Source of the DNA: Chiloscyllium plagiosum
Lineage: Eukaryota
DNA length: 64,000 nucleotides
Assembly (NCBI RefSeq): GCF_004010195.1
Contig: NC_057714.1
Coordinates: 27,207,192-27,271,191, forward strand
Direction of reading: 5' to 3'
Every line of letters starts with the position of its first letter. The first letter of the stretch is position 1. Positions 1 to 64,000 of the stretch are shown piece after piece. The position numbers were made by a program, and so were the translations under genes. Under the pieces are notes generated by a model. That model worked only from the letters and a program-made list of their open reading frames with translations. It did no database searches and was not told where the DNA came from.

Positions 1-453
1 TTCCTGTCCTCTATCACGGGGGTCTTAGACGACAGAACACGGGAGAGGCTGGACCAGCCGCTATCTCTGGATGAGCTGACCAAGGCCCTCGAGTCCTTCG
101 CAAAGAATAAAACTCCCGGAAGCGACGGCTTACTGGTCGAGCTCTATTCCGCTCTGTGGGACTTGATTGGCCAGGACCTGCTGGAGGTGTATGTCAGTAT
201 GCTTCGGGCAGGTACCATGAGTGAATCCATGAGGAAAGGCATCATCACCTTCATCTACAAGCGGAAGGGGGAGAGGGAGGAACTCAAAAATTGGAGACCA
301 ATCTCACTGCTGAATGCGGATTACAAAATTCTGTCAAAGGTAATCGCCAACCGGGTCAGATCTGCTCTGGGGTCGGTGATTTACCCTGACCAAACCTGTG
401 CTGTACCGGGCAGGAAGATTGCTGAGAGTCTCGCACTCCTCAGGGTTACGATC
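1..453 (+). mobile_element. Tx1/L1-clade non-LTR retrotransposon, RT N-terminal fragment (cut by window edge; 3'-truncated)
   Basis: Open frame from base 1: ...KNKTPGSDGL..E.Y...W...GIITFIYKRKGEREELKNWRPISLLNADYKILSKVIANR...PDQTCAVPGRKI, typical RT domains 0-2 of the L1/Tx1 clade; similarity stops abruptly near 453. Confidence 0.9.
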
Positions 454-881
454 ATTAGATGTTGGAGACAGAATAAATGAATAGTAACTGAGCCAGCCAA
501 TAATTATACTCAGTAAGATATCAGTAACCACAGGAAGCTATTGGCTCTCCCACAATTAAGTGGGCCTGACTGTCTTGCTACCTGTCATGACAGTTTACAT
601 TAAACCCAATCCGAGTGTTGAATAGGGATAGAGAAGGAGGATCTGGTGATACAGACACACCTATTACTAAAAGTAGTGAGGCAGATTCATAATGTCAGAA
701 AATGCAAGCAAAGAACTGGGATTAATTTTGAGAGAAGATAGAACTGGAAATCAGAGAATTTGGCTTAAACTTACATAGAAAATTGCATTAACAATACTCC
801 AAGTATTGCGAACAGTTCTGGTCTCCTTATTACAGAAATAGATAGAGGCATTTGTGCATCTTCAAAATAGATTGAAGAGGA

Positions 882-1980
882 CTGAAGAGTCCCTTTCTCA
901 CTGCAGACCCCAGGTCATCTCCTCTGCCCTGAAGCTCTTCGGCCACATCCTCAAACAGACTCGCTACCACAGCCACATCTCCTTCCTCAGCACCTGCATA
1001 CGGAACCAACTGACCCCGCACGGACTCCGGACTACTGTGTTTTGTTCAGACCAACAAAATTTGGACCCAATCAGGACAACCAGTACCTACAACAAATCCA
1101 AAGCCTCCAGCAACAGACCTCCCTCCGGATCCTNNNNNNNNNNNNNNNNNNCTACCCCAGCTCAGGACAACACTCTCACAGACCTGTAAAGGACCTCTAC
1201 TGTTCTTCATCCACAGAAGAATCCATACACTAAACAAACAGTTCTTCCTAGCCATATCGGAAATTAAAGACAGTAGTACCAAAAACTTTCATGTACTTAC
1301 CCTCACACTCTGGGTTCCTCAACTGTTCCGGTATCATCCATTGGCCTCCGGAACCGCTCAGGCACCATTACCCACGCGGCCGCTGCAGCAACCGCCACCG
1401 CGAACCATGACATCACTTCCGCCTCCACCGACCATGCAGCCTCTGCGATCGCTGCCCAGACAACCACCTCCACGATCGACATGAAGACCATCGCTGACAG
1501 AATCGCAGCCTCCGCGGGGTCCACAGCCACCGGGAACAACACCAATTCTGCCGTCGCCGCAGCCACGTCTGCCCCCGGAGTTGCCGTCACCGCATCTACT
1601 TCTGCCCCTAGTGACGTCACTCACCGCTATATTTTCACCAGCCCTCCAGACCTCCCCCTCTCTGAGGATGAAAGATCAGTCCTCAGCAGAGGCCTCACCA
1701 TCATCCCCCTACGCACCCGGATTAACGAGTTCAACACGCGGCGAGACAGCGAACAATTCTTCCGCCACCTTTACCTCCATGTCTACTTCTTCAACAAGGA
1801 CTCTCGCCCACCCTCTGACGACTCCTTCTCCCACCAGACCTTCCTCATTCCTGAAGAAAGGCTTATGCCCGAAACGTCGATTCTCCTGCTCCTTGGATGC
1901 TGCCTGACCTGCTGTGCTTTTCCAGCAACACATTTTTCAACTCTGATCTCCAGCATCTGCAGTCCTCACTTTCTCCTCCC
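882..1980 (+). mobile_element. Penelope-like element (family A), internally deleted: N-terminal ORF region joined directly to the terminal repeat (pLTR)
   Basis: HISFLSTCIRNQLTPHGL and PPDLPLSEDERSVLSRGLTIIP..INEFNTRRDSEQFFRHLYL match the PLE pre-RT region. At about 1840 it jumps to the same 3' repeat seen at 28651-28748. Candidate 9-bp TSD tgaagagga at 873-881 and 1981-1989. Confidence 0.8.
1847..1882 (+). ncRNA. Minimal hammerhead ribozyme motif (family A), stem II with one mismatch
   Basis: attc-CTGAAGA-a-aggc-ttat-gccc-GAAA-cgtc-gatt. Confidence 0.7.
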
Positions 1981-3689
1981 TGAAGAGGATGGTATCTGAC
2001 TTGAGGTGTTATTCCAATTGGAAAAGATTGAACAGACTCTATTTTGTAGAAAACACGAAGCTGATAACAGTTCGAAAGGATTTGATTTGGTAGAGGTAAA
2101 TAACATGCTATTGCATGTGGAACCAAAAATAAAAATGACATGGGAAAGTAGGTTAAAAATTCAGTGAGGGCTTCAGGGAAAATTTATTTAACTATATAGT
2201 GTTGACAATGTCAAATTCGGTAGCATAAAGAGTTGTTAAGGTAATAGCATGGAAGAATTCAAAGGGTTAGATAAAAAGGAAGCGAAAGGAATAAAATATG
2301 TTCATGCAGTGAGGTAAAGAAACGTGGGAGGAGGCTTCAATGCAGCATAAAACATGATGTTATTGTACCAAGTAGCCTTACTCTGTGTTGTAAATGCCTT
2401 TCATTTACTGTGCCGAGGGCTGAATTAGATAGGGCACTATAGTCCCTTCTCCACGAGCTAAAGTATTGGGGGAGCCCCTGCAGGGAATAGCAGCCCTGCA
2501 GTCAGTTAGCAGCTAACTGGCCATGAACAGGCTGGAGATGGGAAGTTTGCCCCGGATGGGACAGGAGGTCCTGCCGCAGACAGCTTCTGGCTAGTCAAAG
2601 CCTAGCAGTTCTTGATTTCCTAGAAGTGCCAGCAGGAATGCTGTTTACTGCATTCAGGTGGTGAAGGGGGTAAACTGTAATGGATTAGAATTTTGTAAAT
2701 GTTTGAGGGTCAATGAAGGGGATCAGTGAGTGGAGCGGGGACTGAGTTTGAGAGACTATGAGATAGACAAATATAAAAGGGTGGTTACTACTTGGGAATC
2801 TCCTCAAGGACCCAGTAGACCCATAAGTATAGGTCAGCCTTACTTATCACCATCTTGTGCAGGGAAATTTGCCATTATGGCCACTTGGCATGAGGCACTC
2901 ATGCTGTCAGTTAAATGGCATTGACAAGGAGAAAGGGCTGGTTGGTTGCTCAATAAGCAACCTCAATTGGCCATAAGCAGATGAGTCACTTGATGCCACC
3001 CTCATTGTTGGCATAAATACAATGGGGCAGGGTCAGTTAGGCTGGCTAATGTTGGATTTTATTTATCTTCCACCACCACCTTCACAGAATGTATACACTA
3101 AATCCAACACTACGTAACAAGAATGATTATTTCAGCATTCTTCAAGCAGGACTAAGGAATCACTAGTTAACTAAAACTATATCTTCTACTATAGTATCCT
3201 TTAAAGGCAGCTCATCGCAAGGTATAAAAGGTCAGAGTGCACACATTGGATGCTCGGCCCAAAGCATTTTTCAAAATCACTGTTAAATTCCTCAGCCACC
3301 AGGTCACATATTTAAACTGTTTCCCCACACACAAAATAGGAAGACATGCTCTGCAACCATTTTGAGGCACATTGGAGATCCACAATCCATGGGTCTTGGC
3401 TGTTGAAGCAGTGACCAAAATTCCTCCCCATCCTTTCTTCTGTCCATTTTGCATGGCTTTTGAGGAGGCAAGAGTGAAATGTTATTTTCAGTGTGCCAAA
3501 AACAGCCCTAATTATAACTTTGAATTTAAATAATCACACGTGGGTGTGTAATTGGAACCATTGAGTTATAACACAACCTGCAGATCTACCATATCATAAA
3601 CATTAACCCCTGTTTTTGGGCAGCCGCTTTTAATAAAGACTTTTTTATATCCATTTGCGCCTCCTCTAGAGCCAACACATTCTCTTTAT

Positions 3690-3890
3690 TAGAGTAAAGC
3701 ATTTTCTGGCTTTTGCCCCATTTCCTTTGATCCTTTTAGCTTTAAGAACTATGTCTGTCTCCTTGAAAATATTCAATATTTTGGCCTCAACCATTCTCTG
3801 CAGCAGAGAATTTCCAAGAATCACTATTTTCTGCGTGAAGAAATTGCTCCTCATCTCAGTTCTAAATGGCCTACCCAGTATCCTTAAACT
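3690..3890 (-). mobile_element. CR1/HER1-type LINE 3' fragment
   Basis: Minus-strand MRSNFFTQKIVILGNSLLQRMVEA resembles the CR1 ORF2 C-terminus (RNFFTQRVV..WNSLP). Confidence 0.7.
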
Positions 3891-4133
3891 TAAAACAGAA
3901 CAGTGCCCTTAAAATAGGAAGTATTTAACAAATCTAGCAGCATCTGTAGGAGATGATACATGATCAACATTTCAGACACGACAACCTTCACTATAACAAG
4001 CTTTCTGACAAACAATTAATGACGTGAAACTTTAATCATTGTTTCTTACACGTTCTTACCATCTTCTTCACTTTGCACTGTGACCTCTTTCATCCTTTAA
4101 TCTCTTCAGCTTTCCTCCTTATACTGTATAGCA

Positions 4134-4493
4134 GGGCAGCATGGTGGCTCAGTGGTTAGCACTCCTACCTCACAGCGCAAGGGACCCAGGTTTGATTCCA
4201 GCCTTGGGCGACTGTCTGTGTAGAGTTTGGATGTTCTCCTTGTGTCTGTGTGAAATTCGTTCAGGTGCTGTGGTATCTTCCCACAGCACAAAACATGTGC
4301 AGGTTAGGTGGATTGGCAATGGTAAATTATCGATCGTATGTAGGCTAGGTGGATTAGCCATGGAAATGCAGGGTTACCGGGATAGTGTAGGCGGATGAGT
4401 CTGAGTGGACTGCTCTTCAGAGGGTCGCTGTGGATTTGATGAGCTGACTGGCCTGCCCCCTCCCCCCCTCCCCCACACTGTAGTGATTCTGTG
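4134..4493 (+). mobile_element. HE1-type tRNA-derived SINE
   Basis: A box TGGCTCAGTGG, B box GGTTTGATTCC, conserved core gtgcaggttaggtggattggc, 3' tail cacactgtag.gattct. Confidence 0.9.
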
Positions 4494-4954
4494 AGCATCT
4501 TCTTTGGCTTTTTGTCCTCTCCTTCCTTTCTGTGTCTCTTTACTTGTTTAAGTACTGCAGTGTCCTAACTTGATTTACCATAATCTCTGTACCTGCTGAT
4601 CTACACTGGCTCTTAGTTCAGCAATATCTTTTTTTTTATACTCACCTTTGTTTCTAATGCCTCCATGGCCTTGCATTTGCCATCTAAGCAATTATCTCCA
4701 TGCCCACAATCCTCTGTCCTTCTCTACTTCCAGCCTTTTGAGCATCTCTGACTTCAGTCAGTCCACCAGTTAGCAGCTATGTCTTTGGCTGACAAGATCC
4801 TTGGCTCTACAATACTCACACAAAATCTTTTCACACCTTCTTTCCTCTTTTAAGGCAGTCACTAAAATGCACCCTTTTCATCAAGCTTTTAGTTATCTAC
4901 CAAAATATTTCATGTGATTTTTTTTGTAAATTTTGTTTCATAATGTTAAAGAAT

Positions 4955-5115
4955 TGTGGGTGCTGGAAATTTGAAAACAAAAGCAAGAAATTGCTGGAGA
5001 AACTCAGCAGGTCTGGCAACACCTGTGGAGAGAAAACAGAGTTAATGTTTTGGGTCCAGAAAGGTCCCAGATGTTACTTGATCTGCTGGGTGTTGCCAGC
5101 ACTTTTCTGTTTCGG
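4955..5115. repeat. Old PLE-terminal-repeat-derived imperfect hairpin
   Basis: agaaattgctggagaaactcagcaggtctggcaacacctgtgg is an imperfect inverted copy of ccagatgttacttgatctgctgggtgttgccagcacttttct; related to the family A pLTR. Confidence 0.55.
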
Positions 5116-7229
5116 TGACAAAATTGTTAGCTTTGACAATCAAGGCAATAAAACTTGTAAAATTGAATTGGGTCATTAAACATATGGAACGAATGTCAGG
5201 CAGATTTAAAATGCTTACATTTGACTATAAATTGCAAGAATGTAATCCTTATTCGACTATAATCTGGTTAAATGTTCAGACATTTGATGGTTTCTACATT
5301 TTTTCAGTTGGCTAAAGAGCAAATATTAAAAGATGTGATCCATTACATTGGCTATACACATATGAATCATTCTACATCTTTATCTGAATGACATCGTGAC
5401 TTTGTTTATTTATTATAAAGTTGGCTCCAGAACATAACAAATCTTCATCTTTCCCTCACTCCCATAAAATTGAAACATTAAAAACATACTTATGTGTTTT
5501 CTTCAAGACTCACAAGGTGTATTTTAACCTCAGTCTGCATGTTAGTTCTTTCATCGTAGACCTTTTACACAGCAGGTTTTGTTTAAGCAGTATGTACTTA
5601 CAGAATCATCACAAATATGGTGATATTGTTTTGCTTTAAAGTACTATATGTTTGAATAATCTAGATGTTAGGCCCCGTAACTCTCTGTTCCTTTGCTGTC
5701 AAAAAGTGCTTTGTTTAATACTGCCAGGTATCTCAGGGCTGATGATGCTCAATCATGTTTAGTGCCTTACTGTGGAAACCATTGAAACTCAAATGAGGTA
5801 ACAACTACGGGAAAAAGGTGCTTACAAAGATGTATAGCCAATTAGTTCTATTTATTTTAGGTTCCCTGAACTGGGGTAATTGTTTTTGATTGGTAGGTAA
5901 TTGAGCTGCTGGACATTGTCATAAAATGAGCGTCAAGGACACTGCAAAATTAAATAAATGAAAACAAATGGTAACAAAGATCTACAGTAATGGTAATCAT
6001 TTTAGACTATATTAATGTGCCATGTACAGCAAAAATGTTTTTAATGGGTGGTTCAGATTGCTGTTCTCCAAAAATAAAAATTACCAAAGAGCAGAATTGT
6101 TTTAGTGTTGGGTGAACCTCTCTTTGAGTTTCTTTTGAAAGGAACTAAAATAGTTTGGGATGAAAATTATTTTCATAATTACGTGACATGAAACACATCA
6201 TAGCAGAAATTTGATACACTTTATTTAAAAACTGAGGGACTATTATGGTTACAAAGACATAATGGGCTGCCATTTTCATGGCAAAAGAGCCAACATGTGC
6301 TAATAGTGGCTTCTGGCATTCTCATATTTGCATTGAGGTGTAGAAATTCAGACGTTGCTGTCAGTGATTCACCAATTCTCCACAGGGTTTGCTGATGAAG
6401 CCTTCACAGATGGAAACCATCTAAAAGTCAGTGAATTGATGGGAACTTGAAATACTCTATTATTCTCAGGGCGAAAACCCTTGAAAGAGTTTGCCTTTAG
6501 AATGAGATAGAACTGGTTTTTAACAGTGTATGAAGAAAATTATTACTAACAGACAACCTTACTGATCCTGAAACAAAAAAGTTATATTTGTTGGATACCT
6601 TTTTTTTTCCATTTCCCATAAATTGGAGCAAATTCTTTGAGTGGGTTCAATTCTCGAAATGAGGAGTTGGGCTGTTGATCAGAGTCTAGACCCAAGATAT
6701 GACTGAAGAGATTGCAAATTTATAAGGAGGGATGAGAGGCCTGTGGAGGGAACCAAGGCCTTGGAAGATAGGGTAGGATTCAAAGACCTGGAGTTGGGGA
6801 GGTTTTGCATGCCTGGAAGATGGATGATGTAAGTGTGCTGAAATGGATTACTGAAACAGGAGGGTCCAGAATAAATCAGAGACTCAGCAAAGAGTTCAGA
6901 GAGGAGGGGAGGTTGAAGGCCTCGCTAGGAAGGTCAAAGGGGAGGAATAGGTGGGGTGCCTAATCACAAGAGCTGCCCAAATAGACACATAGAATATGGC
7001 AGGAAAATGTAGAGCCACTAATCTCCTGCATCAGACATTCATTATATTCTTAGTTCTTATAAAGGTCATTGACTTCAAACACTTGGCCAAATCTTAGGTT
7101 TTTTGATTAAATCAAAAATGTGTTGAATTTATTGAAAAGACTTCCACTGCAATGTTTATCAAACTCACCTCATTCACAACCTATCACATCTCTATGGCAT
7201 CCGTCTCATTGAATCCCAGCCCCATTCTT

Positions 7230-7600
7230 TCACGTGCTGTTTCTAGAACAACCTGCCACTCTAATGGATGTTGCAGAATATACTTGCAACATTTGTGGCC
7301 ATGCCACTGTTAAAAGCCCATTCTTCTCCAGACAAGCATTGTGAGACTCCATCTGTCTTACATGTTTAATGACATATGTCCTAGATGAGAAAGGTTTGTC
7401 ACCCCACCTTGTGGACAGGAGCTGGATGGCCTGGTGGATGGCATTGTGCAGACATGGGCTTACCTTTTCCCAAAGGATCAGCAGTGAAGTTGGAAACACC
7501 AGACCATGTCAAACTGGTCTGTGGTTGCCTCTCAGTTTCATGATAGTTCTCTGAGACTGGCACATATCTAATGCCAATGTGCATAGATATGGATTGTGTG
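7230..7600 (-). mobile_element. Degenerate PIF/Harbinger transposase remnant
   Basis: Fragments HIGIR... and WGDKPFSSRTYVIKHVRQMESHN loosely match Harbinger DGTHVAIR and LGDKGYPL..WLMTP....YN motifs. Confidence 0.35.
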
Positions 7601-8689
7601 TGTTTTATGCCCTGAAATGTTGGTGCCCATGGAAGTTATTCAGAGCAAGCAGTGAGCTGTAATTGCCAGGTGCTCACTCTGTTTTCCATGCCAAGTTTTC
7701 TCGACATCTAGTTTGTTGATTGAATTTGGCAAATCAGAAAGGATAATGTTAATGAGGTGAGTTGGCTTGTTAATGAGGCATTTAATAAGCAATAATCCCT
7801 GTAAATTGGCAATTCAGTGCTGTCTAGCGGGAAACTCACCTTTCCGCTTGTGAAAGGCATGAAAGATAGGGATGCTCCTAATGTCGAGGTCAACCTCAAT
7901 TTGTTGTTTGATTTTGCAACAAAGCTCACCATAGCCCACATCCCTCAGAACACACTAAGATTCGATCCAACAACCCTGTTTCTGTCCACAGATTTGCCTG
8001 ACCTCTGAGTATTTCCAGAATTTTCTGTTTCCATTACTTCAAATGAGACCTTGCTCTCTCCTCACAATCTTTTCATCACCACAGCGATCACCTGAACCCA
8101 CCCAAAGTAAAAATCTCTCAGAATGACTAATATGTTGTCCTCATACGAATCCCAATCCCTCTGTGTTCTGAGACTTTAAACACTACTCCCCACTGCATCA
8201 GTCCCTTTGTCACAGAGCCCTGCTCCTCCCATTGGCTGGTGCCTGCTCCTAGCTACTATCTTCCAGTACAGGCTTTCTGCATGACACCAGCCACCCTCTC
8301 AATCTAAACAGCTGCCAGGCGGGAAGAGAAGAAATATAATCTAACTAAGCAGACCCATTAAATGGCGCAGGCCCTCTGATTTCTTCTGGGCCATTACATA
8401 AATTTTGGGGACTTTGTTATAGATATCACAACAACCAATAATGCAAATATTCCTAAGTGTTCACTAGAAGATATTTAAAGGAGGTGGGCTTTTTTGAAGT
8501 GCTTTCTACAATATCAGCATGGACTTTTTATTTCATATACTAAACTGTTTGGATTCCATCAAGACCAATGAGATTTCTTTATAGCCTTCGTCCAAACATG
8601 GACAAAAGTGCTCAATTCAAGAGTTGAAATGAAACTACGTGTACTTGATATTAAAACAATTTACTGAACATAGTGTCAAGGGACCCTTG

Positions 8690-9480
8690 CAAAGTTGAAG
8701 TAAATGAAAATCAGGGGGTAAATTCCCCCAAAGTTTGAATCATATCTAGCATAAAGGAAGTTGTGGTTGTTGGCGATTACTCATCCCAATCACAACACAT
8801 CACTGCAGGAGTTTAAGCCTATTATCAGCTGCTTCATCACTTTCTCTCTGCTGTAAGGTCAGAAGTGGGGCTGTTCCTTGGCGATTATGAAATATCCAGT
8901 AACATTCATAACTCCTCAGGTGCTGGAGCTGTCCTTGCCCAACTGCAATAAGCTCTGGATAATATTCAGGCTTGCATTGATAAACAGTATGCAACATTTG
9001 GTGACACAAGTACCTGACAATGACTGTTTCTCATGAGAGAGAATCTAATCATCCTCTCTTGATGTTTAATAGCAGTGCCACCGGTGAAACTCCTATTATC
9101 AACATCTTGTAGGCATACCATTGACCAGAAATTGAATTGGATTAGTCACATAAATACTGCAGTTACAAGATCAAGTCAAATGATAGCAGGTAACTCATTT
9201 TCTGACTTCCCAAACCCCATTCTACTATTTCGGTCATAAGTAAGAGGAATGAGTGTGGTCTACATGCCTTGATGAATTCACCTCCAGCAGCATTGAAAAA
9301 GCTTGAAAACATCCAAAACAATGTAGGCCGTTTGACCAGCACTTTATTCATTAACTTAAATGTTCACTTTCTCCATCATTGCCATAGAGTGACAGCAACA
9401 TATACCACCCACACACTGCTACGATTCACCAACGATTGTTTGACAACACTTTCTAAGTTTGCGATCTCCACTGCTTAAAA
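8690..9480 (+). mobile_element. Degenerate CR1/L2-type LINE RT and 3' fragment
   Basis: Decayed RT C-terminal motifs (MNSPPAALKKLENIQNNVGRL; HFLHHCHRVTA); related sequence at 44595-46440 and 53640-54195. Confidence 0.6.
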
Positions 9481-10064
9481 TGTCAAGAGTGGTCGACTTT
9501 TAATTTTTAGTCATAGCATGTGTGTATCACTGGCTATGCCAATATTTATTTTCCATTGCTAATTGTCAAAGGGATGTCAGGAATCAATCATGTTGCTGGG
9601 GTCTGGAGTCACATGTAGGCTAGATCAGGTCACATTCCTGGTACTTCCTTCCAAACAGCACACTAGCTGCATCTACACCACTGTAGCAGTCTGAGACGTT
9701 TGTTCACCCGCTTTTCCAAGGACAATAAAGATGGACAACAAATGTTGACCTTGCCTGTGCTATGCCCAGTCTACATGTGAGTTTCCCCAACTTGTTACTC
9801 TTCCAGAGGGAAGCCTCAAACTGTTAAGCAGCCTGTGAGACCGGGAGAACTGTCTCCCCTCTGTATTTCACCCACCCCTAGAGTTGGTCACAACAAGGTT
9901 GATTTTAAAAAGATCACTTCCCTCTTGGGTTTCTTTCTTCCAGCCAAAAATGTACTTAGATTTTAAGGAGAGCCAATTTAAGAAGGTTTTCTTGAATTAA
10001 TAATGAGTGAGTTTATTCAGAAGAAATCGTAACAGAGGAGTCATAAACACAGGTTAGAAATAAG

Positions 10065-10150
10065 TTAAAAATCACACAATGCCAGATTATAGCTAACTTT
10101 GATTTTTAACTTTGTACACCCCAGTCCAACACCGGCATCTCCAAATCATC
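10065..10150. mobile_element. Collapsed PLE family B pLTR hairpin insertion (ribozyme deleted)
   Basis: aagttaaaaatca (10062-10074) is inverted against tgatttttaactt (10100-10112); ends in the family B terminus ggcatctccaaatcat; 12-bp TSD gttagaaataag at 10053-10064 and 10151-10162. Confidence 0.8.
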
Positions 10151-13100
10151 GTTAGAAATAAGAAGTGTGTTCAAAAGATACAAGCTAAAGAAAATTTATA
10201 TGGATAAGTGTCTGAATTGTTCACAAAGAGTAAATAGTTGAACACTGTGGCCATGGAAGTGGATGTTACAAGTAGCATTGACATTAGCAGTTAAACATTT
10301 GATCTCAAGATTTCTGGCTTTGTAGATTGATTGAAACTCTTCTGTTCTGATTCCTTTTGGCAGTAGCTGACTGTCAGCTGAGAAAATATTAGATTTTTCC
10401 CTTTTTACCTACAGTGCAGGGGAATTTAAATGGCTGTTCTCATAAAAGTGACCATCACAGCATACATGCTCACACACTAGGACATGAAGTCAGTAACACA
10501 CAGACACAGGTCTGAAGTTTGTTTTTAACTCTTTCCTTATGTATGTTTGAAACTTGGAATCCCAAATTTGCCTCTTGCCCAGATTGCTGTCTTATTTTAA
10601 ACCGTCATGTTCACAGTCTGAAATACTCTCAGGAGATCAGGAGTGCAATTTGATTTTAATATTCTTGTTTTGAAGCTTCTTTGACAATTCATCAGGAAAT
10701 CCCAGAATCGCTGTCTCCAAATAGCCGCTGAATATACATCTTTTGGCTAACTGTCCTTTTAAGAAAGAGCATGTTATAATGAAAGTTTGAGCAATATGTG
10801 ATCCAGGGTTATGCTCCATCGACATGACACCTGCAATGCCTGCATTCTATGAATGAATCTTACAAATGGTGACTGGCAATAGAAGCTTGATAAAGCTATG
10901 CAATATGTCACATTTTATTATCCATTCTTCAGGAGAACATTTTGCCAAGACTGCTTGCTTTAAAATATCAAGATTATTTTACTACAGTTATTTGTTTTCC
11001 TTCCATTCACTCCACTGAATGTATTGATTTCACAGAGAGGGAATGACTACTGGGGAGTGAAATGTTACACTTCCAATCATTTAACCTGTATAGATACAAA
11101 TTTTCACAATGTCCTATGACAATTTAGAATGGCTAACTAATTCAGGAATGTATGGAGGGTTTTCTGCAAACATGAAATGCAGGTTCAAAGTTTGAAAGTA
11201 GCCTGTTTTCAAACGTGAAAAAGAAATATTGACACAGCTGTATATGTTATTAATCAGAAGTATACATATGTTATCAACAGGGCAGACCTTTTTGCTTCAT
11301 TATATATTGTCTGCCTCCTCGGCTGAGATATTGCATACAGCTGAATTATTTTAAATATAATATCATCGTTCCAAACACAATTTCTGTTTCAGTACGCAGT
11401 TCTCAAAATGCAGTTTAATCATTGGAATTTCTGTCTTTAAGCAGAACAAAACATGTTTTACATTACAGCCATCCGACACTGATGTATGTTTTCAATGTAA
11501 TTTTCTTACATATAAATTACTTTTTACTCTAATTCATTTTCTAATCTCTGGATTCAAGTTTCAAAAATATGATTAATAGGAGATGGCTTTAAAACCTTGC
11601 TTTCAAATTTTGAAGACAAGAAGCAGATAGTTATTGTGATTGATAAAATTGAAATGGCTCAATAGATGTTTACAAACATAAGTATCAGGAAAATACCTCA
11701 TATATTTAGATTGTCCCTCCTTCTATCTTCTCTGCCGTCTTGTCGAGTTTGCACTATTATTTGCTTCAGGTTTTGCTTTTAAATTCACCAACACCAAAAG
11801 CAATTCAAGGGATGACTTTAACCTGAATTCTGGCCAATAAACTTTGCTCCTGTGTTTTTAAGTACTGCAACTTATAAATATGTCAGCAGATAAAACTTAT
11901 CCATCACAGCATTTGTATTATCTCTTCATCTGGAGTTGCTAGCTGACACTTTAACTAGAAACAAGAGGAAATCCTACAGAGAGGACAAATTCTCTTCTTT
12001 CCCTCTTCCCTAATCCTTCCCTGCTACCCCCACTCTTATAAAATGTTTCAATTTAGGCCTTTTGGCCTCAGAGATCAGCAGCCCAGTAAAGAAAATAGAT
12101 TAAGACACTTGATAAATAGGAAGGAAATAATATTATCACAGCATGCCATCTGTAAGTGGACACCAGTGAAATGGGGAAATCTGTATGCAAATAGAAACTC
12201 AATTACAGGAAGATTTTCCACTTGTCACAAATAATTGTATCCCACTCAGCAACATTTGAAGTCCAACACAAGGGCAAGATTTACTTCTCTTGTTGACCAC
12301 ATACAGGAACTGGAGAGAACAGACTTTTTTTTGGGAAAGCTTTCTTTCTGGAGGAAGTTCCAGCATAAGTGATGTGTGAAAGTTTCTTCAATATTTATTT
12401 TCTTGAGGCTTCACTCATCCCTGATGTGATTCTTTCTCATTGTCTTTTTAATGAGTTATTTTGGGATAAATCTTTCTTTGATCATGATTGTTCGGGTTGT
12501 TGGTAAACTTCTTGATTCTAAGCCAGCCTTAAGCTTTACAGAATAAAGTATATACAGGAAGCTTTGAGCTGGGATATTCTTACTTAGAGAGAAATGCTGC
12601 CTCTTCAGAGAGTCAGCAGTTGGTTAAATGTTACACAGCGCAACTTACCAAGTACAGCATTTGACAGTACACACAAGGAAAAGTATTTGATCCTCCACTC
12701 TCTCACAGACCAATTGAACGTGCCCTGAGGCTAAGTGCTGAAAAGCTATGTCAGCCCATGTGAGTGGAGTCTGCAATCCCAACGCACTTTGGAGTAAAGC
12801 CAAGCATGAGTCCCCTCCCCCATTCACTTTGACAAACACATAACTGTGAATGCTACACGTGCAGCTATCTTATAAAAGAAATCACAAAGAAGATCACAAT
12901 AAGAAAGCCAAAGTCTCATAAAAGGTCAATTAAAGCAATGTAGTAGTAAGAGCTTTATGAAATAACTGTCCAAAAGAAAAGGAATATAAATTGACCGAAC
13001 TCCCCTAGGCCGAGGCTTTGAAGTTTCCGTGATACTGTTGCCATCTATAAAAGAGTTTATTTATAACCTGCATGGCTTACCTCTTTTCCCACCATATCAA

Positions 13101-15589
13101 CAGGCTTTCAGGATTTTTGGAGCTAGAGCTGCAAAAGCTGTTTTAAAGCCCTGTCAAGTTTTGCTACCCCCCTGAGGAGTCTAACCATCAAACAGTCTGT
13201 TTGCTATGACAGGCCTTCATATGAAAGCATTCAAGGAACTGACAGCCCTGGTGCCAGCGGCATTGTAACTGAAAGTGGAGTTTAACTCTAAAAAAATAAC
13301 ATTAGCAAATCAGCTTATAATTGGCTTCCCCTTTTCTCAGTCCTCTCTGTGAGCTCTCATCAAAGACAGCATTAAGAAAATAAACCATGGCACCTTCCAC
13401 AGAGAAACATGTTAATTATCCTTTAGAAAGAAAGCAATATTCCTGCTTTTAGGCAAAAAAATTAAACTGCTTTCTGGTTCTATTTGCTAAAAATGTGTGT
13501 ATTGCTGCTTTTGTCTGAATTCTATTAAGTTACCCTCATTTCAAAACTGTTACAATAGTTAGCCAGATACCACATGTAATACAAAAAGGATGCATCAAAT
13601 GCAGACTCTTTAATTTGTCCTGTTACAGGTGAATTTTTTCCTGTTAAATTATTAGCAAAGAATGACAAAAAAATTCTGGACAATGATCATTTACTTCTTA
13701 AGGTTAAAAAGTACGTATAATTCAACAGTACAAGGAAAACATTAATTTATTCCAGTACCATGTAAACAGGTTCTGACTTTAAAAAATGCATGGCTGGAGA
13801 CTATAGGGTATGATTTATCTTCCAAAAAATGGTCTGACCTTAAAACTCAGGACCAACAAATTCTTGAGTGAATTATGGTCAACACCAAAATTGGAATATA
13901 AATTGCAGCCTACAGCCTGTCATCACATACTTTGTTTTTAGCTTACCTCTTACAATAACATCAATGAAGATACAGAGTATGTATAAGAAATTTACCACTT
14001 ACGTAACTAGATTATTCAGTGTTTGGGGGATTTTGCTGGAATGCTACTTTAAGGGTACCTCGGGAAATGTTAACACCAATCCACGCTTTCACTTCAGCTT
14101 TAACTCTGATAAATAATAGCCACTGGTAGTTTAAAAGCCACTTAAGCGAATTGTAAGAGAATATATTCAACTTAATTAGGCAGTAGAACTCAGAGCGTCA
14201 TGTCACACCAGTGGTCAAAGTCACAATTGAATTATAATTTATAATATTGGATATTTTTCTGATGGGGTTTATATTATGAAATTGCTTTATTGCTAAATTA
14301 ATGTCCCTTACTTCAAACTAAAAGGTGGAGGGTTTGGACCTCAATCCAGATTATTCCAAAAAGTAGAGACTACCACTCCAATTCTAAATTACCAGAAAAT
14401 ATGCAGCAGGATAGGCAGGTCATAGGTCACCCTTTTTAATGTACACATTGGGGGAGCATATAAAATCCACCTGCTATGTAGAACTGAGCACTATATCATT
14501 GTTATCAAGATGGTGAAGTCAATATGATTACTTCATTTTCAGGATATGAGGCTATGATGTGAATTTTATTCAAGTGAAATGAGACAGAATGAAATTGAGA
14601 ACAAAGCATGGAATTGTGATGCTATGGTTCCTAAACTATTTACATTTTATATGAATATCCGTTAAATTCAGTGCTAATTGTACCAAGTATTCTACTGTCC
14701 AAACAGCTGTCATAACCAAGCATCCTGTCAGAAGTATTTTCTTTCGATATTTCTGAGTTTTAAATATTTCCAAATCAACTTTTCAATTTAAATTTGATCC
14801 CTTGTCCTGCTCTCATACTCCAATATAAATAGTTCAAATTTTCTTCATCATTGAAATATGCAATTTTAAACAAGAATGTCATGGGTAGATTTTTTTTTGT
14901 TTTCAGCAATGGTGGAAAGAGAATGTTGGTGGATTGGTTGCCCATTATAAACCATTAACCGCAGTGGATAGGAAGATTAGGTGAAGTATGTAACTAGTGA
15001 GATGTCTGTTGTATGAGTGATATGTAGCACTGCTCATCATGACACATGACTTGCCATCATATTGCTCACTATAAGGTAGGCTGTCTGCCAACAGGTAGAC
15101 CTTCATGTCATAACAATGAATCAGAATCCCAGATTATTTATGAATATGTAGAACTTTCAATGATCATGTTTGTTTTGTTTTAAAAAGCCAAAATGTGACT
15201 GTGAATGTAAATGGAGCTGTCTGACAAAACCCCATGTAAACCCAGAGAATATCATGCTTGTAGAGTATCAGGGAAACTTCAGACAGAAAGAAATAGATAA
15301 CGAGGAGTTGATCAATCTTCCAAAGTCTGATTCTTGGTGATTTATGTCCCAAACCATAAACATATCTGTGTTTTACTCTCCCAGAAATATACAAAATAAT
15401 GAATTAAAAACCAACTACAATGATTGATCTGTGTGTGTTGATGGGCTGATTTGCTGGTGTGGACTATGGTGTTGTGGTGTTCATGGTTTGAGGACAACCA
15501 TTAGACACCCCAATGTTCCAGGGAAAAGGAAAAATGCTCTCTCGCACGGCAAGTACCAGAAGATAGGAAAGCCACTCATCCTTGGAATA

Positions 15590-16950
15590 TCTGGATAAGA
15601 AGAACACCTACAGCAGTCTCATATTAGTGAGTTTAGGTCCACCTTCAGTACCATAATTCCAACAAACTCATCTCCAAACTCTGAGAATTAGGACTCTGCT
15701 TCCTCCTCTGCAACTGGATCCTCAACTTCCTGTTCACAGATCGCTATCAGTAAGGACTGACAACAATGCATCCTCCATGGCAATCCTCAACACCAGTGCC
15801 CCACAAGACTGCATAATCAACCCCTTACTAAACTCTTCTCACACTCACAACTATGTGGCCAAGTTCAGCTCCAATTCTATAATATCACTGTGGTGGGTTG
15901 GATCTCAAACAATGATGAAACAGAATACAGGAAAGATATAGACAGCATAATGGCATAGTGTAAAGACAAAATTGCCTCCCTCAATGTCAGCCAAATGATG
16001 AAGCTGGTCATCAACTTCAGGAAGCGGAGTGGAGATCATGGACCTAACTGTATCAGTGGTGTTTAGGTGAAGGTGGTCAAGAGTTTCAAGTTACTAGGAA
16101 TAACTATCACCAACAATCTATCTTGGCCCACCCACATCAATGAAATAGTCACAAAAGCACACCAAAGCCTCTACTTCCTCAGAATGGCATTTCCACAATG
16201 ATTCTTCACAATTTGTAGAGATGCACCATAGAAAGAATCCTATCCAGATGCTCCACAGCTTGGTATGGCAATTGCTGTTGCCAAGACCACAAGAAATGAC
16301 AGAGTTATGTACACAGCCCAGTACATCATGAAAACCAGGCTTCCTTCCATTGACTGGGTCTACACTTCTCGCTGCCACAGGAAAGCAACAAACAAAATTA
16401 AAGACCTTTCCCACCCTGGTTATACTCTCTTCCACCTTCTTCCATTGAACACAAGATACAGAAGTTTGAAAACATGTACCAACAACTTAAATAAAAATAG
16501 CTTCTTCCTTGTTGTTATCAAACTTATCATAGAATCCCGACATTGTGGAAGCAAGCCATTCAACCCTACCAACCCTCAAAAGAGCATCCCACTCAGAGTC
16601 ATCCCCCTATTGATTCCCCAAGGCTAACCCATCTAGCCTACACATCCCTTGACACTATGGACAATTTAGCAAGGCCAATCCACCTAATGTGCACATCTTT
16701 AGAGTATGGGAGGAAAGTGTAGCACCCAGAGGAAGCCCATGCAGACATTGGGAGAGCATGCAAACTCCATATAGTCATCCAAGGATAGATGTGAATCCAG
16801 GTCCTTGGTGCTGTGAGGCTACAATGCTAACCACTGAGCTACTGTGCCACTTTTGTTACAAATGGATCACTCATATATTAGAGTTGATCTTTCTCTGCAC
16901 CTTCTTCGTCGCTGTAACACTATATTCTGCATTCTGTTCCATTACCCTGT
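15590..16950 (+). mobile_element. Rex1/Babar-type LINE, degenerate RT and 3' end, interrupted by an HE1 SINE
   Basis: Decayed equivalents of NTYVRLLF.DYSSAFNTIIP.KL..KL..LGL...LCNWILDFL, GAPQ.C...PLL, TKELVIDFRK; C-terminal TSRCHRKATNKIKDLSHPGYTLFHLLPLNTRYRSLKT. Confidence 0.8.
16526..16850 (-). mobile_element. HE1-type SINE
   Basis: Reverse complement of the HE1 head (ctaaccactgagc), core and tail. Confidence 0.85.
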
Positions 16951-17286
16951 TCAAATTACTCAAAATCCACAACTTTCCTCTCTGATGAACTCAGGTTAAT
17001 AGAAAACATTGGCTAGGTTCTGTACTTTACAAGAGAGCTGCCAACAAGGTGGTGACTTCTGGCATCTGCAACTGGCACTAGTTGCACAAACCAAGCTGCA
17101 ATCTGTCACTGGGTGAAACTCACTCTGAACACATTCTCCTTCTTATATATCTTACACATCTTCCTCCCCTGATTAAACAAAACCACACTGTAAACATAAC
17201 TTTTCAATGAGTTCTAGTAACTTGTTTTCATAATTGCAGCAAGTGCTTATCATTAAAAAGATCTTTTGCCTTTTTAGTCCACAACA

Positions 17287-17628
17287 GCTCAGTGGTTAGC
17301 CCTGCTACCCCACAGTGCCAGGGTTTCAGGTTCGATTCCAGCCTCGGGTGACTGTCTGTCTGGAATTTGCACATTCTCCCCGTATCTGTGTGGGTTTCCT
17401 CCAGGTGCTCTGGTTTCCTCCCAAATTCCAAAAGTGTGTAGGTTAGGTGAATTGGCCATAGTGTTCAGGCCATAGTGTTCAGGGATGTGTGGGTGAAGTG
17501 CGTTAGTCAGGAGTAAATGTAGAGTAATAGGTTAAGGGAATGGGTCTGGGTGGGTTACTCTTCGGAGGGTCAGTGTAGACTTATTGGGTCTAATGGCCTG
17601 TTTCCACAATGTAGGGATCCTATGAATC
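17287..17628 (+). mobile_element. HE1-type SINE
   Basis: gctcagtggttagc; B box ggttcgattcc; internal tandem duplication of ggccatagtgttca; tail gtagggatcctatga. Confidence 0.9.
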
Positions 17629-18651
17629 CAAAATAAAGAAAATGAAAAAGATGTGGTCTTTACTCCATATTTAATCAGGTAACCTAAACAACTAATCAAA
17701 TCACCTAATTTGGTCTCTGGTTTGCAAAGTGTTCATTGCTCCTCAATACAATTGATTCTCACTGGTAGCATCAGTCAGGGTTAAAACAAATAGTTGGAAT
17801 CCTGAGGAGTCATCAGTTTAGCCTGTTATTTATCTGAAACACTTGTTCGAGTGTGGTTCCCAAGGGAAAGCGTGATGTTGACATCCCATACTGTTGGCCT
17901 ATTGAGTAACGTTCTTTACTGATTGCACATGGCATTGATTTATCTGATGGAACAGAAATAAATCTGTGATTGATAATACATGCAACTTTGAAAAACTTTG
18001 AAGTATCAAGAGCATGTATTGGCAAAGACCTAAATATAGTTTTGATGTCCCCATTAAGTATAATATTTCAAGCAGATATGAACACTGAGAAATAATGTGT
18101 TTCTGTCAACTTTTGTAAAGAACATGGAAGGTCCCTATAAAACTGTACTGATGATAGATTCCCCCTTGAACTGAGGGCCACCAGATGAGGCAACCCTATA
18201 ACCAGCTTCCCAGGTAACCCAGTGCAATTCAAATTGTGCTCTGAAGTCATACGCTGAAGCAACAGATATCATTCTGCGAGTCTGTTTAGTTATGACACTT
18301 ATATTAGCTATTTTTCCTTTCCTTGGTAATTAGTTCAAACCTATCATTTTATTTTGATATCAAAACATTTTCCTCTATATCTATTGCATTAATTCCAGAC
18401 AAGTTTGAGACAAATATTTTTTATAATTGGGGTCTCATTTTGTCCTTCAATCTCAAATATTTCAATTTAATTACTCACCCAACTTGTGAATTTATTTCAT
18501 TTTAGATAAATGCTTGGTTGGGTTATTTACAGTAAATAATTTTCACCATCAATAATAAGCTGTCCTGCTATTTGTAGTGCATGATATGCTTCTTCACATT
18601 CTAAAGTATTGATCAACCACATGGAATTTATGAGGCATCTCTGTGGGCTTT

Positions 18652-19331
18652 GTGGTTCAAGTCAGTTGAAGCTATGAGGTAATTCCATTAAAGCGACATC
18701 TAATTCTTCTACAGTCATGACTTTAGTTTTTTTGTCTCTTTCAAAATCTTCCAAGAACACCCTTACTTTAAAAATAAATTGCACACTGGATTACTAAAAA
18801 TAAATTTTGGAGCCAAACATTGAAGGCACTCTGTGGAAGATTGAAATCGGGTAGTCTTTCCAACCACCCTTTGCAAGAACAGCAAAGAGACATGTTCATA
18901 TTCTTTGTCTCTCAGAAGGCCTTGGAATGTCAGAATTGGTGGTGATGAACAACTGATTGAAACCTGAGCTTGAGTCTGTTTCAATGACGACCACTAGGAG
19001 CTGTTCAAATGTATATGCATCAGTCTACAGATTCCAATAATTAACCAGAAGAGATTATTTGAAAGTTACCTCCATCTTATTTGATCTCTATGATGATAAC
19101 ATATTTCATTCAGATGAAGGAATATCTTTAGGTATGACATTTGAAATCTTATTTGGTAGTGAAGTTTGCGGGTTTTGAAGTATTTTCTTATTAATTTTCA
19201 AAACATACTTTGCTCATTCTTGTGGTGTTGCTGCAGATGAAATAAAGCTAGTAAGTAATGATGCTTGATATTCTGTCAACTATTAGTCAGGAGTGGTTCA
19301 AGTCAGTTGAAGCTATGAGGTAATTCCATTA
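18652..19331 (+). repeat. Perfect 39-bp dispersed direct repeat
   Basis: gtggttcaagtcagttgaagctatgaggtaattccatta at 18652-18690 and 19293-19331. Confidence 0.95.
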
Positions 19332-20204
19332 GTCTATCACAAAATGGAAAGGTTGCACTGCTTGACATTGATATTTTGATTTTTTTTTGTTTACAATGCT
19401 GTATTGTTAACATTTCTTCCGTGGAGTGGGAAAATGAACTATTTGCATAGTAATGCTTTTACATTAGCAAACTCAATTTAGTTGTGTAGAAGCATATAAG
19501 GTGACCCTTCATATCAGACTTTTGTATTAAATTATGCATCTAGCCATGCATTTTAGCATGGTTCACTTTTTCACAGTCTGTACTAACTCACTAAATAATG
19601 ATAAATGATAATGATAAAGGGAAGGTGTTAAAGTATCCAACTACTTCTCTTATCAAAGGACACATTTTGGAAGGTGAGGTTAATTTGTTAAAATCTCAAT
19701 CTGGAATATTCCACGTGCACTGTGTTGAAGTGAGGATAAATTGTAGTTTTAGTTTTCTATCTCATGAGTTTCTCCAGATGTTTTTCCTCAAACAGAGGTA
19801 GTTTGCAACTGAAGTTGAAATAGCTTGGAAATTGTAGGTGCATGTAAATATAATATAAAATCAGCAAGTTGGGGTGCAATAGAAAGTATTAATGCTAAAA
19901 AATGTAATCAGTAAGCTACACGTACAGTGATGTAAATCATCTTTTGATAAAGACTCTGAAGAGAAATTCTACTGTCTACAACTTGTGCTTGCTCTAAAAA
20001 TATAAATCATTTAGAGAAAGTTGAATAAAAGATAATTTTAAAAAGACCTTAAACTCCAGAAAGTTCAATGAAGCAATGCTGCCATCTTAATATCAGGCAA
20101 ACAGGCAGGGAGAGAAAGCTTCATGGATTTGTCAACTGGTAATGAAAAAGTCAGTGGTGTCCAGACTTAAGCCAGGTTCTCCACAATTGTGAGGTGATTG
20201 AAGA

Positions 20205-21450
20205 GACTATAAGTTATAGAAGAAGAATTAGACCATTCAGTCCACTGAGTCTGATCCACCATTCGATCATGTTTGATATGTTTTTCAACACTATTCTTCT
20301 GCCTTCTGCCCATAAGCCTTGAGTCCTAAATAATCAAGAACCTATCTATCTCTGTCTTAAATGACTCAATGACTCTGCCTCCCTAGCCTTCTGTGGCATT
20401 ATGTTTCACAAATTAACCACACTGTTTGTCAGAAGAAAATCCTCCTCATCTCTAAAGGGTTGTCCCTTCACTCTGAATCTTCTCCATATCCATTCTATTC
20501 AGACCTCTCAATACTCTGTAAATTTCAAAGAGAACCCCTTCATCCTTGTACACTACATCATGTATAGGGCCAAAATTCTCAACTGCTCCTCATATGAGAA
20601 ACCCTTCTTTCCCATGATCATTCCTGTGAACCTCTTCTGAACTCCCTCCAATGCCAGCACATCCTTTCTCAGATACAGGGCCCAAAACTGCTCACAATGA
20701 TCCAAATGTGGTCTGGCTAGAGCCTAATACAGTGTTAGCAGTACATTAGTGCTCTTGTATTCTAGCCCTCTTGAAATGAATGCTAACACTGCATTTGCCT
20801 TCCTAACTGTCACCTAAACCTGCATATTTACCTTAAAAGAATCCTGAACTAGGACTCCTAAGTCCCTTTCTGTTTCAGATTTCTGAAGCTATTCCCCATT
20901 TAGAAAATACTCTACACCTCTGTTCTTCCTACCAAAATGCATAACCTTACACTTTCCCACTTTGTATTCCATCTACCACTTCATTTTCCACTCCCCTAGA
21001 CTGTCCAAGTCCTCCTGCAGCGTCCTGACTTCCTCAATGCTTCCTGTCTTTCCATCTATCTTTGTGTCATCTGCAAACTTAGCAACAATTGCCCTCAGTT
21101 CCTTTGTCCAAATCGCTAATGTATAATGTGAATATCTGTGGTCCCAACACGACCCCTGCTGAATTCCACTAGTCACCAAATGCATTCCTGAAAAAAACCC
21201 CTTTATCTCCAATCTCTGCCGTCTGTAAGTCAGCCAATCCTCAGTCCATCCATGCCCTAACACTATGTCCTCTTATCTTATTTAGCAGCCTCTTATGCAG
21301 CACCTTGTCAGGAGCTTTCTGGAAATACAAATGGATCATGTCCACGAGCTCTTGTTTTGCTTGTTATCTCCTCAAGTTATTCTAACAGATGTGTCAGGCA
21401 TGACCTCCTCTTAAAGAAGCTGAGCTGACTCAGTCCTATTTTACCATGTT
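20205..21450 (-). mobile_element. CR1/HER1-type LINE RT to 3' end, degenerate
   Basis: WTEDWLTYRRQR...VTSGIQQGS...VAKFADDTKIDG...LQEDLDSLGEW. Confidence 0.9.
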
Positions 21451-23044
21451 GGAGAGTTGCCCACTAATGCTAAGTAAACTCTTATGAATAAGAGGAACAC
21501 TGAAAGTCACCAGGGTAAGTTCCTACCAACCTTGGCACACTGTGATTTCTTCCAAGAATTGAAAGAACCCTGAAGCTAAAGTATCGGGAAATCTTAGATG
21601 GATTTTAAAGTAGAACAAGAATTGGCCCTTTCAGGTAGTAGCACTTCAGAATTTACAAAATATATAGTATTAAATAGCAGCCCTTGTCTTGTTTTATTCT
21701 AAATCTTTTTCTTTGAAATGTGGAACCTTATAACTCTCAGTTAATAACTGCAAGTTCAAATTTTTTTCTAAAACTTAGTGGCCTCCATATGCATCAAAAG
21801 AAATGTGGTTATGCTAAATCTTCATGCTGTTGATTTCAGAGCCAGCGTAAGCTTTTGTGATGGATTGGAAAGAACACCCTTGGCCTCATGTGTATCCCCA
21901 ATTATACTTTCTCCAACATTGGCAGTAGTGTCTTAAATTGGCTACGTCCCAAGCTCAGGAATTCCATCCCTACACCTTTCACTCTCTGTAACTCAATTGC
22001 CTCTTTGCAACAGGACAAGATGTTCACGTTTCATTGAGCCACTGCTCTGAAGTGACAGCTCAGCAATTCAAGTCATACGTTAAAGGCTGCATTACCAGAT
22101 TGGTGTGACACACTTTAAACTCATTAATGCACTGTAATCCATAACCTTGATGACAATAGTCTGAGCTTGTGTGAAACAGTGCTCGTAGTGTGTGCAAGCT
22201 GTAGAAGTGTATGTGAGGCATGCTCCAAAGCCAAGTGTGTGAGGGGAGTTAAGGTTTTCATTGATAGAGGTCGTGCATAGCTGATACACCTTGGTGTGCT
22301 GATTTGGGCACTGCCTTCTTGAAAACTGCAGTGATAGTGACGGAATGGTGACATTGCCCCAATCAGATGGTGAGTGACTAGGATGAGGATTTGTATGTGC
22401 TTCTCAGGTCTTGGGAGACAACCAGGTGCATAAGGTTCAAATGTGGGCTCATATCCAAAGATGATCTCTGGTTCAAGCAAATCTTTTCCAAATATTGTCA
22501 ACATAATAGCTAAGTAACATGTCAGTTTGGTTGCTATTCATGACAGATTGGCTGTTTTGGAAACTGTTCAAGCAACAGCAATCATTGACCATGTAGGACA
22601 TGCCACATTTCCCCAATCCCTCCTTCATTGCATGCTTTGAATGAGGAGATCTCTGTTGGTTGGATGTAGGTGGCAGAGGGTCAGAGATCACTTTATTCAA
22701 ACCTGAAGTTCATGGCAAACAAGGTAAAGTGCCAGCCATGAACTGGGGAGACTACAGCAAAGTGGTTACATTTGTCTTTATCACAGTTGCCACCCCTCAA
22801 CAAATGCATAATATGTGAGGTGAGTTTGAGATGTAATAACACACAAATATGAATCTTCATGAAATAAAACTGTTCAATATTAAATCATCCAATTGACACA
22901 ATGGTCATTACAATAGCATCCACCACATTTCCCCTTAACCTTACCTGCAAGCTCCTGAACCATTGCAGCTTTAAGCTAAAGACTCTAAATTCATTCTCAA
23001 GAAACACATGAAAGCAGTGCCTTCTGGCATTCCTGGTTCTGAGT

Positions 23045-23485
23045 TGTAGAATCATAGAGTCATATGGCACAAAAAAAGACCCTTTGGTCCAACCAATTCA
23101 TCCCAAACAAAATCCCAAACTAGACTAGTCCCACCTGCCTGGTCCTGGCCCATATCCCTCAATCTTTCCTATTCATGTACTTACCCAAATGCCCTTTAAC
23201 TGTTATAACTGTACCCACCCCCACCACTTCCTCTGGAAGTTCATTCTAATACAAACCATACTCTGTGTAAGAAAGATTGCCCCTCATATCCTTCTTAAAT
23301 CTTTCTCCACTCAACTTAAGTATATGCCCCCTAGTCTTGAAACCCCCCACCCTAGGGAAAAGACATCAGCCATTCGCCTTACCTATGCCCCTCATGATTT
23401 TGAAAATCTCTATAAGGTCACCCCTGAATCTCCTACACTCCAGTGAAAAAAGCCCCAGCCAATTCAGCCTCTCCCTATAACTCAA
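23045..23485 (-). mobile_element. CR1/HER1-type LINE 3' fragment
   Basis: LSYRERLNWLGLFSLECRRFRGDLIEIFKIMRGI; tail ctatgattcta. Confidence 0.9.
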
Positions 23486-23499
23486 AGGAGTTAGCTGTG

Positions 23500-23830
23500 T
23501 ATTCCCTTGCAGCAAGGTTTTTAAATTGCTGTCTCCTTTTGCAGCCACTGTTCTTGCATCTCTCTACTTCCTATGGCAGCCCTCCTCCCCATTTTGTAGC
23601 CTGTCACTTTCCTTTGAAGCTCCTCACTCCTGTTTGCAGCCTCTCTTCCCTTTTTGCAGCCCCTCTCCGCACATTTCACTCCTTGCCCCATCCTTGCACT
23701 CACAATCTCCAATTTGCAGCAATTATTATCCCTTTGTAGCCCCTTTCTCTCCTTTGTAGTTACACAATCCACTCGCCCTCACCCTTTTGTAGCCTCATGT
23801 ACACCCCAACCCTAACTACCTCCTTTTTTT
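23500..23830 (+). repeat. Degenerate pyrimidine-rich minisatellite with recurring tttg(c/t)agcc
   Basis: About ten copies of YTTTG(C/T)AGC at irregular spacing of a few tens of bp in a C/T-rich background. Confidence 0.6.
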
Positions 23831-25039
23831 GGAAGTAGTTAATTACGTACACTTTTGCTATGCAATGACTACCTCTAACAAAAGAGTAATTATAGTTCAT
23901 TTAGTTTACCATCAGTGGTGAACGATTTTCCAAGCAATAATCTAGGAGAAAATTAATAGCTACTTGTACAAGCAAAAATGAATAGAAGAAAACCAACATG
24001 GAATTATTAATGACAAATCACAACTGAATGTTTTGATGATAGTCTGATTAGATTGTGTGCTTTAATTAGATGTTTTAATATTGTTTATTGTAATTTTGGC
24101 TTTTTCAGTTTTGAGTTAGTGATCTGTGGGGGGTTTTTTGTGCATCTGAAACTAAATAATTATTTTGTAACTACTTCTGTAGCCATGGTGATTTCTTTTA
24201 AAATAATTTTTGAGACCTGGTTTTAGAGTGAATAGGATTTTGTGCACCACAAAAAAAGTTTGGTCATCTTACGTTATTTTCTGACCCAGCAAGGTAAATA
24301 ATGGGGACATAGGGCTTGTTAAAAATGTCTGAAACTGAAGATTTAGAGAGAGAAATTTTTGGTTTTAGCTTTACTTTGTGTTTTGAACTGTTCTGAGGAG
24401 TCCTTTGATAAGGAAGACACACCAGTCCACCTGAGACGTGAAAGATACACAGTGAACTAAGTTACTGTAGAGTGACAATTTCAAGTTGGTCCCCAACCAG
24501 AAGTGTTGCTGTAAAATTCTGAAGCGGTAAAGCTGGGTGAATTTAAGCAAGTTTTTAATAACTGTAGAAAGTAGATCTATGCAAGTCCAGTTTAAAAGTT
24601 AAAGTCACAAATTACTTAAACCTGCCACAGTGTTAGATACCAGAACTTTGGTGTCAGTTTGTACAAATGGTTTCTTGGATAATGTCTCATGAGTGTAGTT
24701 TGAGAACTACGAAGAAAATTGGAGTTTTTGATTTCAATGAATGAATGAGTGAATTGAAATTAATCAGATTACACTTATGCTTTGTGTCTGAAATTTCTTG
24801 AATTGGCATTTTAGAAACACAGTTTGGATTCTTCCAATTTACTCACAATTCCTTCGTTTATAAAACTCTGTTTTTGTTGTTAAGCAAAACCTGCAATGTT
24901 GTGTGCTTCTGCTTCGGTGAGATACCACTTTGTTTCAATCAAAACAAATCAAAATATGATCTATTTAGCCAGGTTCCGATCTGAGATCTGACTTGTTTGG
25001 GGTAATAACCTCAGTTAGGTTCTTCATATAAGAATGAGT

Positions 25040-25450
25040 GTGAATTAATGCAATGTTGTTGGGATTGTGTTTAGGAATTTTGTAAGACTTTTGATAAAGT
25101 ACCATATAATAGGACTTTATCAAAACTGAATCCTATGGGATATAAAAAAATATAGTTACATAGGTACATAATTGGCTCAGGGATTTGATTAAACACAGTA
25201 TTATGGAGAATGATTTGTTATACGAACCGGGGAGGTATTCAATTGGTGTTCCCTTGGGTTCAATATTAGGACCATTGTCTCTTCAATATTAATTAATGTC
25301 TTAGACTTATGGAGACAGTATGGGGCATAAATTAAAATATTACAGAACATACGAGACTAAAAAGAATCATAAATAGTACAGAAGATGTTAATAGATTTCA
25401 AGAGGCCATAAACAGGTTGTCACAATAAGAGACACTGTCAGATTTAGTTT
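25040..25450 (+). mobile_element. Highly decayed CR1-type RT fragment
   Basis: aagacttttgataaagtaccacat-like (KAFDKVPH) and ggtgttcccttgggttcaatattaggacca (GVPQGSVLGP-like) motifs. Confidence 0.65.
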
Positions 25451-25532
25451 GGGAAAGACTCAACCATCAGACAAAAATGAAACTCTGAAATAGCAGACAC
25501 TTTTTAGAAAGTGCAAAAGGTAAAAATGTATA

Positions 25533-25853
25533 CAAGTAGCGCGAACTGAATCAATTTTTCCCATTGTTCGGATAGTGTAAGAATGCTTGGACGTAGCAGT
25601 GAACGCTGTTCACAGCACACGCGCCAAAGACGAACTGAATGAGATCACGTGGGGCCCGAGAGCTTTTGCGTTCAACAAGCGCGTAGCAAAGCAGAACAAT
25701 GAAACCACGTGGTCGCACACTGGCCTTTTTGCATTCGTTCCTTCGTTTGTACCTTGAATTTCGTACGTACGCTGAAGCAAAATTTTACGTACAATCCTGT
25801 TTGTAAACTGATTTGTTCGTGAACGGGGTCGTTCATATGTCGAGGCGCTACTG
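25533..25853. mobile_element. Tc1-mariner superfamily (pogo/Tigger-like) non-autonomous DNA transposon fragment, CpG-rich
   Basis: Right end reads TA|CAGTAGCGCCTCGACATATGAACG on the minus strand, like a Tigger terminal inverted repeat; left end TA|CAAGTAGCGC is a possible decayed TIR; about 25 CpGs in about 320 bp. Confidence 0.65.
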
Positions 25854-26519
25854 TACTTATCAAAATACATGGCAGGTGTTTCCAGCTTAATTTGGGTGAT
25901 CAGGTCAGATAGAAGTGTTAATCAAAATGCCCAAGACAGCATTCAATAGCCAAAACATTACCCCTCTCACAACTCCAGTAAAAATGGTTGTCAAAAGTTT
26001 CCATTTAAACTCCTGAATTGGCATTACACCATCCTGCTTCAAATCTACTGTTCTTAGCCAATTGATCTCTTGTTAGCATTGGATTCATTTACATGCATTG
26101 GGTTTCACCATTTGCACACATTATTTTAGGGATTGAAATAATGGTATAGTTCATAATGCTTCACTTGCCTGAAATTATACAAAGCCCTGTTCATTGGGAA
26201 TATTTGTTCCAGACAACAAGAACATGAATGGTCATTAGTGCCTGGTGTTCCCTTTTCCCACAATCAATTAAAGCAGCTTGTTTAAAATATTAGCTTGCAG
26301 CTAATCCATGCTTTAAATCTTCATCCATTAGAATATGAGTATAAAGCCAAACCTTAATGACTACCTGATTAATTTCTTGTACATCGGTTAAGGTGCCAGT
26401 TAGTATTTTGATGTGATAGTATAACAATTACAATTTGGAGATGACAACTTGCTTCATTTGGCTTGCACTTTTAGCATTTCGACCTTGTTAACTTACTAAG
26501 GGAGTATAATATAGAAACT

Positions 26520-26625
26520 GGGTTCTTGTGGTGCAATGGTAGTGTCTCTACCTCTGATCTGGGAGATCCAGGGTCTACCTGCTCCAATGGTGTGGAATAA
26601 CATCTCTGAACAGGATGATAAACAA
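26520..26625 (+). mobile_element. tRNA-derived SINE head fragment (not HE1)
   Basis: gggttcttgtggtgcaatggtagtgtctctacctctga has an A-box-like tRNA head; B box is degraded. Confidence 0.45.
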
Positions 26626-27241
26626 TATACGTAAGGTAGAAACTTCCTAAGAATGGTCTCACTTAACTAACTTAAATTCTACCAAACTAAAATATAGCGG
26701 CTCAGACCTACAATACATGGTAACTGAAGTGTGAGGTGTAACACTAAAGTCAATCCATCATTTTAAAGAGTGCATAGGCGAACAGACCTGAAAGTGCTTA
26801 TGCACAAACTTCTGAAGGTGGCACGTTGGTAAAATGATTAATAAAGTATCTGGAATCCTGCACTTTATTAATAGAGAAACAAGCATAAAATAGACTTTAA
26901 ATCAACACCCATTGAAAGTAATCTGATTGTGGCATACAGCTGAGCATTAAATATGCTGTTAAGCGGCTTTATGCCTCAGCAAGTGCTCAAATTCATGCAT
27001 GGTTTGTAAATAGACTGGACTATTCAAAATCAGTCAATGCTTCTTAAAGGGGAGGTGCACTCTGGCCATTGTAAATATTGGGAGTCATTCTAGAAGAGAA
27101 TCTGCTCTGTAGAAGAGTAAGAATGGTACAATATGATAAGCAGCAGGATTCCAGTTTTTCTGATGCAATGCTTGAGGTTGAGGTACAGGAGTTGAACTGG
27201 AGGGGAAATTTTCTGTATCCACTAGTCCCTTCTAAACAAGT

Positions 27242-28748
27242 CCCTTTCCATTTCTATCTCGGATGACCGAATCGACGCGGACATTTACTATAAACAGCTA
27301 CCTAGACTACACCTCCTCCCACCCTGCCCCCTGTAAAAATGCCATCCCATATTCCCAATTCCTTCGTCTCCGCCGCATCTGCTCCCAGGAGGACCAGTTC
27401 CAAAACCGTACAACCCAGATGGCCTCCTTCATCAAGGACCGCAATTTCCTGCCAGACATGGTCGACGATGCCCTCCACCGCATCTCTTCCACTTCCCGCT
27501 CCTCCGCCCTTGAGCCCCGCCCCTCCAACTGCCACCAGGACAGAACCCCACTGGTCCTCACCTACCACCCCACCAACCTCCATGTACAACGTATCATCCG
27601 CCGGCATTTCCGCCACCTCCAAACGGACCCCACCACCAGTGATATATTTCCCTCCCCTCCCCTATCAGCGTTCCGAAAAGACCACTCCCTCCGTGACTCC
27701 CTCATCAGGTCCACACCCCCCACCAACCCANNNNNNNNNNNNNNNNNNNNNNNNNNNNNNNNNNNNNNNNNNNNNNNNNNNNNNNNNNNNNNNNNNNNNN
27801 NNNNNNNNNNNNNNNNNNNNNNNNNNNNNNNNNNNNNNNNNNNNNNNNNNNNNNNNNNNNNNNNNNNNNNNNNNNNNNNNNNNNNNNNNNNNNNNNNNNN
27901 NNNNNNNNNNNNNNNNNNNNNNNNNNNNNNNNNNNNNNNNNNNNNNNNNNNNNNNNNNNNNNNNNNNNNNNNNNNNNNNNNNNNNNNNNNNNNNNNNNNN
28001 NNNNNNNNNNNNNNNNNNNNNNNNNNNNNNNNNNNNNNNNNNNNNNNNNNNNNNNNNNNNNNNNNNNNNNNNNNNNNNNNNNNNNNNNNNNNNNNNNNNN
28101 NNNNNNNNNNNNNNNNNNNNNNNNNNNNNNNNNNNNNNNNNNNNNNNNNNNNNNNNNNNNNNNNNNNNNNNNNNNNNNNNNNNNNNNNNNNNNNNNNNNN
28201 NNNNNNNNNNNNNNNNNNNNNNNNNNNNNNNNNNNNNNNNNNNNNNNNNNNNNNNNNNNNNNNNNNNNNNNNNNNNNNNNNNNNNNNNNNNNNNNNNNNN
28301 NNNNNNNNNNNNNNNNNNNNNNNNNNNNNNNNNNNNNNNNNNNNNNNNNNNNNNNNNNNNNNNNNNNNNNNNNNNNNNNNNNNNNNNNNNNNNNNNNNNN
28401 NNNNNNNNNNNNNNNNNNNNNNNNNNNGATTTCTCCAGTTTCCTCATTTCCCCTCCCTCCACCTTGTCTCAGTCAAATCCCTCGAACTCAGCACCGCCTT
28501 CCTAACCTGCAATCATCTTCCTGACCTCTCCGCCCCCACCCCACTCCGGCCTATCACCCTCACCTTGACCTCCCTCCACCTATCGCATTTCCAAAGCCCC
28601 TCCCCCAAGTCCCTCCTCCCTACCTTTTATCTTTGCCTGCTGGACACACTTTCCTCATTCCTGAAGAAGGGCTTATGCCCAAAACGTCGATTCTCCTGTT
28701 CCTTGGATGCTGCCTGACCTGCTGCGCTTTTCCAGCAACACATTTTCA
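27242..28748 (+). mobile_element. Penelope-like element (family A), 5'-truncated; endonuclease region falls in the assembly gap
   Basis: DIYYK..SYLDYTSSHPAPCKNAIPYSQFLRLRRICS...DRTPLVLTYHP...SAFRKDHSLRDSL (PLE RT thumb and linker); pyrimidine-rich 3' region and pLTR; 14-bp TSD ccttctaaacaagt at 27228-27241 and 28749-28762. Confidence 0.92.
28657..28692 (+). ncRNA. Hammerhead motif (family A) with core G12->A change, likely inactive
   Basis: attc-CTGAAGA-a-gggc-ttat-gccc-AAAA-cgtc-gatt. Confidence 0.65.
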
Positions 28749-29499
28749 CCTTCTAAACAAGTGCTCACTCTGGAATGACCTCCTCCAGAGGTCAATGGTA
28801 ACACTGTCCTGAGATGCTGAATGCAATGTCGGAAGATGTCCAATGAGTGTCTAAACCTGTGAACTCATTTTCTTTTTAACTGAAACATAAGCCCGAGAGG
28901 CTGCTCAATTCACATTAGTCCTTTCACTCACCCACCATCAATCTCAATTTGTCAAAGATTCACATTTATAGCTCTAACACATTCTCACACAAGTAGCTTG
29001 CACACAGAGCCAGCTATTCAACCATATCACCCAGATGTGTTGCCCCATTCTCACTGATGAACACACTTCCCTTCATTTTACAGAGGTAGCTGGTACATAA
29101 GGCAGGAAACAGCAGCAAACTGGTATAGGCCAGGCATCACTGCACACCCTTGAATCATAGAGAAGATACTAATCGCCATAGTTGGAGAAGCCACTGCTCG
29201 GCTCAGGACCGGAGATGAGGCTGAAATCACCAAAGCTAACAGTATCATTATAGTCACACCTCTGCCCCTCATCCCACAATCTCTACTGATATCGTCGGCA
29301 ATCACTTGCTAACGAGACTGGCTGTTCATCTAAATGTTCCGTGGCACTGGGTCATGGGTTCTATGGGTCCTGTGTCGCTGATGAGCCCGATCTGCATTTC
29401 TAACCACACATTTGGCAGCTGTTTCATGAAGGAGGAATTGGTCCTTGGGCCTTGAGCTCACTGGCATTCCTTTCTCCTGTTGCTTTCCTGTTTATCCTC

Positions 29500-29880
29500 T
29501 TGCTGATTGGTGGTCTCAGAGAATTATGAACAAGAGTCTCCTAGCCATTGATATGTACTTTGCATTTCTTGAGAGAAGCCTTCATTCATTCTTCTTTCAT
29601 TCAGCTGCCTTCCCTAAGCTGGGCAAAGTAGAATACCTTCTGAAATGTTGACTGCTAATGAAAGAGACACTTGACTTATTTTACCCATGTCCCTTCCTGC
29701 ATCGCTAACCTCATATCTTTCTCCTTTCAGATACCCACAAACAGCAGGCATTACGGTAGAAGCCTTGATGAACAAGGCACTCATGATGAAAAGACTCAAT
29801 GAGGGAGGATTAACATTGTCTATGAGGGACTGTTGTGCAGTGTTGAAGTTGATAATTCTATTTAAAAACAATGTAAGTTA
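29500..29880 (+). mobile_element. Possible decayed Harbinger transposase remnant
   Basis: YLSPFRYPQTAG resembles WLMTP.R.PQT.AE; CCAVL resembles CCVLHN; weak match. Confidence 0.3.
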
Positions 29881-31435
29881 ATGAACTTAAAATAGGCATT
29901 AAGGGTCATGTCTTCAGTTCATAACAAGATAAAGGAGCATGGCTGCTTTGAATTACACTTGACAATTGGCCTCCCAACTGTTTTTATATCTGCATCCCTG
30001 TTGGAGTTGACTCTTAATCCCACTTGTATCTGTTATAAGAGAGTTTATTTCAATTCTTAAAAGGGTATGATGTAATCAATTAAAAATCTACTTGACAACA
30101 TCTAACTCAGTGTACAGAAATAAGCAGACTAACTCCTTGAGTTAAACGAATAGTTAGATTTATTGTTAAAATAATAAAGATGTATTAAATAAAATTATGT
30201 CCAGCTTCTGCGCACACACAGACACAAGCAAGTAAGTGCGTAGCAAAGAATAGATTGATACAAGTTAAGGTTCATAAGTGAAAGAAATACGCAATTAGAT
30301 AGTGCTTCGATGATCTGTAGTACCAGGTTAAAGGTGGGGTCATTTAATTTGGGGTCTCCTGGAAACAGTCCTATTGAATTGATGGCTTACTTCAAAAATT
30401 TCATTTAGCAGCTTTTGTGAGAGATTTCAGAGAGGGGGTAGGTTAAGGCTGTTAACCGTTTTGTTCTTGTATCAATCTTTCATGATGTTTCAAGCTGGTG
30501 TTACAGAGATAGAGTTGTGGTAGGTCTAATTTTGGCGGCCTGCCCCACCTTTTGTATACTTTGGCAGCAAAGATGGCTACTGTCAGTGAATTGCTTTCAA
30601 ACTGCAAAGATGTGGTCCCAAATAATCCCATCAGGCAATAGAGTTCTCTCTCCACGTAGCCTGAGATCTTTCAATCCTTGACAAGGCAGATTTGTATTCC
30701 CTTACAATGGAAGTGCCAGTAGACATTTAGACATTTACCCGTGTCTGACAACATTGAACCAGTATCAGAAAATGTAGCCTCATTATTCTTAGATTAATCC
30801 TTCCTTAGCAAGTGTGAAAGTCTCCAGGGTCAAGTCGTAATGTCCCTTTTGTAATCCTCTTTGGGAACTACCAGAGAGTTGACAAGCTTAAAGTTACGAA
30901 ATGGTCTGGTAGCAATCCAAAACGTCCATTTAAACAATATATGAAACCAGCCAATGAATTCATGATTAGTATGATATAGCACACCCTCATAAAAAATTCC
31001 ATAAATTCAAACAGAGTCAGTAGAATGTTATCAGTAACTAACCTTCAAATTCCCTCAGATTTTAAGCTGTATTTGCCGGCCCTAATGAGGGTTCTTCCTG
31101 CTGCTGAATTCAGGTTAAATTGTGTAATTGAGAGTATTAGCTGGAACAATAAAGCCCAGAATGGTACTGCAGGTGTAAACTTAATGTTGCAAGTTAATTG
31201 AATCTCAATCTTCTAACTCTATATAATTATTTTATTGCCTGTGCAAACAGCCTCAGTATGATGATGTCCAGCACAGGGCATACTGAAAGGTGCACAAGGC
31301 ATAGGTACCATTTTGGTTTCAATAGGCTCCTACATCTTCAAAATCACCAAGTTTCATGGGCATGAATAAAAAAACTTGGAAGTTATACTAAGTGGATGCT
31401 TAACACTAATTTAGAGCTGGCTGACCTATTATGTT

Positions 31436-31648
31436 GAAACTTTATTGCTGGAACAGCACAGCAGGTCAGGCAGCATCCAGGGAACAGGAGATTCGACGTT
31501 TCGGGCACAGGCCCTTCTTCAGGAATGATGTAGAGAGAGGCCCGAAACGTCGAATCTCCTGTTCCCTGGATGCTGCCTGACCTGCTGTGCTGTTCCAGCA
31601 ATAAAGTTTCAACTTTGATCTCCAGCATCTGCAGACCTCACTTTCTCC
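31436..31648. mobile_element. PLE family A pLTR hairpin insertion with central hammerhead
   Basis: Perfect 74-bp inverted repeat 31433-31506 / 31540-31613; 15-bp TSD ctgacctattatgtt at 31421-31435 and 31649-31663. Confidence 0.92.
31491..31526 (-). ncRNA. Minimal hammerhead ribozyme (family A), intact
   Basis: Minus strand: attc-CTGAAGA-a-gggc-ctgt-gccc-GAAA-cgtc-gaat; stem I attc/gaat, stem II gggc/gccc, palindromic ACGU, GUC cleavage triplet. Confidence 0.85.
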
Positions 31649-31907
31649 CTGACCTATTATGTTCAATTCTGGTCACCATACTTCAAGAATTTGTGAAGGC
31701 TTTGGATAGGGCACAGAAGAGATTTACTAAAATGTTTGTGGAACTATGGATAACAGTGCAATGGATAAACTCTTTAGAGTAAAGTAGACAGAAAGGAGAC
31801 TTGATAGAACGATTTAAAACTGTATTGAGTTTGGATATGGTAACTAACAAGGAACTGTTCACACTGGCTAAAAGATTGGTAACTGGATGGGACTGATTTA
31901 GAGTGAG

Positions 31908-32106
31908 TCATTGAATCCCTACAGTGTGGAAGCAGGCCATTCAGCCCATCAAGTGCACACCAATCTTCCAAAGAGCATCACACCCAAACCCACCCCACTA
32001 CCCTATCCTTGTAACCCTGCATTTTCCATGGCTAATCCACCTAGCCTACACATCCCTGAAGGATATGGGCAATTTAAATGGCCAATCTACCTAACCAATC
32101 TAGCAT
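31908..32106 (-). mobile_element. HE1-type SINE, 3' half
   Basis: gaatccctacagtgtggaagcaggccattcagccc...ggctaatccacctagcctacacatccctg. Confidence 0.85.
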
Positions 32107-32379
32107 AATTATACTACATCTCCCCACCTTCTTTCAATTTCTATATGAAGGTCATTCACCATTTATTAGCACATTATGCATTCTCAACATCTCTATATTT
32201 ACCCCCAGTCCCCCAAAGAATGGAGGTGAGAGGTTGATGTTTTGAAAACTTCCACAGCACTCTCTCTGATTGTGGTCTCGTTATTACTGATCAAAGGTGA
32301 CTGGCTTCCATGGTCTCTGTAAAATGAGTTTCATTCTGTGAGGTACTTGATATAGATCTGTCCTTACCATCTTAAATTT

Positions 32380-34270
32380 TTATCATAGCTATACTTACAT
32401 TATCTCACTGTTTCAAGTAGAATTCATGCTCTTCTGTTCCTTCCGAATGCTCCCACTGGAGTTCAAACACTGTCAAACCATTCCTATCCTGTTTTCCTGA
32501 AAACCTTCACTTTCTGGTTTCCTATGTTTGATCAAAAATTTCTGGCTTAGCACCAAAGTTAATAAAGTCTTCTCTCTATGCCTGGCATTACACCAGTATT
32601 TTTTATTTCCTCTTCTGGTCATTCTGAATTATCCTCACCCTGTTATGGTCAAAAGGTGTTGTATTTGGTCTGGGGATTTGCTGTAGTAACAGAATTTTAG
32701 TTTTCAGCATTTCGACTATAAGTAACTCAGCTAGTGAATACCTGTTGTCCAAAGGTGTTGACCAATCGAGTTAAACCCCAATCACTATTTTTGATCACGA
32801 ACAACTTCATAGTTTTTACCACCCTCTCAGTTTTTCCACTGGCCACAGTGTGAAAAGCAAAATTAATGACGTAATTGATTCCTTATTCTGTTAAGAACCT
32901 CGTAAAATATTCATTCAAAATATGAAAAATCATCATCTGAAATATACCCTCAGGGAAACAGTATGTAGAAAAAGTTTACTTCAATGCTTTGATCATTGCC
33001 TTAGCTGTGGTATTGTGAAGTCCAGAAACTTCAGTTGATCTGGGACAGTAACCTACTATAGACAAGTCTGCATTTGCTTGAATATCAATTATGTCCAGTC
33101 CCAACATTTGCTAAAGCCTGTCAAGGAAACTGGAAGGTAATATCTGCTCTACTGGTGTCTGGTCTTTGATTGCACAAGTATGGCAGGATGATGAGAAATG
33201 TTCCAATTCCTTTTGAAATGCCTGGCCCCCATATAGATTGCTGCATATAGCCTCTATTCAATGATCTTCAGGGACATTCCAAATAATTCGTCCCCCTCAT
33301 AGATTTTGGTAATGCAAGCCTGTGATTGAAAACTACAAGATGATCAAATGTTTTCTTTGTTTGCAGTATTTGTGTAAGTACTGGTTTGTTGGATGTGTTT
33401 TGACAACCATCTAGAGGGAACTTCCAAACCTGAGTGCATTCTACACCTGCCTTTTGTGCTTTGGTCTTCCCTGTTACTTCTCAGAAGCAGGTGAAGAATT
33501 TATTATAACTAACAAAGAAATGTTTCTGCTTCTTCAAAGAGGACTAAATATTCTGTTTTGGCTTGATCCAACATAGCTCTAGATAATGCATTTGCTGTGA
33601 TTTGCGTTTTCCCCAGTATGCATTGTATAATCATAAATCATCAAACTGAGTCTGAACTCTGGATTTGTAATGGCATTTTGAATATCACATTGAATCTAAT
33701 ACTGCAACTAATGGCTTTATGGTTTGTCTCAATTTGAGCTATCATTCCTGTCAAGCAATCTGGTAACTATTTACATTCCCATCTTACTGCTAAAGCATCT
33801 TTCTCTATGTTTGCATATTGTTGTACTGTTTCAATTAATGCTCTGGATATACAACAGTCTTGATCTTCCTTTACCATCATCCTGAATCCTGATGAGTTAG
33901 AGTACTTAGTCCAATTGAAGAGGCACCTGAGTCTACCAGTATGAGCAACTACAGAGGTTGTAATGAGCTAGCACATTTGAAAAATGTCACTTATTTTTCA
34001 TCTTAAGAAATATTGTGGCCTGTTCTAGTCCTCAAGAATACTTAACCTTTTCCCAAGAAAAATCGCTTAAAAATTGTGTGATTATAGCCAAATTTGGATT
34101 GAATTTCGCTATTTGGAATAATCATTCTCAGAAATGGTTGATTATCTCAGATTCGCTTTGGCTGTGGAAATTTGCATATTGCCTTCATTCTGTTAGGATC
34201 TACTGTGATTCTTCTCTTTTAGATGATATAGACCAAGAATGTCATTCCTGTCTCATAAATTGACACCTCT
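32380..34270 (-). mobile_element. Degenerate Ty3/Gypsy pol (RT C-terminus, RNase H, integrase)
   Basis: ITVDPNRMKAICKFPQPK; ISRALIETVQQYANIEKDALAV.W...IETNHK (RNase H); FPE..ISDD and SGKTERVVKTMK (integrase); many stops and frameshifts. Confidence 0.8.
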
Positions 34271-35063
34271 CATTCAATGTAAAGCATGTATTCTATAATG
34301 TGTTCAGAGCTTTATTACCTCTGTCATCATGCTTCTGCCTTTTTTGTGCCATGTATTAGTATATCATCCATATAACAAATCACTCCTTTTTCCCTTTCTC
34401 GGATTTGAGACTTTGTACTCTGAAAGACTTCTGGGTCCAATGATATTCCAGAGAGTAGACAGTGCAAAGAAAAGCATGCACATGTCATGATAAAGATGAT
34501 TAATAACTTCCTTCCTTTGTTCTAAAAACTTCTCCTCAAGTAACTTCACAGCCCCTTGCACTCAGTGCTCATAGTCCTATTCAAATAGAGTAAAACAGGT
34601 GTACTTACTGGGTCAGCCGGTGAATAAAAGCAGATCCAGCCTTTAATTGTAGTCATGGGAGCTCACTCATGGAGTAAGTTTTGATCACTGCTTTTCGAGT
34701 GTGGAGGTAGCATTCTAGATCTCCCAGTGACTGCGGGTTAGACACTGAAAACCTCTGGTGGGTCTAACACAGGTTGCTCATGACTTCCTGGAATACTTTG
34801 GCCACAAAATTTCACCCTGATCTGACTGGATTTCAGTAGGTAGACCGTGTTGTGTGAAGAATGAGGTAAGTTCCTTTACCATTGCCTTGGCAGACATGGT
34901 TCTCAGGGAACCAGTTTCGGGAAAGTGCGTAACCATATCTGTGATGGTAAGAGTACATTGGTACCCCCATTTTGTTGAGTTGGAGATGCTGGTGTTGGAC
35001 TGGGGTGTACAAAGTTAAAAATCGCACAACATCAGGTTATAGTCCAACAGGTTTAATTGGAAG

Positions 35064-35098
35064 CACTAGCTTTCGGAGCGCCGCTCCTTCATCAGGTG
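35064..35098 (-). ncRNA. Minimal hammerhead ribozyme (family B), intact
   Basis: Minus strand: cac-CTGATGA-a-ggagc-ggc-gctcc-GAAA-gcta-gtg; palindromic AGCU, CUA cleavage triplet. Confidence 0.85.
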
Positions 35099-35479
35099 GT
35101 TGTGGAGTACACAATTGTAAGACACAGAATTTATAGCAAAAGTTTACAGTGTGATGTAACTGAAATTATACATTGAAAAATACCTCGATTGTTTGTTAAG
35201 TCTCTCATCTGTAAGAATGACCATGTTAGTGTCACTTCTTTCATATGTAAATCACAAATTTTATTTTAAAAGTTACATTCTCAGATGAACTTTAACAATT
35301 TGTGTCAGCCCAGATAATGTATTGAAGGTGTTAGCCCCCTGTGTGCTGCTGTCTGTGCCATAATGTTTAGATTGATTCTAATCTAAAAAATGAATTAGCA
35401 GAATCTTACATGGATTCAAGCAGTTTTTGGGCAAAGTACAATGTAACTCTGCAAGTACAAATTCACCCCACAAACATAT

Positions 35480-35706
35480 ATGCGTATGTGTGTGTGGGGT
35501 GGAGTGGGTAGGTTGTGAGTGCCTGTGAGAGAGTGTATATGTGTGAGAGTGAGTGCAAAGGTGTCTAAGTCTGAGAGAGTGCATCTGTGAGTGTGGGTGT
35601 GTGTGTGTCTGTAGGAGTGAGTTTGAGCGTCTGTATGTGTATCTGTGCATAGAAGTGTGTTTGTGTGTGTGCGGGAGTGTTTGTGTATGTCTGTGTCTGT
35701 GTGAGT
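35480..35706. repeat. Degenerate (GT)n/(GA)n microsatellite within the PLE 3' region
   Basis: Imperfect gtgtgt/gagagt run. Confidence 0.85.
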
Positions 35707-35721
35707 ATAGTGCAATGGTGG

Positions 35722-36042
35722 TCACCTGTAAAGTGACATGAACGCAAGGTCCCGTTTGAGGCCCTCTCTATGGGTACCAAAATGAGCTATCAGCCTCTGC
35801 TCGGCCACCTTTCGCTGCTGTCTGTCCCGACGTCCACCTTGGAGGGCGGTCACCCGAAGGTCCAAGGTCGAATGTCCTGGACCACTGAAGTGTTCTCCAA
35901 CTGGAAGGGAACTCTCCTGTCTGTTGATTGTTATGTGATGCTCATTCATCCTCTGTCATAGCCTCTACTCAGTTTCACCAATGTACTATGCCTCAGGGCA
36001 TCCTTGTCTGCAGCATATGAGATAGACAACGTTGGCTGAGTC
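35722..36042 (-). pseudogene. GIY-YIG endonuclease domain of the Penelope element (in-frame stops)
   Basis: DSANVVYLICCRQGCPEA*YIGETE*RL*QRMNEH...PVGEHFSGPGHS...EQRLIAHFGT..EGL. Confidence 0.92.
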
Positions 36043-36043
36043 T

Positions 36044-36565
36044 GATTAGATTACTTACAGTGTGGAAACAGGCCCTTCGGCCCAACAAGTTGATGAGTTG
36101 AGCATTGTACCCCGCTCTTATGAGGGATCCCTGAGTACTTCCAGGTGCCTGTCATGTTCCTCCTCATCTGAACAGATCCTGTGTATGCGTAGGGCTTGTC
36201 CATAGGGGATGGTTGTTTTAATATGTTTTGGGTGCAAACTGGAGAAGTGTAGCATTGTGAGGTTGTCTTGGGTTTGTGGTAGAGTTTGGTGCTGAGGTGT
36301 CTTTGGAGATGCATGTGTCCAAGAATCAGACCCTCCGAACAGCAACCCACCCAGACCCATTCCCCTATATTTACCCCTTCACCTAACACTACGGGCAATT
36401 TAGCATGGCCAATTCACCTAACCAGCACATTTCTGGACTGTGGGAGGAAACCGGAGCACCCGGAGGAAACCCACGCAAACTCCACACAGACAGTTGCCCG
36501 AGGCGGGAATTAAACCCGGGTCTCTGGCACTGTGAGGCAGCAGTGCTAATCACCGTGCCGCCCAC
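36044..36565 (-). mobile_element. HE1-type SINE inserted in the PLE, itself carrying a copied PLE RT segment (36091-36326)
   Basis: Head ggcggcacggtgattagcactgctgcctcacag; tail ctgtaagtaatctaatc; splits the PLE peptide between GRYSCD and SANVVY. Confidence 0.9.
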
Positions 36566-36824
36566 AAGTCGCATGAGTACCTGCCACATACATGGTGTGA
36601 GGTATCCCCACATGTAATGGTGGTATCCATGTCCACACTGTGACACGTCTTGCAGTGCCTACCATGGAGTTGTCCTGAAAGCCAGGCAGTTTGCTACGAA
36701 CAATAATTTGTTTGAGGTTTGTTGGTTGTTTAAAGGCGAGCAGTGGAGGTGTGGGGAAGGTCTTGGCGAGGTGCTCATCCTCATTGATATGTGTTGCAGG
36801 CTGCGAAGAACATGGTGTTGTTTT

Positions 36825-38125
36825 TCAGCTCCTGGGAAGTACTGGACAATGAAGGGTACCCTGTCGGTTTGCAGCACATGTCTGTCTCCTGAGGAGGTCG
36901 TTACAGTTCCTTGCTGTGGCACGTTGGAACTGGCAGTCGATGAGTTGAGCATTGTACCCCGCTCTTATGAGGGCATCCCTGAGTACTTCCAGGTGCCTGT
37001 CATGTTCCTCCTCATCTGAACAGATCCTATGTATGCGTAGGGCTTGTCCATAGGGGATGTTTTGTTTTAATATGTTTTGGGTGGAAACTGGAGAAGTGTA
37101 GCATTGTGAGGTTGTCTGTGGGTTTGAGGTAGAGTGTGGTGCTGAGGTGCCCATCCTTGACGGAGATGCATGTGTCCAAGAATGAGACAGATAGTCGAGA
37201 GTAGTCCATGGTGAGTTTGATGGTGGAATGAAACTTGTTGATATCACTATGTAGTTTTATCAGTGATTCCTCACTGTGGGTTCAGAGGAAGAAATTGTCA
37301 TCAATGTACCTGGTATATAGTGTTGGTGGAAGGTTCTGCATAGAGAAGAAATATTGTTCGAATCTGTGCATGAAGATGTTGGCATATTGGAGCGCAAATT
37401 TGGTCCCCATGGCTGTCCCATGTGTCTGGATGAAGAACTGGTTGTCACAGGTTGTGATCAAGGATAAAGTAGATGAGTTGTAGGATGGTGCTCAGAGACT
37501 GGGAGTTGTTGGTGTTAAGTACTGAGGCTGTTGCCATGATGCTGTCATTGTGGGGATGCTGGTGTAGAGTGCAGAAACATCCATTGTGACTGGTCAGTGG
37601 CTGCTGAGTTTCTGTAAGAAATCTGTAGTGTCGCGACAGAAGCTGGGGATCCCTGTCCAATGGTTTCAAGATGCCTTCGACATAGCCAGAGAGGTTCTCA
37701 CACAGGGTCCCATTGCCTGATACGATGGGATGTCCTGGTGTATTGGCTTTGTGTATCTTTGGAAGGCAGTAGATGTCGCGTACACGAGAAGTACATGGGT
37801 TGAGGGCACATAGGGAACTCTGAAGAACTGGATCCAAAGTCCTGACCAATGTGTTTAGTTCACAGGTGTGCTGTTTGGTCAGATCAGCCGGTAGTTGCCT
37901 GTCGTGTTCCTGGTTGTTCAGTTGTTGGTACACTTCCTTGCAGTAAATTGTTCTATTCTGAGTGATGATGGCTCCTCCTTTATCTGCTGGCTTGATGACA
38001 ATGTCGTGATTGGTTTTGAGAACCTGGATGGCATTGTATTGTGAACGGGTGATGTTTTGCTCCAACTTGTGGGTACGGCTGATGAATCTGTCATTTATAT
38101 ATTTCCTGATGGTTTGAGCATACAT
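36825..38125 (-). pseudogene. Penelope reverse transcriptase domain (frameshifted)
   Basis: ORF fragments 37445-38125, 37027-37209 and 36825-37247 plus intervening frames carry PADKG, PKIHK, GTAMG, YIDD and FLD motifs. Confidence 0.93.
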
Positions 38126-38924
38126 GTCAAGCCAAGGGCAGCGGCCCTCCAGTGGGGTTCAAGTTGACTCCTTCTTTGGTCGCTTCTCTATGGATCCCTG
38201 TGATGATTGTTCCTGTTCGTCAGTGGGCTCGTTGGAATCACTGCTGGCACCTTGAAAGAATTCCTGGAGTCTCATTACTCTGATAAATTCCTCCGTGTCT
38301 GCTGCAAGAACCAAGGGGTCCATTTTGGTGGTGGGGCAGATATGTTGGTGGTAAGGATACATTGGTACTCCCATTTTGTTGAGGCAGGGATCACACACAC
38401 ACAGTCCACTAACATTTTGTTGAATGGTTCCTCAAAAGCCAGCGCTGATATATGGGGCTTTGAGCGTCTGTTGTCAGTCACATTAACTTGTGTGAAGGAC
38501 AATGGGAGGGTGTTCTGATTACAATCACCGACAGCATTACCTACGGCATGATACGTTTTAGTATTCACTTGTTCAGACTGCCGGACATTCCTTTGGAATC
38601 TTGTAAAAGAGACAATACTGATTTGCTTTGTGTTTTTAACTTCCTTTTTTGTAGATTCCAGTCATTTATTTGTGTAACCCAAAAGTTTCACAATGATCTT
38701 ACCAGCTTCCAGATGTAAAATGAGGGATTAACAACTGTTATGTTAACAGGGAACTGGGACCTAAGGGAAAAGGTGCTATTAGAATCCTGCTGAAACATGT
38801 GTCTGTAAATAAGTAAATAAATGTTTATTAATTTGTCCTGGCTCAATTTCTTGTCCTCATCTGTCAAGTAAGAAGATTATGGCATGATATTTATACATCA
38901 GTGATACACTGGTTGCTGTATATC

Positions 38925-39300
38925 ATACAGTACATAAGTGGCCCTTTGGCTTGTCAAGTATGTATTGCCAAAAATACATTACTACTGACACTAATTCCAT
39001 TTTCCCACACCAGGCTCATAGCCTTGAATGTTATGACACTTTAAATGTTGTTGCAGATACTTTTTAAATGTTGGGAGGTTACCCAACACCTCAGCGACCC
39101 TCCCAGGCAGAGCATTCCGAACCCTCACCACCTTCTGGGTGAAGGAAGTTTCCCTCAAATTCTCTCTAAACCTCCTGCCTTTCACTTTTAAAGTGTACCC
39201 CCTTGTCGTTGACCTTTTGACTAAGAGGAACAACTGCTTTGGATTCACCCTGTCCATGCCTCACATAGACTTATACATCTTTATCAGGTCATTCTTTCAT
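38925..39300 (-). mobile_element. CR1/HER1-type LINE 3' fragment
   Basis: MDRVNPKQLF..TRGYTLKVKGRRFRENLRETSFTQKVVRVRNALPGRV. Confidence 0.85.
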
Positions 39301-40244
39301 CATTTAGAACAAGGAAGTAGCAACTCCCAATGTAGTCTGTTTCCTCTACTTGCCCACATCTTTGGCCACATGAGTTCCATATTCACGTCTATGCAAGGTG
39401 CACGTAGAGGAACAAGGAAGAATTTTCGGTTTCCAAATGGGGATAAAATGGAGGTACATGGGCTCAGAATTTCACATCTCTACCTAGCATGCGAGTTTAC
39501 CAACACCGTAATACTCCCCAGACCATTTTCCTAAAGACAGGTGAGGAGTAGAAATGCCCAGAAGCAGTGGGTAACCAACTAAAGTAAGGTTATGGCTAAT
39601 TAAGGCCAATTATCTGAGGCCAAATGGAAAATTCCAGACAGCCTGTGGATTTCTCAATGACATCAGGACCAGCCCAGCTGCTTCTCATCTGCCTAGCAGT
39701 GGGCAGGAGTAGTCAGTGCTTAGGGCAGGTTTTTGAGATGCTTGCCACTTAGTGGGTGCACAGCTGTAGCTTTTTAATAGTTTTAAAGGTTATTGAGAAG
39801 GGGCTTCAAGATAGAGGCACTTGTCTCTCTCCCACACTCACAAAAGAAGGCTGCAATTCCTTCCATGCTGAAAGGCCACCTACTTGGCAATCTTAATTGC
39901 ACAGTAAGCATTCCCTCTCATCACTAATTCACCAATTCTGGGAAAATTGCTACCAGATGACTGCTCTCGATGTAATGGAAAATATACATTCATTTGACAC
40001 TGATGTTGGGCTCCCTAGCCAAACACTGAGGTCCTGCTAGGCCAAGCGGTAAATCCCAGATCATGTTGGAAGTGGACATATCCAGGTCCTGACCTCACTC
40101 CTAGCCATTCTTCCATGTAGCCAAATGATACCCAAATTTGTGCTGGTTTGAAGGGTTAGTTGCTCTTTGCTTTTGAGCAAACACCCACAGCAGTAATAAA
40201 GTCAGTTTTCAAGATCACAAACACAATAGGAATATCACGCTGAA

Positions 40245-40980
40245 TGGAGTCATAGAGGCTTACAGCATAAAGAAAGACCCCTCAGCCTATCAAGTCTGTG
40301 CTGGTCAAAAACAACCACGTAACTATTGTCACCCCATCTTCCAGCACTTAACCCATAGCCTTGTATGTCTTGGCATTGTAAGTGAACATCTAAATAGTTC
40401 TTGAATGTTGTGAGGGTTTGTGCCCCAGCACCCTTATAGGCAGTGAGTTCCAGACTGCTGCCACATTCACTTTAAACCTCCTGCTCCTTACCTTAACTTT
40501 ATGTCTCTTGGTCATTGATTCCTCACCAAGGGGAATAATTTAGTCTACCCTGTCTTGTAATTTTACTCATCTCAATCGTGTCCCACTTAGTTACCTCTGC
40601 TCCAAGGAAAACAACCCCAGTCTGTCTAATCTCTCTTCATCACTAAACTCTCCAGACCAGGCAATAAATCTCCTGTGTACCCTCTTCAGTGCTATCATGT
40701 TCCTCTGACAATATGGATTCCAGAACTGTACACAATACTCTAGCTGTGGCCTAACCAACTTTTTATACAGCTCCAGCATAACTGCCCTGTCCTTAACTCT
40801 ATGTTAAGAGCAGAACTCGGCTCTGGAGAAGGGTCACTGGATCCAAAACATTAACTCTACATTCTCCCCACAAATGCTGCCAGACCTGCCGATTTTTCCA
40901 GCAATTTCCGATTTTGTTTCTTAAGCTCTATGCCTTGGCTAACATAGAAAAGTATCCCATATGCTACTTTAACCAATGAA
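40245..40980 (-). mobile_element. CR1/HER1-type LINE 3' fragment
   Basis: MLELYKKLVRPQLEYCVQFWNPY...EERLDRLGLFSLEQR. Confidence 0.9.
40804..40919 (+). mobile_element. Older PLE pLTR-derived insertion with a decayed hammerhead
   Basis: CTGGAGA-a-gggtc-actg-gatcc-AAAA-cattaactc...gctgccagacctg...tttttccagcaattt; approximate TSD cttaactctatg (40792-40803) / cttaagctctatg (40920-40932). Confidence 0.6.
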
Positions 40981-41173
40981 TTGGAGATGCTGGTGTTGGA
41001 CTGGGGTGTACAAAGTTAAAAATCACACAATACCAGGTTATAGTCCAACAGGTTTAATCGGAAGCACACTAGCTTTCGGAGCGACAATCACCTGATGAAG
41101 GAGCGTCGCTCCGAAAGCTAGTGTGCTTCCGATTAAACCTGTTGGACTATAACCTGGTGTTGTGTGATTTTTA
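40981..41173. mobile_element. PLE family B pLTR hairpin insertion with central hammerhead
   Basis: 74-bp inverted repeat with one mismatch, 41012-41085 / 41105-41178; 15-bp TSD actttaaccaatgaa at 40966-40980 and 41174-41188. Confidence 0.92.
41089..41123 (+). ncRNA. Minimal hammerhead ribozyme (family B), intact
   Basis: cac-CTGATGA-a-ggagc-gtc-gctcc-GAAA-gcta-gtg. Confidence 0.85.
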
Positions 41174-44100
41174 ACTTTAACCAATGAAGGAGGCATTGTA
41201 AGATTGCGGCAAAAGCACATCAAGGTCATCGATGCTGTTCATCTGGCACAGGCCCCTACAAACCCCAGCTCTACCTCTGCCAGCCTATGTACAGCCAAAT
41301 TGCTCCCTAAGTAGTACAGGTGTGTTGCCAACTTAACCACATTGCCCTAACTTCCGAAAATGTGATGGTTCAAAGGTGCTAGTGGTGTCCAGGCAGATAT
41401 TCCAACGTTAACAATTCTAATGGAAGTGCACAAGGCATACAGATATATGGGTCCTTTACTCTTTCCTACCATTCGTGAGCTGAAGAAAGTAGGGACCCCA
41501 ATGATCCCTGACATGAGTTCCTAATTATAACTGGGTTGTCAGGTGCTTCCCCACAGGAAGGGAGGAGGAATGAGTCAATAAATCCCCTCCGGCTTTCCAG
41601 TAGGTTCCAGTTATATAGTAACTAATAAAGTGACATCAACAGAGGCCCATCATGGATTAGCTGATTACTTTGCATCCAGAGAAGCAAGAACCTAAAAGGG
41701 AGATTCAAGTAAACAGAGTTAAGTTCTGAATCAGCAAGAAGCTGATGTGACATTTCTAGTATTTTCAAAAACAACTTTCAAGTTTGACTTTTGCCTAAGC
41801 TATAAATAAATGGAATGTATTTTGAATGCACCACTGTTGATTTTCAATTTCCTATTCAGCGGGAAATGCAGTATCATTCATAATGCTCAGATCTCAGTAT
41901 GCTGCTCAAGGTTAAATCAGATTGTCTCAAGGGAATTATATCAGCTCCTTTTTCTGCTTTAAGCAACATTCATGACATTCTGTAATCATCTCAGTGTCAC
42001 ATTAAAATTCATTGAGATGATGATGAAAGAATTATTTAGAGAGGCAAATTGTCTCAAGACTGTGAGCTTGCAACTGGATCTTTGATTTCTTGTCTGCTTC
42101 AAGTGTAATTATTCAACATATCAACATGTAAAGTTATACATGTCACTAGAAACCAGAATTTTATTATTAGGCTTTTATATAAAAAATACATTTTGTGGTT
42201 GACAGATGAAACAACTCATCAAAAAATTGAAATGTACGCTAAAATCAACATTGCTTCTAAAAGCAAAGGAGATCAAAATGTGACTGCTTACCCAGTACTT
42301 TGTAAAGATACTTATAATTCCTGATGCCCTGGAACAACTTTAGTACGTTGCAGAAATATAGGAAGAATTTATGTTAGCTTTGATTGAAAAAGGAAAGTCA
42401 GATGATTTAATCCAACTGATTTTTTAAATATGAAACTTATATAAGGTAGTTTGTGATGTTGCAAGTGTATTGTATTACATTTTCTTAATTAGGTTATATA
42501 TGGTTAGTAGGAAATTTCATTAGCAAGAGTAGAGAGATGGCATTTTAAAAATGCCTCTGTAGGTTTGTGGAATTAATGGGATCAGTATTTCTATAATTAC
42601 TGTGTTAACTTTTTCACCCATGAATTTAATCATCCAATATCCAAAACTATTTCTATGACCTTGGGACAAGTATAGTTGACCATGGCTTACTACATTTTCC
42701 GTGCATGTTCAACAATAATGAACTTTATTTCAGTGTCCCATAGATATGATATCTTTACCTTCTTGATGAAAGGAGTAAAATATCCTAACTAACATGTCTG
42801 ATAAAAATTGTAGTTACTATAAATATCTCGTAATCTGGTCTTAAATGTCTGATGATGAGGTCTGATTCTCTCCACATAAAAAAAGGCACTAGATAGATTT
42901 ACATGGGTTCGCTGTTGAAACAAAACCCATAATCACATTGTCTAAAAATGTCTAAAAAGGAAAAGTACTTGATGGCTTTCTTGATGAATTGACTTGTTTT
43001 TAAATTTAGCTGGCTCCTTGAATGAAAAAAAACTAAATGCAAAAAACATATGTTTCAAAGTATCTCAATAAAGTTCCACAACTATCAACTAAGAAGTGCC
43101 ACATATTTCTGGAGTTAATTTTAATAATGGTAACAAACAGCTTTGCAAGTTGATATACTATTTGTAAAAGCTTGCACTTACATATTAATATAGCACATGT
43201 TTGCTACTTTCAACCAATGAATTCATTCTGAGTCTGGGGAATTAAAACAGGAAAATAAGGTGACAGCAGATGAATTGAACAGGTAGTTTGTACCATTTCG
43301 TTAGAGAATACTCATAACATTCCAGAAGTAGCTGATAACCAGGAACTGGAAAAAAGGGAGAAACACAAGAAAATTACAATTTCCAGAGTTGCAATTAGTT
43401 TCACCAGTCCACAAGTCACAATTTAAAATTAAAATGCTTTATTTCCAGTTGCCAAGATGACCAAGTGATATGTACCTGCATCAGGATTTACACAAAAATA
43501 TCTGTTAATCAGGTTTCTTAATAGACATGCATTATAAGAAAACAATATTTAATAATGATGCAATAATTAGTTAACATACACAGTCAGTAATGTGGCCCAC
43601 ACATATTCACTAAATAAATATGCAAACATTCTTCAACAAAAGAGAAAAAAACAGATCTCTCCACAAAAATTGACTTTCTGAAACAAAAGAATACTATACT
43701 AGAATGTAAAAGGATAAATCCTAGGATGTTGTAGATTCTATTACTCTGATGTTCTGACATGCGTGGTCAAGTCACTAATCATGCTTGATTGTCTCTGAAG
43801 TCTTGCAAATTGAGATTTGCAGAATTGAGAAATACAATCTTGAGATATTCCTTCAACCACACTTTCAAAAAGCATCCTGTGTTTCACTGAACTGATGTAG
43901 AAGGTTTTCCTTTCAGAAATGGGAGAGGTCAGCTGAGCAGGCTTTTCATAGCTAGCTTATTTCCAATTCAGCTTGCTTCCCTGACCAAAATCAGATAAAT
44001 TAAGAATCACTCCAAGCCAATCACTGCTTAAAAAAAAAGCTTCCAGCATCATCAGCAAAGTGAACAGTTACCAACAGTCATGTGATTTCTAGGAAGTCTT

Positions 44101-45479
44101 GTTAAAATAAATCTCCAAAGTCCACAGTGAACTTTCAATGACTACTTTTAAAAAGCTATTGCAGGTATGCCCACAAACCCTTTCCCGCAATCAATCAAAA
44201 TATTTGTCTTCCAAATAATATTAAGATAAACCATCCTTGCCACACCAACACTTGAAAAAACAAAATGATTTTTTAAATATATTTCAATATAAATTGTGGA
44301 CAAAATAAATATGTTGAAAAAGATTATGGCACATCCACACTCCTCTTTCCCTCTTTATTGAACAACAAAATCTTTTTTGTGCTTAAACAATTCAAACAAT
44401 GTTACATTCTTTCAAAGCATCAATGCTTAAATTATCTTTGCCCTGAAATGTGAACAATCTTTAAAGTAAGGTTGTGACAGCAAATCTTATTGATGCAGTC
44501 TGTCATTTTGGTTTTTAAACCTTTCCATCAACGTGAAAGGAATATGATCATTATATACAACTGTCTCTTTGTGACCAGGATAGAAATTTGATTTTATTGA
44601 ATCAGGGAACGTGGGCTTCTTTGGCTGCTCTTTATTGCCCTTCTCAAATTGCCCTTGAGATGGTGGTGATGACATTCCATTTTGAACTGCTGCAGGGATG
44701 TATGCTCACAATACTGTTAGGGTGGGGGTTTCAGGATTTTGACCCTGTAACATTGAAGGAATGACAAGCCATGATGATTAGTGTTTGGAGAGGAACTTGC
44801 GGTTGTAGCATTCCCACGCATGTTCTTCCCTTATCCTTCTAGATGGCAGTGGTTGTGGATTTGGAAGGTGCTGTCTAAGGAGCTGTGCTGAACTTCTGTA
44901 CTGTATCTTGTAGATGGTATACACTGTAGCTAATGTGCATCAGTGGTGAAGGGAGTGGATGTTTGTGGATTTACGTTGTTGTACTAGATGGTGTCAATCG
45001 TTTTGAGTATTGTTTGAGCTGCACTCATCCAACCAAGTGGGGAGTATTCCATCATACTCCACATCTGATTTGTCTCCCTGTAGACAAGCTCTGGGGAGTG
45101 AGAAAGAAAGTTACTTGCTGCAGGATTTCTAGCCTCTAACATGTTCCTTTAGCTTCTATGTTTACATGGTAAGTCCAGTTCAGTTTCTGATAAGTGGTAA
45201 TCTTTAGGATGTGAATTTTTGGACATTCATTAAAGGTAAAGTCATTAAAAGTTCAGTGGTAATGGTTAGATTCTCTCGTGTTGGAGATGATCATTACCTG
45301 GTGTAACTTGCCACTTGTCAACCTGGACGTTAATAAATATGTTTCATTATCTGATGAATCTTGGAAGATGCTGAACATTGTGCAATATCAGTGAAAATCT
45401 CACTTTTGCCCTATGATGGAGGGAAGGTCATTGATGATGTGGCTAAAGATGAGCCTAGGACTCTACTCTGAGGAGCTTC

Positions 45480-45597
45480 CAGGTAAAAACAATAACTGCA
45501 GATGCTGGAAACCAGATTCTGGATTAGTGGTGCTGGAAGAGCACAGCAGTTCAGGCAGCCTGAACTGCTGTGCTCTTCCAGCACTACTAATCCAGAA
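45480..45597. mobile_element. PLE pLTR-related hairpin insertion lacking the ribozyme
   Basis: 44-bp inverted repeat with one mismatch, 45513-45556 / 45558-45601, 1-nt loop; 13-bp TSD tctgaggagcttc at 45467-45479 and 45598-45610; resembles family A (ctgcagatgctgga...agcacagcag.tcaggcagc). Confidence 0.85.
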
Positions 45598-45875
45598 TCT
45601 GAGGAGCTTCTCCAGAGATACGTTCAAGCTGAGATGACTGACCTGCAACCATCATCCACTGTGTTGGGTATGACTCCAACCAAGGGATCGATTTCCCGAT
45701 TCCTATTAAATCTAACTTTGCTACGACCCCTTGATATCACACCCAGTCAAATGCAGCCTTCATATGAAGGATGGTCACCTTCACCTTGCCTCTGGAATCC
45801 AGCTCTTTTATTCAAGTTTTAATTAAAGATGTAATAATATCAGGAACTGAGTGGCATTGATGAAACCCAAAGTGT

Positions 45876-46270
45876 AGATCATAGAGTCATAGAGATATAC
45901 AGCACAGAAACAGACCCTTCGGTCCAACTTGTCCATGCTGATCAGATATCAATACCAAACCTCGTCCCATTTGCCAGCACTTGGCCAATATCCTTCCTAT
46001 TCATATACCCATCCAAATGCCACTTAAATGTTGTAATTGTACCAGCCTCCACCACTTCCTCTGGCATCTCATTCCATATACTCATCACCCTTTGCGTGAA
46101 AAGTTACCCCTTAGGTTCCTTTTAAATCTTTCCCCTCTCACCTTAAACCTATGCCGTCTCGTTCGGGAATCCCACAACTCAGGGAAAAGACCTTGAATAT
46201 TTAACGTATCCATGCCCCTCATGATTTTATAAACCTCGATAAGGTCACCTCTCAGCCTCCGATGCTCCAG
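45876..46270 (-). mobile_element. CR1/HER1-type LINE 3' end
   Basis: LEHRRLRGDLIEVYKIMRGMD...RTRRHRFKVRGERFKRNLRGNFS; tail ctctatgactctatgatcta. Confidence 0.9.
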
Positions 46271-47159
46271 CAGGTTATTACTGAGCAAATGTTGCTTGAT
46301 AGCATTTTTGGTGATCCCTTCCATCAATGTACTAATGATTATGAGTAAATTGATGGGGCAGTAATTGGCCAGCTTTGATTTGTGTTGCTTTTTGTGCACA
46401 TGATATACCTTGGTCTATTATCCACATTGTTGGATAGAATCTAGTGATGTAGCTTCAAACTTCAAAGTAATTAAGAGTCAGGAGCAATTTTAGAGTTTGT
46501 TTTAATCATCATAGTGTATGTCCTTTGGTATTGCTTTAGTTTTCTGGAAAGATATCCCACTGGCTTTTCTATTCTCATCCCATCTTCTTGTAACAAAACG
46601 GCATCCACTCTGGAACCATATGTGCCAATTGCTACCTTCAAGTGATTAGTGTAATGTTTAAAAAGTATCCACCACTGGTTCAATAATCAAAATTTCTTTT
46701 AACTCCTCAAAAGCTGCCTGGTGCACGTCTGACCACATTACCTTGATTTTATTTTTGGGATAATCCATTGGTGGAGCAGCTACAGTTGTGAAATTTAGTA
46801 CAAATTTGTGATAAAATAGCTCATCATCAAAAACCTCATTATTTCCAATTTGGTTTTAGGGGCAGAGAACTCCACTAGTACTTTTGCTTTTGTTTTACTT
46901 AGCAGGGCTTGTCCTTACTCTATCACATGCCCTTGGCAGATTATTTGAAGATTTTCAAATTTGCAACTAGCAAGGTTTATCATCAAATCAGTCTATTATA
47001 ATTTCCTAAATAAAGCTTCCAGTTATTCCAAGTGGTCCTCCCAAGTGTCATTGAATATCAGTACATACCAAAATAAACCAATAAGATTTATAAGGAACAC
47101 TGAGTATCATTTGATTCATCAGTCCCTGGAAAGTTGCTGGTTCATTTTTTTTTACATCT

Positions 47160-47630
47160 GAGTTGAAGTTTGATTTATTGTTGGCACATGTAATGAGATA
47201 CAGTGAAAAGTGCTGTTTTGTGTGCTCACAGACAGATCATACCACAGAAAGTGCATCAGGGTGGCAGAATAGAGTGTGGAATATAATGTTACAGTCAGAG
47301 GGAAGGTGCAGAGAGAGAGAGCTCAGAATTAATGTTTGAGGGGTCTATTCAAAACTCTGATAACAGCAGGGAAGAAGCTGTCCTTGAATCTGTTTGTTCA
47401 CGTATCCAAACTTTTATATCTTCTGCCTGATGGATGAGGGTGGAACAGAGTATAACCAGGGTGGGAGGGGTTTTTGATTATGTTGACTGCTTTCCTGAGA
47501 CAATGGGAATGTAGAGGGAGTCAATGGATGGAAGGATGGACTGGGCTGTGTCCACGACTCGTGTGATCTTGGGAAGAGCAGTTGCCAAACCCATGCTGTG
47601 ATGCATCCAGAGAGGTTGCATTCGATGGTG
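47160..47630 (-). mobile_element. Rex1-type LINE 3' fragment
   Basis: Related to 16250-16950 in reverse (gggaagaagctgtccttgaatctg...gggtgggagggg). Confidence 0.75.
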
Positions 47631-47894
47631 TTCTTTTAGTTTGAAAAGTATTACACAGCTTTGGAAAAGATCAGCTGGTGTTACATTTTTTACAAATCAT
47701 TAGTTCTGGCTGCTGAAGTAAATTGCCATTATGCCTTTACCAAATCTACTAAGGCAAATATTCTGACTCTGCCAACACTATCAGCATATTTTCCCACTGG
47801 AGAGATTAGGTAGGAATCCACTTTTGCTGTTGCACTTATCTTTCTGTTATCAGTGTAGAATCTGGTTGAACCATCAGGCTTAAGCTTGACACTC

Positions 47895-48078
47895 ATTAGA
47901 GCCAAAGAGTCCGACAGCACGGAGACACGCCCTTTGGCCCAAACCAGTCTATGCCGTCCAAAACGTCCATCCACGCTAACTCCATTTTCCTGCACTTGGC
48001 CCATATCCTTCTAAACCTTTCCTATCCATGTATTTGTCCAAATGTGTTGTTAACGTACTTGCCTCAATAGAATCATAG
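47895..48078 (-). mobile_element. CR1/HER1-type 3' tail fragment
   Basis: ccattttcctgcacttggcccatatccttctaaacctttcctatccatgt, as in other CR1 tails here. Confidence 0.75.
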
Positions 48079-48474
48079 AGTAATTATTGGGGACTTCCAG
48101 CAGCTTTGATTGTGTACAATTCGATGATTTTTCCAAAATGCTTTGGATTTTTGTTTTTACCTGGGCCTATTTCTCTGGACCTTCTCTGAGGAGGATGATG
48201 TTTTGTTGGAGAGAATTTTCCCAAATCCACATCAGGTATGGCTAAAAGTGTACACTATTGTTTGTTCCAACAACATCTTTAAATTTGGTGAATAACCTTG
48301 TCAATTCTTGTCATTCTTTTATATCTAACAATGAAATTACAGTATTGAACCTCCCTATCTTTCAGTGTCAGTAGGTGGTTTGGATTTGAATTCTCTCTTC
48401 ACCACTATTCCTTTCACCCTCCACTGCCCTTATTATCTGTCACACCTGCACTTTCTTTACTGCTCTAGATGATG

Positions 48475-48687
48475 TCTTTGAGGAGAAAGTGAGGTCTGCA
48501 GATGCTGGAGATCAGAGCTGAAAATGTGTTGCTGGAAAAGCGCAGCAGGTCAGGCAGCATCCAGGGAACAGGAGAATCGACGTTTCGGGCATAAGCCCTT
48601 CCTGAAGAAGGGCTTATGCCCGAAACGTTGATTCTTCTGTTCCCTGGATGCTGCCTGACCTGCTGCGTTTTTCCAGCAACACATTTT
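48475..48687. mobile_element. PLE family A pLTR hairpin insertion with central hammerhead
   Basis: About 88-bp inverted repeat with a few mismatches, 48514-48601 / 48607-48694; 15-bp TSD ctgctctagatgatg at 48460-48474 and 48688-48702. Confidence 0.92.
48598..48633 (+). ncRNA. Hammerhead motif (family A), core intact, weak stem I, GUU site
   Basis: cttc-CTGAAGA-a-gggc-ttat-gccc-GAAA-cgtt-gatt. Confidence 0.7.
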
Positions 48688-48900
48688 CTGCTCTAGATGA
48701 TGGTAATGCTTCAACGTCTCAATGTGCCACTGCCAATTCTTTTCCTGACAGTCTGGGATATTAATAAAATAATTTACTTTACCAATTATTTTGATTTGAC
48801 TTGATTTGATTTATTATTGTCACATGCACCTAGGTACAGTAAAAAGTTTTCTTTTGCATTCAATGCAGGCTGATCATACCATACAAAGTGCATTAGGGTA

Positions 48901-49060
48901 ATAGTCCAACAGGTTTAATTGGAAGCACTAGCTTTCAGAGTGCTGCTCCTTCATCAGGTCTCCACAACCACCTTCCAATTAAACCTGTTGGACTATAACC
49001 TGGTGTTGTGTGATTTTTAACTTTGTACACCCCAGTCCAACACTGGCATCTCCACATCAT
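48901..49060. mobile_element. PLE family B pLTR hairpin insertion with decayed hammerhead
   Basis: Perfect 25-bp inverted repeat 48901-48925 / 48972-48996; minus-strand CTGATGA-a-ggagc-agc-actct-GAAA-gcta-gtg at 48926-48957; no clear long TSD. Confidence 0.85.
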
Positions 49061-49354
49061 TAGCATCTGCCTGGTAGTCACAACCTTCTGGTTTTTAAGT
49101 ACTTAGTAACGGAGGGAGTGAATTTTAAAAATGTTCTTGGAGAATTACTTCCATAACAGAATCAGATGGATTCACAGTTATTTAGTTTCAACTTTTCAAA
49201 CACTATATAGGTTTTCCCACACTGCTTCATCATATTCCAAAGTTTCTGCCTGTGAGTTCAGGGACCAATTCACATGCACTGAGAATACTTTTTTTTTGTC
49301 ACTTCATAATCAATAGCAACCTCCTCAGAATACAAGGCATAAATTTCCGAAGCT

Positions 49355-49460
49355 GTGGAGATAGTAAGGGTCCTGACCTGAAACTGTGACTTTCCTGCTC
49401 CTCCAATACTGTCTGACCTTCTGTGCCTTTCCAGCACCACATTTTATTGACTGTAACTTC
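49355..49460 (+). repeat. Decayed PLE pLTR-related fragment
   Basis: aagggtcctgacctgaaactgtgactttcctgctcctccaatactgtctgaccttctgtgcctttccagcaccacatttt resembles the family A pLTR. Confidence 0.6.
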
Positions 49461-50502
49461 CTGAGCTCTGCCCACCAGCCAGTTTTGCATAAGCAATGTC
49501 CAGTTTTCTGCTGCCACCCCTAGTTGTTTTTCAAAAGAAATGAAAAATGCCCCAGCACCTTTTCATCAAATTTTAGGAGGGCTTGTACAAATTTACTTAG
49601 CTCCCCAGTGTATTTTGGATCGGACTCAAATCTTCCCTCATCAGAATGCTCCCAGAGTCAGAGCTTTCTTTTTCCAGTTTCAGCCTTTTTACCCAGTATT
49701 CTCTGCCTCTCTCCATTTCTTTTGCTGGCCTGATATGCTCCTTCCGTTATCGCTCCTCCATCTGAAGCGTTCTTTCTCTTTCTTTACCTCAAGACGTAAA
49801 AGAAAATTCTATTTCCTTTTTTATATCAAGCTACCTCATCTGCAAGTAAATTCTTGCTAACTCAATTGACCTACCATCTGGTTTGCATTGTTGCTTTTCC
49901 AACTTCAAATATTGTGCTATTACCTCAATTACATCAGACAACCTAGTCCCAACTTTTAATTCTAACCCTAACTTCCCAGCAAATGCAATTAGCCTAACTT
50001 TGTTTTTTTATTGCAAATAATTCCAGGATAAATCTTCCACCTCTAAAAAAATCTCTTAGCAATTGCCGGAACTAATTTGATGTAATAATGCACAAAGAAA
50101 CCTGGTGTATACTCATTCAACTTTTTCCGATTATCAGCATCTAACTTTGAATTAATCAATGTTCTCATTGCGTATCCTGCTGTGAGTCCCAATCTTTTTG
50201 TTATGACTGAGGGTAAATGAGTGCACCATCACTCTAGTTCTGCTATTCCATGGGCCACAATATAAACCAAAAATAATTTTCATGTTTACCAAGAAGTCTA
50301 ATGAAATGCCTTATCAATCAAGTTTTAAACAAAACAAGATCTATCAATCAAGTTTCTTAATAAACACAAATATTGGTTTATGATCAAAACAAAACATATT
50401 CACAAAAGATGCCACAATTGATTAATATAAAAAGTCAGGAGTATAAAACTGTAAATATCTGTATCTAGAAAATCTTGAAAGCATACACACAATGACACAC
50501 AA

Positions 50503-50557
50503 GCTCTCTCTCTCTCTCTCTAACTTTCTCTCTCTCTATCTCTCTCTCGCTCTCTCT
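50503..50557 (+). repeat. (CT)n microsatellite, imperfect
   Basis: ctctctctctctctctctc... Confidence 0.9.
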
Positions 50558-50992
50558 TCAGAAAAAGAGAAATGGATTTCTCTGTGGAGATTGACTTCCT
50601 GAGAAACAAAGCACTTAGACCTCCACTTTGCTCATAGCAGAGCAACATTGTTTTCAGAACTGAAAGTTTGCATGGGAAAGATATTACAGCAGCATTGGGA
50701 TACAAAAGACTTAAACAGCTTTAAAGCAAGAGGAATAAACAATCACTTGGGATGTGAGTGTTACTTTGGAAGGCACAAGGATAAAGCATAGAATATTCTG
50801 GAGCTAGTTACTTGGATGTTCTGGCATGAGTGGCCAAGTCATCATTATCTATGAAGTCTTGCAGCCACAGCTTGCTCCAGAATTATAATCTCGAAATCGA
50901 AGAGATTAGCTAGGTAGCTTCTTCATAGCATATTTTCCTCCAACTTAACTTGTTCTTAACAAGTTTTCCTCAAATTAACATGTTCTTGACGG

Positions 50993-51120
50993 AGTGAAGA
51001 AGAATCACATCAAACTCGAAAAGTTAACTCTGTTTCTCGCTCTTCAGAAGCTGCCAGACCTGTTGATTTTCTCCAGCATTTTCTATGTTTCAGATTTCCA
51101 GCAATCATAGTATTTCTCTT
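50993..51120 (+). repeat. Old PLE pLTR-derived fragment with decayed hammerhead
   Basis: gtgaagaagaatcacatcaaactcgaaaagttaactctgtttctc...gctgccagacctgttgattttctccagcatttt; same family as 40804-40919. Confidence 0.55.
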
Positions 51121-51124
51121 TCAG

Positions 51125-51432
51125 CCAAGATCCTGAGAGATCTTAACAAAGTGGATGTGGAAACGATAATTCCTTTTATGGGGGAATCTAGAACTGGAGA
51201 TCACTGTTTATAAATAAAAATGTTAACTCTCCTCTTTTGGGCTAAGATGATTATTTTTATTAATCCTTAAGACTCTTTTCCTCAAAAAGTGGTGAAAGCA
51301 GATTCTTTGAAAAATTTTAAGGCATATGTGGATAAATTCTTGAACAGTAAAGGGACGAAAGATTATCTCGGATATAGGATAATGGCAGAGCAGGTTTGAG
51401 GGGCTGAGTGGTCTAAATCTGCTCCTAATTCA
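51125..51432 (+). mobile_element. CR1-type LINE 3' fragment
   Basis: gaatctagaactggagatcactgttta; tail ggcagagcaggtttgaggggctgagtggtctaaatctgctcctaatt. Confidence 0.7.
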
Positions 51433-52892
51433 TAAGTGTGATATGAAGCATGGTAACTTGTACTCAGCATACTCTCACAAACAGCAAATATTCAATTGGT
51501 TAACCTGTTTTGGTTGTCCTTGTTTTATAAGGCAAAGTTAGAAAGTGTAGTAAGCTCTACCAATCTGATAATGTCATACAGGCTTTGGTTGGGTAAAGGC
51601 CAAAGCATCTTATGAAGTCATGGATTGAAGACTCACCTTCATAATTCTCTTCACAACAGCTATCTTACCAATGTAGTATGTACCAAATTGGTGTTACACC
51701 ACAAGCTACACTTGTTAAGACAGTATAGCTTTTCTTACTAAGACACAATTAATGGAAGTTCCTGTGACACTGGAAGAGAAGTCAGCCCCTCGTCCAGTCA
51801 AGGAAAGAGGAATAATGACAACAACCTTTGATACACCATGGTCACATAGCGGTCATCAGTGAACATCATTGCTTCATACAACCAAGAAAACATCCACTGG
51901 ACCCAGGAGAAGAAATTTCCAGAAGGCCAAGTGAGTTTATGGCTTTAAAGACTTTACCACTTGAAGAACTGCTCGCACAGACAGGCAGCAGCTGCAACCA
52001 CTTGAATGAACAACCAGTCAGCAAGAACTCATGGAAAGACAAACACGAAAGAAACAAAACTCCAGATTTAAACCTTTCCTTCAAACCTGGCAAGAAGTGC
52101 AAAAGAAGCAATGTGGGCCAGGAAGAGCTTAATCTTAATATTTGCTGGCAGTTACAAATTCCAACAGAAAGCAGGGATTTATAGGAGCAATCTTGGTTTG
52201 AGATTTGGCTAGGAAGAAAACTTAATAGAGTTCCATGAGTAAAAATCCCTGTTGGGCAGAAAAAATATTTAGACTAACAGCACAAAATGTAGCCTACAAG
52301 AGAAGGCTATAAATAAAATATACTTAGTTTGCAACATGTCTTGCTTCCACTGAGTAGACATCATGAGGGACGGCTACAGTAGAGAGGTCAAGGGTCATGG
52401 TAGTAATTTGTACTGACATTGCAGCAGCTGGGAACATGGTGGAGCAGAAGTAAGGTGATAAAAACAACAATTTAAAAGCAAAAGCAGAGACTAACAGAAG
52501 AAGATAGAAAGCTTTTGATGCTGATGTCAGAATGAGTGAGACATAATTCAAACCATTTTTCAATGGGGAAAGCTGCAGGCTTTATTTGGAAAGTTATGGA
52601 GAGGAAAGGCCATTGTTTATTAAGCAGCAACAAGTGGTAAATCTTCCATTTTACCTGCAAAATAATTGTAAAACTGAATTTTGCTTCAGAACTTTGGACC
52701 ACATCAGAGCAATGTCACTTTCAGAACCGAAAGTTTTGAAAGGAAAGGTCAGCACTGGGATACAGCAGAATTAAAAGACTTTAAAGCAAGAGGATTAAAT
52801 AATCTCATGAGATAGGAGTGACTGTACTTGAAATCAAGGCCACGTTTTGCTGTTGGTTGCATCAAAGAACTCTAGCTTCTTGTGCAGGTAAT

Positions 52893-53118
52893 GGTTCAAT
52901 TCCCACCTCAGGCAACTCTCCGTGTGGAGTTTGCACATTCTCCCCATGTCTGGGCGGGTTTCCTCCCACAATCCAAAAATGTGCAGGTTAGGTGAATTGG
53001 CCATGCTAAATTGCCCATAGTGTTAGGTGAAGGGGTAAATGTAGGGGAATGGGTCTGGTTAGTGTGGACTTGTTGGGCGGAAAGGCCTGTTTTCACACTG
53101 TAAGTAATCTAATCTAAT
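52893..53118 (+). mobile_element. HE1-type SINE, 5'-truncated
   Basis: B box ggttcaattccc, core gtgcaggttaggtgaattggccatgctaaattgccc, tail gtaagtaatctaatctaat. Confidence 0.88.
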
Positions 53119-53234
53119 ATTTAAAAAAAAGTAATGCCAACAAGTGCCAGGCAATAATCATTGCCCCTTGACATTCAGTGGCATTACCATAATTGAATTC
53201 CCCATGACCAATATTCAAGGGTTATCATTGGAGT

Positions 53235-53620
53235 AGAAGAAGGAGAGGTAGCCTTATTGAAACACAAAAGTTTCTCAGAAGACTTGGCAGTGTAGTGTTG
53301 GAAAGATTGTTTTCCCATGTGGAAGAGTCAAGAAACAAAGAGCCAACTAAGGGTTTGCTGATTTAAGACAGAGATGAGGAGAAATTTCTTCTCTGAGTGT
53401 TATGAATCTAGGAAATTCATTACCACAGCAAGCTATTGAGGCTAGGTCATTAAATATGTTCAAGACTGAGATTAGACTGATTTTTAATAATAGAATCAAG
53501 GGTTAAAGAGAAAATGCAGGAGGGTTGAGGATTATCAGATTAGCCATGATCTCATTGGAGATGAGATGGCTGAGCAGAATCAATGAGATGATTGGCCTAC
53601 TTCTGCTCCTCTCTCTTCTA
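53235..53620 (+). mobile_element. CR1-type LINE 3' fragment
   Basis: tttaagacagagatgaggagaaatttcttctct; ttatcagattagccatgatctcattg. Confidence 0.75.
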
Positions 53621-53639
53621 GGCTTATCATGTTATAAAT

Positions 53640-54195
53640 ATTGTGGTTATACCAGCAGGACTAGGAATCCTGCAACATGCGAATCACTTCCTAATTCCCC
53701 AAAGCCTGACCACTTGTGCAGCATGCCTGTTACTTTCCATTTGTACATGGTACCAGGCAGGAGTTTTATTGAAAACTCCTCACTCGCTTGAATGAGTGTG
53801 GTTGCAACTACACTTAAGAATCTTGACACCATCCAGGAAAAATCAGCCCTCTTGATTGGCACCACATTCGCAGACATTCACTCATCTACCACTGATGAGT
53901 GACATCTACAAGATATAAGATCCACTGTAGAAATTCACCAAGGATTTGGAGAACTGTTTAGGTTATCAAAGACGGCAGATATTTGGGAACACCAGCACCT
54001 GCAAGTTACACTTCAAGCAACTCACCATTCTGACTCGGAAATGTATCAATATAACTGGGTCAGAATCCTACAACTTCCTCTCTAGACCAATAGGCTGCAG
54101 CAGTTCAAGAAGGCAACTCTTCTCAGTGCAACTAGACTGGGAAATAATTGTTGGCAGACGCAACAATGTCTACATGCCATAAATAAACAAAAAAA
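53640..54195 (+). mobile_element. CR1/L2-type LINE 3' fragment
   Basis: ACLSVVATTLKNLDTIQEKSALLIG-like C-terminus; tail ending ccataaataaacaaaaaaa. Confidence 0.65.
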
Positions 54196-54289
54196 TTAGG
54201 AAGTTCATGGCAGGAGATATTACCTGTAAGATTATATGTCAGAGATGGGTTGAATAGAAGATAGTTTAGTGAAATCAGTTCTTAAGATT

Positions 54290-55960
54290 AAGGATTACTT
54301 CAAAGTGATATAATAAAGCTCAAGATCAATAAGCAATTATGTAATCATATTCAATAGGTAATACACCTGATAATATTACGGATTCCCAAATCGTAAAGGA
54401 AACCACAAATATTTTTGAAGATATATTATAAGTTTGTATGATACATTATAGTCCAAAGCAGCTCTGACCTTGGAAAAAATGATTCATATTGTGTTAGCAG
54501 GAGAAACCAGGATGACTCAAAGACAATCCCTGAGAGGAGAAGGACAACCTCATTACAGGAGAGCAGCGGAAACTCTCCATTGGTAAGGTATCAAACACTC
54601 CAATGACAAGTGGGATAAGTCAACACAAATAGTAGGTCAAACCACTCTTAGTAGATGCTACTGTCAGTGTTTTTAAAAAATCCTCACACGAACAAGCAGT
54701 GCTATTTGTGACAAAAGTATGCTTTATCTGTAAAGTGGGGGTCATTTCCAGAAGATGTGCAAAAATAGGATGCAATTTCAGAGTAGCAAAAGTCACATAG
54801 CTATTTGCACAAAGATAGTAATGAGGGAGAACATTACAGAAGATAGCCAACACATTCCCAATATTAATTGACAATCCAACTGAGTTGATGCTTCTCAGAA
54901 CCTGTTTACATCAATGGACGTCTTATTTACCTTATGCTTGGTATAGGGCAAGTGTCACTGTCTTATCTGATCAAATACCATGGATGAAGAAACTGAAGTT
55001 ACAAGCTACAGTGATCAAACTATATGGCTCAAGTGGCATAAGACTGAAGTTTATGGTTAAGCTAAAAGTAACTTTTCATCACAGAAACTGTAAACAAATT
55101 AAACATGCACATGTGACTTACAATCGTCACTGCTCACTTTTGAGCCCAAATGCATGTCTTTACCTCAACATCCTTGAGGTAACAGAAGGTATTCACTCGT
55201 AACAAGAGACAGTAAAATAGACAAATCAAGCCATGCCAACTGGATTCAAGGGAAGTTCAGTCAGAGAAGCACTGATCCAGCAACAGGAAGTTGCCATTCA
55301 AAGTCAAGGGGAAACAGTAAAGGATTTACTGGGCTCGCAAGACCAACTCATGTTGATAGAAGACAGTCATTTCACAGTGTCAACAAGAAGGAAGTCTGTT
55401 ATTATACAGGAATTGTGGAAATATTTTCTATTCTATCATCATTTAAAAAAACCCTTCAAATAGCAGAAGACAAAGAATTGAAATTTTCTCTTGAGTTCTC
55501 TCCTTATCTGACATCAGATGATGAAATGACACATAAGTTCAACAGTAGTGTTTCAATTCTACATCTTCTAAAGCAGAATTCTTAGCACCAGTGACAGAGA
55601 TGATGCAATACTCCAGTAGTACGACTGAGAACAACAACCAAGGAAGGTGAATAAAAAATAAACTCATCAAGAAATTAAAGAGTTTACATACTTCAGCAGA
55701 TTGAGAATAAAGATTTTCTTGCGAAAAATGATGATGAACATTGTACAATTCCATGAAAGCCAGAGCAGTGCCCATAGATTCAGGACATTGTCAATAAGAA
55801 GAATGTCAATAGATGTTTTATTAACTTTATGCTTGATACAGACTTGTCTGATCGATTCAACATACTGCAAAGAAGAAAGCATTTGTTTCCACCAAGTAGC
55901 CATCTTCCATGATGGAAATTTATGAAGTGCAAGTTTTCCCAGATTTTGATGTGGGGAAAG
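54290..55960 (+). mobile_element. Highly degenerate Gypsy gag-protease remnant with later pol fragments
   Basis: ASVTVLSDQIPWMKKLKLQATVIKLYGSSGIRL...SLLSPNACLYLNIL resembles retropepsin (D)TGASVTVLS...LLGR..C..L; IVQFHESQSS resembles the integrase Zn-finger region. Confidence 0.5.
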
Positions 55961-58348
55961 TACCCAAAATAAATTCAGCAGTTTAATGGTCCTTCAGATA
56001 AGGTCATGGACCATTTGGGTTAGCAGGAATGATGTCTTCTGCAGCTAACATCCAAGAGGTAAAATGTCCTCCATGGTGAAACAGTTAACAAACCAAGCAG
56101 GGTCAAGATCAGAATCATGGTCAACAGACCTCAAGTCAAAGCCCTAAAGAAGTTTTAGGTCTGAAGGTAAATCATTCTGAACTACTTGAACATGTGAAGT
56201 CAGGGACTTGGGGGGAGATGGGGTAGGGGCCATAATTATAACCGTGCCTTCACCAGTGTTAAATATGGAGGTAAAGGCTTGGAGTCAGATGTATGGTTCT
56301 GAAAGGGTTAATGTTGGATGTTGCATTGAGCTCCACCCAATCTGATGATGTTATTCAGGCCTGGGTGGAAACTGGGCAGCACATCTTAATGTGAAGACCT
56401 ACACAGTTCTCCTTACAGTCTAAGTAACAATGTTTACTTTACTGATGTAAGTTATATTTAGTTGCTACCGTGCAAAACATTCTATCTTATTTAAGATAAA
56501 AGTCTCTTTTTGTTAGGACCCACTATTAGCTGTTCCTCTACGACTGTAAACCAGAAATCCCTTTAGAGCCAGTCAAGGGCAAAGGAATGTTAACAGCATC
56601 CTTATACTCATAAATATCACAATGTTGTTTGATGTAGAAGTGTTGGCTGGGAGACCTCCCCCTTCTTGTAAAGATTGTGAAATGGAAAAGTGTCCAGAAT
56701 GACAAAATTATCAATGAAAGTAGGGAAGGCAGAATGCAGAGAGTGTTTTACATCTACTCCAGTCGTCAATCATTGCTAAGCGGTTGCTGTGATTAAAAAT
56801 TTTTGTATTGTTCCATTAAATTCCCAGCCTACAAGAAAAGATGCTTCTTCCCATTTGGGCTAAAATCTAAAATATCCCAATCCTAGCCAAAGCCTAGGGC
56901 CATCTGCAGCATTCATGATACTGAGTTTGTACCAGATGAATCAAATAATTTCTGGTCTGACTTTTTCTGTCTTTGAATCACAGCCTCCATTGCTTTTATT
57001 GAAAGTTTGAAGTAATTCACAAAACTGAAAAATGGAACAGAATTAATAGCTTTAATTTTATTATTGTACCTTGCCGTTGAGCAGAGTGAGGAATCTAGTG
57101 CCCTCCGACTGTGGTGAGTTTGGTGATGGGAAAGCATTTGGTCAGGATCCCATTGCTTTCCCACCTCCACCACAATTGATCTCTGGCTGTAAAATCCATT
57201 TCCCTGGGTGGCCTTCCTGCTCCTAATCAATTGAGGCCCTTAAGTGGTCAAATAAGGGCCAGATCATGCCAAGGTTGATCTTAACCCAGGGGTTGGAGAG
57301 GGACTTACCTCCTCAGGAGCATAATGAGCAAACCATGTGGAGTTGTTTACAGGTTCCCAGGCATGGACTCCTTGTTCAAAGGCACTTGGTGACTGATCAA
57401 GGGATGTCTGATCAAATGTCGGGGAGAGGCACTTAAGCGCTATTTCTCTGTCATTCTAGATCCTCTCCTGACATCTGCACCTCATGACGCACCCCCCTCC
57501 CTCTCTTTCTCTCTGCCATCGCTCTCCTCTACAGTGTCAATCCTCAGTCCTAGGCTTCAGGTGGATGATGGATGAGTAGCAGCCACTTCGTAGCATTATG
57601 AAGTACAGAAGAGCCGTTGGGCTTTAATTGGCTGGCAGCCCACAGTGGGCAGGACCTCTGCCACTGGCGTACTTGTTGCTGGTGAAAGCCCATCACCAGC
57701 TGGTGAAGTGCTTTAGTAACATAAGAAGCTGGGGCCTTCACAAAAAGAGGTGACATGAATGTCTAACCAGCAGCCATGATACCTCTTTTCTCCACAACAT
57801 TTCATTTGTAATAATTGATGCTTTGCGAACCTTATTCATGGATGAATTTAATTGTTGTCCCAAACTTCTTCAGATCATTATTTCCAGTGCCAGGAAATCG
57901 GTTTAATGGATATTTAATGCTAATCATCCCCATTCACCTGCTTCTGTTAGATGTTGGCTGTGATTCGAGTTAAGAGTTGACAGTAACTTATCCTAAATGT
58001 GAAGAAAAATCTCTCAGGACCGGCTCACTGCTGAAAGCATAATGATCTCAGATCTTTTCCAGTCAAATTGGCGAAAACTCAAGGTGAAGGAGGAAACTTG
58101 GCCCCAAAAAAGGAACAAGTCCATTTTTTAAAAATTGTGCAACAAAAACATGAATAATATTATGAAATTCTGTTTTAGCTCTGCCAAATTCCCACAGTCA
58201 GATTTTGTTTTTTCCAAATCTTTTATGTTGAAGCACATTGAAACTAAGCACCAGGAATCTCTGTGGAGGTTTCCTGACCAACTGCTATAACTTCATTGAA
58301 TGGGTGGAACTCTTAAAAGGGCAAGTATCAAAGGGCCATTCATTTGAA

Positions 58349-58711
58349 GGCAATGGCCGAGTGGTATTACCACTAGACTATTAAACCAGAAACTAATGTA
58401 ATGCTCCAGGGTTCTGGGTCCATAACCCAACCATGGCAGATGGTGGAATTTGAATTCAATTTTTAAAATCAAGACTTAAGAGTCTAATGATGAAATCATT
58501 GCAACTTGTCAGAGGGAAAAAAAAAGTCTGGTTCCCCAATGTCCTTTAGGGAAGGAAATCTTTCATCCTTACCTGGTCCGGCCTAAATGTGACTCCAGAC
58601 ACACAACAATGTGGTTGACTCTTCACTGCCTTCTGGGCAGTTAGGGATAGACAATAAATACTGGCCTAGCCAGCAGCACCCACATCCTGTGAATGAATAT
58701 TAAAAAAAAAA
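58349..58711 (+). mobile_element. tRNA-headed SINE (not HE1) with LINE-like 3' tail
   Basis: A-box-like tggccgagtgg; core gggaaggaaatct...ccttacctggtccggcctaaatgtgactccaga; tail gggcagttagggatagacaataaatactggcctagccagc...catcctgtgaatgaatattaaaaaaaa; partial minus-strand copy at about 9500-9630. Confidence 0.8.
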
Positions 58712-59329
58712 GGTCATGTAGCCTTTGCAATCAATATTCTTTTATAGTTACAGAGGTGAATTGGAAATTCTTCTCCAAAATATTTCTAAAGTTTTATATA
58801 ATCTCCAAACATCACAAGAGCGTGGACAGGCATATCTAATTAACAACATGTCCCCTCCCTTTTCACTTCTTCAGGTAGAGAAATATACCAAACGTAGTAT
58901 GAGGTGACTGAAGAATCTCGTTATGTCAATCTGACTAGTAGATTTTTGTATTACTTGCTTTTTGCCAAATCACTTACAAGGATAGTCATTCAATAGTCTT
59001 GATATTCCTCTCTGGCTCCTATGCTTGGATGCACAGTTAAGAGAAAAGGAGTATTGGTCCAGAATAGTAGTTCTACATCTGCTTTACATTTGCCTCCAAG
59101 TTGACTTGATTGTTTTCAGCCTCAAAGAGGCATTGCTATTAAAATCATATGCAAACCCAGTTTCATGGCTGGTAAAACTTAAAGTACAAGTCGAATTTGT
59201 AAAATGTGTTATGAAAGGTATTTTTTTTTCATGTAAAGGATATCAGAAGTGCTTTCGAATGGGTTTCCTCAATTCCCATTGGTCACAGCTTATGTGAAAC
59301 GTAAGCACTCAGGTGACAAAGGTTACAAA

Positions 59330-59620
59330 CAGCGGAGTGCATAGTAATAAACCATTCAGCCCCCCAAACCTTCCTGATCTGTTTCTGTTTGGAATTCCAC
59401 ATTCCTATCTACCTCCAATAGCCTTTGATTCCCTTTCCTCGCAAGAATCACCACCGCTTTCTGAGGCAAGGTTCCAGAGTTGAGTAATTGTTTGAGATTA
59501 ACTTTCTCCACAACTGTGTCCTAAAAGGGTGACCCCAAATTTTGAAACAGTATATGCTAATTTTGTACTTACCAGCAAGAGGAAAAATTGTTTCTATGTC
59601 CAGCTCATGAATACCATTCA
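59330..59620 (-). mobile_element. CR1-type LINE 3' fragment
   Basis: ILNGIHELDIETIFPLAG....FKIWGHPFRT. Confidence 0.7.
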
Positions 59621-60529
59621 AGATGTTATTGTTCTGATCACAATTGATGTTACTATTGTACACGTAGAATCCAAGAATTAAATCTGGCCGAATAGGTCAT
59701 ATTTTATTCTTCTTTTTCAATTTACAGTGATGGTCTTTCACTGAAACATAAGCACACAAGGCTGCAGATTTGGTTTTAACAATAAAACAGAAGTTTATTA
59801 CATGAAAGAAATTAAAATTTTAATAAAACAAACCAAGGGATCTAAATGTGACTTGGCTTGAAATACTTCAAAACATGCAGCAAACAAATCCCATTTGCTC
59901 CTCAACACAATAATCTTACAGTATCAAAATCCAAGGAAATTTCCCTTTTCTGTCTATCTATTGGTTTCACTTCACTGCTTCTTCTCAGTTCTTGTCCTGT
60001 GAGCCACAAAACCTTTTCCTTGAATCCACACACAACTGAGGTTTGATTCATTCATTTAGACTTTCTCAGCTAGGAAGAACCGATGCAGATTTCTAATCAA
60101 ACATTCCTAGTCTGGAAGTTTCACAAACTTCACTCTTTCATTGAAGAAACCTATTTCCTTAATTGCTTTGAACAATCTCTTCTTTTCGAGAGGAGATGAT
60201 ACTTGCTTATGTTAGGTCACCTTTGAACTCAAACAAAAGCTTTTTAATTAAGGTTGAAAAACTTGCTCATCTGAAATTCTGATATAGTTAATGGTTTAAT
60301 ATTTTTCCTCTCCTGTTGTAATCCCAACAATATAAACACACTTCCATTAACACTCCAGGGGTCCTTACAGTCACCTGCTCTCCGTGACACATGCTGATTT
60401 AAAGTTATGCTTCTGGAAAGTGACCTATTTCACTTTTAAACCCCTTTTATAAAAACAAGCCAGCATCCAAATGCAAATAGTTTAAAATTCAAATTTTAAA
60501 AAAATCACACACTTTTTATCTGATTATAC

Positions 60530-60770
60530 CCTTCAATTAAGCCACCCCTTATTCTTTTAAACTCTACCCACTCTAACCCACTCTAAACACATAAGACAAC
60601 CCATTCGTTCCAGGTTTCAACCTCATAAACTTCTTCTTGTCTGCTTCCAATACATTTAATCCTCTCTTAAACAAGGACACCAGAAATACATAGTGTTTGA
60701 GATGTGGTATCATTAATAACTTGTAAAACTGAAGCATAACATCTTTATTCATGTTCACTTCCACTCAAAG
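60530..60770 (-). mobile_element. CR1-type LINE fragment
   Basis: NKDVMLQFYKLLMIPHLKHYV...VLEADKKKFMRLKPG..GLSY. Confidence 0.75.
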
Positions 60771-61890
60771 TAAAGGTTGCATGAGAGACACATTAACTCT
60801 TAAAGGGACTAGCAGGATGTTCCTTAAAAAACAACAAACCTGAATAGGTCCTTGGATCTTGGAGTTTGGTTAGGAATTCACAAGACCTAAGCTTGTACTG
60901 GTAGGTCATTTGAACTGATGTCTGGGATGTGTTGCATCCCTGTCTGCAGGATTCAGTGTATCCTCTATTTTGTATTTAAACAGAAAGAGAAGTAGTCAAT
61001 GGAAAATGATTTCATTTTCACTTTCCAATTTGTGCATGCAACAGCCTGAAGTCAGAGGAATCCTTCTTTCAGCTTGATCATGATATTCTTGACCTATTTG
61101 CAAACTTTGACATGTGGATGTTTTATAGGGCAGACAATTGCTTGCCACATCCCTGACTAAAAAAAGGGTCAAAAATTGAATGAATCAAACCTCAAAAAAG
61201 CAATATATTACATTTGAACTTACTGTAGTTAAGTTAGAGTGGGATTACTGCACCTCAGTGAGAAGAAACACCAGCCTTCAACTCCTCTGTCTCAACAAGG
61301 ATGGACCTCAGCTGTGCCACTGCTGGAACTACAAGTAATTTGAGGATAAAGGAACTACTGGATCACCCAAGTGAGGTAAGTCGGGGCTACTTGGCAGGGA
61401 GGTACAGGACCAGACTGTTGGCTATTTTCTGTTCGACAACTGCCCCACCCAGTAGTTTAAGCCGGACAGTAATGTCTGCTCAGGGGGTAAAATCTCATGT
61501 TCCTAAGGTCCACATGACTTTCTTGTTGCTTCAGCCTCTGATTTCCCATCCCTCACATGTTCACCCCCTGAATCAAAAGTAGAGCTACTCTTACTACATT
61601 TGTCAGGATTCTGAATAAATTAAAGCTGCACCACAGAAATAAGTTTTTACTCTGTATAATTTCTTTGAGAAATTCAGTACCATCAAGTGGTATCAATTGC
61701 GCTCCATTAGAATAAATAAATAAATAATGCACAGAAGAAAAGCATTAGTCAACAAAAAAAGTCAACCAATGACTCATCAGCATAAAATAACAACTTAACC
61801 ATGTCAAATCAAGCTATTGTTATTTATCTACATCTCTGTTTTGTTCTCCATCTGTTTATGCTTGCAAGTCCACAAGTTCTAGCAAGTCAG

Positions 61891-62176
61891 CAGCATGGTG
61901 GCTCAGTGGTTAGCACTGCTGCCTCACAGCACCAGAGTTCCCAGGTTCGATTCCAGCCTCGGGTGACTGTGTGGGTTCCCTCCGGGTGCTCTGGTTTCCT
62001 CCCATAGTCCGAAGATGTGCAGGTTAGGTGAATTGGCCATGCTAATTGTCCATAGTGTTAGGTGCATTAGTCAGAGGGAATGGGTCTGGGTGGGTTGCTC
62101 TTTGGTGGGTCGGTGTGGACTGGTTGGGCCAAAGGGCTTGTTTCCACACTGTAGGGAATCTAATCTAATCTAAAAA
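61891..62176 (+). mobile_element. HE1-type SINE
   Basis: A box tggctcagtgg, B box ggttcgattcc, tail gggaatctaatctaatcta; candidate 7-bp TSD aagtcag at 61884-61890 and 62177-62183. Confidence 0.92.
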
Positions 62177-63061
62177 AAGTCAGGGATTTTAAAGCTGATT
62201 CACCATCCCTCTGGCAGTGTGCCCATTGCCTTCGGCAGGTCAGCTCAAGGAGGGTGCACTTGAATCTTTGCCAGAGATCCTCAGTGGGCCAGAAACCTAT
62301 AAGCCTTGAGCCCCAGACAGGGAGGCCAGCAGAATCACCTCAGACAACAGTGCTCCGCAGTAATCAAGCTGTTTCCACATCTGCTGTGGCTGTCAGAGCA
62401 GCACCTCGGCATTGCAATAAGTCAGAAATTGAAGCAATTATAATGGCACAAAAATTGTACAGGTGTCTAATCACTGTCTATTTGAAAGAAGCTTGTAAAA
62501 TATGTGTATCGTTTCACTTTATTCTCACATGTTGTATTTCCTTTGTACTATGCGTTGTTGCAAAGGTGACATGTTTTAACTTTGTTCCTGATCAGTCTCG
62601 AATGATGTTGGCTTGTATTAATTATCAGTAGTGGCATTTCTGAGAACTATGACATATGTAGGACTGAGCCTTGGGCAATCATTTGTAATGTCAGGGAGTT
62701 GGGATGTATTTGGAAACTTGTCCAGCAAAATTCCTCTGATTATTTCCCTTTTGGGGATGATTTCTGAAAAGTGTCTTCAGTCGAGTATTGGCATGTCTTG
62801 CTGTTTCGACAGAGTTCCTTGCAATGCAGGTTCCCCATTTGGAGAATGGGTCAGTGTGGGGTGTGTGACTCCTTTCCAAAATATGTGCGCACATGCCTTT
62901 CAATAAAACCTTCAGATGGACTTGCTTGTGCCAAAGCACTTTTCCATCCATGTGCCAGAAGTCACAGAATGTTCAGTATAACTCATGTAATTGTCTAATC
63001 CTTCTGTCTGCAATTTTGTCCAAGCAGCAGCACATTCAGTAGGATGTGTTTTATGTCAGAT

Positions 63062-63400
63062 TGAATCATCGCGTCCCTACAGTGTAGAAACAGGCCCTTC
63101 AGCCCAACAAGTCCACACTGATCCTCCGGAGCATAACCCATTCCCCTACCCGACTACTCTACATTTGCCCCTGATTAATGCACCTAACCTATACATACCT
63201 GAACACTACAGGTGATTTAGCACGGCTAATTGACTTAACCTGCACATCTTTGGATTGTGATAGGAAACTAGAGCACCCGGAGGGAACCCACACAGACATG
63301 GGGAGAATGTGCAAACTCCACACAGGCAGTCGCCCGAGGCTGGAATCAAACCCGAGTCCCTGGCACAGTGAGGCAACAGTGCTAACCACTGAGCCACCGG
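63062..63400 (-). mobile_element. HE1-type SINE
   Basis: Minus strand: ggtggctcagtggttagcactgttgcctcactgtgccagggactcgggtttgattcc... Confidence 0.92.
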
Positions 63401-63599
63401 GCTGCACAAACAGAGGCCATAATACAAACTGTGTGAGGTTGAAAACAGCAACTTCAGGGCATTCAGCAGAACAAAAGATCAATGAATGAAACACAGATGT
63501 CTGTGCCCACAAGAGAATTCCATACTCCCAGTCACCAGCTGTTGTGACATGTGGAGGTTTCCATGTCTCACTTGGCCTGGAATCGAATGGTGATGAGGG

Positions 63600-64000
63600 T
63601 ATTACAGGTCTGTCTTTTACATCATTCCATTCCTTGATGCCATCTGCATCTGCAGCATTCACTTCCTCGGTCAAAACATCATCCTCTCCTTTACTTTCAG
63701 CAGAGGAAATATCTAACTCCTCTATTTCTGCCCACTTTGAATAAGGTTCTGCTGGGCACAACAGTTCACAGTAATCCTGGACACACTCTCCAGTGAGCCC
63801 TGCGTCTTCCACCTGAGCATTCCAGGCATTAGAACCTGATATTTCATAATCCTGTAGTCTACTCCATCATTACAATGGAATTTGCAGCACTTTTATCCGT
63901 CCACAGTTAGAGCTTGCAATCTGCTACTAATCTTGTCCCTGGAGGGTGTCCCCTCTCAAACAAGTAGCTGACCCTGAGCTAATGAGGTGGAGCAAATAAT
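63600..64000 (-). mobile_element. PIF/Harbinger transposase C-terminal remnant (frameshifted)
   Basis: Across frameshifts: MK..RF*CLECSGG..QGSLESVSRITVNCCAQQN, matching Harbinger LK.RFRCLD.SGG.LQYSPE.V..I...CC.LHN, followed by an acidic tail. Confidence 0.7.

Follow-up and report, generated by a model that had tools for sequence, protein, structure and literature searches.

Insertions of EN+ Penelope elements (PLEs) contain an adjacent inverted, 5′-truncated copy and a one-sided tail of 30–40 bp (PMC3846280; PMC8557442). According to PMC8557442, how such inverted copies and the tail arise has yet to be settled. For the Anolis element PAc (Poseidon of Anolis, Frangieh et al. 2024, PMC11167929), target nicking was shown in vitro, together with cleavage and extension of both strands, two internal start sites that bound the tail and the use of uncleaved RNA; the start site did not differ between top and bottom strand, and the pairing of one of each lay outside that assay. 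In LINE-1 (L1), mRNA capping gives rise to an extra G, and twin priming comes with discrete TSDs of 12–18 bp (PMC11702581). Opposite-strand hammerhead pairs 100–700 bp apart have been described in Schistosoma (PMC4209133; bioRxiv 10.64898/2026.07.22.740005).

The window analysed here, a stretch of 64,000 nucleotides from Chiloscyllium plagiosum, contains six short insertions, each made of one antisense and one sense piece of a PLE end whose 5′-truncated ends meet centrally (Table 1). An earlier note on this DNA had listed them; all six were recovered where it had placed them, as were the exact TSDs of 12–15 bp in five and the hammerhead cores in four. The arms are asymmetric, one of them bearing a tail of ~35 nt. 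Cores were searched as CUGANGA, stem II, GAAA and a palindromic ACGU or AGCU stem III, and this motif search found none in inserts 10065 and 45480. Insert 10065 is barely a hairpin: only about 13 nt are common to both arms, and the repeat search did not list it.

Table 1. PLE-derived features of the window (arm coordinates relative to hammerhead C3 = 0; hammerheads predicted by motif)
Feature	Span	Size	Strand	Flanking repeat	Composition
Family A relative	881..1980		+	9-bp direct repeat, 872-880 / 1981-1989	N-terminal ORF fragment joined to hammerhead-plus-tail unit 1835-1978
Family B stub 10065	10065-10150	86 bp	.	TSD 12 bp, 10053-10064 / 10151-10162	tail-less antisense arm about +55..+85, short filler, tailed sense arm +71..+120
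Family A 5′-truncated copy	27242..28748		+	TSD 14 bp, 27228-27241 / 28749-28762	RT end, N gap, 3′ UTR, hammerhead at 28661, tail-less end
Family A (subfamily A2) hairpin 31436	31436-31648	213 bp		TSD 15 bp, 31421-31435 / 31649-31663	tail-less antisense arm with full hammerhead, C3 at 31522 (-); tailed sense arm +16..+124
Family B 5′-truncated, broken copy	34980..38345		-	38-bp direct repeat	RT fragments, GIY-YIG-like region, hammerhead at 35095, tailed end; interrupted by SINE-like repeat
Family B hairpin 40981	40981-41173	193 bp		TSD 15 bp, 40966-40980 / 41174-41188	tailed antisense arm +13..+122; tail-less sense arm from A(-8), preceded by G; C3 at 41092 (+)
Family C (A-related) hairpin 45480	45480-45597	118 bp		TSD 13 bp, 45467-45479 / 45598-45610	both arms stop near +48; left arm tailed; no hammerhead
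Family A (A1) hairpin 48475	48475-48687	213 bp		TSD 15 bp, 48460-48474 / 48688-48702	tailed antisense arm; tail-less sense arm; C3 at 48602 (+)
Family B hairpin 48901	48897-49060	about 164 bp	.	no TSD of at least 10 bp	short antisense arm -2..+60, C3 at 48957 (-), stem II decayed; 12-nt templated filler; tailed sense arm +34..+122

Parental PLEs had also been claimed for the window. It does hold family A and family B relatives, all of them truncated or broken and none an intact source. Four ORF fragments of the window gave a single sub-threshold DUF match in Pfam and none in a PDB sequence search; domain matches were therefore sought in longer copies. Family B relatives matched RVT_1 (E = 2.5e-8 and 2.9e-9) with DKG and YIDD motifs and carry the hammerhead end in the same loci; the family B arms are therefore continuous with a PLE-type RT ORF. 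For family A, where the reading covered the region after the RT core, an IIY...YIGET motif was recognized by eye (the Pfam GIY-YIG match, E = 0.033, is below the cut-off) and two loci (L277 and L280) have a CX2-5CxxC linker before the putative endonuclease, a Neptune/Nematis motif (PMC8557442). Family B shows a broken VVY...YIGET region in the window and, in the broken copy, only a partial CxxC linker. All 30 loci examined for full-length 5′ ends were short or rearranged, and the family B equivalent of the full-length 5′-end pattern matched in the window only.

The distribution of such insertions was analysed in pre-chosen genome stretches (1,347,584 bases; 1.35 Mb). From 102 candidate hairpins, 15 failed a preset filter that required a junction gap within -14..31 and arms of at least 20 nt, and 7 long-armed ones were set aside; 2 duplicated loci were removed for de-duplicated counts. 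Such hairpins are present throughout the genome: the sample yielded 74 further ones, about 1 per 18 kb, bringing the set to 80 and agreeing with the dense occurrence claimed from the window; extrapolated from this density, the genome would hold roughly 10^5. Hairpins measure 77–256 bp in the sample (median 185), cover 13,329 sampled bases (about 1%) and are the form taken by 80 of 298 sampled end-bearing loci (about 27%). TSDs of at least 10 bp flank 59 of the 80, compared with 11 of 200 random position pairs, and range from 10 to 20 bp. Sixty-two hairpins belong to family A and 18 to family B; no mixed A/B hairpin was present among them.

Among two-arm clusters, head-to-head ones outnumber tail-to-tail ones by 84 to 3, with outer arm ends gathering near +83..+95 and +120..+126, and 77 of the 80 hairpins combine one tailed with one tail-less arm. 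Solo family-A arms are tailed and tail-less in equal measure (67:66), a contrast with the one-tail rule of the hairpins that is highly significant (P about 1e-19). The arm extending further 5′ is the tail-less one in 36 hairpins, the tailed one in 22 and neither in 17 (n = 75). We considered that a single cDNA or antisense RNA might self-prime at the centre and copy itself into the second arm. Self-priming has been proposed for head-to-head PLE palindromes (Arkhipova 2013, PMC3846280), R2 proteins have been seen to snap back once full-length cDNA was made (PMC11371274), and private variants are common to both arms: non-majority variants coincide 13 times compared with 2.7 in shuffled pairs. 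Nested (22/75) and level (17/75) hairpins, and a few exactly palindromic centres, would also fit this route. However, 36 of the 75, including 10065, 31436 and 40981 from the window, are non-nested, each arm holding sequence absent from the other; simple fold-back is thus excluded for those hairpins and as the sole route. Moreover, the tail is found on either side of one and the same junction (see below), and a strand copying itself would have no reason to halt where the inner start site lies, directly against the TSD. As a general explanation fold-back is therefore unlikely, although the slight excess of symmetric centres (17 compared with 12.3 by chance, P = 0.07) suggests that a minority of hairpins may have arisen by it.

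The hairpins had been described as ribozyme-centred. The predicted hammerhead is indeed central in four of the window inserts, but as a defining trait it did not hold up: only 3 of 150 arm ends lie within 2 nt of the predicted cleavage site, so that arm ends defined by cleavage were rejected, and the complete hammerhead span is absent from 23 of 78 hairpins. In the folded hairpin, a long helix would lock up most of the ribozyme. Sample and window together contain 79 motif matches with palindromic ACGT/AGCT; since an Rfam scan returned no hammerhead hit (only 5 sub-threshold miRNA-hairpin matches), these are ribozymes as judged by motif inspection.

Arms stop just short of the hammerhead on its 5′ side: in 55 of 75 hairpins one or both of them end within -12..+5. 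Genome-wide counts of exact patterns place family-A1 ends at -4 (6197), -2 (3506) and -6 (1451), and among the first 100 matches listed, inspected by eye, the preceding base is G in 57 at -4, 15 at -2 and 13 at -6. In family B, G precedes A(-8) in 73 of the first 100 matches listed, again by eye. Microhomology with the other arm can supply part of this excess; about 33 of the 57 family A cases remain after removal by eye of those with upstream letters possibly derived from the other arm. Taken alone, the unbiased sample gives a weak signal: G precedes 8 of 14 ends at -4, and a count that also includes family C reads 6 G, 6 A, 12 T and 21 C. A splice-acceptor origin of the G was rejected, as the parents have no AG before A(-4) or A(-8), and no upstream exon common to the copies appeared in the lists of family A and B end matches. 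Arm ends as a whole spread from about -10 to +10, and 47 family-A cores match upstream over at least 30 nt, indicating that read-through templates are copied too. From the clustering of DNA ends and the excess of G we infer a capped transcript start at A(-4) in family A and A(-8) in family B. With twin priming left unchanged, the same clustering might be produced if the polymerase stalled near the hammerhead at an RNA structure or a bound protein and not at the RNA 5′ end. Ends scattered over about 20 nt, 14 tandem-array junctions with jumps at -2 to -70 and long copies that pass the site would fit stalling. Against it, the extra G sits at one position per family, before A in a pyrimidine-pyrimidine-A context, this position differs in its distance from the core (-4 versus -8), and solo short copies stop in the same zone as hairpin arms; we regard stalling as quite improbable.

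We then compared central junctions. It had been claimed that every junction differs; this is true of the window and of the 75 non-duplicated sampled loci, but not of the genome, where two exact junctions recur 994 times (that of hairpin 48475) and 42 times. Shared junctions had been proposed as the sign of a propagating family. The high copy number and uniform size (77–256 bp) would also suit such a family, whether a MITE-like unit or a retrozyme-like hairpin RNA mobilised in trans. The sharing does not prove propagation, since the junctions were formed repeatedly. Among 30 copies of the 994-copy junction examined, the tail is on the left in 19, on the right in 10 and on both sides in 1, with no tail-less/tail-less copy, and this junction occurs on different source variants and several subfamily backgrounds; the filler junction of 31436 occurs once in the whole genome. 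Junction-sharing pairs in the sample are no more frequent than expected by permutation (25 versus 21.4, P = 0.25), and the only identical junctions there have a common TSD, meaning that they were duplicated together with their flanks. At a second recurrent junction the tail is mostly on the left (23 of 30 copies examined, compared with 4 on the right), which suggests that the two arms are not fully independent. DNA-transposon termini have symmetric ends and a fixed TSD length, unlike the asymmetric ends and 10–20 bp TSDs seen here. Propagation is thus very improbable and largely refuted, although small propagating subfamilies could survive. Once inserted, the stubs are inert and are not propagated as units. 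Of the two origins offered in the earlier note, abortive PLE integration is supported and a mobilised small RNA is not, on the evidence of junctions, tail sides and variants; the view that the insertions are retro-derived, built from PLE sequence only and formed independently is upheld.

Palindromes are a known assembly risk and this assembly is gappy. An artefact is nevertheless hardly conceivable: the two arms of a hairpin are rarely identical (2 of 38 tested; mean identity 0.90), the TSDs are distinct, and an independent public run contains a contig sized for an empty 31436 site with one target copy. An empty 40981 site is only suggested, by a public-run alignment that begins at the right TSD and is preceded by 135 letters; the listed joints of the public-run alignments included no empty site.

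Taken together, the hairpins are insertion products of PLEs predicted to be EN+, formed anew at each site, probably by twin priming, run-off and end-joining. The following steps are envisaged: (i) staggered nicks about 12–16 bp apart would create the observed TSD, (ii) one target end would prime at an inner start site (about +85..+92) and the other at an outer one (about +124), the 35 nt between them leaving the observed tail-less and tailed arms with element 3′ ends outward, (iii) on mRNA that is capped 4 nt (family A) or 8 nt (family B) before the hammerhead core, the polymerase would run off after 90–135 nt, often copying the cap as an extra base, much like strong-stop cDNA, and (iv) cDNA ends would be trimmed and joined by a repair pathway that produces the observed blunt, microhomology (1–5 nt) or short-filler junctions. 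The hammerhead would be central because it adjoins the transcript start. The variants shared by the two arms and the absence of mixed A/B hairpins speak for this model as well; arms that disagree at a subfamily marker in 3 of about 27 loci speak against it. The spacing between start and hammerhead is not universal, since the mapped start of Drosophila Penelope precedes the hammerhead by about 120 nt, and an intron lies between the two. We further suggest, at not quite an even chance, that PLE integration is obligately two-ended: a dimeric enzyme would prime one target strand at each of the two start sites in a single RNA; where the template is monomeric capped mRNA, both cDNAs would run off the cap, giving about 10^5 integrated strong-stop cDNA pairs. 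If so, the tail, the inverted copy and the need of full-length transposition for tandem read-through RNA would be explained, PLE start sites could be mapped from DNA alone, and about 1% of the genome would be seeded with dsRNA hairpins against the element's own 5′ end.

Such minimal insertions provide a countable record separating the self-priming proposed in the literature from twin priming, and their anatomy gives predictions for the existing in vitro PLE system. Genome annotation could mistake about 1% of the sampled sequence for MITEs or miRNA precursors; if transcribed, stems of 45–90 bp could feed small-RNA silencing or editing. Searches of the open literature returned no description of PLE hairpins lacking an ORF, of the one-tail rule or of a cap-type G in these elements.

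MITEs are likewise short, non-coding, TSD-flanked inverted repeats of high copy number, but the hairpins have a 35-nt end asymmetry, variable TSDs, ends continuous with RT and putative GIY-YIG ORFs and de novo junctions. MITE-like descent from one founder structure was rejected, given the unique 31436 filler, the switching tail side and the several backgrounds. The hammerheads share with those of metazoan PLEs and non-LTR retrozymes the minimal type I form, the palindromic 15.2-16.2 and an extra base before stem II (PMC4209133). Retrozymes are head-to-tail tandems thought to cycle via circular RNA (bioRxiv 10.64898/2026.07.22.740005), whereas the hairpins are inverted, often lack the full hammerhead span and do not propagate. 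L1 twin priming shares RT extension of both target ends, end-joining, 12–18 bp TSDs and the run-off extra G, but its second primer anneals internally by microhomology and its pieces barely overlap (PMC11702581); in the present insertions the two arms represent one and the same interval, read from two fixed start sites, and so make a hairpin. PAc resembles the hairpins in that its tail lies between two internal RT start sites, cleavage and extension affect both target strands, uncleaved hammerhead RNA serves as template and an ATG falls in stem II, as in family A1; it differs from family A, which has the Neptune/Nematis-type linker, and the passages of that paper contain no joined inverted products, one-of-each pairing or capped-end run-off (PMC11167929). 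The published EN+ PLE insertions have the same head-to-head inverted truncated copy, one-end tail, TSD and hammerhead in the terminal repeat, the difference being that both copies here are only 20–135 nt long and have no ORF. The one-tail rule, non-nesting and extra G are absent from the passages of PMC3846280 and PMC8557442, and these, with the arm stop 5′ of the hammerhead, are what is added here to an inverted-copy-plus-tail layout already published. The hairpins are a minimal case of that layout and not a new class of element.

All six short head-to-head pairs of Penelope-like element (PLE) ends listed in the earlier note were found in the window, and the exact target site duplications (TSDs) of 12–15 bp claimed for five of them were confirmed; no TSD was found for the sixth. 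The hairpin description holds for five, which are inverted repeats of 29–88 nt, but the arms of 10065 overlap by only ~13 nt. As had been claimed, four of the six retain the core of a minimal type I hammerhead whose stem III is a palindrome of four bases, a dimer-type form known from PLEs according to the available text of PMC4209133; Rfam did not recognize the window hammerheads, the core being found as a motif. Read in the direction of the ORFs, both copies in an insertion have their element 3' end at the outer edge, and they meet at the centre by their 5'-truncated ends.

Features in the window (TSD-flanked insertions are given by start)
Position	Feature	Insert (bp)	TSD (bp)
1-435	Fragment of another, LINE-type RT (Pfam RVT_1, E 4e-6, under cut-off)		
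881-1980	Family A copy, permuted: N-terminal ORF fragment, then directly a hammerhead-plus-tail unit; 9-bp direct repeat flanks		
1848-1978	ATG within hammerhead stem II loop, family A1; frame opens through tail		
10065	Hairpin	86	12
28724-31420	Aligned part of public run contig		
31436	Hairpin	213	15
34942-34979, 38346-38383	38-bp direct repeat (89% identical) on both sides of truncated family B copy		
36088-36331, 36935-37188	254-bp family B ORF piece, present twice		
40981	Hairpin	193	15
45480	Hairpin	118	13
48475	Hairpin	213	15
48897-49060	Hairpin (48901)		
49376-49452	Old solo family C end, absent from the earlier list		

Parental PLEs had also been reported in the window; the arms do match the ends of three copies there, but these copies are truncated. 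The RT encoded by longer family B relatives has a DKG motif (Pfam RVT_1). Family A relatives carry a linker of the form CX2-5CxxC and, with a weak Pfam score, a GIY-YIG-like domain, and their sequence therefore points to the Neptune/Nematis type. The direct repeat around the truncated family B copy is much longer than the usual 12–16 bp TSD, and its junction was found once in the genome. The duplicate of the ORF piece lies inside a SINE-like repeat interrupting the same copy, 700 bp off, and looks like local template capture.

The census drew on 14 large contigs, from which 14 blocks of 100 kb were taken at round-number positions (1,347,584 non-N bases). Sample and window together gave 391 arm matches in 276 clusters, two-arm clusters being head-to-head in 84 cases versus tail-to-tail in 3. 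Realignment yielded 298 records with 102 candidate hairpins, of which a fixed filter kept 87; 80 are short, 74 of these outside the window. Hairpin density in the sample is 1 per 18 kb (2–12 per block; 1.0% of sequence), which extrapolates to roughly 10^5 across the genome. TSDs of at least 10 bp, mostly 12–16 bp, flank 59 of the 80, versus 11 of 200 random pairs. The hairpins are real and abundant; they are not a new mobile class but the smallest version of a known PLE insertion layout.

Arms either carry an extra ~35-nt tail, ending at about +124 (counted from the hammerhead core, C3 = 0), or end tail-less at about +85 to +92. One arm of each kind is paired in 77/80 hairpins; solo family A arms split 67:66. 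Non-majority variants are common to both arms in 13 instances, versus 2.7 in shuffles, and A/B mixed hairpins number 0/80, so both arms come from the same source, be it one RNA or two sibling RNAs, although later homogenisation could add to variant sharing. A single fold-back, in which one cDNA copies itself into the second arm (available text of PMC3846280; R2 snap-back), may account for a minority, symmetric centres being slightly commoner than expected (p 0.07), but is ruled out for about half of the cases: in 36/75 hairpins it is the tail-less arm that extends more 5' (nested, 22; level, 17), and neither arm of those 36 therefore contains the other. In the sampled hairpins, family A arm ends also cluster secondarily at +52 to +59 (11/124 ends at +55 to +59), possibly reflecting trailing polymerase stalling; of the copies of one junction of this kind, 23/30 have the tail on the short arm.

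The statement that every junction differs stands in part. Near-shared junctions among 75 de-duplicated hairpins are at chance level (25 seen, 21.4 expected), and the 31436 filler junction occurs once genome-wide, but that of 48475 has 994 genome copies and is family-like at first sight. Of the first 30 of these, 19 have a left-hand tail, 10 a right-hand one and 1 a tail on both sides, and flanks are each copy's own; the junction is also found on different subfamily variants. Founder copying could presumably retain or drop a tail, not move it to the other side. Recurrent junctions therefore arise repeatedly, favoured by microhomology. The public run contig (285 letters remaining, end near 31934) fits an empty 31436 site with a single target copy, as deduced from alignment tables that list no joint. 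Five subfamily A2 loci (L232, L234, L237, L243 and L252) are head-to-tail arrays in which short ORF-start fragments run into new hammerhead units, the joints lying at -2 to -70; template jumping and retrozyme-like tandems are candidate explanations.

At least one arm ends within -12 to +5 of the core in 55/75 hairpins, and 3/150 ends lie at the predicted cleavage site. Exact-pattern genome counts of family A1 ends were 6197 at -4, 3506 at -2 and 1451 at -6. By eye, the preceding base was G in 57, 15 and 13, respectively, of the first 100 matches listed for each, and before A(-8) of family B in 73 of the first 100 listed (26% expected), these being first places on first contigs with some loci counted twice. 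About 33 of the 57 at -4 stay after by-eye removal of those explicable by the other arm; in a small unbiased sample the effect was not clearly visible. A(-4) and A(-8) are each an A preceded by two pyrimidines, an initiator-like context, and PLE transcripts probably start there in families A and B, respectively. For L1, the available text of PMC11702581 ascribes an extra G at run-off junctions to mRNA capping.

Hairpin formation probably proceeds as follows. Staggered nicks would open the target, each target strand would prime at one of two start sites, and both cDNAs would extend to the capped RNA 5' end or halt sooner; trimming and end-joining of the two would give the hairpin, and read-through templates the long and tandem copies. 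The central place of the hammerhead would follow from its position directly downstream of the transcript start; its activity in the folded hairpin is predicted to be unlikely, since the stem of the predicted fold takes up most of the ribozyme. The broad arm-end distribution, the small surplus of symmetric centres, the skew of the second recurrent junction (23:4) and the start-site spacing in Drosophila Penelope, which differs from that of families A and B, count against this model.

The interesting part of the hairpins is this mechanistic signal (one-tail pairing and the extra G), of which no description was found in the literature searched. The two arm-end classes correspond to the two internal RT start sites of an Anolis element, in which both target strands are cut and extended (available text of PMC11167929). 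An ATG in hammerhead stem II, as in family A1, is likewise reported there.

Follow-up and report, generated by a model that had tools for sequence, protein, structure and literature searches.

The window, by which we mean the whole 64,000-nt stretch of Chiloscyllium plagiosum contig NC_057714.1 analysed here (27207192-27271191), contains six short head-to-head pLTR repeats, which self-comparison of the sequence returned at the coordinates where a first, sequence-only reading had placed them, together with longer copies of the same elements (Table 1). These hairpins (h1–h6) come from two unrelated families of Penelope-like elements (PLEs), A (h2, h4 and h5) and B (h1, h3 and h6), and in each of them the outer end of one arm is about 37 nt longer (the tail), the other arm being tail-less. 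A search for a TSD longer than 6 bp around h6 found none. Its left flank is another repeat, other copies of which read the same up to about position 48904, as the sequence-only reading had parsed it, and because the right flank does not carry on this interrupted repeat, insertion of h6 was likely accompanied by a deletion of target DNA. The flank overlaps quoted by that reading were present at the tail-less ends, where contiguous matches measure 3, 3, 5, 4 and 1 nt for h1–h5 (for h5 the imperfect match is 6/7) and 4 nt for h6 (7/8 overall). At the tail end, the five hairpins with a TSD overlap the target by 0–1 nt (h2, h3 and h5 by pipeline; h1 and h4 by eye), and at h3 four of the next five bases match.

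Table 1. Insertions of PLE families A and B in the window (positions of the 64,000-nt stretch).
Feature	Position	Strand	TSD or repeat	Ends and content
h1, family B head-to-head pLTR insertion	10053-10162	.	12 bp exact (10053-64/10151-62)	left tail-less, right with tail; without ribozyme
h2, family A (subfamily A2)	31421-31663	.	15 bp exact (31421-35/31649-63)	left tail-less with predicted hammerhead motif (31495-31522, - strand), right with tail
h3, family B	40966-41188	.	15 bp exact (40966-80/41174-88)	right tail-less with predicted hammerhead motif (41092-41120, +), left with tail
h4, family A (subfamily C)	45467-45610	.	13 bp exact (45467-79/45598-610)	left with tail, right tail-less; without ribozyme
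h5, family A (subfamily A1)	48460-48702	.	15 bp exact (48460-74/48688-702)	left with tail, right tail-less with predicted hammerhead motif (48602-48629, +)
h6, family B	48897-49063	.		left tail-less with predicted hammerhead motif (48929-48957, -), right with tail
Non-inverted 5′-truncated family A copy	27228-28762	+	14 bp (27228-41/28749-62)	RT thumb region, N gap, pLTR; ends at tail-less site only
Non-inverted family B copy	34966-38383	-	14-bp exact repeat (34966-79/38370-83)	broken RT and GIY-YIG ORF, pLTR, predicted hammerhead motif (35067-35095); ends at tail site only
Internally deleted family A copy	1014-1978	+		N-terminal ORF region joined to pLTR with tail; predicted hammerhead motif (1851-1878)

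The motif that we take to be a hammerhead ribozyme was assigned to the pLTRs from the minimal core pattern with stem II. By this pattern it lies on the tail-less arm of h2, h3, h5 and h6 and is absent from h1 and h4, and the motif of h5 carries a single change, at the cleavage triplet. The Rfam search gave no hammerhead match; it returned miRNA models only, which matched the hairpin shape, and in the window these precursor models scored below gathering thresholds at 41054-41136, 45502-45612 and 48555-48652. Hairpins of this kind could be miscalled as miRNA, or could give rise to double-stranded RNA.

Both end types are clear among the non-inverted copies in the window, at 27228-28762 (tail-less) and 34966-38383 (tail). 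The 14-bp repeat of the latter extends on the 5′ side as a 45-bp, 87% identical repeat (34935-34979/38340-38383), which represents a long duplication that has since decayed or else filler templated by the target at the 5′ junction. Among 141 unpaired arms, an automatic call, several instances of which are doubtful or missed inversions, assigned 13 non-inverted copies with TSD-like repeats to the tail-less end and 10 to the tail end.

The hairpins are short insertions of two PLE families. Copies of both families contain the DKG and YIDD motifs of the RT, and two of four scanned proteins matched Pfam RVT_1, with E values of 3e-9 for a family B locus (L205) and of 4e-4, under the curated cut-off, for a family A locus (L189). 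The GIY-YIG EN matched Pfam with an E value of 4e-4 (21 bits against a cut-off of 22.6), and a Pfam search of five broken window fragments gave no matches. An EN motif lies upstream of the pLTR in L213, L112 and L221 for family A and in L168, L074 and the window copy for family B. A CX4CxxC linker precedes the GIY-YIG core in both families. Since a CX2-5CxxC linker between RT and EN is present in Neptune and Nematis elements and lacking in Penelope/Poseidon (Craig et al. 2021, PMC8557442), families A and B would, by their linker and C-terminal EN, fit Neptune or Nematis and not Penelope/Poseidon, which weakens the Poseidon-type analogy on which the sequence-only reading had drawn. A third PLE family in the genome (L078, L256) is without the zinc-finger linker and has a Poseidon-like EN. 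Of the features that define an endonuclease-positive PLE, the DKG-containing RT, the GIY-YIG EN, the inverted 5′-truncated pLTR, the one-sided tail of 30–40 nt and the TSD were all found here.

The element does not stop at what had been described as the complete pLTR 3′ end, namely the tail end: copies with read-through extend beyond it into the ORF's 5′ region. In family B, a reading frame starts from the ATG at which the tail ends. In older family A subfamilies (window 1960-1978; L195, L040) the tail end resembles a 3′ splice site, with a branch-point-like motif, a pyrimidine tract and TAG; in younger subfamilies the splice-site-like tail end is without the AG, and the single-cell RNA reads matched to the element contained no splice joint at this position.

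The genome sample combined 160 arbitrary 10-kb stretches (1.6 Mb, including 60 kb of N) with 60 loci that two family B searches had returned, 20 short stretches of family A2 and a further 54 loci. It yielded 178 head-to-head anchor pairs, or 170 once duplicates and edge cases were dropped. The arrangement of one complete and one truncated arm proved general: exactly one tail was present in 74 of the 83 random pairs, with none in 7 and two in 2 (binomial p = 8e-14), most of the exceptions being, by eye, tails that have decayed or neighbours from different subfamilies. Among the random one-tail pairs, 40 had the tail on the left and 34 on the right. Extrapolation from 85 random pairs in 1.54 Mb gives about 2x10^5 pairs in the 3.56-Gb genome, in which one subfamily motif has 19,500 exact matches. 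The tail-less end (site 1) and the tail end (site 2) are separated by a median of 37 nt in family A (n = 40) and 36 nt in family B (n = 35). Mean TSD length is 14.9 bp (A) and 12.6 bp (B) and does not co-vary with the site spacing (rho about -0.04 and -0.09); the TSDs have an AT content of 0.67, compared with 0.59 for the genome.

At four diagnostic sites, the two arms of a pair belonged to the same subfamily in 36/37, 43/43, 28/28 and 26/29 cases. Rare variants were almost never common to both arms (2 versus 50 in family A and 0 versus 48 in family B), a result that is uninformative on whether one RNA or two served as template; a single RNA is something that we infer. In one TSD-flanked family B hairpin (L123:4516-4637) the arms differ by a 2-nt indel that separates subfamilies, possibly owing to two templates or to slippage. 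Family A insertions of complex structure, containing internal jumps as well as partial tandems (L211–L230), showed, by eye, one tail-less and one tail end where both were readable. Two loci (L277 and L283; C1:1863312 and C1:5367030) have in common both the inversion junction and the sequence past the tail-less arm, and likely reflect a duplication or a composite element; L276 has a start similar to theirs and adjoins a family B tail.

A TSD and alignable ends were available for 108 of the 170 pairs, and overlaps with the target were scored in a clean set of 75 (TSD score of 9 or more and no more than one unmatched base per junction; window copies and L085 excluded). The mean overlap was 1.56 nt at the tail-less end (0 nt in 23/75, at least 3 nt in 21/75) and 1.92 nt at the tail end (0 nt in 11/75, at least 3 nt in 21/75), compared with 0.72 and 0.80 for random targets, 0.78 and 0.84 for permuted real targets (p = 0.0005 each) and 0.70–0.97 for a register-matched permutation (p ≤ 0.0013). 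The family A tail-end reference is degenerate at up to two places, and the nulls share that reference. Both ends thus overlap the target about twice as much as expected by chance. Each family showed the excess, as did the 28 random-only cases (1.61 nt tail-less, 2.36 nt tail), and identity beyond the first mismatch was also raised at both ends (0.40 versus 0.27 and 0.41 versus 0.31). Overall the two ends did not differ (Wilcoxon p = 0.11); values were higher at the tail end in the random-only set (p = 0.02), and in a looser set of 105 the tail-less end was higher in 35 and the tail end in 37. Overlap at both ends was found in 43/75 insertions and the one-sided pattern of the window in 7/75, and that pattern is therefore unrepresentative. 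The excess over chance that the sequence-only reading had expected at the truncated end is real, but this end is not special.

The same reading had held that a surviving ribozyme always lies on the truncated arm. This is so for h2, h3, h5 and h6, but not in the larger sample: in 71 random pairs, counted after dropping those with more than 700 bases between anchors, the ribozyme core was confined to the tail-less arm in 21 and to the tail arm in 14, was present on both arms in 20 and was missing from both in 16. The tail-less arm was the longer one in 45 random pairs and the tail arm in 23 (p = 0.01), with 35 versus 16 in random family A and 10 versus 7, not a clear bias, in random family B. 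Ribozyme placement is thus a 2:1 bias and no rule, so that both distinctive claims of the earlier reading, one-sided microhomology and invariant ribozyme polarity, fail once more copies are considered. Its association of the inversion with the ribozyme was borne out: breakpoints are concentrated just 5′ of the core, the longer arm stopping 0–9 nt 5′ of it in 41/67 family A and 20/31 family B pairs. They do not concentrate at the cleavage site, within 3 nt of which few arms end (family A, 1/67 tail-less and 5/67 tail; family B, 0/31 and 1/31). Because an RT moving 3′ to 5′ would there already be past the whole motif, the pile suggests an RNA 5′ end rather than a stall. By raw count, of 105 inversion junctions, 37 had an overlap of 1–7 nt, 59 filler, 2 were blunt and 7 ambiguous.

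We suggest that the hairpins are probably made by twin priming. From the observed end structure, site spacing, overlaps and breakpoints we infer the priming events, the number of RNAs and the RNA 5′ end. Nicks made in the two target strands by the element's enzyme, about 12–16 bp apart, would leave 3′ overhangs, and each overhang would serve as primer for reverse transcription from a fixed internal RNA site of its own, aided by 1–3 bases of pairing: site 1 would generate the tail-less end and site 2, about 37 nt downstream, where the RNA continues into the 5′ region of the ORF, the tail end. Both cDNAs would extend towards the RNA 5′ end, likely at the 5′ edge of the hammerhead motif, and would be joined head to head through short microhomology or filler, and gap filling would yield the TSD. 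That the site-1 arm is the longer one about twice as often would be expected if both primers share one RNA and the site-2 copy has to displace the first.

Both cut DNA ends likely start copying, because both overlap the target at about twice the chance level. The presence of one end of each kind in 74/83 random pairs argues for twin priming, as do the fixed site spacing, the non-inverted copies with TSD-like repeats ending at either site, the longer arms stopping 0–9 nt 5′ of the ribozyme core and the same-subfamily arms; so does the anole PLE protein, for which nicking and extension of both strands and two internal starts are described in vitro (PMC11167929). Against it, the overlaps are short and often 0 nt, and they are no proof of priming because end joining also leaves 1–3 nt; in the main text of PMC11167929, in vitro priming is non-homologous to the target and the start site is equal between strands. 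The sequence-only reading had treated homology-guided priming as established for a Poseidon-type PLE; Frangieh et al., in their main text, report priming without homology to the target. The lack of covariation between site spacing and TSD length also speaks against twin priming, and the expected arm-length bias is clear in random family A and not in random family B. The scarcity of rare variants common to both arms and the discordant arms of L123 count against the version with one RNA.

A real rival, although in our judgement an unlikely one, is a late origin of the tail difference and of the overlaps: a longer transposition intermediate would be resolved through cuts by the endonuclease at two sites, and one end or both would be attached by the host's microhomology-mediated end joining. 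Overlaps of 1–3 nt and filler at the junctions fit end joining; however, RT starts mapped in vitro coincide exactly with the tail boundaries (PMC11167929), and the narrow, family-specific TSDs fit intact overhangs better than resected ends. The model of the sequence-only reading, which we regard as distinctly unlikely, invokes a single priming event at the tail-less site, within the RNA tail, then template switching close to the ribozyme and ligation of the inverted arm, copied to the tail end, to the second DNA end. It would explain the five window copies with a TSD, which overlap the target at the tail-less end and by 0–1 nt at the tail end, the more frequently longer tail-less arm and the filler in more than half of the inversion junctions, as template jumps leave. 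Yet microhomology at the tail end is as high as at the tail-less end, the ribozyme core lies on the tail arm alone in 14/71 pairs, and the tail end, rather than marking an RNA end, falls at a tight internal site of longer read-through sequence. Non-inverted tail-only copies occur, and since the tail end is also the sole pLTR end of non-inverted insertions with a TSD, one of them in the window, a switch near the ribozyme is not required to form it; moreover, a cDNA begun at the tail-less site lacks a tail that could be copied back.

Twin priming on two separate RNAs held by an asymmetric dimer seems very unlikely to us. An arm overlap of about 100 nt, with the ribozyme core reached by both arms in 20/71 pairs, would need strand displacement on one RNA, and the discordant pair L123 also fits two templates, but the one-of-each rule and the same-subfamily arms are simpler on one RNA. 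The chance is slighter again that hairpins spread as ready-made non-autonomous elements from hairpin masters, or that they arise by self-priming on antisense RNA, as proposed in PMC3846280. The inversion junction of h3 was common to 24 of the 31 family B pairs found using the whole of h3 as query; outside h3 itself, the arm-only and random family B sets lacked it, and almost every junction in them was distinct. We rejected the hairpin-master idea, the junction sharing being a product of query selection. In addition, 22 same-junction copies contained no arm-specific lineage variant beyond one CpG-type site and changes seen twice. Self-priming, for which the antisense template proposed for palindromic junctions (PMC3846280) speaks, leaves the one-arm-only tail unexplained.

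A further lead, and only a lead, comes from a potential stem of 8–9 bp in which, in both families, the tail could pair with sequence upstream of site 1. Site 1 lies 10–12 nt before the 3′ strand of this putative stem and site 2 lies 17–18 nt after it, in both families. Folding z-scores for the whole region were not significant (0.21, -0.75 and -1.37), and beside the family A stem no compensatory pairs were found (1 G-C and 4 A-C among 100). In one of two raw single-cell RNA runs, 2112 reads matched, of which 91% continue into unlike sequence and which contain no pile of molecule starts; they fit read-through of inserted copies and are uninformative on the transcription start. None of the records that contain the element is an RNA record.

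Returning to twin priming, we tentatively put forward a broader proposal, for which we claim possibility rather than probability: PLE integration may be obligate, programmed twin priming, in which a dimeric RT-endonuclease holds one RNA and delivers the two overhangs to two non-equivalent start sites, set by a stem-loop conserved in two sequence-unrelated families and each picked by 1–3 nt of pairing. Priming on the 5′ pLTR of ordinary transcripts would then run off the RNA 5′ end at the ribozyme and produce hairpins without an ORF.

The layout of an inverted copy with a one-sided tail is already known for PLEs. The canonical insertion unit of endonuclease-positive elements comprises an inverted 5′-truncated pLTR, a tail of 30–40 bp at one end and a TSD (PMC8557442, PMC3846280), and the insertions described here are alike in their head-to-head pLTRs, one-sided tail (36–37 nt), TSD and, by pattern, a putative hammerhead motif in the pLTR; compared with the units described in those sources, the hairpins differ in being only 100–250 bp long, ORF-less and present in about 2x10^5 copies by extrapolation. 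How PLEs come by inverted pLTRs and a tail on one side is still described in print as undefined (PMC8557442, PMC11167929). Among the openly accessible main texts covered, none was found to put forward twin priming for PLEs or to report measurements of microhomology at their junctions. For the Poseidon PLE of Anolis carolinensis, both strands are nicked and extended in vitro, two adjacent internal RT starts bound the tail, the protein is a predicted dimer and the template is uncleaved RNA (PMC11167929). The AT-rich targets are a feature in common with families A and B, as would be the two adjacent internal start sites near the ORF start, the nicking and extension of both strands and the uncleaved template. 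In contrast, the main text of that paper (PMC11167929) describes primer and RNA as lacking homology and start sites as not differing by strand, whereas here overlaps are about twice chance and each site is used once per insertion; families A and B also differ from the anole element in carrying the Neptune/Nematis linker. The roughly 2x10^5 minimal insertions yield predictions for the in vitro system: one start site per strand, the two being 36–37 nt apart, starts biased by 1–3 nt of pairing, and arms that end at the 5′ edge of the ribozyme.

In LINE-1 twin priming, reportedly described by Ostertag and Kazazian in 2001, both target ends prime, the cDNAs are joined at an inversion junction with microhomology and a TSD results. 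The first L1 primer pairs with poly(A), the internal position used by the second varies, and there is no overlap between the resulting pieces. The PLE hairpins resemble these L1 insertions in the microhomology at the presumably internally primed ends and at the inversion junction (overlap in 37/105) and in the TSD. They differ in that both sites are fixed, poly(A) is involved at neither, and one stretch of the pLTR is represented in both arms.
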